From: Paraspadella gotoi
Lineage: Eukaryota > Animalia > Chaetognatha
Reading direction: 5' to 3'
NCBI GenBank assembly: GCA_051294375.1
Contig: CM119271.1
Location: forward strand, 1,358,721-1,422,720
Length of the DNA: 64,000 nucleotides
Of the stretch, positions 1-64,000 are shown one piece after another. The position numbers and the translations under genes were made by a program. A model generated the notes under the pieces. That model was not told the DNA's origin. It ran no database searches and saw only the letters and a program-made list of their open reading frames with translations. Positions within the stretch are counted from its first letter, which is position 1, and the number at the start of each line of letters is the position of its first letter.

Positions 1-166
1 GAAATTATGTTTTTGATGATTTCATTTTTTTCAATCGCGAATACTATAGTCTGTAGTATTAAGATTAAACTTTTTCCCTAATTTTGTCTCGGAGGGGAAA
101 ACTAGAGGAAAAATATGACTCGAAGATGAAAATTCGTGGGTCGTCGAAATTTTGTTTTGAAATAAA

Positions 167-3100
167 ATGGAAGAAGAGGAATTCGTCGCGGAAACGCAGA
201 CTTTAGACGAACTGGACGATCCTCTTCCGTCGACGCAAATCCTCCACGACCCGGAAGATCCTCTTTGGCAGACGCAGTCATTACTCGACACGGCGCCCGA
301 ACCCTGGGCGATTCTTACCTTCGCCGATCTCCGAGCAGCCGCCCGGCCTTATCCGCTCTTTCAGGGCGTTAACGCTGTGGGGCGTGACACTGGCGCCGGC
401 GTCCAAATCTCCACGGGGGTTTTGTCGAGGCGTCACGCCGTCGTGGAGCTCCACGAACAGGTCTACCTCGTCTATGATGTTGGAAGTCGGAACGGAACGA
501 AGCGGAACGGGGTGAGACTCGAGCCGGAAGTGCGATACGAACTGAGAGACGGCGACCGAGTCTCTTTCGGCGGTCTGGTCGGGGTCTTTCGCCCCTCGCG
601 GACGATTCCTCACGATGACGGCGACCAGGACGAAATCTTCGGAGAGATAGAGAGCGACGCAGAATCTACGGCGGAGGCGAGAGTCTTCGACGACGACGAC
701 GACGACGACGAAGATGGAGACGAGGAGTTTCTGAAATCGACGCAGGATTATGGCGGGACAGGGAGGACAGATCGTGAGGCGGTGACGACCGGTTCTGAGA
801 TTATCTCGAGTAGTGAGAAATCAAAGGACGATTTATCCTATAACAGCGACCTGGATGCATCATCTCGCAACACCGCGAATATAAAGATAGAAACGGCTGC
901 CGACGCCTCGAAAATGTTCGAGGACGATGACGAGGAATTTTTAATCCCTACGCAGCTTTATCCTCGCCCAGCTCGGGAGACTGTGGCTGAGACGGCGAAA
1001 GTTCATAGTCATCCATCTCCATCCTCGAATACAGAGAAATCTGTTTTGGAAGATGATGATCTAGAAGAATTAGAGATGGAGACTCAAGCTTATCCCCTAT
1101 GGACAAGTCCCTCTGTGGGTCGGTCCGTTGAAACTGCTGAGAGTCCCTCCGATAAGAATGAAAGATTTGCGGCTGGAAAAGATGAGGGTGAAGAGGATCA
1201 ATCTTTATTAGCTACTCAGGATTATTACTCGAAATCAGCCTTCCGAATTGGCAGATCAGATAAAGAAAATGTTCAACATAACTTTAACTTGGATACTCAA
1301 GCATACACTTCATTATCCCAAGCTCCTAAGAATAATAAAAAAGTCGAGAATAGTCTCGAATTTGATGAAGACGAAAGAATTTTGGAAACTCAAGCTTATT
1401 CAAATACCAGTTTTTCAGGCAATGTTCCCGATAATGACTTACCCGACGAGACGCAATCCTATCTTTCATTTTCCGAACTTGAACCACCTTCGAGTCGACA
1501 GGTAAGAAAACATTTGGATGAAAGTGTAAAGTTGGAGGAGGTCGACCAAAGCTTCTTAGCCACTCAAGCTTATTTTTCTCCTAAAACAACGTCTCACCAC
1601 GAAAACTTAACTGGCGTTAATCATGGGGAATTTGCAATTGCGACTCAAGCTTATCCGTTATCAGATCATCATGTTTCGATCGGACGAGAAACTTTTTTTG
1701 AAAATAAAAACTTGACCGAAACTTTAATGGTGAAAGACGAAAGATTAATGCCGACACAAGATTATTCTTCGCCTGCTGAAAAGAGTTTTCCCAAAAAAGT
1801 TGTTGGTCGCGAGGATTCGGCAGCCCAGACCCAATCATTGTGTAAAAGAAATAACGTAAATTCCTCTATTGAACTCGAGGGAGAAGATAATACTTTGTTA
1901 GAAACCCAAGCTTATTTTGCAGCTCCAATAATAGAAGATCCGGACGACTTGGCGCAACCGTCCTTTGAAAAATCACACTTGAATCAAGACGATAGTTTAG
2001 TTAAAGATAATGATCAAAGTTTTTTGATCGCAACTCAGGCCTATTTCTCTTCTTCCAAAATTACTGAAAGCTCTGTGGATAAAAATGGCAACAACAATTC
2101 GAGTTATTTAATCTTACCGGAATCGACTAAAGGTGAGTATGAATCAATGTTAGAGACACAGGCTTATCCCTCAAAAACTCCATCAGGTTTCAACTGTAAT
2201 CAAATCGAAGACGACGATCAATTTCTCGCAGCAACTCAAGATTATTCATCATCCTCTGCGAAATTAATCGACGCCGACAAAACGATCTCTTTCGCCTCGC
2301 CCCGTCGGAACGAACCGCGGCATATTTTGGACGATGATATCTTGATGGCGACTCAAGATAATTCTAATTATTCATTGACCAAGAAAAATGACGATTGTGA
2401 CCCGAGGAGAAAATGTCTTCCAGATCTACCCATTCCTTCCGACGATGATGAAGATTTGCCAGAAACACAAGATTACTATAGCCTTTCAGTCCAGAATCGT
2501 AACGACGTTTCTAACCGAGATAATTTAAAAACTCAAAAGTTTTTAGCAGAAAATGAAAATTGGGACAACGATGGCAACGATGAAATTCTTCAACCGAGAC
2601 AGGATTATTCTGAGAAGTGCTGCGATCCTTATTCGAATCCCATCGACGATCAATTAGAGGAGGATGATACGCAGATTTTTAACACAGTTATTCCCGAAAC
2701 TCCTGAAAAAGAAAAAAGCTTAGTTAGTGATATTAATAGCAGAAAAGGAAGTAAGATGTTACCATCGGTTTTGAAACATACTCTAAGAAAAAGTCTGGCA
2801 AAGCGAAAAAGCGTTTCTTTTGACGGAAATAGTGGAAATACGAGCGATCGACTTGAACCTTTTGAAATTGAATACAAAGACTCGGACGAAACCCAGGTGT
2901 TCCCCATTGATTTTAATCGTTCGTTTGTTCCCCTGAGACTTTCAGAGCCGACCTTAATGGAAACCCAGAAATATCCGGATGAAACTCGTGGCAAAAACTC
3001 TTCACCATTTGTAGTTCCCAGCATTCCTAAACCATCTCGTAAAACTGGAAGAAAACGAACATTCAACCCCGCTTCATCTCACGGGGAAGTTAAAAAGTTG

Positions 3101-4066
3101 AAATCTAATATCCAAGATTTGGAAACGCAATTGATCAATGATTCGTTATCATCAAGTGATGTAATCACTGATACTAAGAAACAAAATGAGAGAGATGATG
3201 TGCCAACGCAACAGTTTGAGTCGATTGCCAAATTGATCGTCTCGAACAATGGGGACAAGAATGAACCATCTGCAATAAGTGGAGAGGCTTCGTTGACATC
3301 AGAAAATAGTCAATTAACTAGCAGCGTTATCCTCCCGAATTCTGGGGAAACTTTCAAGGCGCCCGAGACCGCGTGTCGAAGATCCAAACGTCATGGGAAT
3401 ACAACTCCGGCACTGATCAACAAAAATCCGTCCGAAAACGTGCGAAACTTGCGAAAATCCATTTGCACGAACGGAATGAAAATCGTATTCACTGGCGCCG
3501 TCGATCCAAACGCTCAAAAAATAGTGAAAGAGCTTGACGGATTCGTGATCAGTTCCGACGATCCAAAAGACGCCGCTTCCCAGGCCGATCTCGCAATCAT
3601 GGACAAAGAAAATGTTAGGAGAACCTTAAAGTATCTCTGCATGGTCGGCCTTGGGAAACCAGTCGTCGATTTTCAATGGATTTTCGATTCTAAATTATCC
3701 AATAAATTTGTGGATTATCGAAAGTATTTCATCAGCGTTGAAGTGAAGCGCATGCACGAGAGCGGAGGTCGCGTGTTCAAAGGTCTCCGTGTTCACGTGA
3801 CACCCTCGGTCGTGCCTTCCCCGACCCAAATGAGAGACATTATCGTTTGCGGCGGCGGAGAATATTTAAACGTGATGCCAAAGGGTGATAACAACAGTTG
3901 TATCATCGTTTCGTGCTCTCAAGATCTCTATCTCATTCCAGAAACGATTTCATTACCTGTCGTCGATAAAGAATTTATTTTAACCGGCGTTATTTCCGGC
4001 AATTTGAATACTTCAAATTATAAATTAAACTTCTCGAAAGTTCGAAAGAAAAAAATAAGTTCATAA
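167..4066 (+). CDS. MDC1: MDC1-like DNA-damage mediator (FHA, TQxY/F repeat region, tandem BRCT), single exon
   Basis: 1299-aa ORF. N-terminal FHA motifs (VGR...LSRRHA...DVGSRNGT). Acidic middle with many TQ-x-Y/F motifs. C-terminal BRCT pair (IVFTG...RRTLKYL...W; VTPSVVPSPTQMRDIIVCGGG). Confidence 0.85.
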   Translation: MEEEEFVAETQTLDELDDPLPSTQILHDPEDPLWQTQSLLDTAPEPWAILTFADLRAAARPYPLFQGVNAVGRDTGAGVQISTGVLSRRHAVVELHEQVYLVYDVGSRNGTKRNGVRLEPEVRYELRDGDRVSFGGLVGVFRPSRTIPHDDGDQDEIFGEIESDAESTAEARVFDDDDDDDEDGDEEFLKSTQDYGGTGRTDREAVTTGSEIISSSEKSKDDLSYNSDLDASSRNTANIKIETAADASKMFEDDDEEFLIPTQLYPRPARETVAETAKVHSHPSPSSNTEKSVLEDDDLEELEMETQAYPLWTSPSVGRSVETAESPSDKNERFAAGKDEGEEDQSLLATQDYYSKSAFRIGRSDKENVQHNFNLDTQAYTSLSQAPKNNKKVENSLEFDEDERILETQAYSNTSFSGNVPDNDLPDETQSYLSFSELEPPSSRQVRKHLDESVKLEEVDQSFLATQAYFSPKTTSHHENLTGVNHGEFAIATQAYPLSDHHVSIGRETFFENKNLTETLMVKDERLMPTQDYSSPAEKSFPKKVVGREDSAAQTQSLCKRNNVNSSIELEGEDNTLLETQAYFAAPIIEDPDDLAQPSFEKSHLNQDDSLVKDNDQSFLIATQAYFSSSKITESSVDKNGNNNSSYLILPESTKGEYESMLETQAYPSKTPSGFNCNQIEDDDQFLAATQDYSSSSAKLIDADKTISFASPRRNEPRHILDDDILMATQDNSNYSLTKKNDDCDPRRKCLPDLPIPSDDDEDLPETQDYYSLSVQNRNDVSNRDNLKTQKFLAENENWDNDGNDEILQPRQDYSEKCCDPYSNPIDDQLEEDDTQIFNTVIPETPEKEKSLVSDINSRKGSKMLPSVLKHTLRKSLAKRKSVSFDGNSGNTSDRLEPFEIEYKDSDETQVFPIDFNRSFVPLRLSEPTLMETQKYPDETRGKNSSPFVVPSIPKPSRKTGRKRTFNPASSHGEVKKLKSNIQDLETQLINDSLSSSDVITDTKKQNERDDVPTQQFESIAKLIVSNNGDKNEPSAISGEASLTSENSQLTSSVILPNSGETFKAPETACRRSKRHGNTTPALINKNPSENVRNLRKSICTNGMKIVFTGAVDPNAQKIVKELDGFVISSDDPKDAASQADLAIMDKENVRRTLKYLCMVGLGKPVVDFQWIFDSKLSNKFVDYRKYFISVEVKRMHESGGRVFKGLRVHVTPSVVPSPTQMRDIIVCGGGEYLNVMPKGDNNSCIIVSCSQDLYLIPETISLPVVDKEFILTGVISGNLNTSNYKLNFSKVRKKKISS

Positions 4067-4087
4067 TTATTTTCTTATGAATTTATG

Positions 4088-4110
4088 GTTTTTGTTCTCT
4101 CTTTTTTAAG
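4088..4110 (+). promoter_or_regulatory. Candidate trans-splice acceptor between MDC1 and TMEM69
   Basis: Polypyrimidine tract TTTTTGTTCTCTCTTTTTTAAG ends 15 nt before the TMEM69 ATG, in a 59-nt gap after the MDC1 stop. Confidence 0.5.
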
Positions 4111-4125
4111 TTCGATTTTAAAAAA

Positions 4126-4785
4126 ATGTCACTCTTTAAAAATGTGATAATCGCGGGATTTCCTCGCGGTTTTCACAACTCGTTATTATCGGGAAAGATT
4201 TTGGGCACCTGCTCCTTTTGTTTCGAGAGACTCGACAAGAACTATTCGACCACGAATCGACTCAGAGATGCGAAAGCCAAAGTCCCGGCCAAAACCGGAT
4301 TCGTCAAGAAATACTTGAGTCTGGCGTTGAAAACGACTTCCGCTCCATTCGCTCCTCTCCTCTTTGGAGTCAGCGGGCTCATTCCGTTTTATTATCCGCC
4401 CGTGATGATGATATATCAAGCCTCTTTCTCCGACGATCTGATGTTCATGCATCTTGCCTACGCCGCGACCATCCTCTCCTTCCTCGGCGGCGTCAGATGG
4501 GGTTATTGCCTTTCCCCCTCCAGCGAAACCAACCCCAATTTGCTGAATTTGGGATATTCGGTCTCGCCGCAACTCATCGGCTGGGGTTCCCTGCTCCTGC
4601 CCAACGTTCCCGGTTCCGCGTTATTGTTGATTGTTAGTTTAACCGCGTGCGCCGTTTTCGATGCCAAGATGCCTGGGTATCCGTCCTGGTTTTTGGGTTT
4701 GAGAATATTTTTAACTACCGGCGCCGTGTTTTCTTTGATTATAAGTCTCGCGTGTATGCTGGTTTTTAAGTACTTATCGAAGTAG
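4126..4785 (+). CDS. TMEM69: TMEM69 / DUF3429 membrane protein, single exon
   Basis: Family motif LAYAATILSFLGGVRWG, several hydrophobic helices, and a C-terminal YPSWFLGLRIFLT. Basic, transit-peptide-like N-terminus. Confidence 0.85.
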   Translation: MSLFKNVIIAGFPRGFHNSLLSGKILGTCSFCFERLDKNYSTTNRLRDAKAKVPAKTGFVKKYLSLALKTTSAPFAPLLFGVSGLIPFYYPPVMMIYQASFSDDLMFMHLAYAATILSFLGGVRWGYCLSPSSETNPNLLNLGYSVSPQLIGWGSLLLPNVPGSALLLIVSLTACAVFDAKMPGYPSWFLGLRIFLTTGAVFSLIISLACMLVFKYLSK

Positions 4786-4875
4786 TCATTTATTTATTAT
4801 TTTTTATTCAACTAGGACTAAGCTCTGACGAACAAAGCCCGAGGTTTTTTTAATATATTCTTTGTGTTTTTTTTT

Positions 4876-6302
4876 ATATTCTTATACCGGCCAAGGTAGA
4901 ATGATGGCAATATTGTTAATATTAAGTTTCAAAAAAATCCAACCATAAATATAGAAAATATTAACCAAAATCTTTGGAAAATCCACCCCTTCTTTGGAAG
5001 ATTTTCGCCATAGATAGGGATTAGCAGTATTCGACGAAATTTTTATTTTTCTATCGGCCGAAAAATAATAGGGAATTTCATTCCAAAAAACAAGGCTTTT
5101 TGAAATATTTACTGTATGGAAAATACTAAAAAGAAAAATTTTATTTTTTAAATATAGGTACTGTAAGGGTAAGTCTAACTAAAAACCGAAAAAGAATCTT
5201 TCAAATAAGAAAAATATTGGAATAGTACAGAAAGCAATATTTATTTTTATTGTTGCGCAAAAACTAGGCTTTCCTCGCAAAACCTCTGGTTACAGGAGAT
5301 GCAAATGGGTTTTCTCTCAACATATTGATCATTATTGATTCCCAAAAATGATGCGCAAAAATGCGCCAGCAGCAGTTCTGGCGATAGTCATTTTATATCA
5401 TCTTTCCTATTGTATATTAAGGCCTATGAATCATCAATATGTATGAAACTGATATAATATATTTATTATGATCTTAAGATTTATCATGCCTTTTTTCTGC
5501 CTACAACAATTCCTCCTTTGCTAAATATACATGATACCTATAATTATTATAATGGGTAATATCTTTATTCATAGTCTTTTTTTTAACTAAGTTCAAATAT
5601 AAACCTCAAGGACCATTGTTGATCCACAATTTCTGATACTTTTAATAAAATTGGTCCACTGACTTTTACGTGGTATATCTTAGTTTCTTTTTATCTATGA
5701 TTTGAGTTTTATTTTTGGTATTCGTTTTTTCTTTGATTTTAAAGAATCAAAACCGAAAAGTAATCGACTTAGAATCGGAGATTGTATAAAAATAAAAGAG
5801 AAAAGAAAAGGGAGGAAAGGGAAAGAGATGAGGGGATAAAGTGGCGCAGTTTTACGTCAATTTACGCCATTCTACGCCAAAGCATCTTAACTTAATAGCT
5901 TTATTTGGAAAATGAAAAAAAAGTTTTTACGCCACAAAATTAAATGATATTAATATGGTTTTCTGTTCATTTTATGCCATTCTACGCCAAACTTTGTATA
6001 AATAAGGCTGGAAAAATATTTAAATCAACCTGAGTAGTTTTTACGAGAAAATAAACAAAAAGTCTTTACGCCACAGAATTAGATAATATTTATATCGTTT
6101 TTTGTTCATTTCACGCCATTTTACGCCACAATTCTTTTCCAAATTTAAATATAAACATTTAATATATTCTTATACCGGCCAAGGTAGAATGATGGCAATA
6201 TTGTTAATATTAAGTTTCAAAAAAATCCGACCATAAATATAGAAAATATTAACAAAAATCTTCGGAAAATTCACCCCTTCTTTGGAAGATTTTCGCCATA
6301 GA
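4876..6302. repeat. 139-bp near-identical direct repeat pair (4876-5014 and 6164-6302), with TTTACGCCA-motif tandem units at about 5850-6130
   Basis: ATATTCTTATACCGGCCAAGGTAGAATG...GAAGATTTTCGCCATAGA occurs twice with few substitutions. Confidence 0.8.
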
Positions 6303-6905
6303 AGATTTTCCAGAATCTGACTCCCGGTTGAAAACTCTTAGAATTCCGATCGTTAGCTCCTCTTTTACTTTTACTTTAAATAAAAATTTCACCAAAATGG
6401 ACTAATTCACTTTACCATGATCGCATCATATCAAAATACCAAATAAAATGTAAAGAAAAATTTTGAGAGCCCTTCAGACACTTTGCCAAAGGATTCCAAA
6501 ATTGGACCTCATTTGTTGAACAGGAACATACCTCAGTCACGTTTATATTGTTTTCAAGGAAAAAAATTCCTTTCATTTCTATATAAAATCAGAGATGGAA
6601 AATTTTTCCGTCCAGAAGCAGTCTATTTGTTCTGGCTTGTTTGATATCAAGATGTTGATGATTTGAAAAGAGAAAAAAATGCGAGCCCTTCAGATGCAAC
6701 AGGATCGGAATCAAGTGTTTTTACATCGATATTTTACCAGAATTTTTACCAGGAGCGTTTATATTGTTTGGTAGTCAGATTTGAACGAAAATCTCCATTG
6801 AAAAAGTCTTCCTCGATCTCTAAGAACGACGTATACTCCTAATTCAACCAATTTTAAATGTATTTTGTTATACAGATCGTGCTAAATCCAGCATGACTAA
6901 ACCTG

Positions 6906-8416
6906 ATGAACATGGCAAAACTTATCAAGCCATGTTTACTAAATTCGATCGTCTTATTAATTTTATTTCGTCTGTCTTCCGAGGAAATACATCGAGCAAA
7001 CAGTCAACAACAACAACAACAACAGTGTTCAAGTTTTAATCATTCCTCATCTTCTTCTAGTGAGTTATTACCAAATACTAATAATTACATTAAGTATATT
7101 AATTTTCCACCATAGTTGACCACCTTTTTTCGTTCCGCAAATTCCCCACCCTCAGGTCCAGTTTTCTACGCCGTCCTCGCAACGTGCGTAGTGGGCAGCG
7201 CCGGCATCGTCCCTCTCATCTTCATTCCGTTCGACACTGGCGCGGAATTGCGCAAAAAGAACAGCCTCTCGGCCAAGCGGCTCGAGAAGTTTCTTTCCTT
7301 CGCCGTCGGCGCGCTATTGGGGGACGTCTTCCTGCATTTACTCCCCGAAGCATACGCAAGTATGAACTTGAGGCTGACTAATTGAACGTGACAACTATAA
7401 CGACAACAGCGACGACGACGACGAGCGAATTATGCGGATTGAAAACTCACCACTCAACCGTTCAATGGGTTAACTTATTTTATTTGTCAAACTTTATTTT
7501 TGGGTAGGCCTATTAACGACTCGGGAAATGGAAACTTGAAAATAGTAATTAAACTTCCTGTATAAGATATTCCATTAATAATTGGAAGCTTCTCTCATCC
7601 CTCCCCTTTTTTTAATCAGATGTTAATCCAGTTTCGATTGAAGAAAGCGTTCACGTCGGGTTGTGGGTCCTCGTCGGTCTCGTCTCCTTCATGACCATCG
7701 AAATGCTGATGAACGGAGACGACAGTGGGGACGACGACGACGACGACGACGACCGCGAAACGAAAGGATCGTCGATCGTCGATCGTCCCCAACTCGTCGC
7801 CTCGAACCAAAAAACGAAAGAAAAGCTCAACGAGTCGAAATCGGCTCCATCGGAATCATCTCGTCCTCAGAGTTCCATCGCCGTCAGCGGATACTTGAAC
7901 CTTTTCGCCAACGTGATCGACAACTTTACGCACGGATTGGCCGTCGGCGGCTCTTATCGATCCTCCTTGAGGTTGGGCCATTTGACCACCCTCGCCATCC
8001 TCCTCCACGAAGTGCCTCACGAAATCTCCGACTTCGCCATCCTCCTCCGCGCCGGGTTCGATCGGTGGGGCGCCGCCAAGGCGCAGATCCTCACCGCCTC
8101 GGGCTCGCTCCTCGGGGCGTTCGTCGGATTGAACGGTGAGAGAGGGGAAGGGCGGGTTTGCGCGGATTTGATGGAATGGATGGAGGGATGAATTTATTTG
8201 ATTGCGTCTGTTGAAATTGGTTAAGGTGGCGCTTTTATCGGGACTACCTCGTGGATTCTTCCATTCACCTCCGGAGGCTTTTTATACATATCGCTCGTCT
8301 CCGTTGTTCCGGATTTGATCAATCAAAATGAAACTCTGTCCTCGGCTGTGCAGCAAATCTTTTTTATTTTGCTGGGCGTTTTGTCCATGAGCATAGTCAA
8401 CGTGTTTCATACTTAG
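6906..8416 (+). CDS. SLC39A13: LIV-1 family zinc transporter ZIP13; 4 exons approx. 6906-7059, 7156-7359, 7620-8136, 8226-8416
   Basis: Motifs FAVGALLGDVFLHLLPEA, GYLNLFANVIDNFTHGLAVG, LHEVPHEISDFAILLRAGF and WILPFTSGGFLYISL. GT-AG boundaries keep frame. TAG at 8414-8416. Confidence 0.88.
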
Positions 8417-9760
8417 TCATACATATTATAATATTAGTATTAAAATCGGGATTTCCGGTTCATCGTTTGAGAAGCGTCCTCTCGTCCCTCCGAAAAAAAT
8501 GCAGTCTCCTAATTTTAGTTAAGATTTTAAATTGAACCATGACTCCTTATTAATATGATCTTAGAAATCATAAGGAAATAAGATCATTATGTTTGGTTGA
8601 TGGGTTTTGTTGTATTTTCACTTGATAATTACGATGATAAATCAGTAAATTCCATTGTTTTATTAAGATTCTATCATGTCTAATTTTCAATTTTAGAAAT
8701 TTTCTGCGAGCAAATCTTTTATAAAGAAAACGTGCAAATTTTTGTTTCGATGTCCCTTTAAAAACCTTTTTACTTAAATTTGCTTAGCATTCGGAAAATG
8801 TTAACGGTGCTAAACATTTATCAATTATATGTGAACTGCTTAAAAAAGTCATATGGTGACAATTTTTGTTTTTTTAAATTTTATAAATTACACTTTTTTC
8901 CCAATGTGGCAAAAGCCATTTCAAATTTCATTAATCAATAATATCATCCCAATAAAATACGTCCACTTCATTTAGTGCAATATCATTTATTCATTTGGTA
9001 CAAAACAGGTTCTGGTTGCACGTGCATTACTCTTTAGACTCATAAGTTGCAATTTTTTTTGTTCGGCTGAAGGTAAAAATATATACTTGTTTTAAGTTTC
9101 TATAGAGAATTTTATACTCATCTAACTGTGATAAATAAACATTAACCACTTTGTTTTATTGCTTATCTGGTACTGGCAGTAGGCTTTCGAGATCTGATAA
9201 GACAATCAAATTCAAACTTCTGCTCCTTTATTTGAAACTTGAGATGTTTGCTGTGATTTTTTGCGAGGATGTTAATTTGTTAAATTGCCAATCTATCCTT
9301 GTCATTTTTGTACATTGATAATTTATACAAAATCTGTTTCTTTTGCAGTGTTTTATAGACATAAACTGAATGATTTGGACTGATTACAGCCTATCTTCTT
9401 TTTTGGTTAAGAGGTAAAGCATTTCTTCGCCAATGAACTTTCATATAACCTTGAGAAGAAGTTTTTTTTTTTCAACAATTTGTTGAAAATGGAACGGAGT
9501 TTTTTTTATTATTTATTAGAAGTTAGACTCTAACATAGAGATATTTTTTCTACTACCAGTTGATGAAATTTTTAGCTCCTCTCCCGAATTTCTCTTTCTC
9601 TCTCGGTCTCTTTACTTTTGTGGTTCCATAGGCGTTCGACTTAGATATTTTGTAACAAATCTGCATTTATTATGCTTGAATAAAAAAGTTTGTCCATCCC
9701 GCATTCTTATTTCTTTATCATTCAGATTATTGTATTACTTTATTTTCGCTAATTGAGAGC

Positions 9761-11836
9761 ATGTCTCAAAGGGGAGGCCGTCCGCCCTCGAAAAACTGGG
9801 CGGCGGGACTGAGACCCATGACCAAGGATCAGCTCTCCTCCCGGCCGCCACCCTCCGAGATTCCCAAGGGCGTAACTCCAAGCGAAGAGAAGGAGTTTAG
9901 ATTCCTCATGGGTCAAAGCTTCATGGGAGGCGGGCTGGACGGATTGGTGGGCGGCGGGGCCGGGCCGGGCGGCTTTGAACAGTCGCAGGCTGGCCAGCGG
10001 AAGGAAGATCTTCCTCAAGAGGCCGTCGACGACATGTTGTCAACGATTCTGCAAAAAGCGCAAACCGACCTTCTGCACGTTAATCCGGCTCTGGTCGAGC
10101 CGCCACCACTACCGCCGCCGACGCCAAATCAAGGAACGCCAAGCCCATCGTATCCAACCAATTCGCCTTATTTGGATGGATTTTTTTATCCCGGCGCTTC
10201 GGGTTATCCCGTAGCTCCCGGATTTCCCTCCACTTCGTTCTCCGCCCATCCCCCTTTACCCGCCGCTCACTCGTACCCCAATTTCGACCAGTTTGGTCTC
10301 CAGTTTCAAAATCCCCCCAGTACTTCGGCCCCCCTGACTCTTCAATCGCCCTCCCCCGAGTTCGACATTGGCATGTACTCGGTTCCGGCGGCCTCCCCTC
10401 CCACCGAAACCGAAGACAAAGTCGATTCTCCTCCTAAAGACGGAGAGAAAAAGATCCAACGCAAGTGGAGCAACATTTTGAAGCCGCCGGAGGAGGAGAA
10501 GAGCGCCTCCGCATCCTCGGTCTCGCCGAAAGTTCTCTCTTCTCCATCGCCCGCCAGAAACCCGTGGGAGCGCGAATCGAAGGGAGAGTTGGAGAGACAT
10601 TCGGCTTCTCCGGCGAGGGAGTTGGCGGGGGAATCGGCTAGTTTTTCGGAAGTCGCGTCTGATTGCATGATTGGCGCTTCCTCGAGCGAGAGCTTCAAGA
10701 ATATCATGGAATACGACATCGACCCTTTGGAGATGACACCGAGCGGCAAAGAGTTCGTCGATGTTGTCGAAGGCCGTTCATCCAAGTATCCTTTCGAAAG
10801 GACGAATAGAGTTTTGTGTCATCTCTGCCGAGAAAGGCGTCTTCCTTCCAACGCGTTGACTCGCCACTTAGACGGCGACAATCATCGCAAAAACCTCAGG
10901 GACTACGTCTTGGCCCGAGAGTACGATCTCTATGAAAAAAAATCGATAGACCCGTTGTATTCCGCCAAATACCCCGACTTTACCACGTACCTGTTGCGCA
11001 AATATCCCGAACGCACTGAAGAATTTTTTTTAAAGACGCAATATATCGACGATTCCTCACGTTTCGTGAGGAATCGATTCGTTTTAAAACATCCTCCAGT
11101 CAAACTCAAGTTAAAGGAGAAAGGATCGTCGAAAGAATCCAAAACGGAGACGGAATCTAAAAAGAAGAACAAATTAGAATCGACTCCCTGGAAATGTTTG
11201 ATTTGCTTGGAGGAGATGTCCGCGAGAGACGGCGTCAAACATTCTTGCCAAAAGAAAAAGGCGGAGGAGGCGGTGCCGAGCTCGGGAGTCCCGAGATTCA
11301 AACCGCGACGCGTCGTGCCCGAACAATTTGCCGACTTCGAGTCGGTCATTCCACCCGACGCCGTCGACGTTCGTCCCAAGACGGAGATGTGTCAAGAGTT
11401 CGCGCGGTTCAGCATTTGCCAGTATGGGAAAAAGTGCATCTTCGCCCATCGCGAGACGGAACTGCACACGCTCACATATCGGAGGATCAAGAGCGAACTG
11501 TGCAAGATCGAGGGTTGCGTGGCCGTGGGATGCGGACGGGCGCATGGAGAGGATGAATTGGAGGTCATCAAATACAAGACTCAACTGTGTCGCGGATTCG
11601 TCGAGTTTGAAACATGTCAGTACGGGAACAAGTGCCATTTCGCCCATGGGGTCAAGGAAATGCTGTCGCCCTTTGACTCGTTGCCCATCGGGCGGAAGGC
11701 CGCCGAGGCGACGACGTCGACGACGAAGACGACGTCGATGCTGGAGACTCGAATAATTTCCCCCAAGTTGACAGACGAAAGTCCCAGTTGCAAAAAACCA
11801 AAAATCAAGTTGACATTGAAAACTTCGTTCAACTGA
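9761..11836 (+). CDS. CCCH zinc-finger RNA-binding protein (TIS11-type fingers plus a matrin/U1-like finger), single exon
   Basis: Two C-x8-C-x5-C-x3-H fingers with KTEMC/YKTQLC lead-ins flank a compressed third finger. Upstream CHLC...HLDGDNH finger. Pro/Ser-rich N-terminus. Confidence 0.8.
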   Translation: MSQRGGRPPSKNWAAGLRPMTKDQLSSRPPPSEIPKGVTPSEEKEFRFLMGQSFMGGGLDGLVGGGAGPGGFEQSQAGQRKEDLPQEAVDDMLSTILQKAQTDLLHVNPALVEPPPLPPPTPNQGTPSPSYPTNSPYLDGFFYPGASGYPVAPGFPSTSFSAHPPLPAAHSYPNFDQFGLQFQNPPSTSAPLTLQSPSPEFDIGMYSVPAASPPTETEDKVDSPPKDGEKKIQRKWSNILKPPEEEKSASASSVSPKVLSSPSPARNPWERESKGELERHSASPARELAGESASFSEVASDCMIGASSSESFKNIMEYDIDPLEMTPSGKEFVDVVEGRSSKYPFERTNRVLCHLCRERRLPSNALTRHLDGDNHRKNLRDYVLAREYDLYEKKSIDPLYSAKYPDFTTYLLRKYPERTEEFFLKTQYIDDSSRFVRNRFVLKHPPVKLKLKEKGSSKESKTETESKKKNKLESTPWKCLICLEEMSARDGVKHSCQKKKAEEAVPSSGVPRFKPRRVVPEQFADFESVIPPDAVDVRPKTEMCQEFARFSICQYGKKCIFAHRETELHTLTYRRIKSELCKIEGCVAVGCGRAHGEDELEVIKYKTQLCRGFVEFETCQYGNKCHFAHGVKEMLSPFDSLPIGRKAAEATTSTTKTTSMLETRIISPKLTDESPSCKKPKIKLTLKTSFN

Positions 11837-12390
11837 ATGCTTTGCGATGGGACTAGATATTTTTTTTTATTTTATGTATGTATGTATGTATGTATTCTTG
11901 TGTTAAATCCGTTTCTTCGCTTCTATAAATTAAATTAAATATACAAGCGTGATGGAATGATTTGTTATTTTTGCAAGTTGAAATATTAACAGTTAGATCG
12001 GCTATCTAATACCTACAACATAGGTAAAATTTAAAAAAAAGTAATTTTTTAATCGTTGCATCGTTTTTAGAAGGAAAGGATTTTTTTTTTTATAAATAAT
12101 TATTCAACGGATGAAATTTGGTCTTACTTCGAGACCACTCGTTCCGTTCTATATTTAGTTTCGTAGTTTTTTTCTCCTTTACTTTTTTTAAGAAACCCTA
12201 ATGTATCCCTCGCTCGACCGCGGATCCCTCGCCGGCGACCCGCCGCGCTCCGACCGCACGAACCTCTTCTCTTTTGTGAAAACTTGAAGCCGTCGCCCTT
12301 CCTTCCCTCCTCAATATTTCAAAGCCCTCCTCTCACCCATCTTGCGGGTGAGACCGACGAGAACATTCTTTTTTTCTTTCCGGCGCCGCG

Positions 12391-13827
12391 ATGGAATTCC
12401 GCGCAAACGGCGGCGACGCCTCCGCCGCAGGCCCCGCCATCGAGATCATCGAGCCGCTTTGGCAAAAGTGTATCCGGTGCGTGGCGGCTCGCGTCGCTCT
12501 CTACGAGGACGAACTCGTCACCCTCCCCCCGAACATCAAGGAGCGCCTGCTGAAACTGCTCTGCCAGCGAGGCCGGCTCAACAATCGCTTGCTGACGGGC
12601 CTGGTAAACAATCGGACCAAATCCCTCAGCCTCGGCGACTGCCCCATCGACGACGACGGGATCAAGGCTCTTGCGGGATGCGAAAGTCTCCGCCGACTCG
12701 ACCTCAACAGCGACCCTAAGGTAACACGACAAGAAAAACCATATTCCCCATCCGAAACTTTTGTTCAACCTTCGTTTTCCGACCTTAATTATTTCCGACC
12801 TTAATTATGTTGGACATAAACTCTCGTCAACTGACGGAAAACCCCGCTCATCAATTATTTCCGACAAACCCTACAAACCCCCTTCACCTCGATCTAGGGC
12901 TACGCCCATCGGGTCACCTCCGTCGGCATCCAGGCGGTCGCCGGAGCTTGCAAGTATCTGCAGCACGTTGGCCTGCGGCGCTGCCTGGCCGTCGACGACG
13001 ACGCTGTGGTGGCCGTGGCCAACGGCTGCCCACTGCTGCGACGCATCAACCTCTGCGGCGTGTCCAGATTATCCGACGTGGCGTTGGACGCCTTGGGGGC
13101 GCGGTGCTCCCACCTCGAATCCATAGACTTTTCCAACACCAACGGTGCGGGGGCTAGGGGCTATAATTGTACTTGTATGAGAATTGTGCCGATAGATGCG
13201 TGGTTTTTTAAATTCTCCTGCTCTCCCACTCACTCAGTGACCGACTCTGGCGTTCTGTCCATCGCCAACGGCGCCTGTCGTGGAGCCTTGCGCGAGATCC
13301 TCATGTCCAAATGTCCCAACTTGACGGACAACGCCGTCGAGTGCGTCATCTCTCTCTGCCCCATCATCGACATTCTCGTTTTTCACGGTTGCCCCTTGAT
13401 AAGCGAGAGATCCAGGTTCGTAGTTTGACTTTTATTGATTGATGATAATTAAATACTCAAAGAAAATTTTAATAATCAAATCGCCTGTTTTGCGATTGTA
13501 GCAGAGTAATTTTATTGATAACCGATAATGAATTTGTTTGGATGACCGTCTTTCCTATACGATTTGCCGTTTGTTCTCTTGACGACATTAATAAATTCCC
13601 TTCTCACTTACTTTTTCCCCCTTTTCTTCGACAGAGAAGCCTTGGAGGAATTGATGCAGCTTCGCGCGGGCGCCAACGAGGATGGTCAGTCTTTTCACTC
13701 GGGATCTCCTCTTACCGGCGGAGGTTTTCCCTCTTCTCGATTTCCCTTCAATCCCAACGGCCTTCAAGGGCAGGGGGGGTTCGCCAGATCACCAAAGCTG
13801 AAGCAAGTTACTTGGACCATTTATTGA
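12391..13827 (+). CDS. AMN1: AMN1 leucine-rich-repeat protein; 4 exons approx. 12391-12720, 12899-13144, 13238-13415, 13635-13827
   Basis: LPPNIKERLLKLL, Cys-containing LRRs, ILVFHGCPLISERSR and the diagnostic C-terminus KLKQVTWTIY. GT-AG introns. Confidence 0.85.
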
Positions 13828-14795
13828 CTCCGTAACCGTTATAAAATTTGAAACATTAAAAAAGAAAACAACAAAATTATGATAAGACGCCGAAAGTTAC
13901 TTTTATCATTTGTTTAAAAATATGTTTACTAGCTTTTTGTCGGGGGGAGGGGTAAGATTTGTTACATCTTGACATAGCAGCAGTTTTGTATAAATTTACA
14001 ACGTGCAGTGCTAAAACTTAAGTTTTATCAAAAATGTCCCGCATCAACTAGAATTTTTTCCCCCATTATTTTGTATTATTCTCGCGATTTATACAAATCT
14101 TGCACTGAAATACCTCGTTGCCTTCTCATCGTTGAACGTAAGTCGATATATAATGACATACGAATTATGTATATTCTACATAACGAGACGTCTTTTTTTT
14201 TTTTTTGAATGTCCTCCCTCGAGTTTATATTCCAACCTGCAATTCCACTCCAAAGAATGCGAACCGACCGTGAGCCGCGATAAATCGAGAGTCCCCGAGA
14301 CGCGAATTTTCCTTCCCTCTCCTTAATTCTTTATTTTCTTTTCTCTTCTTCCCCTCTCGTAGTTTTCTTCCCCCCCCTCTTTCTTTTCATCTTGATCTTT
14401 CCATTTCCGTCCCTAAAAACGGAGAAACTCGCCTCTCTCTCCCCCTCTCTCTTACCAGTTTCTCTCTTTCCTTACTCCCCCCTCTCCCCCTCTTTTTAAT
14501 TCTCTACAGTAGAATCTGCACAAAGATAAAATACCTGTGATTTATTATTACCCGAACGATCGTAGCCCAGCACTAGGCTTAAAATAAACAAAAAACCAAC
14601 CGAATAATAATTCGTTCAGCTTTGTTTCCAGAACGAATAAAAAAATCGAGTCAAAAAGAGATGGAAGTAAATCAGAATTCCTCTAGTCGACCAACTTTGG
14701 GACTGGGTTTCCTCTGAGACTATGCTTCTCCTCAACGTTGGCGTCGCAACTCCGTCGACAAAGACGACGCCGGGCGCGATGCAGAGGAGTCGGCG

Positions 14796-17457
14796 ATGAC
14801 GAGCAAATTTCAGCGCGCCCTCCACGACCCGCGCTTTCTCTACCTCGTCATGACTCTCTCCAATCTCCTAGTCTTTCTTCTCTCGTTCTTTCTGGTGTCC
14901 GACCACCGAGGGAACGAAGCCTTGAAATCGCTCAGGTCGGCGGGGGGACGGCGGGGGAGGTGGAACAAAATTTGGAGGAAAACGATAAAAAAAAATGTTC
15001 ATAAATTAATTAGTTCATAAGTTACGTATTCTAATTTCAAATAGGGCAAAGATCTTTGGGTGGGGAAAATTAATTGAGCCGAACTCTTTCCTTCCCTTTT
15101 TCTCCACCGCAGGGATTTTTTCTTCTTAAAAGACTTGAACGTGAGCAAGTACAGTCACTTCCCCGACCACGAGCGTCTCCGTTACAAGGAGGAAGCTAAG
15201 CGGATGTTCTACTTTGGCTACGACAACTACATGACCTTTGCCTTCCCCGAGGACGAGCTCGACCCCATCCATTGCCGGGGCAGGGGACCCGATTACTCGA
15301 ACCCTTCCAACATAAACATCAACGACGTTTTAGGCAACTATTGCTTGACGTTGGTGGACAGCCTCTCCACTTTGGCCATCATCGGCAACGAGACGGAGTT
15401 CAAGCGCGCCGTCAAACGCGTCGTCGACGCTGTCCACTTCGATCAGAACACCACCGTCCAAGTTTTCGAAGCCAACATCCGCCTTCTCGGTGCCTTGCTC
15501 TCTACTCACCTCATCATCACCGATAGGGACCAACCTCTGGGTGATCTCACTCCGGAAAGTGGGTGAGAAAAAAAATGATCATTTGATCAATCAATCAATC
15601 AAGCGATCATTGTATTGACCAATCTCTAGTTACGACGGCGACCTCCTTCGCCTCGCCCACGATCTCGCCACCCGCCTTCTCGCTGCCTTCGAGGGTTCAC
15701 CCACCGGCCTTCCCTTCCCGCGCGTAAACCTCCGCGAGGGTGTGCCCGCCGACACCTTCAACAGCACCTGCACGGCGGGAGCAGGTTCGCTGCTCCTCGA
15801 GTTTGGCATCCTCTCGCGTCTCCTACGCGACCCCGTATACGAGGGCGTGGCGCGGCGAGCCATGCGGGCGATACGCCAGCGACGGTCATGTCGGACGGGT
15901 CTGGTGGGAAACGTGGTCGACGTCAAGACTGGCGAATGGATCGGCACCATGAGCGGCGTCGGCGCAGGTCTCTTGTTGTTGTTCACAGTTTTTCGATTGA
16001 AAATAAAAAGTGCGTCGAATTTATTCATTTTGATCGTTAATATTTGTACTTTCATATTCCTATATTATTAGTCTTTGATGATTAAATTAGGTTAAACTAA
16101 TTCTATTCGCCACAGGCCTCGACAGTTACTTCGAGTATCTCCTGAAAGCGTACATTTTGTTTGGTAAGCGATTTCCTTTGTCGACTCGATAGCCTAATCC
16201 AACTAAGAGTTGACGACAGAAAACACCTCACCTTTTCCTTTCTCAGGGGAATACGAAGATTACAAAGCATTCCAAGAAGCCTACGCCTCAATCAAGAAGT
16301 ACGCTAGGAGAGGGAGAGAAAACTGCAACGCCGGTCAAGGCGAGCATCCGCTTTACGTCAATGTGGATATGGACTCTGGACAATTGTCCAATCAGTGGGT
16401 AAAGTTTCCGTGATTAACTTTCAATTCGCGAATCGTAATTAGTAAACTTTTCACGACTCTCCTCTTCCAGGTGGACTCCCTCCAAGCCGCCTTCCCCGCC
16501 GTCCAGGTTCTCGCGGGCGACATCGAGGAGGCGATCTGTAACCACGCCACCCACTACTCCATCTGGCGCAAGTACGGCGCCCTCCCCGAGCGATTCAATT
16601 GGCGTCTCAAGGCTCCCGACGTCTCCTTCTACCCGTTGCGGCCGGAGCTGGTCGAGTCAACTTACTTTCTTTATCAGGCGACGAAAAACCCCTTCTACCT
16701 CCACGTGGGCAAGGTAATGGTAAAGTTCTGTATGAAACCAAATTGTTATTATTATTTCTAATTTGGACACTCAAATAGTTCAAACGAAAACGACGACGAC
16801 GTATACGACGACAAAGTCTTTCTACGTACCTTGCAAGAATGACCTTTATTCAGCCAATGTAAATAAGTAGTTGTTGTTATTTTCTCCGTTATAGCTTTTT
16901 ACCGTTTTTTTTATTCTCAGTCAAAAAACACGACTCAACTTTTTCCAAATATTCGTTATTTGAGTCACCGCACTAATATTATTTATTTTGTTATTATTTT
17001 TACATATTCAAGTCCTATTTTCCTACAGGAAATCGTGGACAGCCTCAATGCCCACGCCAAGACGCACTGCGGTTACGCGACCATCCACGATGTGGCTGAC
17101 AAGTCTCTCGAAGATCGAATGGAGAGTTTTTTCTTGTCGGAGACTTGCAAGTATCTTTACTTGCTCTTCGATAAGGATCACGTCGTCAATCAGAGACAGT
17201 CGGAATTCCTCTTCACCACCGAAGGTCACCTGGTCAGACTGACGGCGCCCCACCGTCGCTTCGGCGCCGCTCCGTTCCATCGCCGGCAGAACTCCGCCGA
17301 GACTGGTGCCGCGGAGAATTCGGACGCCTATGCCTCGTTGTTCGCCCCCAATTCCAGCGCCGTTTCCTGTTCCAATTTCGACGAGGAGCGGAGATACGCA
17401 CTGCCGCTCAAGCCTCATTACTTTAAACAGCTCCAGGCCTTCGTCGGGTTGGAATGA
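14796..17457 (+). CDS. EDEM1: ER degradation-enhancing alpha-mannosidase-like protein 1 (GH47); about 7 exons including a ~47-bp exon near 16116-16163
   Basis: N-terminal TM anchor. Motifs [76 protein letters not shown] and [19 protein letters not shown]. Confidence 0.92.
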
Positions 17458-17908
17458 AAAGCTGGAGAGAGCAGGAGCGGGAGCAGGAGCGAGTTTGACT
17501 TGCTTTTATAAGCTTTTTGCGTTTGACTTAACTGGGATTTTCATTAATATATTTACCATACATTATTCCGATGAAGAGCTCCGGGTTCCTCGTGAGATAG
17601 CGTGTATTTATACCTTACCATATTGATGGTAAGTCTCCTATATTGCCGCTCTTTTTCTGACTAGTCGAAACCTTTTGGAAATTGCCATCATGAACCGTAG
17701 TATTACTTAGAATAGCTTAAAAATTGAAATAAAAAAAACTTACATCAAATTGCCTAACAATCTGTGATTACATTCGTTCATTGAACGATTTTTTTTTCTT
17801 TAACTTTTGTCTTGGTCTCTTATCGACTCCAATTTATTCGTATTTTTTCTTTCATAGCGAAAAAAAAGTTGAAAAATTTTTAAAACTAAATATTAAAAAA
17901 CCAAAAAA

Positions 17909-18373
17909 ATGTCGGATTCGGGCCGAATGCCAGACGATCCAGCGTCGGAGAATTATTCCGCCGCAGCCACCGCATCCGACCCCGCAGTAGCCGAACTCGA
18001 GGTCGACGCGCTCAACGCCGAAGGCAAGAACCTCCGGACGATCCTCTGCAAATTTTGTGCCTCCAAAGTCTTGACTCCCGGCGTTGCGACGCTGCGACGG
18101 AGCGACCCCCGCTTTCTTCCCTCCATGCACCAGAAGAAGCCGACGACGCCAACGCCGGCCGTCGACGAAAACGGACGATTGGCCGGAGAGTCGCTCCGAG
18201 ATTTCTGGCTCGTCACCGACATGTTCCAGTTCGAAAACGTGGGCTTCTCCAATTCCGTCGGCGGCGTCAAGTATTTGATCTGCGCCGATTGCGAGATGGG
18301 ACCCATCGGATTCCACGATACCAAAACTCCTAAAGAGTTTCACGTCGCGCTCGAAAGGGTCGATCATAAATGA
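17909..18373 (+). CDS. RABIF: MSS4/RABIF Rab-interacting factor, single exon
   Basis: CxxC (CKFC), W-x-V-x-DMFQFENVGFS, and KYLICADCEMGPIG. Confidence 0.93.
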   Translation: MSDSGRMPDDPASENYSAAATASDPAVAELEVDALNAEGKNLRTILCKFCASKVLTPGVATLRRSDPRFLPSMHQKKPTTPTPAVDENGRLAGESLRDFWLVTDMFQFENVGFSNSVGGVKYLICADCEMGPIGFHDTKTPKEFHVALERVDHK

Positions 18374-18708
18374 GGAGCGCTGCGCGGGGTGGGCTGGGGA
18401 GGGAGGAGAGTCAGTTTGGAAATAAAATAGTATATAGATAAAAATCAGTTTAGCTTATTTTAGTTTTCTTTTAGTTTTTCTTGTTGATTTCTTTCTGGTA
18501 TTGACAATCTTTGTCTATCGCAAAGGGTTTTCCTATTCGCAAAGGGTCATCCCATTCTACCTGTTGGTCTCGTAAGATTGTTTTTTTGATTTCTCTTCCT
18601 TATATTTTCGATTCCCCTCATCTTTAAGCCTAAACCAAGGAAATAGGGAAAGGCGCCCTGAAAGCTGCGCCTATCTTCCAATCCCCTCTTTCCTCCCCCA
18701 AAAAAACA

Positions 18709-21023
<2,315 letters not shown>

Positions 21024-21336
21024 AGAGAGAGAGAGAGAGTGGAGGAGGATGGAGAAAAACTGATTATAATCGTCTCTGTGATTTCGGTTTAAAGCGCAGT
21101 TGATTGTTTCGTTAATCTTCTTTTATTTCATTTTATTGATTTTTTTTTTTTTTACAGTTTCATTTTTAAATTGGGAGAATCTTCAGCATTCCTTTCCTCC
21201 TGCCTCCTCTTCTGTTTTACTCTCCCGATGAGAGTTAGAAATCTTTCTGTAGAATCCATGACTTGACGCTGTATGCTACACGGTCGCTCTTTTCTTGCCA
21301 TCGTCGTGAATTGATCACTTTTTTTATTACGAAGTT

Positions 21337-22136
21337 ATGGATCTGGCGCAAAACAATCAGGTGAAACTAATTTGTGTAGTAAAATATGCTAAAAAAAGAT
21401 GCGGAAATTAATACTAATAGTAAAAAGTGGGGAAAAAAATCTCTGAAACAAACTTGAAGAAAGCTTATATATAAAAGATTTCCCCGATTGATTTGTGGAG
21501 GCAAAAACGCCCAATAAACTTAGCATTAAGTAAAATTCAATTGAGCCATGCTTATAAGAAAAAAGGGAGAAAATTTCAGCCACTTGGCTACAACAATGAC
21601 AAAATATTTATATAAATCCCTCCTTGTAATCGCGTTATCATTCTCCGACATGTGTTCTCCCTTTCTCTCAGGCCGCTGGCGGCAGCGACGACGATTCCGG
21701 CAAAGACTCGGACGAGGAGGAGGCCCTCGTCGCCAAAGACAAGTTCCTCGAGTTTTTCAATCGGACTCGCGATTATTGGATTTCTTTCGCCCGTAAGGAG
21801 ATGTCCAAGTCCGATGACCACGGCGGCGACGAGGCGCTGGAAGACTACGCCATCGTCCTCGCCGAAGCAGAGTTTATGAAGGAGACGTTGCCGGATTTAA
21901 ACGGCGACGCCGGACAATCCTCTTTACCGCCGTCCTCATCCAACGCCGCCGGCAGCAGCGGAGCCGCCGCGCCCCCGCCGCCTTCCCGCCGCCCACCCGA
22001 GTCACGTCAGCGATCCCTCCCGTCTTCCTCTTCATCTTCTTCGCAGTCCCGACCACCACAGCCGCCTTTACAGCAACGAGTCCACATGCTGCAGCAGCAG
22101 CTTCAAAGAGTCGATCTGGACGAAGGCATTGATTGA
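21337..22136 (+). CDS. Small 2-exon gene (21337-21360, 21672-22136) encoding a stand-alone DUF4110-like module
   Basis: ATG at 21337, CAG|GTGAAA donor and phase-0 acceptor at 21671. Product: MDLAQNNQ-AAGGSDDDSGKDSDEEEALVAKDKFLEFFNRTRDYWISFARKEM...ALEDYAIVLAEAEF, which resembles the KLHDC4 C-terminal domain. Confidence 0.55.
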
Positions 22137-22970
22137 AGGTGGTGGGGATGAGGGCGATGAGGCTTAGAAATCTCTTCTTGAACAAAAAACAACCCCCCCC
22201 CCAAAAAAAAAGCTCAAAAATAATTGAAAATAATTGTTGCCTTTTTTCTTCTCGGTATTTTTTTTTTTAAAGATTGGACTAAGTTGCAATATGTTTTGTT
22301 TCGTTCTGGGATTTGTAATGTGATAAGGAAAATAGTCATCGTCGCCGGTTTTATACCGGTGTCGCCCTGTTTTTTCTCATCTTTTCGGTTTATAGTCATT
22401 GAATTAATATCTTTAGTAATAAATCTCATCATTGTTACAAAGTTTCTTTTTGCATGACATAGCTAACGACATGGTAATACTATATATAGTACATACTACG
22501 TAGCCAATGGATCTCGGGGATCTAACTCTTACGATGAAAAACTACTATGCATTTCTGCACCTCAGGCGACGTTAGCGAACGTATCAATTGATCTTTAATT
22601 TTGCCTCTTTTATTCTCAATCCCTTTGAATTATCTCTATTATACATATCGTCATTGTTTAGTCTCTTGAGAATAACTGATCTCGAATAACAAGACATTTG
22701 TATTTTTTAACGGGTACGACATCATCATCTCCTATTTTTTCTCTCTTTTTCTAATCGGTTTCTTGATCATTCCTTAGGCTTTGGGTTTATTGCAGGAAAA
22801 AAGCTGTCAATGCGATGGCCAGAAGATAATATTTCTTAATTGTTGTCCACGTTTCAAAAAGAAGAGCATAGTTAATGGATTATATAACATTTGAAAAAAA
22901 TGTGTTTGAATCCGATTGGAGATCAGTTTTTGTTGTTACAGACGAAATTGAAACTTGTGATGAGAAGAAA

Positions 22971-24522
22971 ATGACGAGGAAAAGTGCCTTGACCGTGGAT
23001 GACATTCATCGCCTCCTCTTTGCACACGAGGGCGGAAGTCATTTCCCGACGGAAAATGTCAACGAGATCTTGAAATCCCAGATATTTATTGGTAATTGGC
23101 GGCCAAAAAAATACATTTAATAATAATGAGACAGAATACATACTCAAATTGTTATGAGTTAGTGATAAAACCGTTCAATACAAGTAAGCATGATGAGTGG
23201 TATTTTTTGTAGAATGGCCTGTAGTCGGGCATTGAATAGGTTCACCACGCCTATAAGCATGACACTTTCAGTTGTGACCCGGTGGCTCATTGAGTAAAGG
23301 CATCAGCTGATGACCACGAGGTACCGGGTTCAATCCCAACCGGTACCTACCCTGCGGGAAGTGTGAGGATGGCCGTAAGACGCCTTGGGGGTGTGGCAAA
23401 CCCTCAAGCCTGGTTCCAAGCCCAGGACCCGTTCCATGGCTGTTAGAGGGGGTTATAGAAGTTACGGATAGTCATCTTCAGCCCACTTCGCGCCTTATCC
23501 ACAGGATCACCTTGATACGGCAAGGATCGGCTTAATGTTTGTCAGTGGTTCAAAGACAGTTCTGATATAATGATTCATAACCTGCAGCAAATATTCGGGC
23601 AGCCATTAGCACCACCATTTAATTGGCACTAATCAAGCGATCAAGAGCGGGCGTAATATAAAATTACTTAAAACATCTTAAACGGATTAAAAAGATTGAA
23701 ATCTTTTAAAAACTCTAAAAACCTATTATAATAATATTACGTGATCTGCATAAAAGGAAAAGGGGTTAATACAAATTAATACATAATGATAATCAATTAT
23801 CAAGTTACAAATAGGAGATGTTGACAGTTTCAGTGATTCTTCAAAAAATTTAGTCTAACAAGCAGTCCCTGAACTTTGGATCAGGCTGTAACACCGTGTT
23901 ACACTGTAACTTACAGGCGAGTGAAGACTGAAGAGTCCCGTCCCTCTTAACTGCAAAGCGGCCACCGGGCTAGAACCCTGGACCTTTGGGTTGGGAGGTG
24001 AATGACTTTCCTCCTGCACCAATGACCGCTGTAAACCGGTTGGCGGATTTTAAGCCACCAGAATAACGTGTTTAACTTTCAAAATCTCTCTCAGGAAATC
24101 ACCGCGCCGCCTTCGACACTCCGCTTCTTCTCTCACTCGGCGTCACGCACGTTTTGAACGCCGCCCAGGGCGAGGGTGCCTTTCGAGTCGCCACCGACGC
24201 CGATCACTACGCCGACGCCGGACTATCTTTCATGGGCGTGCCAGCTGAGGACGCCGCTTTCTACGATCTCGCCGCCCACTTTGACGAGACGTCCGCCTTC
24301 GTCGATGCGGCTTTACTCCACGGAGGACGGGTCTTCGTCCACTGTCGCGAGGGCTACAGCCGCGCCCCCACGATCGTCACCGCCTTCTTGATGAAGAGGC
24401 GAGGGATGAGCCTCGTGGAGGCATTGGGGAAGATCAACGAGCGGAGGAAAGTCTGTCCCAACTCTGGGTTTTTGGAGCAGCTCATCGAATTGGATCAAGA
24501 ACTGAAAAATGACAGAGAGTAG
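22971..24522 (+). CDS. DUSP3: Atypical dual-specificity phosphatase, DUSP3/VHR-like; exons 22971-23091 and 24095-24522
   Basis: Phase-1 splice gives QIFIG-NHRAAF...LGVTHVLNAA. Catalytic loop VHCREGYSRAPT and CPNSGFLEQL. Start codon uncertain. Confidence 0.8.
23276..23560 (+). mobile_element. tRNA-derived SINE-like sequence in the DUSP intron (3' end approximate)
   Basis: Pol III A-box-like TGGCTCATTGAG and B-box GGTTCAATCCC (23327-23337) with tRNA spacing, followed by a GC-rich non-tRNA body in an AT-rich intron. Only one copy in the window. Confidence 0.5.
23859..24051 (-). mobile_element. tRNA(Gly)-like SINE family, copy 1
   Basis: Clearly similar to 61411-61582. The minus strand has an A-box-like TGGTGCAGGAGG and B-box-like GGTTCTAGCCC, plus body hairpins (CCTGA..TCAGG; TGTAACA..TGTTACA). 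Confidence 0.65.
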
Positions 24523-24996
24523 TTATGAGACCGGAGACTCTTCCGTTTCGTTGGTTTCAAGAAAAAATTCTAGTCCAATCTCTTATTCTTTTATAGTTTT
24601 TGTTGATAATTTTAATTTCAAGAATACACGTCAACAAGAGATTAACAAAATGCATTAATGAAAACCCCTGCATTGATTCTTCCTCGATTTTTCTTCCACG
24701 ATAGCCTTAATTCGCTATTTATTTTAGAAAATTGTGATATTTATAAATGAATGGCGTTACCTGTGGCTTCACCGCCTGAAAATCTAATCATTTCGTGTTA
24801 CATTTTTCTTCTAGCTGAATTAAACGAAAAAAAGCCGCCATGACTTGACGAGATAACAAAAGCCCCGCTCGGGCTCGCGACTTTTCGCTCGTCGATAAAA
24901 ACCGTCGCCCTTCCGGCGCGTCGGAGCCACACACCCCCTTTCCACCCACGCGTAGCCCATTTCCCCCCCAACGTTTCTCGATCGCCGGACGAAGCG

Positions 24997-26560
24997 ATGG
25001 TCGTCTCGGACGCCCACGCCTCGCCGCATCATCGCAACAATCATTCGCTTCATCATCATCATCTTCCGCTCAATCATCATCATCATCAGAATCCTCAGCG
25101 TCATCCCAACCGCAATCGCCCCGCTATGTTGGGCAGCGAGAGCCCGAGTCAGGGCTCCGCCGATGGATCCTCCAACAACAGCAACCTCAACCAACCCCAT
25201 CAGCTTCTCAACGCCGCCTCCGCATCCTCAGCCAATACCATCATGTCCGGCAACATGTTCGTCAGCGTCAACATCGGCACGCAGCCTCCCGGCGTCGCTT
25301 CCTCCCACACGCCGCCCGCTCAACATTCGCATTCCAACTCGCGTTCATCCTCTTCCTCTTCCCATCGATTCACGCCGAGATCGACCTCGACTGGCCATCC
25401 CCCGACCGGAATTCCTCCGCCGCTGCCGCAGCAGCATCAGCAACTGCAGCACCTTTCGTCTCAAAGCGGCGGCGGCGCCGTCGCCGGTGGTTATCACGTT
25501 CCGCCTAATCTCTATCACGGCTCGTGGCCTTCGGGCGGCCCCGAGAGAGGACCTCAGTTTGGCGGCGCCGCTGGCGCCGGCGCCAGAGACGGAGTCGAGG
25601 GGGACCTCGGCCACGGCTTTTACGGCGCCCAGTTAAACTCAATCTTTCAGCAGGAAAAGCAATTTCCGGCGTCTATGCCGCCAGGGCAGCCTCATCACGG
25701 CGTCGTCGGCGACACTGACTCTGTTATGAGCTTCCGGTCGAGCAACTCTGGCTCCGGTAATCATTCCCGGCAAAGCCGACCGGCGCCGTCGCATCACCAC
25801 CTCGCCCCGCCGCCGCTCGTCGCCGCGCCGCAGCACCTGATGCAGCTGGGAAGCGTCGCCAGCGCCACCGCTGGCCCGGCCGGCTCGAAGGTGGAAATGG
25901 TCTATTCCTTACTCTCCATGCTTGGCACCCATGACAAGGAAGACATGTCTCGAACTCTGCTGGCCATGTCCTCCTCCCAGGACAGTTGCATAGCCATGCG
26001 CCAGAGCGGCTGCCTCCCTCTGCTCATTCAACTGCTTCACGGCAACGAGAGCGAGGCCTCGTTGCTAGGCAACACGCGCGGGAGTCGGGCTGCACGAGAA
26101 AGGGCCTCCGCCGCGCTGCACAACATCGTTCACTCGCATCCGGACGACAAACGCGGGCGGCGAGAGGCAAGGGTGTTGAGGCTGTTGGAATCGATTCGCG
26201 CTCACTGCGACCAACTGAGGAAAGACGGGGAGGTAAGAAAAGGTGTTGAGGGGCAGCCGGGAGGTGTTTTTGTTACAGAGAAATTCAGAGAATGATAAAA
26301 GAAATTCATATGAAATTTTTCCCAAGTAACATAGTTTTTATTTGTTTAAACAACGATGGTTTAAATTTTGGACAGGTTTCGGTTTTAAATTTAATCAGCG
26401 CAAGGTTTGACAGTTTTTTGAAATTTTATAGTTTAGGAGAAAAAACAATTTATTTGTTTTTATCAACGAATTGTATTATTGGTAAGACATGTTTCGACTC
26501 TTGAGTTTTAGAGTCTTCATCAGTTATGACAATCAATATTTTTACTCTTTAACATTAGTT

Positions 26561-26596
<36 letters not shown>

Positions 26597-26695
26597 AAAG
26601 AGGAGGGAGTTTCCAACAAAGAATTGAGCAAAGGACAGTGGTCAGATATGAGGACAGGTGAAGGTAGAATCAGGGGAAAAGTTGGGTGAAATTTG

Positions 26696-26731
<36 letters not shown>

Positions 26732-29700
26732 ACAGGGTAAGAGAAAATCTTACATTTTTTTGTAATGTATAACAATGATAGAGATAAAATAACAAACTTA
26801 ATAGTTAAACTAATAGTAACATTGTAAATAAATTAATGAGTTAAAGAAGTTGAAATTGAAATAGAAGAATAAGTGATGAGGGATAGGTAAGTAAAGAGTT
26901 AGTGAAAATTAAGTTGAGAGAAAGAGCTCAAAATGAGCTGGCCCCCCCCCGGTTGGCAAAGGTGGGACGTTTGCGATAGGCTCGGGTCATTGGCTTGTCA
27001 TGGGCTGAGAAGATATGACTGTGGAGTGTGACATTTCGGGACCTGGTAGTGATCCTCCTGGGAAAATGCTAACGCCACTTCGAATATCTCTCTGGCCTGA
27101 TAGGCCTGCCGATGGCCCTCCTCTCACCTGACGGTGAGGTGGGCGATTGCCTGTTCTTGCCTGCTTTGGTGCAGGAGATACAGACTCCTCTCCCTCCTCC
27201 TGTAGCCGTCGTTTTTGGACGACGCCCAGTGTGAGAAGAGTCATGCCAGGTTGCTACAGGCTCGGGAGAGTATCGGTCGTCCATTGCCTGCTGGGAGGTC
27301 TCCGCCTGACCCGTTGAGTGGGGGCAGGGAATCACCGTGCGGTTGGGCGGCTCTGGGCGTTCCACCACCAACTTGATAAGCGAATCATAGCTTGGAGGGA
27401 GATCGAAGCGTCCCTCCATCACGGTTCAGAGAGGGCTCGAGGGCTTTGATGTAGATAGCCTCTCTAATACCTCTTGAAAACCAATTTTGGTCATGGGACA
27501 GCACGAGGCAGTCCGTCTCTCTAAACAGATTGGCCAGAGGCTACAGAAGTGCTCTGAGATAGCTGACAGGTAGTGACCTCGTGAGTCACGGTAAGGTTTC
27601 GTATGTTGCTTGACCGATCTGAGAGAGATTTTCCTGTCTCGCCACGTATGCTGCTGTGCAGGGTTGGTTTCCCTTGCCTGCACAGGCCGCCCAATAGACG
27701 GCTCCTGATGTTTTCGTTCTGGGGATTTTGTCTTTTCGGTTTCACCAGTTGCTCACGTAGAGAACCGGGGTCGTCACTGAAGTGGAGATCCCCTGCTTTG
27801 CCAGCACCCGCACCAAAGCTTCAGTGATCCCCTGGTGGTAGGGAGGGACAAGTGACCCACGTTCTTGAGACGCTTCTGCTTATCTCCCATTTGCGCTGTG
27901 GTGGGCGCGGTTGGTCCTTCAGCAGCAAGGTCCGTTCTTCTCCTCCCCTGGGGGGCGGAGGTTGAACCTGCTTTAGCGGCTACTTGGGCAGCCCCTTGGT
28001 GGCCACTGCCTCAGCTTGGTTCTGCCGGACCTAGCCTTCTCGAATGCCCACAGAGGGTAACCATTGAGCGCCAAGGCTCTTTTGACATGCTCAAGCTCGG
28101 CGGCCTGGAGCTCGGGGGTCGACGGATCAGAAGAGCTCTCTGGTAAGGGACTGACTGTGGCGAGCTTGTGTGACAAGGGGGCGTGCAAATCAAAGGAAAT
28201 GTATTGATCAGTATGCGTTGGTTTGCGATAGACAGAAAACTCCAATGAGCCGCCCTCTTTGCGCTTTATAAGCACATCGGCATTGGAATTTTACCATTCT
28301 CCTCTTTTTCACACGTCCACTTGATACTCGCTTTGATGCCGTTCAAGTGTGTTAGTAAGGCTCAACGAGATCCCTTTGCACAGCCAGGATGGTATCGTCT
28401 GCTTTCCGATACCAGAAGAGAACTGACTCTGCCCCATGCAGAGATCGAAAGAAGCCAAAGCTTCCACCTTCATAGTCCTCCATATAGAAATCTGCCAGAG
28501 GACTTGAGGTTGATTTGCCCATCCCTAAGCCACCAGGCTGGGCATAGTACCGTCCATCGAACCTGAAGTACGCCAGTTCCAGGTCGAGCCGCAGCAGTGC
28601 CATGATATCATCCAATTGGATTGGCGTACGCTCGTGTAACAACCGGTCTCCTCTTCAGGCGGCGTTCTGCGGATGCTAACGCCAGTCCCTGAGGGATGTT
28701 AGTGAACATACTTTTTAAGTCACACGAGACCAAGAGATGACTATCGGGCACTATGATATGCTGGAGCTTTTCTGTCAGATCGAGAGAATTTTTTGAGGTG
28801 TGTTGGTTTCCGACAAGAGGAGTGAGAATGCGTCCCAACTCCTTCGTCATTCCATTGAAATGGAATTGCGGGCCGATACGATAGGGCGTAACGGTAAATC
28901 GCGGGCTTATGAACCTTCGGTGACCGAAGAAAAGAGGCGGCTGCGTTGAGTCAGGGTTGACTCTATGGAATACTGCGGGGAACAGTATTCGCGAATTTTG
29001 CTTGTCACCGTCTGGATCTTAACTCTGTAAGAGCAAGAGTAGGATCCTTGTCAAGGGTTTATACGTCTCCTTGTCCGATAGCATTTTCGTAACCTTGGAC
29101 TTATAGTCTTGAGTGTTCATAACCACTGCAGCTCGCCCCTTATCTGCGGGGTGAACCATGATGGCTTGATTGCGCTGAGTGAGGCAATGGCCTTGCGCTC
29201 ACTCTTACCAACATTAGAAGGCGGCGGAACTCGTTTGGCATTGAGTATTCTTGCGCCCCTGCCCGAAGGGTAGCCGCCGCTTCGGGCCGTTGATCTAGGA
29301 GCCGGGCTCCTGTTTCAACGCGACGATGAGGTCAATAACAGGGATTTTAAAGGGTGTTTGGAACAAAAGACAGACCTTTTTAAGATTGTATTCATCTTTC
29401 GACATTTCATGGGAGGAGTGATTGGAGAGCCAACACTCCTGGGCTTTGACGACTTCATCACTGGAGAGGTGGAAAAGTTCGTTGCGCCGCGCTGGCGTCT
29501 ATCCTTTTCGAGAACTTCCTGAGCGTGGCACCAGCGAAGTTGTTCAACTTCCGTTTCTGTCTTTCTTTGTTGCTTGAAATACCCGGGCGGCGTCGCTTTC
29601 GATTCCGCATTGTAGGAGCTACTTCGTTCTGCGAAGGACTTTCATGGAGATTTTTGTTAAACTCTGATTACCAAATATGTCAACGCCCGCGGAAATTCAG

Positions 29701-30687
29701 GAAAAATAATGTAAAACATCGATTCCGATTGTTGATCTGAAGCTCGATTTTTTTTTTTGACAAATACATCATTGACATGCCATTCAGATTCAATGGTGGT
29801 CCGCTGGGAAAAATTTTGATGCAATTTTATATAAATAAAGGATTTCTCACTTACAAAATGTGCACGCATTTAAGTAGTGTCATTTACAATAAACTTCGAA
29901 CAGACGAAGCAATATTTGGCTCTCAAATTTCTTTACTTTTTTGGTTATTGATTGATACGATCATTGTTGTGATAGCCTTTTGGAATTTTATTTAAAGAAA
30001 GTAAAAGAGGAGCTTAAGATAGAATTTGAGTTTTCAACGCGGGAGTCGATTCTGAAAAAATCTTTATGCGAAAACTTCTCAAGAGGTGGATTTTGCCGAA
30101 GATTTGTTATATTTTCTATATTTATCGGTTTCATTTTTTGTTTGCTTTTAGAATTTGCTTTCCTGGCCGTCGAAATATCCTCGATTTCAGCTTGTCTGCC
30201 ATTGGCCCATCTTTCAGGCGAGAGGAGAGGTGGGCCAATGAGTTGAAAAGGCGTTGACGGTTCGGGGCGTAGGCGCGCGAGGCTGCCCATGGCATCGATC
30301 AATGAAGTTTGAAAGGAGACGTCTTCTTGTTTGTTTCGATGACGTTTCTGTCTTTGTTCCGTTTCGAATTTATTGATAGACGTGATGGCGCGCGGGATTA
30401 CGCCATATTTGCGACAGGCAAGGGAGAAGTGCAAGTGATTGTACCAACGTGAGAGACTTTCGAAATGTTGGAGAGTTTATTAATTGACGCTTTTACGGAC
30501 TGGTTTGTTTGATTGGTAGACATTGTGTATAAACTATCAATTTTCGTTGCGTTTTGAAGTTTAGGAGAAAAAACAATTTATTTGTTTTTATCAACGAATT
30601 GTTATATTGGTAAGACATGTTTCGACTCTTGAGTTTTAGAGTTTTCATCAGTTATGACATCAATATTTTTACTCTTTAACATTAGTT

Positions 30688-30721
<34 letters not shown>

Positions 30722-31390
30722 AAAAGAGGGAGTTTCCAACAAAGAATTGAGCAAAGGACAGTGGTCAGATATGAGGACAGGTGAAGTAAGATCAGGGGGA
30801 AGAAGTTGGTGAAATTTGGAATAAGAGAGAGAGAGAAGAGAGAGAGAGAGAAGAGAGACACAGGGTAAGAGAAAATCTTTACATTTTTTTGTAATTGTAT
30901 AACAATGATAGAGAAATAAAATAACAAACTTAATAGTTAAACTAATAGTAACATTGAATAAAATGAGTTAGAAGTTGAAATTGTAGAATAGTGAGAGGAG
31001 GTAAGTAAAATGAAAATTAAGTTGAGAGAAGAGCTCAAATGAGCTCATTTTAGCTCTTTCTCTCAACTTAATTTTCACTAACTCTTTACTTACCATCCCT
31101 CATCACTTATTCTTCCTATTTCAATTTCAACTTCTTTAACTCATTAATTTATTTACAATGTTACTATTAGTTTAACTATTAAGTTTGTTATTTTATTTCT
31201 TATCATTGTTATACATTACAAAAAAAATGTAAAGATTTTCTCTTACCCTGTGTCTCTCTCTCTCTCTCTCCTCTCTCTCTTATTTTTATTAAATTTCACC
31301 CAACTTCTTCCCCTGATCTTACCTTCACCTGTCCTCAATACTGACCCACTGTTCCTTTGCTCAATTTCTTGTTGGAAAACTCCCTCTTTT

Positions 31391-31425
<35 letters not shown>

Positions 31426-34400
31426 AACTAATGTTAAAGAGTAAAAATTATGTTGTCATAACTGATGAAGACTCTAAAAACTTCAAGAGTCGAAACAGAT
31501 GTCTTTACCAATAATACAATTCGTTGATAAAAACAAATAAATTGTTTTTTCTCCTAAACTTTCAAAACCGCAACGAAATTGATAGTTTATACACAATGAA
31601 ATTTTATAAAATTTTTATTTTACGCTTGGAGTTGTATTCTGAATTTCGAATTTTCGTATAGAGAAATTTAGTTTTTTCTTGGTTTGATTTTTTAATATTT
31701 TTTAAAATTTTATTCTTATATAGTAAAACAAATTTTGAAAAACTTATTTAATTTTGCAATTATGATAAAATGAAATGAAACTTGTCCATAATAATAAAAA
31801 ATCGTTGTTTTTCAAAGTCACAAACACAACGAAAGAAATGATTAAAAGATAATAAATAAAAAGATACATATTAATTAAAAAAAAAAAATTAATGTATTAA
31901 TTCCCTTCCTCTCCGCCTTTAATTTCAAGGACGAAACCGCCTTCTTGGATCACGAGAACAGTAACGAACGGGAAGGCCCCTCTCCCGCCGGCGCCGGTTC
32001 CCTTAACGGCGGCCACATTGACCACCAGCCGGCGCCGGCCGTTGCCGCCCTCATGAAGCTCTCATTTGACGAAGAATACCGTCATGCCATGTGTCAACTC
32101 GGCGGGCTCCAAGCCATCGCCGAGCTCATCCAGACCGACTTTGAAACCTTCGGCCACCACCCCGTCGTGGGCGGCGGCGGTTGCGTCATGACCATGTCCA
32201 TGACAGCCTCGACCATCAGCGACAGCGACCCCCAGTATCACATCTCCATTCGACGCTACGCTGGAATGGCGTTGACCAACCTCACCTTTGGCGACGGCAC
32301 CAACAAGGCGCTGCTCTGCTCAATGAAGCATTGCATGATGGCTCTGGTGGCGCAGCTAGATTCGCCTTCGGAAGAGCTGCGCCAAGTGACGGCTTCCGTG
32401 CTGCGGAATCTCTCTTGGCGCGCGGATCTGGCGTCGAAGAAAACTTTGCGGGAAATCGGCTCTGTCTCTGTTTTGATGCAGAGCGCAATGCAAGTCAAGA
32501 AAGAGTCGACGCTAAAGGCAATCCTCAGCGCGCTCTGGAATCTCTCCGCCCACTGTTCAGAGAACAAGGCAGATATCTGCCGAGTCGGCGGCGCGCTCGA
32601 GTTTCTGGTGGGCACGCTGACCTACAAGTCGCCCTCGAAGACATTGGCCATCGTGGAGAATGGGGGCGGAATTTTGAGAAACATCTCGTCGCACATCGCC
32701 GTCAATGAAGATTATCGGAAGGTGCTGAGGCATCATCACTGCCTTCACATTCTTTTGAAGCACCTCAAGTCCGAGTCTTTGACAATTGTCTCCAACGCCT
32801 GTGGAACTCTGTGGAACCTCTCCGCACGTTGTCCCGAGGATCAAGAGACCCTGTGGGAAATGGGCGCCGTTAGTATGCTCAAGTCTCTCGTCCACTCAAA
32901 GCACAAGATGATTTCCATGGGAGCTTCGGCCGCCCTAAAGAATCTCCTCCAGGCCAAACCCAATCTCAACGTGATGACCTCCTCCTACGGAATGGGCGGA
33001 GGCGGCGGCAAGAGGAGCGGGAGCAACTCTCTCACTTCCAGCACCTACAGCAACAATGGATCTTCGCAGGGAAAGGACGACCCACTTCCTTCATTGCACG
33101 TGAGGAAGCAGCGAGCTTTGGAACAGGAGTTGGCCGCCAACGAGAATTTGCCGGAAACGTGTCCCGATAACATTGACAATCCCTCGCCTCCCGCGCGTAC
33201 GAATCTCTACCCTCATCATCACCATCACAACGGCGGGCGCCATTTTCCGAACAACAACGCCGCGGGGAATGACTCGCCGCAGTTTTCGTCGGATGTAGAT
33301 CCCAAGAGAAACTTGGTCAAGACCTTCATTCAGAATCAGGCCAAGGCGGCGAAAGAGAACGCCGCCGCTCTGCCGACTCAGGCGAAGGAAGAATCAGAAG
33401 TTTTGATCGCCGAATCGCATCATCAACAACAACAACAACCACATCTCGGCCTCGACTTTCAGCGATCTGGAAGTCAACTCTCTGGCAGAGACTTTGAACG
33501 TTCTGGAAGTCAAATCTCAGTTTGCGGCTCTTCCAAATCGGATAATGCCTTCAATCGCCAGCGCGTCATGACGAATCCCTTCGCGATCTCCGCCGAAAAC
33601 TTCACCTCTCCTTCGAATCATGCGGCGAAGAAATCCATGGATAAACTGGCCGAAATATTCCCGGCCGAGCCAAGCGCAGAGTTGTCCGGCAACCCGAGCG
33701 ACAAGGCCTTGTCCGTCGAGCCAGAAATCGTCAAAAAGTATTCCGCCTATGCCGAATCCGAGATCGAGGAGAACGAGGATCAACCCACCAACTTCAGCCT
33801 CCGCTATCACGAGGAGGAAGACGACGAGAGCGCCATCGTTAAGGAGCAGATGGAGACAGGGTGCCACGAGGATGCCGTCAAGATGTACTGCACCGAGGAC
33901 ACCCCTCTCAATTTTAGCGTCGCCACGTCCCTGACAGATTTGTCCGGCGCCGGAATCTCCAAAGAGAACGCCGGCGTCGTCGGCGTCGGGAAACGTACCG
34001 ACGAGTCTCCTCTTGAAAAAGAGGAGGCTTCCGCTTCTTCTCGAGTCGTCGAGGAAAAAGGATCATCGGCGAAGGAAGATCAAAGACGGGGTTTGAACTC
34101 GGAGGCTACTCCTCTGAACGCTCTGAACGCGGCGAGCATGGACAAAACCAACTCGTATTATGTGGAGGGAACTCCGACTTGCTTCTCTCGAGTTTCGTCT
34201 CTCAGTTCTCTCCACAGTTGCGACGCGGAAGATCGAAGATCGACTGCTTTCCCCTCCTCGGAAAAACCTAAGATCAACGATGATTCTATGTCGGCGACGA
34301 AGCAGCCTGCTCTCCCTCAGAAAGAGCCAACACCGCAACCTCCCAAGCGGGCGGGAAGCGACGTGTCGAAAATGGTCAATCCTGCCACTGGGGAAAAAGT

Positions 34401-37400
34401 GATATTGGAGGACGCTATCGTTCTTGGATCGGAAGAAGAGAAGATCAACGAAGATCCTCTTCCCTTACCCTCTCCCCCGGAAGAGCTTCTGGAAACGCCA
34501 TCCCTGACCACCGCTGTCAAAACAAAGCCAAGTGGCAAAACAGTTTCCTTCTCCCAAGAAACACCAGAATGTCAAAATCCCGCGAACCAAAAGATTAGCG
34601 AGAACATGGTGGACACGCCTCTCATGTTTTCGCGCTGTTCCTCGGTGGGATCGCTAAGCTCCATGGTTGATCCTAATTCCGTACACGACGATAGAGGCTC
34701 CGTCGTGTCTGACTATTCCCGTCTGACTTCTCGGGCAGTCTCTCCCTCTGAATTGCCCGACTCTCCTTCAGAATCGATGCCGACTTCTCCCAAGCGGGGC
34801 CGGAGCCCCATCGCGGACAAATCGCGGAAAGAAAAAGCGGTGGAGACGCCGCCTCCGCCGCCCGCCGAGTCATCGACCAAAGAAAGAGTCGAGAGACAAT
34901 TGATCGAAGTGAATTGCCCGGAAAAGCTCGTGCCCGATGATTCGACGCGCTCCTTCTGGACGGAAGGGACGCCAGGCATTTCGGGCGGCTGCTCGCGAGA
35001 ATTTTCCGAAACGTCAAGCCTCCTCTCCGCGTTGACGATCAACGACGGAGACGTCGGCGAAAAGGCGAAGATCACGAGAAAACCGACGACGACGAACGAA
35101 TCGAAGACCCTCGACGCGGCTGAGTCTAACGGCGGAAAAGGCGGTCAAGTCTCCACGATTCCTTCGGCAAAGTCGCCCGCTATGGAGGAGGCGAGCGAGG
35201 CGACCAAATCACAGGCTTCGTCTTCGATAACTTCTGTTTCGTCCGACTCCAAATCCATCGTCTCCGTGAAAGCCAACGTCAACTTTAATCCCAACTCGAC
35301 CCCGACCCTCAACGCGCCGTCGAGCGAGCGAGAAATTTGCGACGCCGAAATCTCCGACATGTCGGAAAGCGAGGAGGATTTGCTGGAAGCCGTGATCCAG
35401 GTTGGCAAGGGCAGATTGTCCGGACGAGATCAAAAGCCGAAACCTGCGAAAATTCACAAAGGCAGAACGATGGGGAATAGACGGATCGAAACGTCTTTAT
35501 CAAAAGTGGACAAAACCCAGAGTGGCGAACGAACCCATAATAAAGTGAACGTTTTGAAAATGACGACGCCGTCGGCAACGAGGGCTCGCAATTTGCCCGG
35601 AAACAAATCATCGAGCGGAGTGACGCCCGATTTGTCTAATTCCTCGTCTCCCGCCGTATCGACGCTTAACGAACCCGTCAAAAAACTGATCGCCGATGAA
35701 ATTCCACGAACCTATCACACTGAGGACACGCCGAAGACGCAGTTTAGCGCGGCCACGTCATTAAGCGATTTGACGATTGACGACGAAACGGAAACTGACC
35801 TTCGCGCTGGAAGACCCGGATTTTCTCTCGCTGGGAAGAATCAGCTGCCGCAACAGCAGCAACTGCAGCAGCAACAACAGCAACAACCCAAATCCACTAA
35901 AAATAGGGAAGAGTCTCAACTCTCCGACGACAGCAGCCTCTCCGGAGACGAATCCGATCTGATGGAGTGTATCAAGATGGCGATGCCGACGAAACCGATC
36001 TCCAGCGGTGCCGCTGTGAAGCCAAGTGAAAATATCAAGACAAAGCCGAATATTAAAATCTCTAAGACGGCGCCGCTGGTCAAACCCAAATCTGTCAAAA
36101 CTAAGCCGATATCGCAGAACCCAACGCCGATGAGAGATAATTTCGTGAGAAAATTCAATGCGTCGCCGGATCGAGGAAAAACCAAGACTCCGGAATCTAC
36201 AAGGTCCACGGAGGCTTTTCACCATAATTTGGAAGGATTTTCATCTCATATCGTCGAGCCGGGCAACGATTCGCCCATGATATTTTCGGGGGTGGAAGGG
36301 ACACCGGCCGTATTTTCGCGAAACGATTCGTTGAGTTCTCTATCCTGTGACGACGATGCTGTAGAGAGATCTCCTAAAGAAAAGAGCATCGTCAAACCGA
36401 TGAGGCATTCAAGCTTCTCGCCCGACGCGGAGAAGACGAGCGCGAAGCTCTTGCCGCGGCCCAAGACTTCTCCCGGGTTGGCCTCTCCAGTCGATTCTCG
36501 AAACGGCGGATCGACTCCACGGTCTCCCGCCCACGGACCTTCGACGGGAATCCCGAGGTTGGCTTTTCGAAGAAGCCGCACCCCTTCCGTGGAAAGGGTC
36601 AAGGTTCCGCCGATGAGCGCCGTCTCCAGCGCCACCTCGCCCAGCATTCATTCCCCTCAAACCTTTCTACAGGTGGAGGGGACCCCGATTTGCTTTTCTC
36701 GGAATTCCTCTCTTTCTTCGTTGAGTTTAGAAGACGAGGAAGGAGGGAATCAAGCGACGAGGAAAAAAGGAGACGGAGAAAATTCGGAAAAGCATAAAAA
36801 TAAAGACGATCAGATGGAAGAGGGAGAAGAGGCGTTGCTCGACGAGGTTCTAAGCGCGGGTCTGCCAAAGGGAAAATTCAAGAAAAAGCCAGGATCTATT
36901 TTTCAAAAGAATTCCTTCAAGAGAACCGGGCTCGTCCCGGGAAATTTCGGTCCTCAATCTAAAACGACGAATCGAGCGACTCCAGCTCAGACGCCCGAAA
37001 GGAAAAAGACGACGAAGCCTAACGAAGAAAGAGGAATTCCCTTCAGTCCAAAGGTAAGACAAAAGGCGGTCGTTACGCCGAAAATAAAGGAAGTCGCCGG
37101 CAAAAAAACCGTCGCAATCAACGAGCGAAAAAAGTCAGAAAATACGGAGAAAAATCCGAAAAAGTCCGCGGATCCTGAAGAGAATTTCAGCGTCATCAAT
37201 ATCGTCTACGAATCGGTGGAAGAGAAGGCAACGTTGCAAAACCGAATTCCCGATGGCGAATGCTTGGATGACATTGAAATACCCTCGATAGCCAACGAGT
37301 TGGGAGATTCTCTCTCTTCTTCCGGCGGAATGTCGCTCTCTTTAAATAGCGAGAAGGGAGGAAAGGAAGAGCCGGAAAAAGTTCTTCCTTCAAAAGTGGA

Positions 37401-40017
37401 TGACTCGACGCCGGAAGAAGGCGGATTCAAGGCCGTCATCTTCAGCGGCGGTTGGGCCACACAAGAGGGAGAAACGCTGGACGGAGCTTTCGGCACGGGG
37501 ACGACGACTACTTCGAAACCCGTTCCCGCCGTGAAATCCATAGCAAGCTCGACGAATAAAGATCAAGCTTACGAGTCGCCGGCCGTGACGACGGCGGAAC
37601 GAAGAAAGACGAAAAAAGAAGAGTTGTTAGCCGCGTTGTCGGCGGAAGTGGCGAGTCGACGCCAGCAGAAAGCCGCCTCGATAAAATCCTCTTCGGAAAA
37701 GCAAGAAGTTCGTCCGGAGATTTCTCGCGACGCTCCCAACGTTAACGACGAGACCTACCTCATCGAGAAACCCTTCGACGATTCCGTCGCCTCCCAATCG
37801 ATTTCCCTCTGTGAAGATCCCGTCAAGAATCTGAGTCCGGAGCAGCAAAGGCTTTTGGAGGCCGAGGCGAATCTCGTGGCATCTAATATACGCCAATCGA
37901 GCGAAGTTTGTAAGTTGGACGATCTCATCGACGAGTTTAATCTCATGCTCGTCAACGGGGAAGGTATCGACAACGAGACCATGTCCGTCGCCTCCTGCAT
38001 GAGCGAATCCCAGGAGATCGACGATCACACCTTCAGCAAGGCTCCGACGACGGTGGTTTCGTCCAAGGGGCCGAGGATCGTGAAGCCGAGCGAAAAGGAA
38101 GAACTCGTCGAGGCGAAAGGAGTAAGGGGGAAACGCAAGTTGTTGTATCCCTCTCAGAGCGCCAAACCGATCGCCAATGGCAACAAAGCGCCCGTTTCGA
38201 TCAGAGGAGGGGGCGGCATTTCGACGCCGGGTACGAACGAGTCTAAAACTCAATTAAGAAAGCAGCAACGAGAAGGAACCGTCATCAACAAAGCCGCGCA
38301 ACAGTCGTCGCAGAGCAAAGCTGCCAATGGTGGCCAATCGCGTTCCAACACATTCACGCGGCCGGAATCGTCGTCTTCCAATTCGTCTTCGTCCCCCATT
38401 CCTTCTCCCGTCAACCATCCGAGCAAAGAAGACAATTCCTCTCCTCCCAGGCCTCCGGGACCTGTGAAGCAAGGAACCTTCACCAAAGATTCTCCCTCGG
38501 ATAGCGAAATGAACGTCCCGCTCATTTCACCCTCTTCCCCTTCCAAATCCAAAGCTGGTCGTCTCAAGACGCAGTCGCCGTCGCCTTCTCCGACGAGCCG
38601 GGGAATCTCCGCCCCCGCTCGATCTGGCGGTCACGGATCCGCCGGTAAATCGAAAGCCGCGGTCAGCCACGCCAACCAGCGGCCACGAACCGCGACTCCA
38701 TCCGGAGTCGCCTCCAACTTCAAGAATCGCAGCGCCAGCCGCGCTAGCTTGGGCAGCAGCGGCAGCGCGTCGGCGTCCAGCCTCAAAGGAAGCCACGCCT
38801 CTTTGAGTTCGAGCGGGAATAAGTCTGGAAACAAAAAGGCGGCGTCGACGAGCGATTTGATCGCCAACGGAGTCGCCTCGCGTCATTACAAGAACAAAGA
38901 AACTCTGCAATCCGTCGAAAAGACTAAAGCAAAGTCTGTCTCGGCGGGCGGACTCAACAATCCCCGATTGACCGTCTCGCCCAAGGGTGCGGAGAAAAGG
39001 GGCGCAGCCGGGCCGTCCACGGCCGTCGTGGGTCCGAGCAAACGGACCGCCGTCGTTAGCAAGATTGCGAGTCTCTGGAAAAAGGAGAAGAAAAGCGAAT
39101 CCGAGGGAAAAGAGGATGGAAAGGCAGAGGCCGGCAAAGACCCCGCCCTCACTAAGAGCTCCACCTACGAAAAATTGGAAAACGCGTCCCTCGACGCGCT
39201 AAACGCGGGAAAGAAGAAACAGGGAACCTTTACGAAAGACGACAAATCCGCCAAACCCAAACTGGACAACTCCGCCGGCATCTCCTCCATCGGCGGGTGG
39301 GCGAAAAAGAGAGCGGAGAGAGTCTCCAACTCGGAATCCAAGTCCAAAGCGGCAAAAGCAAAGAACAAATCTTCTTTCTACGTCAATCTCGAGTATTCCG
39401 CCGGCGAGGGTCAAAGTTCGTCGGAACCGGCGGCGGGCGCCTCGGAGTCTTCGCGGGACATATGGGTGAAACGGGCCGACGCCGCGGCGAGTCTCGACGA
39501 ATGCGGCAAGGGTCAAGGATCTGAGGAGCGCCGCCCATATTCATCGCAAAACTCCGAGGCCGGCAGCACCAAGTCGGTCAATCGCGCCGGAAACAAGACG
39601 CCCACTTTGGAGCGACTTAACTCTTTCATTAAGTTCGACAATTGGAGCGGAGCGGAGGATGCGGCCGACAGGCGCTCCACCTCTAGTGGAGCATCTACAC
39701 ACGCCGGCGCTGCATCCTCCAACGGGCGCGCCGACTCAATCACGAGTCTTTCCGCCAAATCCTCGGGACGAGTCTCTGTCGCTTCTCTGCAACGGAGCCC
39801 CACGACCGAATCCATCATGGCCGCCGCCTCCGCCGCCGTGCAAATCGTAACGCCGTTTAACTGGAGTCCGCCTGCCGACGCTGCCGAAGCCGATGAAGAC
39901 GCCGGCATTGCTCGAAGTCGGAAGCAGTCGAGCTCGGCGCGGTCCAATGCGGATTCGGCCGAACTCGAGGCCGAAGACGGAAGGAAGAAGAGCACCTGCT
40001 TGATCACGACTGTGTGA
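24997..40017 (+). CDS. APC: Adenomatous polyposis coli; 2 exons 24997-26232 and 31930-40017 (about 3100 aa)
   Basis: GSKVEMVYSLLSML...SCIAMRQSGCLPLLIQLLH. Armadillo repeats (RRYAGMALTNLTFGD, LRNLSWRAD). 15-aa repeat EDQPTNFSLRY and multiple 20-aa repeats (EGTPxxFSRxSSLSSL). Region B/CID (TPLMFSRCSS...SPSELPDSP), SAMP-like CIKMAMP, C-terminal PDZ ligand ITTV. Phase-0 GT-AG junction. Confidence 0.95.
26431..26940 (-). repeat. Penelope pseudo-LTR, 3' copy, with (GA)n tracts
   Basis: Near-identical to 30559-31045 (direct) and to part of 31044-31598 (inverted). Confidence 0.9.
26478..26537 (-). ncRNA. Minimal type I hammerhead ribozyme, copy 1
   Basis: Minus strand reads UAA-CUGAUGA-A-GACUCU-aaaacuca-AGAGUC-GAAA-C-AU-GUC/UUA. 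Intact core boxes, 6-bp stem II, self-complementary ACAUGU stem III, GUC cleavage triplet. Confidence 0.85.
27069..30523 (-). pseudogene. Frameshifted Penelope RT-GIY-YIG polyprotein ORF
   Basis: RT, thumb and endonuclease motifs appear in the right order but are spread over several frames (ORF-track pieces at 27069-28850 and 29988-30434). Confidence 0.8.
30606..30665 (-). ncRNA. Minimal type I hammerhead ribozyme, copy 2 (about 90 nt upstream of the element ATG)
   Basis: Same motif as copy 1, but the first stem II pair is disrupted (AACUCU vs AGAGUC). Confidence 0.7.
31452..31512 (+). ncRNA. Minimal type I hammerhead ribozyme, copy 3 (sense to the APC pre-mRNA)
   Basis: CTGATGA at 31462-31468, GACTCT/AGAGTC stem II, then GAAAC-AGAT-GTC. 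Confidence 0.78.
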
Positions 40018-41613
40018 TTATCGTGGTTGGAATAATCTTGGATAATCACTGCGGTTTGAAAGGGAATAGACTCGGATTGGCCTGAATAGTCGCAAAAATC
40101 GGTCTACTTGATCTCATTAACGCCTTGAAAAATAAAAACATTGAAGACAGTACACTAAAGTATTTGCTTTTTAATTTTGAAGAGGGAAAGTTCGTGTTTT
40201 GTGTGGTTCTTCCGTTTTTACTTTGCTTCTTTTTTCAAATTTCAACAAAATTGATCGGGCTTCTGTGTTTGTATATATCTATAAATGTTTGTGTATGTGT
40301 AGTAAACCTGTAGTAATGCCTGCAAACGATTTAAGAAAGGCTTCGAATCGAGATTGCTCCTTAATATATCTATCGGCAGCCATGCTACAGCCCTTTCTTA
40401 AATTTTGGATTCATTCCAGGCTACCTCTGATAATAGCTTTTACCTCACTTCTTTTATGTGTAATTATTATTTCTAGTCAGCTTGAAAAAAATTGTTTAAC
40501 TTTTTTAAATGGGATTATGTATTTTTTCTTCGTGATTTAAACTACATTGAAATTTTGTTGGGTTTATTTGCGTGAAAGCTTTCTTAGAGAATGAGATAAT
40601 TTAATTGTATAGACATTATTTCTAGGACGAAGGTCATTTTTGTTTTAAATTTTTTTGTAAATTCATCTTTTTCATTTTCGTTCTATTAGAACTTCTAATC
40701 GTGTTTTTTCCTGCACTTATAATTTTGATAGAATTTGATAGTTCTTTTTATTTCCTTTATTTATTTATTTTCCTTTATTTCCTTTCCTTTTTTCCTTTGC
40801 TCAAGAGCATTCTGCATAATTTTTCCATGCATTTATTAAACTCCAGTCTGTTTTATTCCGATCTTATGAATAAAAAAAAATGCAATATAATAATTAAAAG
40901 CGCTATGTCATCGAATGAATGAATAAATTTTTACACAGCCATTGGTTATTGGTTAAATCACACTATTTTGGCGCAATCTGTGCAAGTGATAACATTTTTT
41001 GCAGCCGATTCTTACCGCATGTTGTCTTGCCGCTTTTTAAAATTGTTAAAAAAAGTTTCACGTTAACCCTTTTAGTGCCAAATATCTCTTTAAATTTAAA
41101 TTCGATGACTTATCCAAAAAATCGGCGCAGAAAAAAAATGAATCTAATCTCGATGAAACAATTAAGTATTATTACGTAATTATATGTATATTGTACAAAT
41201 TATGGAAAACCAGTTTTTCTCGCGATTAAAAAGTAGAATTTTTTTTTCTTCTAAGCCCGCGTCTATGCAATATATTTAATTCTTTTAGTTGATCTTCGCC
41301 CGCAATTAAGAATGCAATTCAAAAACCCTTATATTTCTTACTAACGAATCAATTAACTTTGAAAATTAATCACGATCCTTATTTATTCGTTTTTTTTTTT
41401 TCTTTTCGTGCCGTGACAATTACATTATTAATATCCGTGTATTCTCGCTTACGGAATTTTCACAATCGCGTCTTTTTTTTTCTTTTGATGAAATTATATT
41501 TTTTTTCTGCGCACTAATCTCAAAGTAATAAAAGTAAAGAAAAAAATTAATTTGCTTTTTTGTTTTTAGATGATTTTAACGTCGGAGTTGTTGCCGACAA
41601 CAACAACAACGCC

Positions 41614-44600
41614 ATGTTTTCTCCAGGCGGTCTGGCGAGACTCAAATCCGCCTGCTCCTCCCTCGAGGGCGTATCTCTCGACCGCGGCGACGTGCTGCGC
41701 CTCTTTCGCGTCGACGGGCAAGTTCTGTCGGGCGGCCTCCTCAACCCCAAGGGTGGCGCCCCCGGCGCGGCTTCGGTGACCGCCGACGCCCGACACTGCG
41801 AGACAGTCGACCTTCCGCTCGCCCGTCCCGGCGAACGCGTCTTTCTCGGCGTCGACGACTTCGCCCCGCAGGAGGACGGCGACCTCGGCTTTCGACGCGG
41901 CGACGTCATCATCGGCGAGCAGCAGCTGGATCCCAACTGGTGGCGCGGGCGAGTGGTGCTGCCGAGCGGCGACGCCCTCAGCGACAGCGGCGTTTTTCCT
42001 CTGACGTTCGTCGCTTCCGCTCATGTCCGCGCTGATGAGTCGGCTCCCGTCGCTCCGTCGGGCCACGCCGCGCCAGCCCCCGCGGCGCCGTTAGTTTCGA
42101 CCGTCGAAAAAACCTTCTTAGCGCGGGCGACCGTCGACTGCGTGGGTCAGTTGGACGAAGAGTTGAGTTTTAAGTCCGGAGACGTCATCGTCATTCACGG
42201 AGTCGTCGATGAAATTTTCTACGAGGGAGAAATCGAAGGTAAAAAAGGACTCGTAGTCTCCTCGTTGGTGGAGAGACTTGACGGAAATGGTGGCGGCGGC
42301 GGCGACAGCAGCAGCGCAAATGGAAACGGCCAACCCGAGCCGCCTCTCGCAGTGGACGACCTGGACCTACCGCCGCCGCCGCCGAAGCCAGTTCTCTGCC
42401 GCGCCGAATTCGCCTTCGTAGCGACGAAACCCGGACAAGCTAGTTTTGCCGCCGACGAGCGCGTCCTCGTGATCGGCGAGGCGGCGTCGCCGGGGTGGTC
42501 GACGATCCGCTTGGTGGATCGAGTGCCTGTTGTGGAGGGAATGGCGCCTACTTCGTTTTTGAGGGAAGAGGATGAAAGCGCGATGACGATAAAGACCACG
42601 CCCACCGTCAATGGCGCCGATCGCCTCGCTCCATCCCTCGCTTACGCCACAGCCCTCTATGACTTCGTTCCCGAAACGCAAGACGACTTGCCTCTCAAAT
42701 CTGGCGAGGTCGTCGACGTATTGACCTTCGTCGACTCCAACTGGATTCGCGCTCGAAACGACGCCGGGGCCGTCGGTATTTGTCCCGCGGCGTTTCTCGA
42801 AGTCGCCGGTCTGACCCCGACGACTTCGTCCGCGACCGATCCTCCTCCGTCTCGAATGTCCAGAAGCAACACGACGGAAAACGAGTTTGGCTCCAACAAG
42901 AGCAAATTGTCGCGGCGTCGCACGTACGACCCGCTACATCCGGCTCCTTCCTTCGCTTCCGTCGCCCAGTACGATCGTTCGAAGACCGATCAACGGTCCG
43001 CACCCGGTCGACCCGTCCGTCCCGCGCAACCGGCGCCCGCGGTGCCAACGGCTCCGTCTTCCCTCGAGACCGATGCCAAATCCAACTTGGTCTCGAGACC
43101 CCGACGACCGCCTCCGCCCAGAGTCCCCTCTGTGGGGAGCGAATCATCTTCCGTCTTCCAAAGAACCGATTCGTCCGAGAGCGAGCGACGCGAACGCGAT
43201 AAGCAGAGCGAGAAGATGGCGGAGAAAAAGGTAAAGGTCGTGGAGGAGCTCATCGAAACGGAGCGCCGCTATTTGCAGGACCTCGAGTTGTGCGTGAGGA
43301 TCTTTCTCGATGAGGGCAGCCCGCCGGCTCCAGCCAGGCCTTTGTTCGGTAATATCAAGACGGTCATCGAGGTGGGCAAAGAATTGTTGGCTTGGTTGCT
43401 AAAGACTGGCAACGCGGACGCTTGCGAGAGGTGTTACGGTAAATGCTTTTTACAATTAGTGGACATGATGAAGAGAGCTTACACTCCCTATTGTCGGAAC
43501 CACGACGACGTGTTGAGCTTGATGGAAACGTTCGAGAAATCCCCCGAGATCTGTCACTGGATCGACGTTGGAGTTTCCAAGATGAAGCGAGAGACGAACG
43601 TCTTTGACCTGAGTTCCGTACTCATAAAACCCGTCCAAAGGATCCTCAAGTATCCACTGCTCCTCCAAGAGTTGGAAAAGTATACCCCGGACAACCACCC
43701 CGACAAAGTATGCCTCATGCAAGCCATCGTTTCCATGAACGCCGTCGCCCAAGAGATCAACGAACTCAAGCGCCGGAAGGACGTCGTCTCCAAATACAAA
43801 GAAGAGTCGAGCTTCGGCGACAAGATATCTAAGTTCAACATGCACAGCGTCAAGAAGAAATCCTCAAGAATGTCGCAGATGATATCGCAGGGACTCGGCG
43901 CCGCCGACCGGACCGTCGACGAATCCTTCAACCTGGCCGAGCAAGAGTACCTGGCCCTCGACGCGACGGTGAAGGACCTTCAGCGCGACATCGTCTCCGC
44001 GAACAACCTCTTGATCGACGCCTTTTCCGATTTGCACGCCGTGGGCGAGGACCTCACCGACATTCTTTCCGATCCCGCCCTGGAACGACGAGTAACGGAA
44101 AACCTTCAGCGCGTTCTGAGAAGCATCGTCCAGCGCCATCTGCAGGATTACACGTCGGCCATCACGGACAACGTTTTAAATCCTTTGAGCGACTTGCAGT
44201 ATTTTCTCTCCGGTCCGCATAAGTTAATTCAAAAGCGTCGCGACAAACTGCTGGACTGCGACCGGCTGCGCAACCGTATCAGTTCCGTCGACACCACCAC
44301 CACAGTCGACCTGTTCAAGGTCAAGGGTTTGCAGAAAGAGTTGGAGGAGGTCGACAGCATGTACGTCGCCCTCAACTCGCAGCTTAAGGATGAGCTCCCC
44401 AAACTTTGCTCCGCCGCCGGGGCGGTCGTCAACAACTGCCTCACCTCCTACATGACCTTCCAGAAAAACCTCTTTCAAAATTCTCGAGGGCAACTCATGC
44501 AATTGGCGCTGGATACTGAAATCGGCTCCACGGCATTAGCGTCTCAACCGACGGTGAAGGGGGTGACGCCGACGGCGCTCGTCGTCGAAAAATTCCTTTC

Positions 44601-45759
44601 GCGTCATCTCTTCACCGTTGAACGTTTGGGGCAAAGCGTCAAATTCATCCCGTCCGGCTTCTCCGCCGTCAGCGGCGCCTCCATCGTCAAAGACGAAGGG
44701 GTGCCGAAGAAGTCCGGCGGAAGCTCTCCTCCCTCCAGGAAATCCACCATCACTTCTCGAGCCTCATTAAGCAAACTCTCCCTCAGATCCGGAACGCGGC
44801 ATTCCCGACCCTCTTCGATGAATCTGTCTGTGGACCGGCCTTCCCCAACCCCCTCGCCGACAACCCCGACGACGACGTTACCAAAGCAAGCGGAGTCTGC
44901 TCGGGTTTATCTCAAATCCCTCTATCCCGCGGATAAGCTTTACCTCGTTCGCGCTGACCACGTGGCGCGGGAGACGATGGATTTGACGGTGGCGGGGGGG
45001 ACGTTGGTCGGCGTCATTAAAGACAAGGATCCGCTTGGAGGCTCTGATCGTTGGTTCGTCGATACGGGAGAGAGTAAAGGCTTTCTACCGGTCGGGGCTA
45101 TGACGAGGGGCTCATCGCCGCAGCCCGTCTCTTCGGGCTTGGTCACTCCGATCACGCCCATCACTCCAGCCACGCCATTCCAAGAATTGATCGACTTGGA
45201 AACTCCGCCGATAGAGAGCGAACACGTCGATGGGAAATTACGATCGCAACGAGACTCATCGCCCTTCGACTCTGGCACAACAAGCTCTTATTATCTAGCA
45301 TCGGGAGTCAGTTGCGATCAACGAGGCCACAGTCCTAGTGACGAAGCGAAAACCACCGAATTGAGTCATAAACCGTCAAGCGTTATTCCAACTGACGCCA
45401 ATTCTCGCTACGAACGACCGGAAGTCGCTAATTCCGGCAACGAATCAACCGGCGCCGCTCAGTACTACTGCAATTTGGAGGAGATCGAAAACGACGTCGG
45501 GAGCGCAACCGGAGACGATGCTCAGCGCGTAAGTGCGGCGGAAACGTCAACGACTTCTGCCACCACTCTCTATCGCGTCATGTACGACTTCGACGGGATG
45601 GGCAGCAATACTCTCGCCATCGGCAAGAGCGACGTCGTGGAATTCTTGATCGGACACGATCAAGAGGGAAATTCCGAATGGTGGTTGGTGAAAAACGTTC
45701 AGACGCTGGCCAAGGGCTACGTTCCCGCCAATTACCTTAAATTTTTGAGGAGTAAATGA
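41614..45759 (+). CDS. DNMBP: Dynamin-binding protein / Tuba (N-terminal SH3 array, DH, BAR, two C-terminal SH3); uninterrupted ORF
   Basis: SH3 motifs (DLGFRRGD..NWW, ELSFKSGD, ALYDF..DLPLKSGE). DH domain (EELIETERRY...LIKPVQRILKYPLLL), BAR region (KLIQKRRDKLLD), terminal SH3 (EWWLV...GYVPANYL). Start taken at GCCATG 41614; an upstream exon is possible via the acceptor at 41569. Confidence 0.92.
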   Translation: MFSPGGLARLKSACSSLEGVSLDRGDVLRLFRVDGQVLSGGLLNPKGGAPGAASVTADARHCETVDLPLARPGERVFLGVDDFAPQEDGDLGFRRGDVIIGEQQLDPNWWRGRVVLPSGDALSDSGVFPLTFVASAHVRADESAPVAPSGHAAPAPAAPLVSTVEKTFLARATVDCVGQLDEELSFKSGDVIVIHGVVDEIFYEGEIEGKKGLVVSSLVERLDGNGGGGGDSSSANGNGQPEPPLAVDDLDLPPPPPKPVLCRAEFAFVATKPGQASFAADERVLVIGEAASPGWSTIRLVDRVPVVEGMAPTSFLREEDESAMTIKTTPTVNGADRLAPSLAYATALYDFVPETQDDLPLKSGEVVDVLTFVDSNWIRARNDAGAVGICPAAFLEVAGLTPTTSSATDPPPSRMSRSNTTENEFGSNKSKLSRRRTYDPLHPAPSFASVAQYDRSKTDQRSAPGRPVRPAQPAPAVPTAPSSLETDAKSNLVSRPRRPPPPRVPSVGSESSSVFQRTDSSESERRERDKQSEKMAEKKVKVVEELIETERRYLQDLELCVRIFLDEGSPPAPARPLFGNIKTVIEVGKELLAWLLKTGNADACERCYGKCFLQLVDMMKRAYTPYCRNHDDVLSLMETFEKSPEICHWIDVGVSKMKRETNVFDLSSVLIKPVQRILKYPLLLQELEKYTPDNHPDKVCLMQAIVSMNAVAQEINELKRRKDVVSKYKEESSFGDKISKFNMHSVKKKSSRMSQMISQGLGAADRTVDESFNLAEQEYLALDATVKDLQRDIVSANNLLIDAFSDLHAVGEDLTDILSDPALERRVTENLQRVLRSIVQRHLQDYTSAITDNVLNPLSDLQYFLSGPHKLIQKRRDKLLDCDRLRNRISSVDTTTTVDLFKVKGLQKELEEVDSMYVALNSQLKDELPKLCSAAGAVVNNCLTSYMTFQKNLFQNSRGQLMQLALDTEIGSTALASQPTVKGVTPTALVVEKFLSRHLFTVERLGQSVKFIPSGFSAVSGASIVKDEGVPKKSGGSSPPSRKSTITSRASLSKLSLRSGTRHSRPSSMNLSVDRPSPTPSPTTPTTTLPKQAESARVYLKSLYPADKLYLVRADHVARETMDLTVAGGTLVGVIKDKDPLGGSDRWFVDTGESKGFLPVGAMTRGSSPQPVSSGLVTPITPITPATPFQELIDLETPPIESEHVDGKLRSQRDSSPFDSGTTSSYYLASGVSCDQRGHSPSDEAKTTELSHKPSSVIPTDANSRYERPEVANSGNESTGAAQYYCNLEEIENDVGSATGDDAQRVSAAETSTTSATTLYRVMYDFDGMGSNTLAIGKSDVVEFLIGHDQEGNSEWWLVKNVQTLAKGYVPANYLKFLRSK

Positions 45760-46486
45760 GATGGGCTTTCGATTTAACGTCCCCACCGAAAAAGAAAAAA
45801 ACATTAAAAAAAAAACAAAAACAAAAAAAAACTATGTTTGATAATAGCCAAAAAAATTTTTGTTGCACTCCTATTCGTGAAGGGGGAAAAATGGCATCGT
45901 CATATTATGAGCCGCTTCTGTATAACTACTATAGTTTTCAACAATGTTTAATATGAGCACATTTTCGTTTTTGTCTGATAAATCAAGTTTATGGGAACTT
46001 TTAGAAAAATGGATGTTTAAACGTTTTCAAACTTCAAAGTGCTCTTTTCGCGTAATTTAAATTACGTTATGGCATATTTTAAGTTTTTTTTTAAAAATTC
46101 ATGGTTTCATGTAAATTTAAATATCTAATTTGGATCTTTACTTGTTAAACTCCGCTAATTAGTACTTGAAAGAGCTAACTCACCCAACGGTATTCGTATC
46201 GCCAGTTATTGCCATATTAAACACAGTATTCCTGAACTAAACCTAGTCAATTATCCCGAAATACCATTCCAAACATGTAGTCTCACTCGATTCATACTAA
46301 AACAATTCATCGCAAAAAATGTTACCATATTTGGCCTATATTTGTGATACAGAAATTTTTATCGTACTTTTTGGTGTCAGTAATTAAACGGACGTAATTG
46401 GGTTTCTACGTACATCGGGATATACATATGTTTTTTTTTCTTCTATTTTTCTTAAGCCAATAACTTTATTCATTGACTCGGGTGAT

Positions 46487-47845
46487 ATGGAATCGCTGGA
46501 TCCTTACCTGGAGACTTTCGAAAAGTCCTACCTCAAGGTCGTCCTCTTCAAGATCGTGACGGCGCTCAAGGAGGAGATAGACAATCGTCATTGGAGGGTC
46601 GACGTCAACGACGATGGGATCATCCTCGTCGAGCGGATCGTCGACGAGACCTTCGATCTTTCACGGGAAGATGCTCGCGACGACGACCAGGCTCTAGATT
46701 TCCTCGAAGAATTCAATTCCTCAGCCGACGCCGCCGACGCCGCCGACGCCTTTGACTCCGATTCGGAGAGAAACTCTACCGAAAGGCGGCGTTGGACACT
46801 CCCGGTCTCTATGAAGCGAAAACGCGGACGGCCGAGGAAAAAGGACTCCACTCCCTTGACGATGTTTGAGGAAGGCGACGTCAAAGTATTTATCTTTTTA
46901 TTTATATATTGTTATACAATTTTTTTATTCTAATTTATTCTTTCTCATTAAAGTTTCCGGTGGACTTGTCTTTGGCTACGCGACTTGACGGCGCCGACGG
47001 GTTTCTCTGTAACGTGTGCGGCGCCGCTTTCCCCACCAAGCAGTCGCTCCGACGACACGCCGCTAAAGCCCACGATTCTCGGACGTGGCCTTGCAAGGTT
47101 CGCTCGATTATCTATGATTGTGATTGATATGTGATTGATATATGATTGATGTATGATTGTTATATGATTAATAATATAATGATTACGATTATTTCCAAGG
47201 CGTATGGCCATCAATTATTCTATTCTTTATTGTACTTAATTTTTATTCACGCAGATTTGTGGAAAGCATTTCAACAACGGGAAGCACGCGCGACGACATG
47301 AACTCTCGGTCCACCTGCGGAAAACAAAGTTGGACTGCCCCGTCTGCGGGAAAACCTGCTCCACCAAGGAGAACCTCGGAAGACACATTCGCTCCATTCA
47401 CGAGAAGAAGAAAGTTCTTTGCGAGGTAAACTATAAAGATGTGGTGATTGGAAGGAATATATAAAAATTAACAATTTACCAGGTTTGCGGCAAAGGATTC
47501 ACCGCTGCCCACAGCATGAAGATCCACGTGGACTTGGTCCACTTGCGCAAGCGCGTCCCTTGTACCTTTTGTGGCAAAGAAATGAGCGAGATACACTTGC
47601 GACGCCACGTGCGGAGCGTCCACCAGGGCGTCCGCCATTCCTGCCAATTTTGCAGCAAGTCTTTCGACCGGCCGTATCGGCTCAAGAAACATATGGCCTC
47701 CGTTCACGGAGCCAAGGACGACGCCGTTAAGGACGACAACACCTCGGTGTCCACTTGGCTTAATCTTCCAACAGCGGAGGTGGTTGGGAGTGCCGTGGAG
47801 ATGGTGGCCGCGGATTTACTTTTCCAGGAGGAACCAGTTGCGTGA
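46487..47845 (+). CDS. AT-hook plus C2H2 zinc-finger protein; about 4 exons
   Basis: KRKRGRPRKK AT-hook. Successive C2H2 fingers (CNVC...H..H, CPVC, CTFC, CQFC) joined by GT-AG introns near 46886, 47098 and 47426. Confidence 0.75.
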
Positions 47846-48342
47846 CCTTTTTTTCCTTTGAACAATTAGATGAAATTTAATACTACTAGTTCTTTCTCCT
47901 GTTTATACTTGTGCCATGTTTTAATTAGTGTTTGATTTCGAATGCTCCATGACTTTTTAAAAATTGTTATCGATATTGGAATGAATGCCTATTGTGATTT
48001 CAATCATAACGCAAAATATTTATTTGAAAATACAAATTGTATTTCGCAGGTTTTTTTCTCAAGTTGTTGTAAATTCTAATTAGTAGATATAATCATTTCG
48101 CTGGATGATAGTCAGTCAGCTTTTAAAAATTCTTGGCAGATAATTTTTGGGCTCAAATTCCAGAAAGATTTCGGTTTATGCAGTCAATAGATAATACAAC
48201 AATCACCCTCTTACACTGATAATACTGACGTGAGGCAGCGAAAATGGTTGCGAAGCATCTTGGTCAAATCTTTACCGTTCAATTCCGAATTTTAATATGC
48301 ATTTATTAAAAAAAATTTTTAGAAAGCAAAAAAATCGGAGGC

Positions 48343-51098
48343 ATGATTTCTCCGGCCGTCTCTCTCGGCCGAAACTCGACTTTCCGGCAACTTTGTCGAA
48401 CAACATTCCGGTTGTCCTACCCTTTACATAGTCGACAATTGAGCAACAACAACGACAAAGTTGAGGACTATGAATCTTCGTTCCGCCGATCACTCGCGGA
48501 TCCGCGGGGATTCTGGGCCGACGCCGCAGAGAAACTCGTCTGGCACAAAAAGTGGGATAGAATTTTGGACGATTCGAACCCGCCTTTCATCAAGTGGTTC
48601 GTCGGCGGCGAAATCTCAGCCTGCTACAACGCCGTCGACAGACACGTCGAGGCGGGCGACGGCGACAAGGTCGCCCTTATTCACGACAGTCCCGTGACGA
48701 ATTCCTGCAAAACCGTCACGTATGGGGAATTGCTATCTCAGGTGGTTGTCGTCACGAGGCGGTTGACATTTGTGGTGGTTTTCCATCACAAATCTACCTA
48801 AGTTGCTCAAGGTTAAAAACTTTTTTCTCTGGAGAGACACGTATGGAAGAGAAATATTTAGATTATACAATTTGAAAGAATTCCGTGAGTTAAATGACTC
48901 GTAAAAGAATAGTATTTACTATGTACCGATGAAAATATATTATATATATATATAATAAATTAAAAATATCTAAAATCCATACCACTCAAGGTTCGATGCT
49001 TGGCGGACGTGCTCCGCCGCCAAGGAGTCGAAAAGGGCGACCGCGTTGTAATCTACATGCCGATGATCCCCGAGGCCTGCGTGGCCATGCTGGCCGTCCA
49101 GCGCCTCGGCGCCTGCCACTCCCTCGTCTTTGGAGGCTTTGCGGCCAAGGAGCTGGCGACGAGAATCGACCATGCCATGCCCAAGGTCATCTTGACGACC
49201 AATTGCGCCGTAGAGCCCGACCGTATCATCGATTACAAGGCCACCGTCGACGAGGCCCTCAAGATCGCCACCCACCCTACACTCAAGACGCTCGTGTTCG
49301 ACCGACCAGAGGCGCTGCCGGCAAAGCTAAATCCCCGACATGACCTCAACTGGCAAGAAGCGGTAGCGGGCGCCATCGGGGTTGACTGCGTCCCCTCCGC
49401 CGCCACCGATCCCATGTACATCCTCTACACTTCCGGTACGACGGGGAAACCCAAAGGCATTCCGCGGCCGCTCGCGGGGCAGATCGTCTGCCTTCATTGG
49501 AGTATGAAGAATCTCTATGGAATGAACCCGGGAGAGGCGTGGTTTTGCGCCTCGGACCTCGGTTGGGTCGTCGGCCACTGCTACGTCTGCTACGGACCCC
49601 TTTTAGCCGGAAACCCTTCAATCATTTACGAGGGAAAGCCCGTGACGACGCCCGACGCTGGCGCACTTTGGCGCGTGCTGAGTCAGCACGGCGCCGCGGG
49701 TCTATTCGCCTCGCCGTCCTTCGTCCGCGCCGTTCGTCGGGTCGATCCCAACGCAGCGCTCAAGTCGCCCCACGACCTCTCCAAGCTGCGCAACCTCTTC
49801 CTGGCCGGGGAGCATCTCGACGTCAACACGCTGAGTTGGCTGCGTGACGTCGTGGGCGAGGGGGTCGGCGTCCTGGACCACTGGTGGCAGACGGAGACTG
49901 GATTCGCCATCACGGCTCCCTGCGTCGGAATGAGCGGGGCCGGTCGACAGCCCGACGGGTCGGCGGGGCTACGAGTGCCCGGCTGGGATCTGAGGGTGCT
50001 CAGAGAGGACGGATCAGAGGCCGAGCCCAACGAATTGGGGTCATTGGCCGCCAAGCTTCCACTGCCGCCTGCTTCCTTCGATACGCTGTACAAGGCCGAC
50101 GACAGATTTGTTTCGACTTACTTCGAAAAGTTTTCTGGTTATTACGATACACAGGTGAGGGTATGATGTCAGTATAACGGACTTCGACTATAACTTTCAG
50201 CTGCACTTAAAGAATGGGCCGTTATAACTCTCTTACGAAATATGAAAAAAGCATATTCTCGAGCTCGAATTACAAGAATAAATAGGAAAACCACAAAAAA
50301 ATATAACGCAACAAACTTTGCTCATTTAAAATAATAATATAAACCTCTAAAGAGATAAAGTAAAATTTTATTATTATTTAATCAAAACACAACAATATGC
50401 AAATTGGTTTATCACTCAATCTCATTGGAAACGATTCACAAATTACTCTGCTTCACACTCATCGCCTTACGATGATGATGGATGGAAATCTAAGTTACCC
50501 ATTTTGTTTTTTGAGGTTTACATCGATAATTACTGTATTAAGTATTAACCGTTAAAGAGAGTCATACTGATAAAACCAATTGGACCGAATCACTATTACT
50601 TTCGTAATTTTTGTGTTATCATCACAGGACGCTGGGATGATCGACGCTGACGGTTTCGTCTTTGTTCTCTCTCGTCAAGACGACGTGATCAACGTTTCGG
50701 GGAAGCGCATCTCCGGTGGGGCGCTTGAGGAGGCCATCATGCGGCAGACGGATGTTGCCGAGTGCTGCGTCTTTGCCATACCCGATGAACTGCAGGGCGA
50801 GCGGCCCGTTGGGCTCGCCGTTCTCAAGGGCGATGTTGTCAAGAGTCGCGAGGCGATCGCCAAGGAGATCGTCGGCCTGGTCCGCAGCAACGTGGGTCCC
50901 GTTGCTGGATTTAAGACCGTCGTCTTCGTCCCGCGCCTGCCCAAGACGCGAACGGGCAAGATCCCGCGCAGCACAATCGCCGATCTGGCCACGGGGAACC
51001 CGGTTAAGATTCCCGTCACTATAGAAGACGAGACGGTCTACGGCCCGCTGGACGAGGCCTTTAAGGAAGCGGGGCTCAAGCTCAAGGTCAAACCTTGA
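48343..51098 (+). CDS. ACSS3: Mitochondrial acyl-CoA synthetase short-chain family member 3; exons approx. 48343-48741, 48991-50154, 50628-51098
   Basis: Transit-peptide-like N-terminus. KWFVGGEISACYNAVDRHV, AMP-binding YILYTSGTTGKPKG, ASDLGWVVGH, DHWWQTETG and LPKTRTGKIPR. Confidence 0.9.
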
Positions 51099-51317
51099 AA
51101 TCGGGAGTGGGTTTTGGGAAAGCGCCTTTTTGTCAAGCTCAAGGGAAACGTAACAATTTAACAAGATGTTAAATGTTACACATTTTGACGCGAAACTTAT
51201 GGCGAGTCCAAATTCGAAGAACACCCGTTTTTCTATTTCTCTGGTGATTTCGAACTTCTAAGTTCAAAAATTTATCAGTTTTTACAGTTTTTTAATTTCA
51301 AGTTATTGTTTTTTTGG

Positions 51318-51502
51318 GGTTACTTTTACTTTCGCCGACCGGGGTTAGGGTTAAGGGTAATTTAAGGGTGGTTTAGTGTTAGGGGTGGTTAGGGTTAGGG
51401 TAATTAAGCAATATTTTTTATTAATTTTTTTTAAAAATAAGAATTTTTAAATGATTTTTCAAAAACCGCCATAACCGCGGTCGGCGAAAGTAAAATTTAG
51501 CC
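51318..51502. mobile_element. MITE-like element with ~30-bp TIRs enclosing TTAGGG-like repeats
   Basis: TTTTACTTTCGCCGACCG (51324-51341) and its exact reverse complement CGGTCGGCGAAAGTAAAA (51478-51495). Internal GGGTTAGGG repeats. T-runs on both flanks. Confidence 0.7.
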
Positions 51503-52131
51503 GTTTTTTTTACAAGAGATCTGTATTTTTCACAAAGTGCATGTTGTTAATCAGGGCTTTTTCAAATGTAATTTTTTACAATGCCCTTTTTTGTTGGTAT
51601 TAAACGCAAAGCGAAAAGCAAGTTTTTAATACGTTACTTATATTTTTTCCAAATTTGGGAACTAAGTCATTCCATCGTCCAAAATTCTTGTTTTTATCTG
51701 CATAATCTGCCGCTTTATTTTATTTTTTTAACAATATTAACAAGATGCTTCGAATATTTGCATCAGTCATGTTCTAGTCGCTATAATTTTCCTAGTTGTT
51801 CATGGTGCCAGTAGTAGTATTATAGTTTTATCACTTTCATTTTTACTTTTTTTTGGTTACAGGTTCGGTTCTTTAACTAGTTTTTTTTTTCTGAAAGAAA
51901 ACCGAGCAAACAAATAATCGCGGGAATGGTTGCAAAAAATTTAAATGATATTAACAATAAATGTGAACCAAAAAAAGAAATTTAGAAAAAGAGATCAGGG
52001 GACAAAGTCAAGCTAGTCAAACTAGTTAGTTCGATTTACTGAGGTGATAAAGTTAATTTTTAGCCATTGGTGCTTTAATACGCATTCCTTTTTCTTTGTA
52101 TAATTTTTTATACCGGAATTGTAGATATGAA

Positions 52132-55100
52132 ATGAAAGGTTTCGATGAAAAAGATGAGAGCGACGCACGAACTAACAACGACGACGTCGCGGACAATGAT
52201 TTTGAAAGGAAAAGGAGAGAACTGGAAAGACGAGTGGGAGGAGAAAAGGAAGCCGAAAAACAATTCGTGATTATGGGTGAAGAAATGAATCGTGAGGATG
52301 CTGCGCCTGTGATACGGACGATTCAGAGTGACAGGATGAACGAGCAAACAGTCGACGCCTCTAATATCTCAAAGGGTCCCGTCGATCTCACCGTGGACCC
52401 TTCAATGGATCTCAATGGAGACGTCGTTACCCTTCCAAGTGTGACCGAGGATAATTCTGCGACACATTCGGCCATTTTTAACATCGACTCCTCAAGCAAT
52501 AACCTCAAAGTTTCTAATTCGAGCTTCAAGGATGAGCAGCCCTCACTTCTCACATGCGCGCTCGTCGAAAACTCCAACGAAGCTCCCGTCCCTGATCTTC
52601 CGGACGATGTTTCCCCCTCGAACAAACCTCTTGAGCCCCAAAATTTCACGACAGTCGCCCCTCTGTATTTTCTTCCAGACCCTGCTAAATCTGAGTCCCT
52701 GGAGCACGACCCTCCTCATTCCGAGTCCCCGAACTTGATTCCTCCTAAATCCGAGCCTCTAAAACTTGACCCTCTTAAATCGGAACCGAATCCACCGCCA
52801 CCAACAGTCGCCATCGTCGTAGAAGAAATCCTTGACTCCGACAGTTCCGTTTCCCTCCCTCCTTCTCCCCGACGCCGTCGACGGTCGCGCCCTCTTCGAT
52901 CCTCGCCCACTCGAGACTCGGACGTGGAGATTCTCAGTTCCGACGACGAGGCGATCCTGCTCAAAAAAGCCGAAGATGCGCGGAAGAAGAAGAGACAGGT
53001 TGTCCGGGGTCCAAAATTAATATGAAATTGCATTCGGTGAAGACTCTGAAGTGGTATGATTTTTTTTGCCAACTTTCTTCCAACTACATAAATTTAAGGA
53101 CAGCTCCCATAAATATTTGATCAGGGGAATACTATTGTATAAGCAGCTAAGCAGCCTTTTTTTCCAAAACTTTAGTTTACATATGAAATCGCCTCTCAGG
53201 AAAAGACAGTCCTCGACACCTCCAAGAACATCCTCAACTCTATCAAACGATTCAAGTCTTCAAACGGCTCCATCAAGATACCTTCGTTGAACAACATCGT
53301 CAAGAAGCAAGTCGTCGATGCGAACTCAAAGGGTCGTTGGGCCGGCGACGCTGTCGAAGCCGTTGAAGGCGTCACTAATGGTTCCGATCCCTCATCGCCG
53401 TGGACGATAGAGGAGAGTCGAGGCAGCACACCCTGCGAGGACCCGCTGCAACCGGAGGAAGGCGATGAGCCGTGGGAGGAGGCGGATGAGGGGGAGAAGA
53501 AGGAAGAAGAGGCTCGACCGGCAGAGTCTTTGACGGCAGAGGGCGTGAGGGAAGCGGCGCGGAAGAACGCCGCCATCAACGCCGAGTACAATGTCGAGAA
53601 GATTCTCAAGGTTGGTTAATGGTTATTGGCAATTCGGTTTGTAAAGCGGCGGAGGAGGAGGATTTTGAAAAGATTGTCTTCCCCCACCTTACAGGGACTA
53701 AAGGCCGCGACGCTGACCCTCAACAAGATTTCCGACGTCCGTAGCCGAGCGGACGAAAGCGCGGAGGCGGCGGAATCAAAGGAGAGTTTTTGCGAGATCG
53801 TGATCGACTCTAGCGACGACGACGACGTGGACGACAAGGCGGACGTCGACCGAAAAAACGACGACGACAACGGTTTGGAGAAAACTCAGGTGGCCAAAGT
53901 CGCCGAGCAACTCAACGATGCAGGTCGGGATATTGTACCTATTATCGTTCTTGTCATTTTTGTCACTTTTGTCATGACATTGTTAACGTTTTAGTCAAAT
54001 AACGAGGTTAATTAATTAGTGAATACAAGTTATTAGGTTGACAATAGTTTAACAACGGGCAATGATAAAGGTTGGGGTCTTTCCAGGCGTCACTGTTAAA
54101 AAGGCCGTCCCCAAAAAGCCGAGGCAATTATTTCCCAAATGGCAAACGGTTCCCAATCTTCCTTCGATGGAGGATGTAGTTTCAGAAAATCGACCTGTGA
54201 CGCAACCGCCGCCTCTCCCAGACCATTTGCGACGACCCATGAAGGTTTGTTGGTTTATTGAGAGCGATATGGCGGAATTTGAATCGAATGGAACAAAATT
54301 CGTGTTTAGCAGAATCTCTTTAAATATTATTATAATACATACATTATGGCTACTAATATATAATAATAATGGATAATTTTTATATTGGTTGTACCAATTT
54401 CATATATATATATATATATATTATAAAAGTCTCCCTCGTTCTCCTTTCCTCCCTCCAGGTACTCTCCATGTTCGACGGAATCTCCGGCTGCTTCGTCGCC
54501 CTCCGCCAACTCGGCATCAGCGTGGACACTTACGTCTCGAGCGAGACGGACGCCTACTCGAAGATCGTGACGATGATTCGCCATCCCGAGGCCGTACAGG
54601 TTGGCGACGCGCGCGGTGTCGACCGCCGCCTTCTCGAGGAGCACGGACCCTTCGATTTGCTCGTCGGCGGCCTCCCGGTCGACGACTTCGAATCCCGATC
54701 CTCGCTGAAGGAGCATCGTCCGGGGATGCACTTCGAGGCCTTCGTTGACGTGCTCAACCTTTGTTGGAAGCATCATCGAAAGGTTTGGCGAAAGCTGGAT
54801 GAGAATTTGAGGAGGTTTTATATAGAGTATCAATGAATACTTGTACTTGTTTAAATCATTAACGAGTTTATCACAATGTTTTTACCCTTGTCTCCTTTAC
54901 AAACCGTCCACGTTCATTTTACAACCTACAGTCCGGTCTACTCACGCCCTTCTACTGGTGCTTCTACAACGTCGACCTCGTTCCTCGTCACCGCGACGAA
55001 ATCACCTCCACGCTCGGCTGTGATTGCGTCAAACTTGACGCCGTCCATATCTCGCCCATGAGGAGACCAGACTTTTTTTGGACCAACCTTCCCGGGATGG

Positions 55101-55750
55101 AAATGGTGCTTAAGCCGGACCCGCGATGGGACCGAACCGTGTTACAGGTCCGGGGGTGTTAATGAGAGAGAGGGAAGCTTAACCTCTTCCTCCTCAAATG
55201 TTCGCGTTCCCCCCCGTATACGAGATAGGCGGACGGAGGAAGGAGCAGGGCGTTAACCTGGAGGCCCTTTTTCAAAATATAACATTGTGTACGAGATAGG
55301 CGGACGGAGGGAGGAGCAGGGCGTTAACCTGGAGGCCCTTTTTCAAAATATAACATTGTGTACGAGATAGGCGGACGGAGGAAGGAGCAGGGCGTTAACC
55401 TGGAGGCCCTTTTTCAAAAATAACATTGTCCCCCCCCCCCATTCACTCCCCAGGATTGTCTCGAGCCCGCCCGGCTGGCCCGCGTCCGTCGTCTCAACAC
55501 CCTGACGACCTCCTTCGACTCGATGAAGCAAGGATCCTTCCATCAACCCCCCATCAATCACGAGGGTGAGCTCGATGATCTCTGGATGGTTGAGGTGGAA
55601 CGCGTTCTCGGCTTTCCCGATCATTACACGGACGTGGCGAATCTTCCGCCGCGCGATCGACTGGCGCTTCTTGCCATCTCCTGCTCCGTCCCGCTCGTCC
55701 GTCACATCCTCGCTCCGCTGAAAGACTATTTCGCCGTCGAGAAGGCGTAG
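52132..55750 (+). CDS. DNMT3-family protein with substituted catalytic residues; 7 exons approx. 52132-52998, 53200-53610, 53694-53922, 54087-54244, 54459-54783, 54932-55147, 55454-55750
   Basis: RRPMKVLSMFDGISG, VGDAR, GPFDLLVGGLPVDD, PFYWCFYNV, RRPDFFWTNLPGM, LQDCLEP, SMKQG, VERVLGFPDHYTDVANL and SVPLVRHILAPLKDYF are collinear with the DNMT3 methyltransferase domain. The frame stays open across GT-AG junctions. Linkage of the N-terminal exons is less certain. Confidence 0.85.
55216..55429. repeat. 71-bp tandem triplication in the last DNMT3-like intron
   Basis: ACGAGATAGGCGGACGGAGG recurs at 55220, 55291 and 55362. Units are almost identical. Confidence 0.9.
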
Positions 55751-56429
55751 AAGCGGAAAAGGGAATTCCCATTTGAAAATTAAAAAAGGTGTTTATAGGA
55801 CAATTAGTTTCTCATAATTCGAAAAAGGAAGAGAAACTGCTCCCCGTTTCTCTTCTTTTAGCTTCAAATAACCCCCCTCCTCATCTTATGGTCGTTTTCC
55901 TTTGCTCTTCACATGCTTGGCCATCTCCAACGACATTCCGTTTGACACATTCCGACCTTTTGATGAAATTCTCTCTGTTCTCATCCTTTTTCTCTCATTT
56001 TAATTTCAATCAATTCTAGACAAAGAATGAATTAATAAATTCTGCCATCGCTTCAATCTTTTTTCTCTTTTCCCGACGATCGAATTTTTACATCGAAATT
56101 CGATAGACCCTTTTTTCAACTATTAAATTTTCATAAATCTGTCAAAAACTATTCAAACTTCATTATTATTAGTGAAATATTTTTTATAAAACATTTCATC
56201 GCCAGTATTTATTTTTATTGGTTCCAGAGTCTCTTATGACGCGACTCTTTTAAAAATTAAAAATAAAAACTTTTCTCTTGATCCACTTGGCGGAAAAAAA
56301 AGTGAGGCCATGGACATGGGCGACATCGTCGAATGAAGGGCGGCGAGGGGCTCCGCGAGACCATGTCCCCTCCGCCGCAGCAATGCCGCTCGGCATTGAC
56401 ATCTTCCTTCTCTCGGAATCCCCGAAGCA

Positions 56430-59012
56430 ATGAGTCGAGATCCCGCCGGTTCTGTCTCGAGTGATCATCGCCAAAGTCAAAGTCGGTGAGGCTCGAAAAT
56501 GTGGAGACAATCCACGAGGTTTTTGAAGTCAGATACAAAAAGGGTTTGAATAATAACACTGTAAATCTCATATCAAAAAATATCGCAGGGTACATCAGCA
56601 ACAATATAAATAAAAATAGAATTAATTAATTAATTAAAGCGTAGCAAAAATATTGAAATCAAGGAGAATAAAAATTCGAATATTTATAAAATTATAAAAT
56701 TCATATTTAAATTTTAACTCAATAAAATCGTTGTGAACACAAAAATCGATTTTTTCCTAATATTTAATTTAAAAAAAAATTGTCAATTTTCGCATATCCC
56801 ATAGTATACATAGTATACATAGTATACATAGTACTCATCATAGAAAATGTCAATTTAAAATGTTTTTTTCTTATTTTTGAAAGCAGATGCGAATTTTTCT
56901 AGAAAGTTGATAAAAGGAAATATAAGAACTTTCACTACGCCTTATTAATTAGGCAACGTGTGAAACATTACTAATCTTCGAGATTATCCTGCATTTTCAT
57001 GTAATTAAGATAAAATTTATTTTCCGTCAAAAAAAACCTATTTCATTAATTGTTCAGTTCTTTTTTTAAAAATAAGATAACTGTCAGGGTAATAATTAAA
57101 CCTAAAAGCTTATCCGTTGCCGATAGTAAGTCTTTTAATGTCCGTTGACGAGAATTACCCGTCGGATTCGACTTAATCTTGGGTCTCCTTTGATTTATTA
57201 CTTCCAAGTTCATCTTCCCATCACCATCTCATTTCATCGCCGAGAGAGAAATCCACCACCGTGGTTCCATCGACCTGTTCCAAAGAGTTGACTAGAGCCG
57301 AACCGGAATCAACTCGAGAAAACCTCGAATCCGACACCGGACTCTTTGATAACGGTGAGGGTGCCGGAACGCACGGTTGGGATGGTGCGCTTACCCGCTA
57401 TGACACAGATGATTCGATATTAATGTAGTTGATGTGAGGCAGTTTCTTTAAATAATATATCATTTGCGCGATTTAGTTAAAAAAATATATTTTTAAATCT
57501 CAGTTCCCGACCTCGAATCGCTTTTCTCCCCGAATCCGAAGCCAGAGAATCAACGTCTTGACCCACGCCCTGATAGTTCAGTCAACCACCGCCTCGCCCG
57601 CTTCTCCTCGGTCCCAACTTCCCACCGTTCTTTCGCCCGAGTCGAAGCCTCTCAACCTGCCTCTCAATCCCAGTTGCAGTCCATCCCCGAGACCGCCGCC
57701 TCCGGCTCCGCCCGACCGAGGAAACGATCTCGACCCTCCATCGATTCCGTGAGATTGAAAAATTCAAATTCGACGAGGGACGGGATCCAAGTTTGAAGTT
57801 TGGAAGGGAATTAATGACGGATCACAAAGAATGAGTTTCTTGAAGAATTCAGAAGCCGTAAAGGGTATATTTTAAAAGTGTTTGGTTCCAGCCCGTTAGA
57901 CTTATTAGTTTCGTATCATACTTTTAATTATCGACGGAAAGTACGAGCGAAAAAAGTGGCCAAAATAAACAAAAACTAAATTATTTAAAAAAAAACAACA
58001 TTTTTTCTTGAGGAAGGAAGGAAGTGGGTGAGAAAAGGACGAGGTTTCGCCACAGCCAAAGGAGGATTCTCTTTTTTTCGTTGCCTCAACCAACGAGCAG
58101 GAGAAGAAAGTTTTCTTTTCTCGCTTTTGTGAGAAACATTTTTGCGGTTGAGCGATCTTTCCAATTCTTTCTCCTTTTCTCTCTTTTTTTTTCTTTCTTC
58201 AACTCCTTTTCCGCTCGTTTCACTTTTTTTTTTTAAAACTCGTGCGCCCTTTGCATCTCAGGAATCCTCGCCAGCACTTTTCTCGTCCCCCGTCGAGCGC
58301 CTCGCCCCTTCCGCCGAGCGCCTCCCTCCGTCGGCGCCGACTCGCCGTGGACGAAAACCTTCGAAGCTCGACATGAAGTCCAAGTTGGAGAAAAGCCGAC
58401 AGAGCGCGCGGGAGTGTCGCGCCAGAAAGAAATTGCGCTACCAGTACTTGGAAGAGTTGGTCAACGCCAGAGAAAAAGCCATTCTCAGTTTGAGAGAGGT
58501 AGAAGCTGGAAGGGTTGGGGAAAGACTGAAGTGGGACGGGTTGTGGTTATAATTATATGGTCATTATTTGCTTCAAAAAATGTATATTTTGTAAATACAT
58601 GAAAAACTTTTTAAAATTATTGAATGTAGTTTTGCACCGATATTTAAAAAAATTAATAAGTTGTGCGGCAATAATTTATTATTCGTTTATCACCATTTTT
58701 CAAATGCCTCCCCCCCTTTTCCTCCCCTTCATTAAACTGTTTCAGGAGTTGGAGGTTTACAAAAACTGGTGCCGAGACATGGACGAGGGTCGCGTCCCGC
58801 CCGACATGAAGGCAAAGATGGAAAAGTTGGAGAAAAAATTGGAGATGCCCGGAGAGCGGTCGGGCGACGCCGAGTCCGCGGACCCGGCCGACGAGGAAGA
58901 CGACGACGAAGAGGACGAAGTCGATTCCGATGACGACGACGTCTCGGACGAGGAGGAGGAAGAGGACGAAGAAGAGGAGAGAGAAAGAGCTGGAGGAGGC
59001 TCCAATCGATGA
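56430..59012 (+). CDS. CREBL2: CREBL2 / REPTOR-BP bZIP protein; probable exons 56430-56485, 57209-57354, 57504-57748, 58262-58498, 58746-59012
   Basis: [39 protein letters not shown]...RE|[18 protein letters not shown] is diagnostic. The three upstream exons join with matching phases (2, 1, 0) but are lower confidence. Confidence 0.85.
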
Positions 59013-59374
59013 AGGCGGGGAAGTAATTGTCAACTTCCGAGCTTTTCAAAATGTGTGGAGGTGCTTAATTTTTTTGTCGAATTTGTAAACAACGACGAAT
59101 TATGTACGGAACTTTCTTCTTTATCATCGTTTTTACTCCCTTGTTATTTGTACAAAATAAAATCTAGTCATGTTGTATTGTATTATTGTGGGTTTGTTTG
59201 GGTTTTTTTTATCCGCCGTTGGCTCATTCACTTATTGTTTGAATATTTAGAGTTTTTACTCGCGTATAACAATGAATTCCATGCGTCAAATGTGATTAAA
59301 GTGAACCAAAATTTACTCCAATTATTATTATAATTTTTCCTACCAAAAAACTTTTCTAATCCTCCCTAAAAAAG

Positions 59375-60388
59375 ATGATGTCGACTCGTTCCGACGTTTA
59401 TTCGTCCGCCTCTTCTCGACTACGACTTGATCCACCGACTCTACCCTCTCAGTCTATGTCCCTCTCATCTTCCCACCCTCCTTCCCACCGCCCACGCCTC
59501 TCACACTTTCCCAAAGAGCCCCTGTCGAGAGTAATGCCGCCCCGCGTGGCTTTGCTCCGCGGGCGCGCCCCTCTGACCGACGAAGAGATCCGAAAGCACG
59601 GGTGGAACCCCAACGACAAAAGTTCCAACCTCTACTTGCGACGCGGAGGAAAAAACTCAGAAGATCGGCTCTGGGTCCGACGGAACAACGTCGCTCGAAG
59701 CACGGACGCTATACGCGGCCGCACGGGTTACCGTGTTGGGACGCACCTTTGGGAGATCACTTGGGACACGAGTCAGCGTGGCACGCACGCCGTTGTGGGA
59801 GTGGCCACAAAGGACGCGCCACTACACTGCGATGGCTACCGGGCGTTGGTCGGCTCCAACGCCGAAAGTTTTGGCTGGGAACTGAGGACTAATAACCTTC
59901 TTCACAACGCGAGACCCGAAGACGATGAGGAAGAAGAAGAAGGCGGAGGCGGGGACCCCGCCGATCGTCGACTCTCTCTCGGCACCGAGGACGTGGACAA
60001 CAACGCCCCCGAGGCGCCGGGACGAATCCCGCTCAATCCGCCCCGCAAGTACCCGGTCAAGGGAGAGGCGCCCAACTCTTTCGAAGCGGTGCTGGACTTC
60101 GAGGACGGGACCCTCGCTTTCATCGTCGACGGGGAATACCAAGGAGTCGCCTTCGAGAATCTTAAGGGTCTCGAACTCTATCCCGTCGTCAGCTGCGTCT
60201 GGGGCCACTGCGAAATTCGCCTCCGCTACCTTGGCGGTCTCCCCGAGCAGCCATCCACCCTCTTTGACTATTGCAAGAGGACGATTCAAGCCAGAGTGCC
60301 CAGGAGGCAGGATTTAGAAGTCCTACCACTCCCCAAGCATATTTTGACGCATCTGAAAGAGACTCATCATTTGGGACAGGCACAATAA
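59375..60388 (+). CDS. SPSB: SPRY-domain SOCS-box protein (SPSB1/4, gustavus-like), single exon
   Basis: HGWNPNDKSSN, STDAIRGRTGY, QRGTHAVVGVAT, LVGSNAESFGW, LYPVVSCVWGHCEI, and a SOCS box (LFDYCKRTI...LPLPKHILTHL). Confidence 0.9.
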   Translation: MMSTRSDVYSSASSRLRLDPPTLPSQSMSLSSSHPPSHRPRLSHFPKEPLSRVMPPRVALLRGRAPLTDEEIRKHGWNPNDKSSNLYLRRGGKNSEDRLWVRRNNVARSTDAIRGRTGYRVGTHLWEITWDTSQRGTHAVVGVATKDAPLHCDGYRALVGSNAESFGWELRTNNLLHNARPEDDEEEEEGGGGDPADRRLSLGTEDVDNNAPEAPGRIPLNPPRKYPVKGEAPNSFEAVLDFEDGTLAFIVDGEYQGVAFENLKGLELYPVVSCVWGHCEIRLRYLGGLPEQPSTLFDYCKRTIQARVPRRQDLEVLPLPKHILTHLKETHHLGQAQ

Positions 60389-61410
60389 AAGAAACATGGG
60401 AGAAGGGGTTTGATTGAAGGAGGATGTGGGAAGGGGAAAACCAAGAAAGCGGCGTTCATTTAGTCCAAGAAATCTCCCATCTTTCTCTCATTATTATCTC
60501 TCTGTCCCCCCCACTCTCCCCCCCATTTTTTCACGCCATTTCTGAGAAAAGCGCCAATAATAACTGTTTACGAAAACGATTCGTATATGAATTCGGAATG
60601 AGGCTCCTTAAATCTTTGGATGAGGAGGCTTGTTTTATGAGTACTTTGCTCACGTATTTTTTTTTCAAGTTATAGTCGAATTCGTATTTAAATAATACTA
60701 TTATTTCTTCTTTATCATTTTTATATCGATTTTAGTGGGAATATTGCTTAACGAGTAGCTTTGTTTTTAAGTTATAATCGATACTACAGGGATTTCAATC
60801 CGGAGCGATACGAAAAGACTTGACGTTTATGTAGACATAAAAAATGTTCTAATTTCCTAATAATATAATCACAGTGGCTCTCAAGCGAGGAGTCACTTTT
60901 TTTTTTAAATTTTAATAGTTCTTGACAATTTTAAAATTTTTAACACTGATTGTAAAGTTATCTGAAATAGAAATAAACATTTTTGGTAATAAAAAGTCAG
61001 TTCGGTGATTTGTTATTATGAAAAAAAATTTTCATGTTAAACCAAACTTATTTATAATAGTAATTATTATTTATGAATGTCGTCTTTCATATTTTTTTTC
61101 TCCAAAAGCTGAAATTTTTATTTTTTTTAATAGATTTTAAAGGGAAAACGCGATGATTATTATCAAGTTATTCATATTATTAAAAAAAATTCTGGTTCGT
61201 GATACATATTACTACAGTATTTTATTATTAATAAAAAAAATGAAGCATGAAAAAAAATTATTTTTTTTTAATGGTAACTGAAGGATTAATTGTAACATCC
61301 ACTTTCAAAGTAAAAATTCTGCATCTTCAGAAATTTACCCTCAGAGGAAAATGTTTATAATGAAGAGACAGTAATTATTGTTATGTATTAGTGACAGAAC
61401 CGTTCAATAT

Positions 61411-61582
61411 AAGCAGTCCCTGAGCTACGGATCAGGCTGTAACACTATGTTACAGGCGGGTTAAGCGCCCCGTCCCTCTTAACTGCTAGGCGATCTCCAG
61501 GCTAGAACCCCGGACCTTTTGGTTGGAAGGCGAATGAATTGCCTCCGGCACCAATGGCCACTGATGAACGGTTGATGGATTT
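61411..61582 (-). mobile_element. tRNA(Gly)-like SINE family, copy 2
   Basis: Homologous to 23859-24051. Minus-strand head TGGTGCCGGAGG...CGCCTTCCAA...GGTTCTAGCC resembles tRNA-Gly(TCC). Perfect CTGTAACA-cta-TGTTACAG hairpin. Confidence 0.65.
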
Positions 61583-63292
61583 TGGTCTACCATAATAACA
61601 TACATACGTGCATAGCAACTATACTAGCTGGAAGGTTACAAATTTGTAGAAAAAAAGTCAAGTATTTTTCTATTTTTATGAAAAAAATTTATGACCTGAT
61701 TGCTCTTCGTTTCAATTATGTTATGTTTTTTCTTATAACCCCAGTTGAAGTCCCTGTAAGTAAACAGGGTCCGCGCGCTCTTTTGGGAAAAAAATTGGGA
61801 CTTAATTCTGTTAAAACCGTTGTTATGTAGATAAAAACCGATAACATTTTTGAAAACCTTGTGGTCTTGGCTTTCAGTCAATGCCCAAAATGTTTACAAA
61901 TTTTGAAAGGATAATGGCCTAATTAACACTTTTAAATGACATATCGTTTTTTTCTGCGAGCGATGAGATGATTTTCACGACTTTGTCAAATTTTACACCC
62001 ATGTAAGTTGGTTAAAAATAGTGATAAATTAAAATAAAAAAATTAAAAAACTGGAATCTTCTTGATCTTGGCTTTCAGTAAATACCTAATATGTTATGAA
62101 ATTGAAAGATGGAAGAGATAACCCTTTTTTCACCACGAGTCGTTTTTTAAGGGTTTTTAAAAGGTAGGTTAAAAAAATTTAAGAAATTGTTATTGTGAAC
62201 TGTATTTTTGAGTACCCCAAGAACATAAAAATTAGAATAATATTTAGAATAATACTTAAAATAATACTTAAAAGTATTTTGTGCCAGAATTGGTTTAATA
62301 AGACATTTACCAATATTGAAACAACTGGCTTGTTAATGCAGTAGCAATTGGGTCAGTTTATGGGTGCGCAGTTGCAAAAAACTGTCCTTTCCTTTGGAGT
62401 CATTTATTCAGACTGGTATTATTAGGATTATGATAATGATTATGAAAATGAATTTTTCAAAATATTCCTAAAAGAGCGCGGGGACCAGGTATTTAGTTTA
62501 CTTCATATGTAGCGATTAGACAGATCGATCAAAAACTCTCCTCCGCATGCTTTTCGGGTTTTTGCACGTTGAATCCATTGTTTTCCTTAACGGTTAACCC
62601 GAATTAATAAAGTTATATCGATTTTACCCCCCAAAAAGTCGTTATTCGATAGGGAGATCGAAACTGTAGTTTTTTGAATGATGCATTTCATAACGGCATA
62701 TTTCATTTTAATGAGTACCAAGTACTTAATTTATATATTAGTAATTTGTTTTACTTGCTCAATAGCAAGTATGTTTTTTAACTAGGAATTTAATAATGAC
62801 TCTAGTAGGTACCAGTAACGATTGATTTAAAAAGATATTTAAACAAAATACGAAAATTTCAGAGAGTGAGGGGAAGATTTTGTTCTTTTTTATATGTAGG
62901 TAATTTTTTTCAAAAATGAATTTTATAATTGATTTATTAAAAATTTTATGACTCATGCCTTCATAAAAATATTTTATAACGTCGTATTTTTACCCAATTG
63001 CCAAAGAAAGTTACCCACTTTTCGCGCTTTTTGTGGAAAAGAATTACACCTAATCATTTATTAGTAGATGTTTTTAGATAGTTTTTTTTACCACGGAATT
63101 TACTCGTTTTTTGTTTCCTGGTTAAACTCCGCCTAAATAGATTTTCAGACTTGAAATAGAATTTTTTCGTCGATCAATATAGGAGGGCCGAGTCTAGAGG
63201 CTATAATATTCTGCACGTATTTTTATTTCCCATTTTTTTCTCGACATTTTGGAATGCTACGCCCGAGTTTTTGGGGTAGCGAAGAATAAAAA

Positions 63293-63927
63293 AACAAGTT
63301 TGAGCAAACAATGTCGGATCTGCCTACGATAATTAGGTGGTAATCTGCTAATCAGATAATCACGATAATTCTTTTAATTTGTGATCTTAACTGATCATAA
63401 CAGATTGTACCATACCAAACCAGTAGCTGCGCCAATACTGAACTGTTACTATGGTACAAATAATTTATTTGACTAGTATTTTTTTTTTAACTTGAATCAT
63501 TTTTTCAACTCGCATCATTTTTTCATCTTGCAGCATTTTTTCATCTTGAATCATTTTTTTAACTTGTAACACTTGTTAACTTGCATCATTGTTTAAATTT
63601 GCATCATATTTTAAATTGGCTTCATTTTTTCAAATTGAATCATTTTTCACTCATTTAAACTCATTTCCACTCGCAGGATTCCATCGAAACTTTATATCCA
63701 GCTCAATCACACTTTTCTAACCACACACAAAATTTCATTCCAATCCAACCATACAATCACGACTAATTGGTGTTTTTTGCTAAGGGGGACGGACGGACAT
63801 CATTTTTTTGGTTTTTTTGCATAATTATCATAATTCGATGTTCTGAGATGATTTAAGGGGGGGACCGACGGACCGACAAAGTGGATTATAAAGTCGGGAT
63901 CTGCTGATAAGCAGATCCGACTAAAAA
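63293..63927. mobile_element. Helentron-associated non-autonomous element (HINE / DINE-1-like)
   Basis: AACAAG end. Sub-terminal inverted repeat GTCGGATCTGC (63313-63323) / GCAGATCCGAC (63911-63921). Terminal hairpin 63892-63922 followed by TAAAAA. GGAC microsatellite and an internal ~19-bp tandem array (63480-63660). Confidence 0.7.
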
Positions 63928-64000
63928 TGTATCCAACTGGAAAAAGAGACGAATGAAATCTAGTCGATAATGTTAATGGTTGAGTACAAACACATATTTT

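What the first reader, a model, noticed from the sequence alone, without database searches (positions are those of the whole stretch)
167..60388. Seventeen consecutive co-oriented genes with tiny gaps and 5' acceptor-like sites: likely operons with SL trans-splicing
Seen: all 17 host genes, which are functionally unrelated, are on the + strand (2 x 0.5^17, about 1.5e-5 if orientation were independent). Stop-to-start gaps include 59 nt (MDC1-TMEM69), 451 (EDEM1-RABIF), 335 (RABIF-KLHDC4), 313 (KLHDC4-next), 474 (DUSP-APC) and 362 (CREBL2-SPSB). Pyrimidine-tract AG sites lie shortly upstream of many ATGs (AG ending at 4110, 6875, 9725, 12192, 17857, 21157, 22941, 24814, 41569, 46456, 52124). Known: polycistronic transcription resolved by spliced-leader trans-splicing occurs in nematodes, tunicates, flatworms and chaetognaths, and as very long clusters in kinetoplastids. 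Inference: a directional cluster of at least 60 kb would be unusually long for an animal.
Basis: partly seen in the sequence, partly recalled or inferred. Interest (0 to 1): 0.85.

Follow-up and report, generated by a model that had tools for sequence, protein, structure and literature searches.

The report
Seventeen same-strand genes, probable operon chain
Seventeen unrelated genes of an unidentified invertebrate all point the same way over 60 kb, which likely reflects several back-to-back operons whose RNAs would be cut apart by leader splicing, but no leader was seen and the proposed splice signals are no commoner than chance.

Summary
The run is real: 17 of 17 intact gene models lie on the + strand, the six quoted gaps are exact, and no opposite-strand host gene was found. 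But gaps are not generally tiny (median 617 nt; 1 of 16 under 250), and pyrimidine-AG sites are not enriched before start codons (P 0.07-0.8); 7 of the 11 listed sites are followed by out-of-frame ATGs. One public run confirms the introns and tiles 6.8-21.1 kb, but it carries unspliced background and consists of simplified contigs, so it shows neither co-transcription nor a leader. The animal is a bilaterian of unresolved phylum. CpG-rich genes, CpG-poor transposons and a DNMT3 without PWWP/ADD resemble chaetognaths and DNMT-retaining nematodes, both of which trans-splice. Best reading (0.58): several adjacent operons resolved by SL trans-splicing, a known kind of system. Separate promoters 0.24; one unit of 60 kb or more 0.12. 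The scan noted shorter, equally unproven operon candidates on other DNA.

The parts
167..4066 (+). MDC1-like gene (FHA + BRCT), no intron
   Evidence: gene name recalled from the domain layout
4067..4125 (+). 59-nt junction: no AATAAA/ATTAAA, T tract then AG ending at 4110, no room for a cis intron (shortest here is 57 nt); strongest operon candidate
   Evidence: crossed by one 3990-nt contig
4126..4785 (+). TMEM69-like gene (DUF3429)
6906..8416 (+). ZIP zinc transporter, 3 introns
   Evidence: first intron listed as a joint
9761..11836 (+). CCCH zinc-finger gene, no intron; AG ending at 9725 with no ATG after it
12391..13827 (+). Leucine-rich-repeat gene (AMN1-like, name recalled), 3 introns
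14796..17457 (+). EDEM1-like mannosidase, 6 introns
   Evidence: 6 of 6 introns listed as joints
17458..17908 (+). 451-nt gap with AATAAA at 17728 and T-rich AG ending at 17857, 129 nt apart: nematode-like operon spacing
   Evidence: spacing compared with PMC7668243
17909..18373 (+). RABIF/Mss4 gene, no intron
18709..21023 (+). KLHDC4-like kelch gene, 5 introns
   Evidence: 5 of 5 introns listed as joints
21337..22136 (+). Small lineage-restricted gene (162 aa, weak DUF4110 match, E 0.015), 1 intron; a stand-alone protein in relatives
22971..24522 (+). Dual-specificity phosphatase, 1 intron; the frame is open back to the AG at 22941
24997..40017 (+). APC, one 5.7-kb intron
26424..31566 (-). 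Decayed retroelement inside the APC intron, with direct and inverted terminal repeats (Penelope-like by recalled motifs); not a host gene
   Evidence: no Pfam match on 5 fragments
41614..45759 (+). DNMBP/Tuba, no intron
46487..47845 (+). C2H2 zinc-finger gene, 3 introns; AG ending at 46456 with no ATG after it
48343..51098 (+). Acyl-CoA synthetase (ACSS3/propionyl-CoA type), 2 introns
52132..55750 (+). DNMT3-like gene without PWWP/ADD matches, catalytic PC read as PV; 6 introns
56430..59012 (+). bZIP gene (CREBL2-like, name recalled), 4 introns
59375..60388 (+). SPRY-domain gene (SPSB-like), no intron

Best explanation
Seventeen unrelated genes lie head to tail on one strand, and this likely reflects a chain of several short operons plus singly transcribed genes in a compact invertebrate genome, in which downstream genes would get their capped 5' end by spliced-leader trans-splicing. 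Shown: the gene models, orientation, gap sizes and cis-splicing. Inferred: shared promoters for the tightest groups (MDC1-TMEM69; EDEM1-RABIF-KLHDC4-small gene; possibly DUSP-APC, ZNF-ACSS3, CREBL2-SPSB); cleavage and polyadenylation of the upstream mRNA followed by leader addition at an unpaired AG (best candidates 4110, 9725, 17857, 46456); and new promoters in the five gaps of 0.9-2.1 kb.
For: A run of 16 same-strand steps is about 47, 400 and 2600 times likelier at 70, 80 and 90% co-orientation than at 55%, and the genes are not tandem copies. The 59-nt junction has no canonical poly(A) hexamer and no room for a promoter or a cis intron, as in Ciona operons without intercistronic DNA (PMC1488885). 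The median stop-to-start gap of 617 nt falls in the Trichinella range for downstream operon genes (medians 103-749) and below that of monocistronic genes (1297-3211; PMC7668243). At the 5 listed AGs inside the laid stretch (4110, 6875, 9725, 12192, 17857) no joint is listed, while the coding introns are spliced, so they are not dominant cis acceptors of 5' UTR introns (inference, since 19 joints were hidden and about 16 can be accounted for). CpG o/e is 1.11-1.51 in 17 of 17 coding sequences but 0.69-0.80 in 3 of 3 repeat stretches; 3 of 4 900-nt repeat windows fall below all 38 coding windows; and the DNMT3 lacks PWWP/ADD. PMC12460157 states that the three phyla with transposon-only methylation all trans-splice.
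Against: No leader was seen: none of the 6 loose ends shown, of 157, lies at a listed AG. Acceptor-like sites are not enriched and score well below true acceptors. 7 of 11 listed sites are followed by out-of-frame ATGs. Poly(A)-to-AG spacing (3 of 16) and the Ur motif (3 of 16) are at chance level (P 0.24-0.32). Only 1 of 16 gaps meets the 250-bp operon criterion used for chaetognaths (measured there between gene models, here stop to start). Contig bridging of gaps is explained equally by unspliced background of about 56-80 on three introns. The phylum is unresolved. A compact annelid genome of similar density (209 genes/Mb against 266 here) has no operons (PMC7854359). CpG depletion in repeats is a composition argument, not measured methylation.
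Confidence: 0.58

Rival explanations
1. Compact genome with one promoter per gene; the run is a chance extreme picked out by a very large scan, and the AGs are background in T-rich DNA. TMEM69 would be transcribed from inside the MDC1 coding end.
For: No acceptor, spacing or Ur enrichment; upstream ATGs after 7 of 11 sites; median gap 617 nt leaves room for promoters; 0.11-0.47 runs of 17 or more expected per 15,000 genes at 50-55% co-orientation; Dimorphilus is compact without operons.
Against: Per-window probability 1.5e-5 to 7e-5; no shared promoter word stood out in the 500 nt before the starts, apart from one 7-mer in 6 of 17 among thousands tested; 59-nt junction; methylation-like signature shared with trans-splicing phyla.
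Confidence: 0.24
2. One very long polycistronic unit (60 kb or more, 17 or more genes), like a kinetoplastid directional gene cluster, with every gene trans-spliced.
For: Explains the run best by itself; contigs tile 6804-21081 at similar mean depth, 147-261; uniform unspliced background could be a shared primary transcript.
Against: 8 of 16 genes have no clean acceptor within 250 nt; five gaps of 0.9-2.1 kb, one holding repeats; the background is also explained by DNA; the longest animal operons in the papers read are 5 (Trichinella), 7 (Ciona) and 9 (Paraspadella) genes.
Confidence: 0.12
3. Read-through or dicistronic mRNAs at the tightest junctions only, with no spliced leader (leaky scanning or overlapping UTRs).
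For: One contig joins MDC1 and TMEM69 with no branch shown; no canonical poly(A) hexamer after MDC1 or KLHDC4.
Against: Does not explain 16 same-strand steps; contigs drop short branches and can be bridged by DNA; relatives hold the small gene on separate contigs of about 0.9-1.3 kb.
Confidence: 0.06

Closest known systems
Nematode operons resolved by SL2-type trans-splicing (C. elegans, Trichinella spiralis; PMC7668243)
   Same: Unrelated co-oriented genes; stop-to-start gaps of a few hundred bases; one gap with hexamer-to-AG spacing of 129 nt; nematodes that keep DNMTs methylate transposons and not genes (PMC9246332).
   Different: Trichinella operons reach five genes; spacing and Ur motif are not enriched here; no SL seen; nematode origin not shown.
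Chaetognath operons (Spadella, Paraspadella gotoi; PMC2481426, PMC12460157)
   Same: Closely clustered same-orientation genes; DNMT3 without PWWP/ADD; unmethylated gene bodies; placement outside the sampled arthropods, lophotrochozoans and deuterostomes is compatible.
   Different: Operons there are defined by gaps under 250 bp, the longest has nine genes, and signalling genes are depleted from them, whereas APC and DNMBP are in this run; chaetognath origin not shown.
Ciona operons without intercistronic DNA (PMC1488885)
   Same: The MDC1-TMEM69 junction has this anatomy: stop, short T tract, AG, ATG, no canonical hexamer.
   Different: Only 1 of 16 junctions is that tight; no tunicate among the 120 listed APC hits.
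Kinetoplastid directional gene clusters
   Same: Long same-strand run of unrelated genes.
   Different: Animal genes with 35 cis introns; half the genes lack a clean acceptor; only one window seen.
Dimorphilus gyrociliatus compact genome without operons (PMC7854359)
   Same: Gene density and short introns.
   Different: The passages read give no orientation statistics; a 17-gene run is not accounted for.

Membership tests
Animal operons resolved by SL trans-splicing | Adjacent unrelated genes on one strand | tested here: met
   17 of 17
Animal operons resolved by SL trans-splicing | Short intercistronic distance | tested here: inconclusive
   1 of 16 at 250 nt or less, 7 under 500, median 617 stop to start; within the Trichinella stop-to-start range; true poly(A) and 5' ends unknown
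Animal operons resolved by SL trans-splicing | Unpaired splice acceptor before downstream genes | tested here: inconclusive
   8 of 16 against 6.0-6.5 expected; unpaired for certain only at 4110; true acceptors are themselves weak (a quarter under 0.5 bit)
Animal operons resolved by SL trans-splicing | Common untemplated leader on mRNA 5' ends | tested here: inconclusive
   Only simplified contigs were available; 6 of 157 loose ends shown, none at a listed AG
Animal operons resolved by SL trans-splicing | One primary transcript across the gaps, one promoter | tested here: inconclusive
   Contigs cross the gaps but unspliced background is present
Animal operons resolved by SL trans-splicing | SL RNA gene in the genome | not testable with these tools
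   No genome held; none in the window by Rfam (0 hits); a donor-plus-Sm pattern gave one unconvincing AT-rich hit
Nematode SL2-type operons | About 100-nt poly(A)-to-acceptor spacing and a Ur (TAYYTT) element | tested here: not met
   3 of 16 each, at chance level, P 0.24-0.32; individual junctions such as EDEM1-RABIF may still fit
Kinetoplastid-type directional gene cluster | Every gene trans-spliced; strand switches rare genome-wide | not testable with these tools
   No genome, no related loci; 8 of 16 genes lack a clean acceptor

The most novel reading that the evidence does not exclude
An animal whose genes are laid out in kinetoplastid-like directional clusters: one transcription unit of at least 17 intron-containing genes and 60 kb, about twice the longest animal operon in the papers read, possibly in a phylum with no described trans-splicing.
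Probability: 0.12. Interest if true: 0.85.

Novelty: new member of a known kind. Interest (0 to 1): 0.4.

Why it matters
If the best reading holds, this adds one more invertebrate with SL-resolved operons. That is routine if the animal is a nematode or chaetognath, and a useful new point on the patchy map of trans-splicing if it is not. It would also fit the proposed link between loss of gene-body methylation and trans-splicing. If the whole run is one unit, it would show that an animal can drop gene-by-gene promoters over tens of kilobases, including for signalling genes such as APC.

Tried and rejected
No whole genome is held, so strand-run statistics and an SL RNA search were impossible. 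Run search: no holder on record as RNA; 1 of 3 listed runs holds the stretch. Only 3900-21100 was laid, so 6 of the 11 listed AGs have no RNA check. Rejected: contig bridging as proof of co-transcription, because three bins give 56-80 depth per intron base, two give 21 and 46, and five give about 0, and the tool warns that DNA may be in the run. Rejected: absence of a leader as evidence against, because Logan contigs are simplified graphs that report contigs over 150 bp (PMC12424806); that short leader branches are pruned is my recollection. Rejected: the AG list as evidence. Rejected: the small gene being an exon of KLHDC4 or of the phosphatase, since relatives have it whole and alone; a pairwise comparison with the KLHDC4 tail found nothing. 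Two metagenome scans with APC found no relative. Promoter-word search found nothing convincing. Rfam gave 0 hits. ESM Atlas gave no usable hit for the small gene and only generic methylase clusters for DNMT3. Phylum: grouping with pancrustaceans rejected (p-AU 0.017), with lophotrochozoans or deuterostomes not rejected (0.083 each); nematodes, chaetognaths, tunicates, flatworms and non-bilaterians were not among the rows. The four differences at 4101-4119 in the run do not look like the chaetognath leader ends in PMC2481426 Table 3 (by eye) and are read as an allele. Literature searches listed no animal with a directional cluster of this length; listings only, and the library is partial.
Full report
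Scope. The window was read whole. No genome is held, so everything rests on the window, one public run, protein relatives and papers. Confidence values are my judgement, guided by the likelihood ratios.

Gene content and orientation. Hand-built models give 17 genes from 167 to 60388, all on the + strand and open, with 35 of 35 GT-AG introns of 57-5697 nt. Families come from Pfam, named protein hits for APC and DNMBP and PDB for DNMT3. The names MDC1, AMN1, KLHDC4, CREBL2 and SPSB are recalled from domain layout. The least certain gene, at 21337-22136, is real: five homologues at 47-66% identity, two of them full length (163 and 179 aa) and matching both ends. Minus-strand ORFs outside the genes are AT-rich filler or pieces of a retroelement in the APC intron. 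The orientation claim stands.

Gaps. The six quoted gaps are exact, but they are six of the seven shortest. All 16 span 59-2120 nt, median 617; 1 is 250 or less and 5 are 900 or more.

How unlikely is the run? Sixteen same-strand steps have probability 1.5e-5 at 50% and 7e-5 at 55% co-orientation. A 15,000-gene genome would hold 0.11-0.47 such runs, so a large scan will meet some by chance. For this window the data still favour a biased arrangement by about 47, 400 and 2600 times at 70, 80 and 90% against 55%. The genes are not tandem copies.

The AG sites. All 11 exist. They are T-rich (68% T in the tract), whereas the cis acceptors are mixed T/C with CAG|G. Four tests bear on them. (a) Matrix from the 35 cis acceptors: the best upstream AG is a little above random within 100 nt (P=0.025) and not within 200 nt (P=0.085); 2 of 17 reach 4 bits against 49% of true acceptors, though a quarter of true acceptors score under 0.5 bit. 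(b) T-rich AG density before ATGs against other + strand intergenic DNA: P 0.07-0.80 in 6 settings. (c) 7 of 11 sites have out-of-frame ATGs before the main start, 5.6 expected. (d) Clean acceptor in 8 of 16 genes against 6.0-6.5 in shuffles; hexamer spacing and Ur motif 3 of 16 each; all P above 0.18. Four sites have no ATG after them and lie 15-51 nt from the start: 4110, 9725, 17857, 46456. The AG at 52124 has a strong donor 262 nt upstream and may be an ordinary cis acceptor. At 22941 and 41569 the frame is open from the AG into the gene, so an unseen upstream exon is possible.

The tightest junction. MDC1 stops 59 nt before the TMEM69 start. There is no AATAAA or ATTAAA, and only 44 nt lie before the AG, less than the shortest intron here. 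Either TMEM69 is cut from a shared transcript or its promoter lies inside MDC1 coding sequence. The first matches Ciona operons, where the acceptor AG abuts the upstream 3' end (PMC1488885, passages).

RNA. One of three listed runs holds the stretch (share 0.91; RNA status is the tool's guess). Laid on 3900-21100, 12 of 15 listed joints are GT-AG at predicted introns and 19 were hidden. My models reproduce the contig lengths (2724 predicted, 2724 reported) and show contigs tiling 6804-21081 at mean depth 147-261. One contig crosses MDC1-TMEM69, and another spans the ZIP, CCCH and LRR genes. This does not show co-transcription: three bins leave 56-80 depth per intron base in three different genes, two leave 21 and 46, five leave about 0, and the run totals 77 Mb of contigs, which suggests genomic DNA (inference). 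No joint or loose end is listed at the five AGs in the stretch. That argues against their being dominant cis acceptors, but says little on a leader: only 6 of 157 loose ends were shown, and these are simplified contigs (PMC12424806, passages).

What animal? The APC armadillo region is 64-75% identical to the named animals and annelid-like rows, and 90% to one unnamed protein. The quick tree puts the pair outside the sampled arthropods, lophotrochozoans and deuterostomes (the careful search did not finish). DNMBP is a long branch with no supported group. Pancrustacean placement is rejected (p-AU 0.017); lophotrochozoan and deuterostome placements are not (22 of the 48 rows). Nematodes, chaetognaths, scalidophorans, xenacoelomorphs and non-bilaterians were absent from the rows.

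An indirect clue to the lineage. All 17 coding sequences have CpG o/e 1.11-1.51, three repeat stretches 0.69-0.80; by 900-nt windows 3 of 4 repeat windows are below all 38 coding windows and one is not. The DNMT3-like gene has no PWWP or ADD match on its four N-terminal exons and only 3 cysteines in 555 residues. P. gotoi has transposon-only methylation and DNMT3 copies without these domains, and the paper notes that ctenophores, chaetognaths and nematodes, the three phyla with this pattern, all trans-splice (PMC12460157; passages, sections 5 and 9). Nematodes that keep DNMTs show the same pattern (PMC9246332, passages). This raises the odds of trans-splicing but is composition, not measurement.

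Comparison. Trichinella downstream operon genes have stop-to-start medians of 103-749 nt and monocistronic genes 1297-3211, with at most five genes per operon (PMC7668243, passages). Ciona reaches seven (PMC7986045, passages and Background) and P. gotoi nine, with 18% of genes in operons. Spadella has co-oriented clusters and 36-nt leaders (PMC2481426, passages and section 12). An acoel and a glass sponge trans-splice (PMC9911081, PMC10282587, passages). Dimorphilus is compact without operons (PMC7854359, passages). The Xenoturbella paper has no operon or trans-splicing statement in the passages found (PMC11521371; search 27). PMC6883708 (passages) gave nothing used. The operon table of PMC12460157 is a spreadsheet too large to open; three supplementary PDFs were searched without useful result, so that table may bear on gene order here.

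Verdict. The run is real and hard to dismiss, the acceptor list is not evidence, and no leader or shared transcript was shown. A chain of several SL-resolved operons is the most likely mechanism (0.58), ahead of separate promoters (0.24), one long unit (0.12) and read-through only (0.06). It works like known animal operons; membership is not established because leader and single promoter are untested. Earlier scan notes describe three- to five-gene candidates in other genomes with the same lack of RNA proof; none concerns this genome.

Noticed in passing
window 52132-55750: DNMT3-like protein whose catalytic GGSPCND motif reads GGLPVDD and which has no PWWP/ADD match: likely a catalytically dead, DNMT3L-like paralogue in an invertebrate.
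   Followed up: partly
window 26424-31566: Decayed retroelement on the minus strand in the APC intron, with about 500-nt direct repeats and an inverted copy, the layout recalled for Penelope-like elements; CpG o/e 0.78.
   Followed up: partly
window 21337-22136: Small lineage-restricted gene with a weak DUF4110 match beside KLHDC4; relatives keep an N-terminal DSGKDS, which resembles a phosphodegron (recalled), and a C-terminal RVDLDEGI.
   Followed up: partly
window 4101-4119: Four differences between the run and the window within 19 bases around the TMEM69 acceptor; the T tract and AG are kept and a second AG appears. Elsewhere one substitution in about 4.5 kb. Probably an allele, unexplained.
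   Followed up: no
window 6893, 22960, 41570, 52127: Out-of-frame upstream ATGs overlapping the main start of four genes, two as short start-stop overlaps.
   Followed up: no
window 48343-51098: After two unnamed 70% hits, the named best hits of the acyl-CoA synthetase exon are bacterial propionyl-CoA synthetases (52-57%); the length limit of 679 aa may have excluded animal ACSS3, so no transfer is inferred.
   Followed up: no
window 167-4066, 41614-45759, 31930-40017: Heavy intron loss: MDC1 and DNMBP have no intron and APC has an 8-kb exon; 6 of 17 genes are intronless.
   Followed up: no
window 23931-24067 and 61463-61599; 4870-5014 and 6158-6302; 55216-55428; 63448-63683: Dispersed repeat pairs (80% and 96% alike), a 71-nt triple tandem in a DNMT3 intron and an 18-nt tandem array.
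   Followed up: no
window 51315-51495: Short inverted-repeat element enclosing TTAGGG-like units, seen by eye.
   Followed up: no

Follow-up and report, generated by a model that had tools for sequence, protein, structure and literature searches.

The accessible parts of two earlier studies (PMC3846280; PMC8557442) describe as the typical Penelope structure two pseudo-LTRs (pLTRs) with an adjacent inverted pLTR, a 9-bp target-site duplication (TSD) and an optional 31-bp tail. Hammerhead ribozymes of Penelope-like elements (PLEs) show low activity in vitro, and pairs of hammerheads located on opposite strands at distances of 100-700 bp have been described before (PMC4209133). In PAc, a Poseidon element of Anolis, reverse transcription has two internal start sites, which match the tail; its hammerhead depends on protein, and catalytic mutants insert in vitro with equal efficiency (PMC11167929).

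Here, we examined a window of 64,000 nucleotides from the chaetognath Paraspadella gotoi, in which an original prediction, made from the letters, had placed three hammerheads in Penelope pLTRs, one of them facing the APC transcript. With a probability of roughly 0.88, we conclude that the three hammerheads are a single family motif in the pLTRs of one Penelope/Poseidon element in an intron of APC, that they would work only as dimers, that the inverted copy is predicted to be inactive within a hairpin, and that APC splicing is likely unaffected by cleavage. The locus is a canonical Penelope insertion, the layout and dimer-type hammerhead class of which are already published, and the family is new.

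A broken Penelope/Poseidon element in an intron of APC

The exons on both sides of the element match the Pfam families APC_rep, Arm and APC_r and join in frame, which identifies the host gene as APC. Subtracting the element leaves an intron of ~0.5 kb. A contig from X9, an RNA-like run whose RNA status is our guess, joins 26230 to 31928 as expected for splicing, from a sample that need not carry the insertion. The element itself is one broken retrotransposon of the Penelope/Poseidon type, consisting of an inverted pLTR plus pLTR-ORF-pLTR with an 11-bp TSD and a ~40-nt tail at one end (Table 1), and thus shows the direct and inverted pLTRs, the TSD and the optional 30-40-nt tail of this group. 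The tail, 38-40 nt long, is found on copy C only. Rfam microRNA matches at 31012-31077 were rejected, as they merely mark the palindrome centre. The insertion is possibly young and polymorphic.

Table 1. Coordinates of the element, its hammerheads and the surrounding intron in the window.
Feature	Position	Strand	Remarks
APC intron	26233..31929	+	GT at 26233, AG ending 31929
Left TSD	26420..26430		GAAATTTTATA; same sequence as 31598-31608
Copy A, downstream (3') pLTR	26431..26940	-	ends 55 nt past cleavage site; tail absent
Hammerhead A	26470..26540	-	core from 26523, with an additional A at 26516; stem II of 6 bp; ACAUGU palindrome; cut after 26486 (C17)
Penelope/Poseidon ORF	27070..30523	-	frameshift-riddled; ATG 30523-30521; stop position approximate
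ORF parts	ADKG near 29150; RT 29159-28379; thumb 28278-28036; GIY-YIG pieces 27879-27589	-
Nested ~590-nt repeat	29606..30193		splits ORF; related to window 6220-6803 and 4932-5008 (blastn 77-82%)
Copy B, upstream (5') pLTR	30521..31043	-	5'-truncated at palindrome centre; continues into ORF start
Hammerhead B	30606..30665	-	core from 30651; cut after 30614 (C17); A replaces G10.1 at 30643 as assembled
Copy C, inverted pLTR	31044..31598	+	head to head with B, zero spacer; ~40-nt tail; ends at the ORF's ATG
Hammerhead C	31452..31512	+	core from 31462; sense in APC pre-mRNA; cut position 31503 (C17); private indels likely assembly errors
Right TSD	31598..31608		GAAATTTTATA; 11 bp, exact match to the left one

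We consider it most improbable that a fold-back long read produced copy C, or the entire arrangement, as an artefact of assembly. Such an origin would accord with an element that is rich in indels next to clean host ORFs, and with a centre junction (31043/31044) that is spanned by no contig, but it would leave unexplained why A and C are flanked by an exact TSD of 11 bp, why C runs 40 nt further than A, and why the layout is the published norm. Furthermore, contigs of run X1 cross both outer junctions with 0 differences, the left one as far as 26459 and the right one over 31585-32600, entering the element by 29 and 14 letters, which in either case is below the 31-letter bridging threshold.

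The ORF of the element retains remnants of a reverse transcriptase (RT) and an endonuclease. In tblastn searches with relatives, (A)DKG, RT and thumb aligned in order on the element, as in a PLE-type RT. The RT fragment matched 314 proteins at E<=0.001, and among 11 of these that we scanned, RVT_1 was present in 9 and GIY-YIG in 6 (E<=0.01), always C-terminal to the RT. Upon searching with an endonuclease profile of 24 relatives, two consecutive pieces of the element, 27879-27745 (E 0.028) and 27741-27589 (E 0.005), came out on top of 1892 six-frame segments, placing a GIY-YIG endonuclease C-terminal to the RT, with a match that is weak because of the frameshifts. Two Cys of the endonuclease CCHH are visible within 27741-27589, and the His positions fall in a frameshifted stretch. 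A CX2-5CxxC linker finger was seen neither by eye in the frames before the endonuclease of this frameshifted ORF nor in the 60 residues before the endonuclease of the 24 relatives; lack of such a finger would separate Penelope/Poseidon from Neptune/Nematis. Other searches returned less: Pfam RT and endonuclease families matched 0 of the window's own 11 stop-free fragments, a word-indexed homologue search yielded 0 of 772 candidates and a PDB sequence search 0 matches, while in the ESM Atlas the RT fragment led to unnamed clusters and a single set of which 13% of the members carry RVT_1, and the endonuclease fragment to nothing.

The ORF is split by a nested repeat, and this copy of the element therefore cannot encode an intact protein. 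Contigs in all four runs skip the repeat, and it is missing from other family copies. We rejected a retained intron as its identity, given that the segment has no fitting GT..AG ends and resembles another repeat in the window. Zero depth at 29812-30045 and 31620-31700 was not counted as evidence.

Three copies of one dimer-type hammerhead

All three hammerhead cores lie where they had been predicted, and the cleavage nucleotide C17 of each agrees with the predicted GUC (Table 1). The core CUGANGA...GAAA...UH with stems I and II is complete in A, whereas B and C are defective as assembled. The predicted stem II, GACUCU/AGAGUC, holds for A and C, which also have the G10.1-C11.1 pair and an extra nucleotide after A9, but B reads AACUCU and its G10.1-C11.1 pair thus becomes A-C. 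Likewise, the UAA/UUA stem I applies to A and B but not to C, where UUUA follows the GUC and stem I is therefore reduced to 2 bp and a mismatch. In A, the 3 bp of stem I are followed by a 3x1 internal loop and a possible 4+4 bp extension. The self-complementary ACAUGU of stem III is present in both minus-strand copies, as had been stated. By contrast, the AGAU loop ascribed to C is contradicted by the short-read contigs, which omit it in 2949.5 of 2957.3 depth (X1), 563.2 of 563.2 (X5) and 58.2 of 58.2 (X9), and which omit the extra U of C in 2957.3 of 2957.3 (X1), 563.2 of 563.2 (X5) and 52.8 of 58.2 (X9), a comparison for which these three runs provide the cover at copy C and X6 has none. 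Both are likely long-read errors, and we hence dropped the idea that the loop makes C a monomer-competent variant. Overall, motif anatomy and the published class bear out the assignment to minimal type I hammerheads of the dimer-type found in Penelope pLTRs.

A covariance model built from 64 motifs outside the window, among the matches listed, ranked A (33.6 bits, E 9e-10), B (23.0 bits, E 8e-6) and C (12.2 bits, E 0.088) first of 12 matches in the window, the next best scoring 11.3 bits; the core part of these matches is given by construction, since the model sequences were collected using this core as the pattern. The Rfam search proposed with the original prediction returned no hammerhead match at E<=10 (0 of 30 and 0 of 5 matches), and the loose core pattern by itself stayed at chance level, with 13 matches versus 16 expected. 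The same core occurs in at least 106 metagenome stretches. In the 64 distinct motifs among the matches listed, 87.8% of stem cells pair, versus 58.4% when shuffled, with changes on both sides in 8 of 9 pairs, and slid controls pair at 28-44%. Among the matches listed, 14 of 14 metagenome loci that contain two motifs have them arranged head to head, as in B and C. Since 0 of 94 ORFs of at least 100 aa in the metagenome loci (among the 106 matches listed) resemble the element, the outside motifs are at most candidates for PLE hammerheads. Stem covariation is seen across the motif class in other organisms, whereas the copies of the present family are too uniform in sequence to display it: in the core at 31462-31503, no substitution at >=1% is listed in any of the four runs. 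Contigs that match only 31461-31497, with differing flanks whose two sides are unphased, suggest sister subfamilies with another stem I.

The inverted copy in the APC pre-mRNA

Copy C lies in sense within the intron, as predicted, yet the proposed cut of the pre-mRNA finds no support. The reservation attached to that proposal, namely that C might be sequestered in a long hairpin, is precisely what folding predicts. We obtained a predicted hairpin of ~500 bp with 496 cross-centre pairs, in which 44 of 49 nt of C would pair with the antisense B arm, which is transcribed earlier. Freeing the fold of C would cost 57.3 kcal/mol, the probability of stem II in the APC pre-mRNA is predicted to be ~0, and C already appears paired in transcripts ending at 31470 or 31510. 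These are equilibrium nearest-neighbour predictions, which disregard proteins, helicases and any A-to-I editing within the hairpin. Because C would be sequestered and has no second sense copy in cis for a dimer, a cut of the APC RNA is unlikely, and C is not predicted to fold and cleave in the host pre-mRNA as a host-regulatory intronic ribozyme would.

Very little weight can be given to a cut in trans, in which C within the APC pre-mRNA, or within a transcript promoted by C, would pair with hammerheads of family RNA and thereby lower APC from the insertion allele. Partners would be plentiful, as the family is very high-copy (its summed depth in X1 is hundreds of times single-copy) and its motif is also found in one RNA-like run. 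C is in sense and likely has an intact family sequence, and work cited in the accessible part of PMC10919898 indicates that fast intronic ribozymes can abort splicing, while slow ones leave it unaffected (Fong 2009, as cited there). However, such pairing would have to overcome a sequestration of 57 kcal/mol by an antisense arm that is made first, using a trans stem III of just 6 bp and a weak A-U stem I with P ~0.1, a value undercut by just 26 of 103 outside motifs among the matches listed, and the published activity is low. More generally, we see only a slim chance that the inverted pLTR acts on APC, be it by a promoter that would fire into the 8-kb downstream APC exon, leaving C hairpin-free, or by C cutting in trans with family RNAs. 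If it did, a Wnt-pathway gene would be tuned by the dimer ribozyme of a polymorphic Penelope insertion, and filled and empty alleles would provide a natural experiment on whether Penelope hammerheads are active in vivo. A cut of APC RNA by C would then amount to an effect on the host, of a kind that we did not find for Penelope hammerheads in the literature searched.

Unit-length RNA and dimer cleavage

The two minus-strand copies had been proposed to release a unit-length RNA of ~4.1 kb. The spacing stands, with the cleavage sites of A and B 4128 nt apart, but the product is called into doubt by the nested repeat, by A10.1 and predicted sequestration in B, and by element ends that lie past the cut. 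As the 4.1 kb contain the ~590-nt nested repeat, the family unit is ~3.5 kb. In minus-strand transcripts, B is predicted to be paired at 44 of 45 nt if they start right of ~31500, and at 2 of 45 nt if they start at 31460. Stem III in the monomer has P<0.001 for A and B, whereas free co-folding of two A copies gives a predicted 6-bp ACAUGU duplex, the palindromic helix III of this class. At -16.8, the double-hammerhead fold falls short in stability of the free co-fold (-28.0), in which a local hairpin hides the core, so that even dimer activity may be low. The hammerheads would require dimers of element RNA in order to cut, and cutting would likely be slow and assisted by protein.

A possible but doubtful extension is that A and B cleave as a dimer in cis, yielding unit-length RNA from this very locus that would be circularised or template-jumped and re-inserted by the protein of an intact copy. 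A and B are in tandem sense, their ACAUGU could pair between them, B would be unpaired if transcription started left of ~31460, and a circle or template jump would likewise place the ends past the cut; such a role was proposed in PMC4209133. On the other hand, the unit RNA is here a prediction from sequence, and B's G10.1-C11.1 pair is broken as assembled, possibly by an error: the equivalent place has no listed substitution at >=1%, a share below which a single copy in X1 would fall. For PAc, moreover, no RNA-seq reads end at the cut and the main substrate is uncleaved RNA (PMC11167929).

A model for the insertion

The element ends 55 nt (A) and ~93-95 nt (C) beyond the cleavage site, and in other copies of the family the ends fall near 31549-31558 and 31598-31602. 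Ends that lie 55 and ~95 nt past the cut indicate that the template did not end there, which fits internal initiation of reverse transcription. We suggest that the element's endonuclease nicked an AT-rich target, and that reverse transcription began at two internal RNA sites at these distances downstream of the cleavage site, the first just 3' of a hairpin and the second at the ATG. One cDNA would have spanned the whole unit plus a truncated second unit, while the other would have made the short inverted copy, resulting in head-to-head pLTRs with one tailed end. The presence of an intact hammerhead and downstream sequence at both ends makes it likely that the template was multimeric RNA that had not been cleaved, or else re-joined or circular RNA. 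The sense copy C would have arisen automatically with the inversion, and would not be an adaptation directed at APC.

Comparison with known systems

The possibly polymorphic intronic allele offers a place to test Penelope hammerhead activity in vivo. Intronic self-cleaving ribozymes such as CPEB3 are conserved. This locus shares with them a sense ribozyme motif in a host intron, but as far as the accessible part of PMC10919898 describes them, they fold as monomers, whereas the motif here is dimer-dependent, predicted to be sequestered in a hairpin, and part of a young, possibly polymorphic insertion. Endonuclease-positive Penelope/Poseidon elements with the Pen2a_Av layout, as described in the accessible parts of PMC3846280 and PMC8557442, show the same inverted pLTR plus pLTR-ORF-pLTR, TSD and one-ended 30-40-nt tail, the same palindrome at the head-to-head junction, RT followed by a C-terminal GIY-YIG, and hammerheads in the pLTRs. 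The present family is new by comparison; its tail stops precisely at the ATG of the ORF instead of within the ORF, and this copy carries a nested repeat. The hammerheads agree with the PLE minimal type of Drosophila virilis, rotifers, shrimps and mosquitoes (PMC4209133) in the extra nucleotide between 9 and 10.1, G10.1-C11.1, the 6-bp helix II, the short helix I and the palindromic helix III needing a dimer, and differ from it in that the 3 proximal base pairs of stem I are all A-U and may be followed by a bulged extension. The extra nucleotide is A here, as in 0 of 98 distinct outside motifs among the matches listed, in which it is mostly U. With PAc, the locus shares an AT-rich target and two end positions downstream of the hammerhead with the tail between them; there, hammerhead and start codon overlap and RT begins within the ORF, at 111-118 nt, while here ~93 nt separate the hammerhead from the ATG downstream of it (PMC11167929). 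The locus thus gives a clean record, in another animal family, of RT starting at +55 and, at the ATG, at about +93 relative to the cut, in agreement with the PAc model.

Results

The three hammerhead motifs are genuine and ordinary for Penelope, with all three cores lying where the original prediction had placed them. Its description of their anatomy holds for A, which is complete (UAA CUGAUGA A GACUCU-loop-AGAGUC GAAA C AU G U C UUA), but not in full for the others as assembled: B has A at position 10.1 (30643), breaking a conserved G-C pair; in C, loop 3 is longer by 2 nt, loop 2 has two added letters and a U is added after GUC. The proposed check with Rfam hammerhead models returned no match in the window. 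Using a covariance model trained on 64 motifs, all from outside the window, we obtained A, B and C (33.6, 23.0 and 12.2 bits) as the best three of 12 window matches, the next reaching 11.3 bits; core agreement is built into this model by construction, stem agreement is not.

Positions of the insertion, its repeats and its hammerhead motifs
Feature	Position	Strand	Remark
APC intron	26233-31929		window sequence
TSD (target-site duplication) GAAATTTTATA	26420-26430 and 31598-31608		flanks whole insertion
pLTR (pseudo-LTR) A	26431-26940	-	repeat copy
pLTR B	30521-31043	-	repeat copy
pLTR C	31044-31598	+	repeat copy
Nested ~590-nt segment	29606-30193		interrupts ORF
Hammerhead A	C3 26523, C17 26486	-	read from window sequence
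Hammerhead B	C3 30651, C17 30614	-	read from window sequence
Hammerhead C	C3 31462, C17 31503	+	read from window sequence

The exact core is present in at least 106 metagenome stretches, which contain at least 120 motifs, at least 98 of them distinct. Among the 64 retained for differing stem letters and available 8-nt flanks, 87.8% of stem cells paired versus 58.4% upon shuffling (0 of 500 shuffles as high), a test inflated by relatedness, and slid controls, free of that fault, gave 28-44%. Both sides varied in 8 of 9 stem pairs, a count also reached by 266 of 500 shuffles, and copies of the element's own family were too uniform in the contigs for covariation to appear. Two-motif loci were head to head in 14 of 14 cases among the matches listed, as are B and C; such contigs are probably host-animal DNA. 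Short head-to-head pairs occur in stretches L002, L013, L024, L039, L043, L044 and L051, and further in L053, L071, L075, L081, L085, L093 and L105.

The element is rich in indels compared with the long, clean host ORFs. With C as reference, its loop-3 insertion was absent at 2949.5 of 2957.3 contig depth in short-read run X1, 563.2 of 563.2 in X5 and 58.2 of 58.2 in X9, and its extra U at 2957.3 of 2957.3, 563.2 of 563.2 and 52.8 of 58.2, respectively; X6 had no cover at either place. Because X1, whose contigs include both outer junctions of the insertion, leaves out these indels, the true sequence of copy C most likely matches that of the family; since rare variants are lost from contigs, their evidence on C falls short of proof. 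At the place equivalent to B's 10.1, the contigs listed no substitution at 1% or more, a single X1 copy being below that share.

Each of the three pLTRs (~510-555 nt) holds one hammerhead, with B and C head to head at zero spacer and a broken ORF between B and A. A 100-aa ORF fragment matched 314 proteins; in the 11 scanned for domains, picked mostly for length, we found RVT_1 in nine and, C-terminally, GIY-YIG in six. Relatives aligned to the window collinearly over DKG, reverse transcriptase (RT) and thumb (eight queries), and an endonuclease profile made from 24 of 150 listed relatives singled out two consecutive ORF pieces among 1892 segments. Judged by sequence, pLTRs, ORF and TSD together form a typical Penelope element.

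The nested segment resembles a window repeat at 6220-6803 and 4932-5008 and was skipped by contigs in all four runs. The A-to-B distance of 4128 nt is therefore a ~3.5-kb unit plus the nested repeat; hence, the predicted ~4.1 kb describes the spacing, but not the family unit. This AT-rich, non-coding repeat family has two further copies between host genes (6220-6803; 4870-5014/6158-6302), in which no terminal inverted repeats were recognised by eye. The window also holds a second dispersed repeat (23860-24067 and 61411-61599, 80-89% identical) and tandem arrays of 3 x 71 nt and of an 18-nt unit (55216-55428 and 63460-63656).

An X5 contig ends exactly where the left TSD ends (26430), an X1 contig reaches 29 letters inside the element (26459), and an X6 contig departs after 26436. 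As X5 stops where X1 continues, the contigs hint at an insertion polymorphic between samples; no empty-site join was listed among them.

From cut to element end we counted 55 nt for A and 93-95 nt for C, there at the ATG, with approximately the same two end places in other family copies in the contigs. These end places match reverse transcription from two internal starts on the RNA, with the tail lying between. Since they lie past the cut, a linear RNA terminating at the cut was not the template; a multimer left uncleaved, a circular RNA or template jumping is possible.

In predicted folds, monomer stem III had P<0.001 in A and in B, and two A copies joined via ACAUGU unprompted. The free fold, whose local hairpin masks the core, reached -28.0 versus -16.8 kcal/mol for the double hammerhead, and proximal stem I had P of about 0.1 versus a median of 0.79 in 103 outside motifs (26 lower). 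Because the hairpin hides the core and proximal stem I is weak, activity would be low without help. In A (26470-26540, minus strand), a competing hairpin, UUGUCA/UGAUGA, masks the catalytic core and might thereby switch the ribozyme off; stem I there is extendable by a 3x1 internal loop, then 4+4 bp with a G bulge.

APC is the gene that hosts the element, and its exons on either side of the intron are joined in an X9 contig. C was predicted to pair with antisense B in a pre-mRNA hairpin of 496 cross-centre pairs. Of the 49 nt that make up hammerhead C, 44 are engaged in it, and pairing is already predicted at nascent transcript lengths; freeing the motif would cost 57.3 kcal/mol. Antisense B would be transcribed before C, which would then fold back onto it. 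Of the idea that C might cut APC pre-mRNA unless sequestered, the sequestration agrees with the predicted fold, and a cis dimer would lack its partner, a second sense copy being nonexistent. On the minus strand, B was predicted to be sequestered for starts at or above 31520 and free for starts at or below 31460.

The genome is very compact, and APC runs from the Arm repeats to the C-terminus in a single open frame of 2712 codons in a ~8-kb exon (31879-40017). The end of inverted pLTR C is the element's ATG, from which a 21-codon ORF (31596-31661) continues into the host intron toward this exon. A promoter in this pLTR, if present, would fire into APC.

Discussion

The literature searched, which covers a minority of subscription papers, listed no Penelope hammerhead described as cutting a host pre-mRNA. 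Slow intronic ribozymes leave splicing undisturbed (Fong 2009, as cited in PMC10919898). Since a preprint (10.64898/2026.07.22.740005) reports hammerhead retrozymes depleted from introns, intronic copies may be costly to some degree; in APC, we infer that the cost more likely lies in the long stretch of double-stranded RNA and in an intron lengthened tenfold.

The element shares the typical layout seen for Pen2a_Av (PMC3846280) and for Penelope-like elements generally (PMC8557442). A hammerhead variant in which helix III is palindromic, helix II is long and helix I is short, also paired on opposite strands, is described in PMC4209133, with low in vitro cleavage, dimers included. Similarly, the hammerhead of the Anolis Poseidon element PAc, according to PMC11167929, depends on protein and is dispensable for in vitro insertion; the window hammerheads resemble it in that they, by prediction, would likewise need aid.

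Follow-up and report, generated by a model that had tools for sequence, protein, structure and literature searches.

The locus analysed here raises the question of why a DNMT3-type DNA methyltransferase gene of the arrow worm Paraspadella gotoi should be intact while its catalytic motifs are replaced, and what its product might do. The gene lies on the forward strand at positions 52132–55750 of the window, that is, the whole stretch of 64,000 nucleotides that was analysed. It consists of seven exons with GT..AG introns, with a total coding length of 2502 nt, and encodes 833 amino acids plus a stop. Its features are as follows (substitutions in human DNMT3A numbering):

51882–52131, + strand: 5′ UTR to the extent of transcript contig 27 (contig start), with in-frame stops ahead of the ATG
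52132–52998, + strand: coding part of exon 1 (residues 1–289), acidic, Pro/Ser-rich low-complexity sequence with basic clusters, matching no Pfam family (contig, translation, Pfam)
53200–53610, + strand: exon 2 (residues 290–426), acidic low-complexity sequence with an in-frame 9-nt length polymorphism at 53353 (contig, translation, Pfam)
53695–53923, + strand: exon 3, acidic tract (contig, translation, Pfam)
54087–54244, + strand: exon 4, pre-catalytic segment (PKKP...LF..W), alignable to the same segment of protein P0127; both flanking joints are present in contig 27
54459–54782, + strand: exon 5, motifs I–V with FDG retained, GGLPVDD (S708L, C710V, N711D), S714E, L730H, and the FF-face changes F732E and R736D
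54932–55147, + strand: exon 6, motif VI FYNV (E756Y), FF-face change F772T, and motif VIII RPDF (R790 retained, R792D)
55219–55429: high-copy repeat of three tandem 71-bp copies within intron 6, spliced out (repeat analysis, contig 27)
55454–55750, + strand: coding part of exon 7, complete target recognition domain (TRD), RD-face residues W860, H873, D876, N879, and R885 retained, motif X AISC (G890A, W893C), stop codon TAG
55751–55960, + strand: 3′ UTR to the extent of contig 27

Translation of the seven-exon frame revealed no internal stop or frameshift, and the uninterrupted domain claimed in the preliminary description was borne out, the frame being open over all 833 residues. In run X9, contig 27 (2945 nt, depth 149, spanning 51882–55960) joins six of six introns at exactly these sites, and the RNA check proposed earlier thus confirmed the exons together with the replaced residues. 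X9 was taken as RNA from these six GT..AG joints, not from the run record, and contig 27 is considered a spliced transcript because of them; it shows that the transcript exists and says nothing on tissue or level. No intron joints were found in the DNA runs X5 and X7 when compared with this contig. Ahead of the ATG, the transcript is unspliced. Its listed coding differences from the window are only a silent C>T change at 54671 and an in-frame 9-nt deletion at 53353, and both also occur in X5 and X7. The codons described earlier, GTC at 54678–54680 (GGLPVDD) and TAC at 54965–54967 (FYNV), as well as RPDF and AISC, were all as stated. X5, X7, and X9 carry these replaced codons instead of PC and ENV, with X5 and X7 representing two studies besides the possible source sample. 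A sequencing artefact as the origin of the altered motifs was therefore ruled out.

The gene was assigned to the DNMT3 family based on a PF00145 match above the cut-off and a collinear DNMT3-type C5-methyltransferase domain. The best matches of exons 5, 6, and 7 are DNMT3A or DNMT3B chains, with E values of 1e-15, 1.8e-7, and 4e-25, respectively. Human DNMT3A numbers were taken from the full-length chain 9lq1 in the exon structure matches, and the register of positions 728–739 is presumed, in agreement with the consensus Phe732 and Arg736. Among 157 blastp matches, 82 cover the domain and 75 partial ones were dropped; excluding P0279 and P0127 leaves 80 full-domain references. Four of these (P0267, P0233, P0173, and P0126), which are gapped or fused, were excluded from the tree and from counts based on 76 references.

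The catalytic residues C710, E756, and R792 are replaced by Val, Tyr, and Asp, in the transcript as well. The signature of an active C5-methyltransferase, consisting of the motif IV Cys, the motif VI Glu, and the motif VIII RxR, is absent from the window gene, which has V, Y, and R-P-D at these sites. All 80 references have Glu at 756 and Trp at 893, while 79 have Arg at 792 and 78 have Cys at 710; the corresponding window residues are Tyr, Cys, Asp, and Val. A total of 70 columns are at least 90% conserved in the 76 references, of which the window gene retains 46 and loses 24, and P0127 retains 65. Lost columns are concentrated in four places, namely the catalytic loop (S708L, C710V, N711D, S714E), the surroundings of the cofactor, the base-holding residues, and the FF face. 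We take E756 and R792 to be the base-holding residues, and L730H, G890A, and W893C presumably lie near the cofactor in the SAM pocket. Motif I, E664, D686, G707, P709, and R790 are retained. The earlier view that SAM binding is kept therefore holds for motif I, E664, D686, and G707 and does not hold for L730, G890, and W893, all of which are changed. Similarly, KQG is retained and the whole TRD is present, as claimed, except for N838D, and the catalytic loop also carries S714E. The net charge of the domain is −5 in the window gene, −2 in P0279, and +5 in the median active reference.

Single replacement of one of these residues, E756A, is the standard catalytically dead form of DNMT3A in the available part of bioRxiv 2025.09.24.678339. 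Because the losses fall on catalytic residues and given the E756A precedent, the window gene is predicted with high confidence to be catalytically inactive, which is a strong prediction and not a measurement. Tyr756 would fill and Asp792 would repel within the flipped-base pocket, and no methyl transfer is expected.

The N-terminal region also departs from typical DNMT3 proteins. Exons 1–4 gave no Pfam match to PWWP or ADD, confirming the absence of a PWWP and a Cys-rich ADD noted earlier, and both ADD models were found in the control P0129. Only 3 Cys occur in the first 555 residues. An overlooked PWWP or ADD exon was ruled out, since the transcript joins the exons directly and the sister paralog P0127 has the same build. 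P0127 is the only one of 82 references with an N-terminus of at least 200 residues and fewer than two CxxC, and this N-terminus is acidic and without PWWP or ADD by Pfam. The lack of PWWP and ADD is therefore not specific to the copy with replaced motifs and does not mark it out, since P0127, with intact motifs, lacks both, as do all six chaetognath DNMT3s described in passages of PMC12460157. The idea of SUMO-interacting motifs in the N-terminus was unsupported (one motif, shuffle p = 0.17).

Related proteins indicate that the replaced motifs are not restricted to P. gotoi. The exon 7 protein search returned 285 proteins at E ≤ 0.001, the best 150 of which were listed, and P0279 was obtained from this search together with a cluster look-up. 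When exons 5 and 7 were used for word-based homolog searches, 2 and 3 proteins were returned, respectively, the gene's own product not among them. P0279 (240 aa, motif I missing) shares 64.8% identity with the window protein over 236 residues and has the motifs GGLPCND, FYNV, RKPD, and AMSG. Both proteins have E756Y, R792D, S708L, S714E, L730H, F772T, N838D, and G890A, and the fragment P0132 is of the same dead type as P0279. The clade-wide loss is thus E756Y and R792D, not the catalytic Cys, which P0279 retains. P0127 (527 aa) has every catalytic motif intact and a pre-catalytic segment like exon 4.

A methyltransferase-domain phylogeny, as had been suggested for this gene, was built from 34 rows, three of them short fragments and none of them DNMT3L. 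The dead-type sequences (n = 3) form one clade (100/100) with a long stem branch (0.62–0.81), the active-type sequences (n = 3) form another (100/99), and the two, which stem from one and the same duplication, are joined with 100/99 support. The tree sets both clades beside tunicates (93/85, unstarred), and a protostome placement is not rejected (AU p = 0.13). Two further runs, X10 and X11, come from two other organisms and were guessed to be RNA; their comparison covers contig flanks translated by eye, with the catalytic columns not displayed. In X10, motif VIII is covered by a 229-nt contig that differs at 5 of 54 letters and whose flanks resemble P0279. Two distinct long contigs occur in X11: the flanks of the first are identical to P0127, and the second agrees with the window at 35 of 42 letters, a stretch in which P0127 has no more than 4 of 14 residues in common. 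Since X11 contains both a P0127-flanked and a window-like contig, both paralog types are likely to be present in one animal, judging from these sequences. The active-type paralog is known from P0127-type records and from X11, a run of another organism, only. A metagenome scan recovered no ortholog DNA, its three hits among 132 stretches (L001–L003) all representing a single unrelated DNMT3 in which FENV and RxR are unaltered.

Several lines of evidence suggest that the gene has been maintained. The path between the window gene and P0279 amounts to 0.71 changes per site, or approximately 168 inferred amino acid changes, over which 7.1 stops are expected under neutrality (P(0) = 0.0008); on only the 83 observed differences, 3.5 stops are expected (P = 0.03), and the test is at most as strong as these values suggest because protein databases favour intact frames. 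The GC3 of the domain is 0.74, compared with 0.65–0.75 in three neighbouring coding segments and an intron GC of 0.39. Identity between the window protein and P0279 is higher in conserved columns (41/57) than in variable ones (48/91; p = 0.025), indicating modest constraint. The transcript, the dead-type ortholog clade, the open frame, and the GC3 support an expressed gene that is retained under selection, the latter as suggested earlier, and on these sequence criteria the gene is very probably functional.

These data bear directly on two alternatives. A young pseudogene was ruled out because E756Y and R792D recur in an ortholog that is 65% identical and the dead-type copies form a clade. A decaying duplicate that is still transcribed would account for the loss of 24 of 70 highly conserved columns, the long stem branch, and the loss in the window gene of the Cys that P0279 keeps, which implies that change went on after inactivation. 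It is nevertheless highly improbable given the frame open over approximately 168 inferred changes (P(0) = 0.0008, or 0.03 using the 83 observed), the coding-like GC3, and the dead-type relatives in P0279, P0132, X10, and X11. We give equally little credence to a residual or altered enzyme with weak cytosine methylation or another substrate. The retained motif I, E664, D686, P709, and R790, and the Cys of P0279, are compatible with such an activity, but Cys710, Glu756, and Arg792 are jointly missing from the window copy, W893 and L730 are changed, and E756A alone serves as dead DNMT3A (bioRxiv 2025.09.24.678339, part).

Non-catalytic roles can be weighed from the dimer faces. According to passages of PMC10908127, DNMT3 oligomers are formed through a hydrophobic FF face, the docking site of DNMT3L, and a DNA-binding RD face; F732, R736, and F772 are named there as FF residues, and W860, H873, D876, N879, and R885 are named as RD residues in the available part of bioRxiv 2025.09.24.678339. 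All five RD residues are retained in the window protein, P0279, and P0127. The FF residues at 732/736/772 are E/D/T in the window protein and Q/E/T in P0279, and in the references they are conserved as F732 in 73 of 76, R736 in 72 of 76, and F772 in 63 of 80. By sequence, a hydrophobic FF docking face of the DNMT3L type (F732E, R736D, F772T) is absent from the window protein. The FF face of P0127 is also altered (F772S, Y735A), with Phe at 771 and 732. The structure model of P0279 has a DNMT3 fold (pLDDT 87.6; best match 6kda_A, E = 3.5e-23), and its catalytic-loop residues 39–49 are under pLDDT 50. Fold stability or self-dimers, instead of a partner, may also be the reason why the RD residues are kept.

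Our best reading, which is tentative, is that the gene encodes an expressed, conserved, predicted-inactive DNMT3 paralog that acts as a non-catalytic partner by pairing with its active sister DNMT3 via the RD face. We somewhat favour RD-mediated binding to the active paralog as such; in the resulting dimer, a single active site would work. The N-terminus, which is long and acidic, may serve as a targeting arm that supplies contacts formerly made by PWWP and ADD, and the target may be transposon DNA in the chaetognath germline. A helper appears considerably more probable than an inhibitor by analogy, since dead E756A DNMT3A tethered to a reporter recruits active DNMT3A in cells (bioRxiv 2025.09.24.678339, part) and since DNMT3L and DRM3 are positive partners. 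The acidic domain and the lost DNA contacts would fit an inhibitor as well.

An inhibitor would cap or poison the active dimer through RD binding and so limit methylation and keep it off genes. The retention of the RD face alongside acidic replacements at DNA-contact and catalytic-loop positions (S714E, R792D, N838D; net −5), and the dominant-negative behaviour of DNMT3A RD-face variants (bioRxiv 2025.09.24.678339, part), are consistent with this. It is still decidedly unlikely, as the described dead paralogs DNMT3L (PMC10908127, in part) and DRM3 (PMC2965745, in part) stimulate methylation or are required for it. A partner-independent role, with repression or scaffolding by a dead domain that associates with itself or with chromatin proteins and needs no active DNMT3, is unlikely. 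In its favour, CpG is undepleted in all 14 coding segments of the window (observed/expected 1.07–1.50), the active-type paralog comes from P0127-type records and another organism's run, and passages of PMC8016896 cite repression by DNMT3A/B that is independent of catalysis, as well as broad effects of Daphnia DNMT3.1 on expression. However, there is a sister clade with intact motifs, which is also present in X11, and unmethylated gene bodies are expected under transposon-only methylation (PMC12460157, in part). The closest version of the earlier proposal, a true DNMT3L analog that would dock on the active enzyme via the hydrophobic FF face and act as its allosteric stimulator, is very unlikely. 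DNMT3L itself is the precedent (PMC10908127, in part), and FF docking by a co-evolved partner is conceivable because the FF face of P0127 is remodelled too. In both dead-type orthologs, however, F732 is E/Q, R736 is D/E, and F772 is T; ADD is absent, and the TRD and RD face are retained.

The preferred reading, a non-catalytic partner acting through the RD face, can be compared with known systems. Like the window gene, DNMT3L is a catalytically dead DNMT3 paralog kept beside an active de novo enzyme (PMC10908127 and PMC2965745, each in part). According to the same passages, it has a PHD/ADD histone reader, binds via FF, makes no DNA contact, and cannot extend the oligomer. The window gene has the reverse build, with ADD absent, FF residues lost, and the whole TRD and the RD face kept, so the DNMT3L-like design proposed earlier does not stand, the RD face being unused by DNMT3L. 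Its proposed independent origin, in contrast, is supported: P0279 scores 165 bits to DNMT3B vs 30 to DNMT3L, no DNMT3L chain is among the matches listed for exons 5, 6, and 7 (31, 30, and 32, respectively), and the dead-type clade is sister to P0127 (100/99). Passages of PMC8016896 describe Daphnia magna DNMT3.1 as another invertebrate DNMT3 with a diverged catalytic domain and as a proposed partner of an intact paralog. In that protein five of six motifs are missing and only motif VI is kept, and its partner DNMT3.2 is reported to have lost PWWP, whereas the window gene has lost motif VI and kept the fold and motifs I and IX, and neither of its paralog types has PWWP or ADD. Plant DRM3 represents a conserved clade made up of de novo enzyme paralogs with catalytic mutations, needed for repeat methylation, and there too one member retains the Cys yet is predicted dead and the motif X Gly is lost; it differs in belonging to a plant family with rearranged motifs, UBA domains, and an independent origin (PMC2965745, in part). 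The window gene therefore joins already known dead DNMT3 paralogs, namely DNMT3L, DRM3, and Daphnia DNMT3.1 (PMC8016896 and the other sources above, in part), and probably works like an accessory pseudoenzyme. What appears to be new is the reader-less dead/active pair, the pattern of RD kept and FF lost, and the occurrence in a lineage with transposon-only methylation.

According to passages of PMC12460157, P. gotoi has six DNMT3 copies, none of which carries ADD or PWWP; methylation is found on transposons and not on genes, and germline expression and operons are reported as well. DNMT3.1 and DNMT3.4 are listed as germline markers in the published single-cell atlas. The window resembles this DNMT3 expansion in its DNMT3 without PWWP or ADD, its undepleted CpG, and its tight gene spacing, with two same-strand genes 59 bp apart and an acceptor-like site between them. 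Text passages of that paper and three of its supplement PDFs contain no discussion of catalytic state and no mention of inactive copies, and use "inactive" for chromatin regions only. No report of an inactive chaetognath DNMT3 was found in the literature outside subscription papers, and the available parts of 10.1101/2020.04.09.033167 and PMC9409253 contain nothing specific on this question. In a tree without a named chaetognath or tunicate APC, the APC gene of the window falls among protostomes (100/98) but not within the arthropods or the molluscs plus annelids that were sampled; a position with vertebrates (p = 0.0015) or chordates (p = 0.013) is rejected. This APC tree speaks against the tunicate affinity seen in the DNMT3 tree, and a Xenoturbella affinity does not agree with it either. 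Together with the undepleted CpG, the gene spacing, and the reader-less DNMT3, it makes a chaetognath host likely.

It is a speculative possibility, and on balance a rather unlikely one, that arrow worms independently evolved a mirror image of DNMT3L, a dedicated pseudo-methyltransferase that joins the active DNMT3 via RD in a half-active dimer and, in place of the lost PWWP and ADD readers, directs de novo methylation towards transposons in an animal that methylates transposons only. For the few animals that gave up gene-body methylation, the question is how transposons are found by a DNMT3 without chromatin readers (PMC12460157, in part), and a conserved dead paralog beside an active one is a candidate targeting or regulatory subunit. 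With this gene, DNMT3 pseudoenzymes would have one more independent origin, and in the parts of the literature examined it would be the only one predicted to use the RD rather than the FF face.

The DNMT3 gene lies among ordinary genes, which encode an AMP-binding acyl-CoA synthetase and two proteins of the bZIP and SPRY types, and the window also carries an APC gene. Two repeats were found in and near the DNMT3 gene.

31879-40017, APC gene, a single 8.1-kb open stretch with CLITTV at its end
48310-51098, same strand as the DNMT3 gene, AMP-binding acyl-CoA synthetase
51317-51502, upstream of the DNMT3 gene, 186-bp element
55219-55429, intron 6 of the DNMT3 gene, tandem repeat of three 71-bp copies
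58133-59012, same strand as the DNMT3 gene, bZIP protein
59360-60388, same strand as the DNMT3 gene, SPRY protein

The APC product shares 90% identity in the armadillo region with an ENA protein (P0007). The 71-bp repeat is a very high-copy satellite or element, with summed contig depth of up to 76,000 for the tandem copies in the DNA run X5. The 186-bp element is a MITE-like insertion, high-copy in sequencing runs from the same organism. Its inverted arms are 34 nt long (85%), and it carries TTAGGG-like units. A 417-nt contig of the transcript run X9 (depth 103) spans 51473-51889 without splicing and crosses a strong acceptor-like site at 51861-51862. This contig may reflect a long UTR, an outron or read-through from the upstream gene.

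Other methyltransferases were also met in the searches. P0001 and P0002 are C5 methyltransferases of 415 aa each, in which what we take to be motif I follows motif IX/X-like sequence, a circularly permuted order. Three JGI metagenome stretches (L001-L003) contain near-identical, intron-bearing DNMT3 loci (approximately 1340-3950 in L001) from an unrelated animal, with FENV and RxR intact. The catalytic motifs are also intact in the tunicate-clade DNMT3s P0133 and P0136. By eye, the N-termini of these two proteins look unlike a standard ADD.

No gene-body methylation signature was found in CpG, TpG and CpA counts over the window and 14 coding segments. CpG is enriched rather than depleted (observed/expected 1.29 over 1-64000; 1.07-1.50 across the coding segments), and TpG and CpA are mostly low.

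At 4055-4135, two same-strand ORFs, presumably MDC1-like and TMEM69-like, are separated by 59 bp from the stop of the first to the ATG of the second. The gap holds a pyrimidine tract and an AG. The arrangement is operon-like, possibly with trans-splicing.
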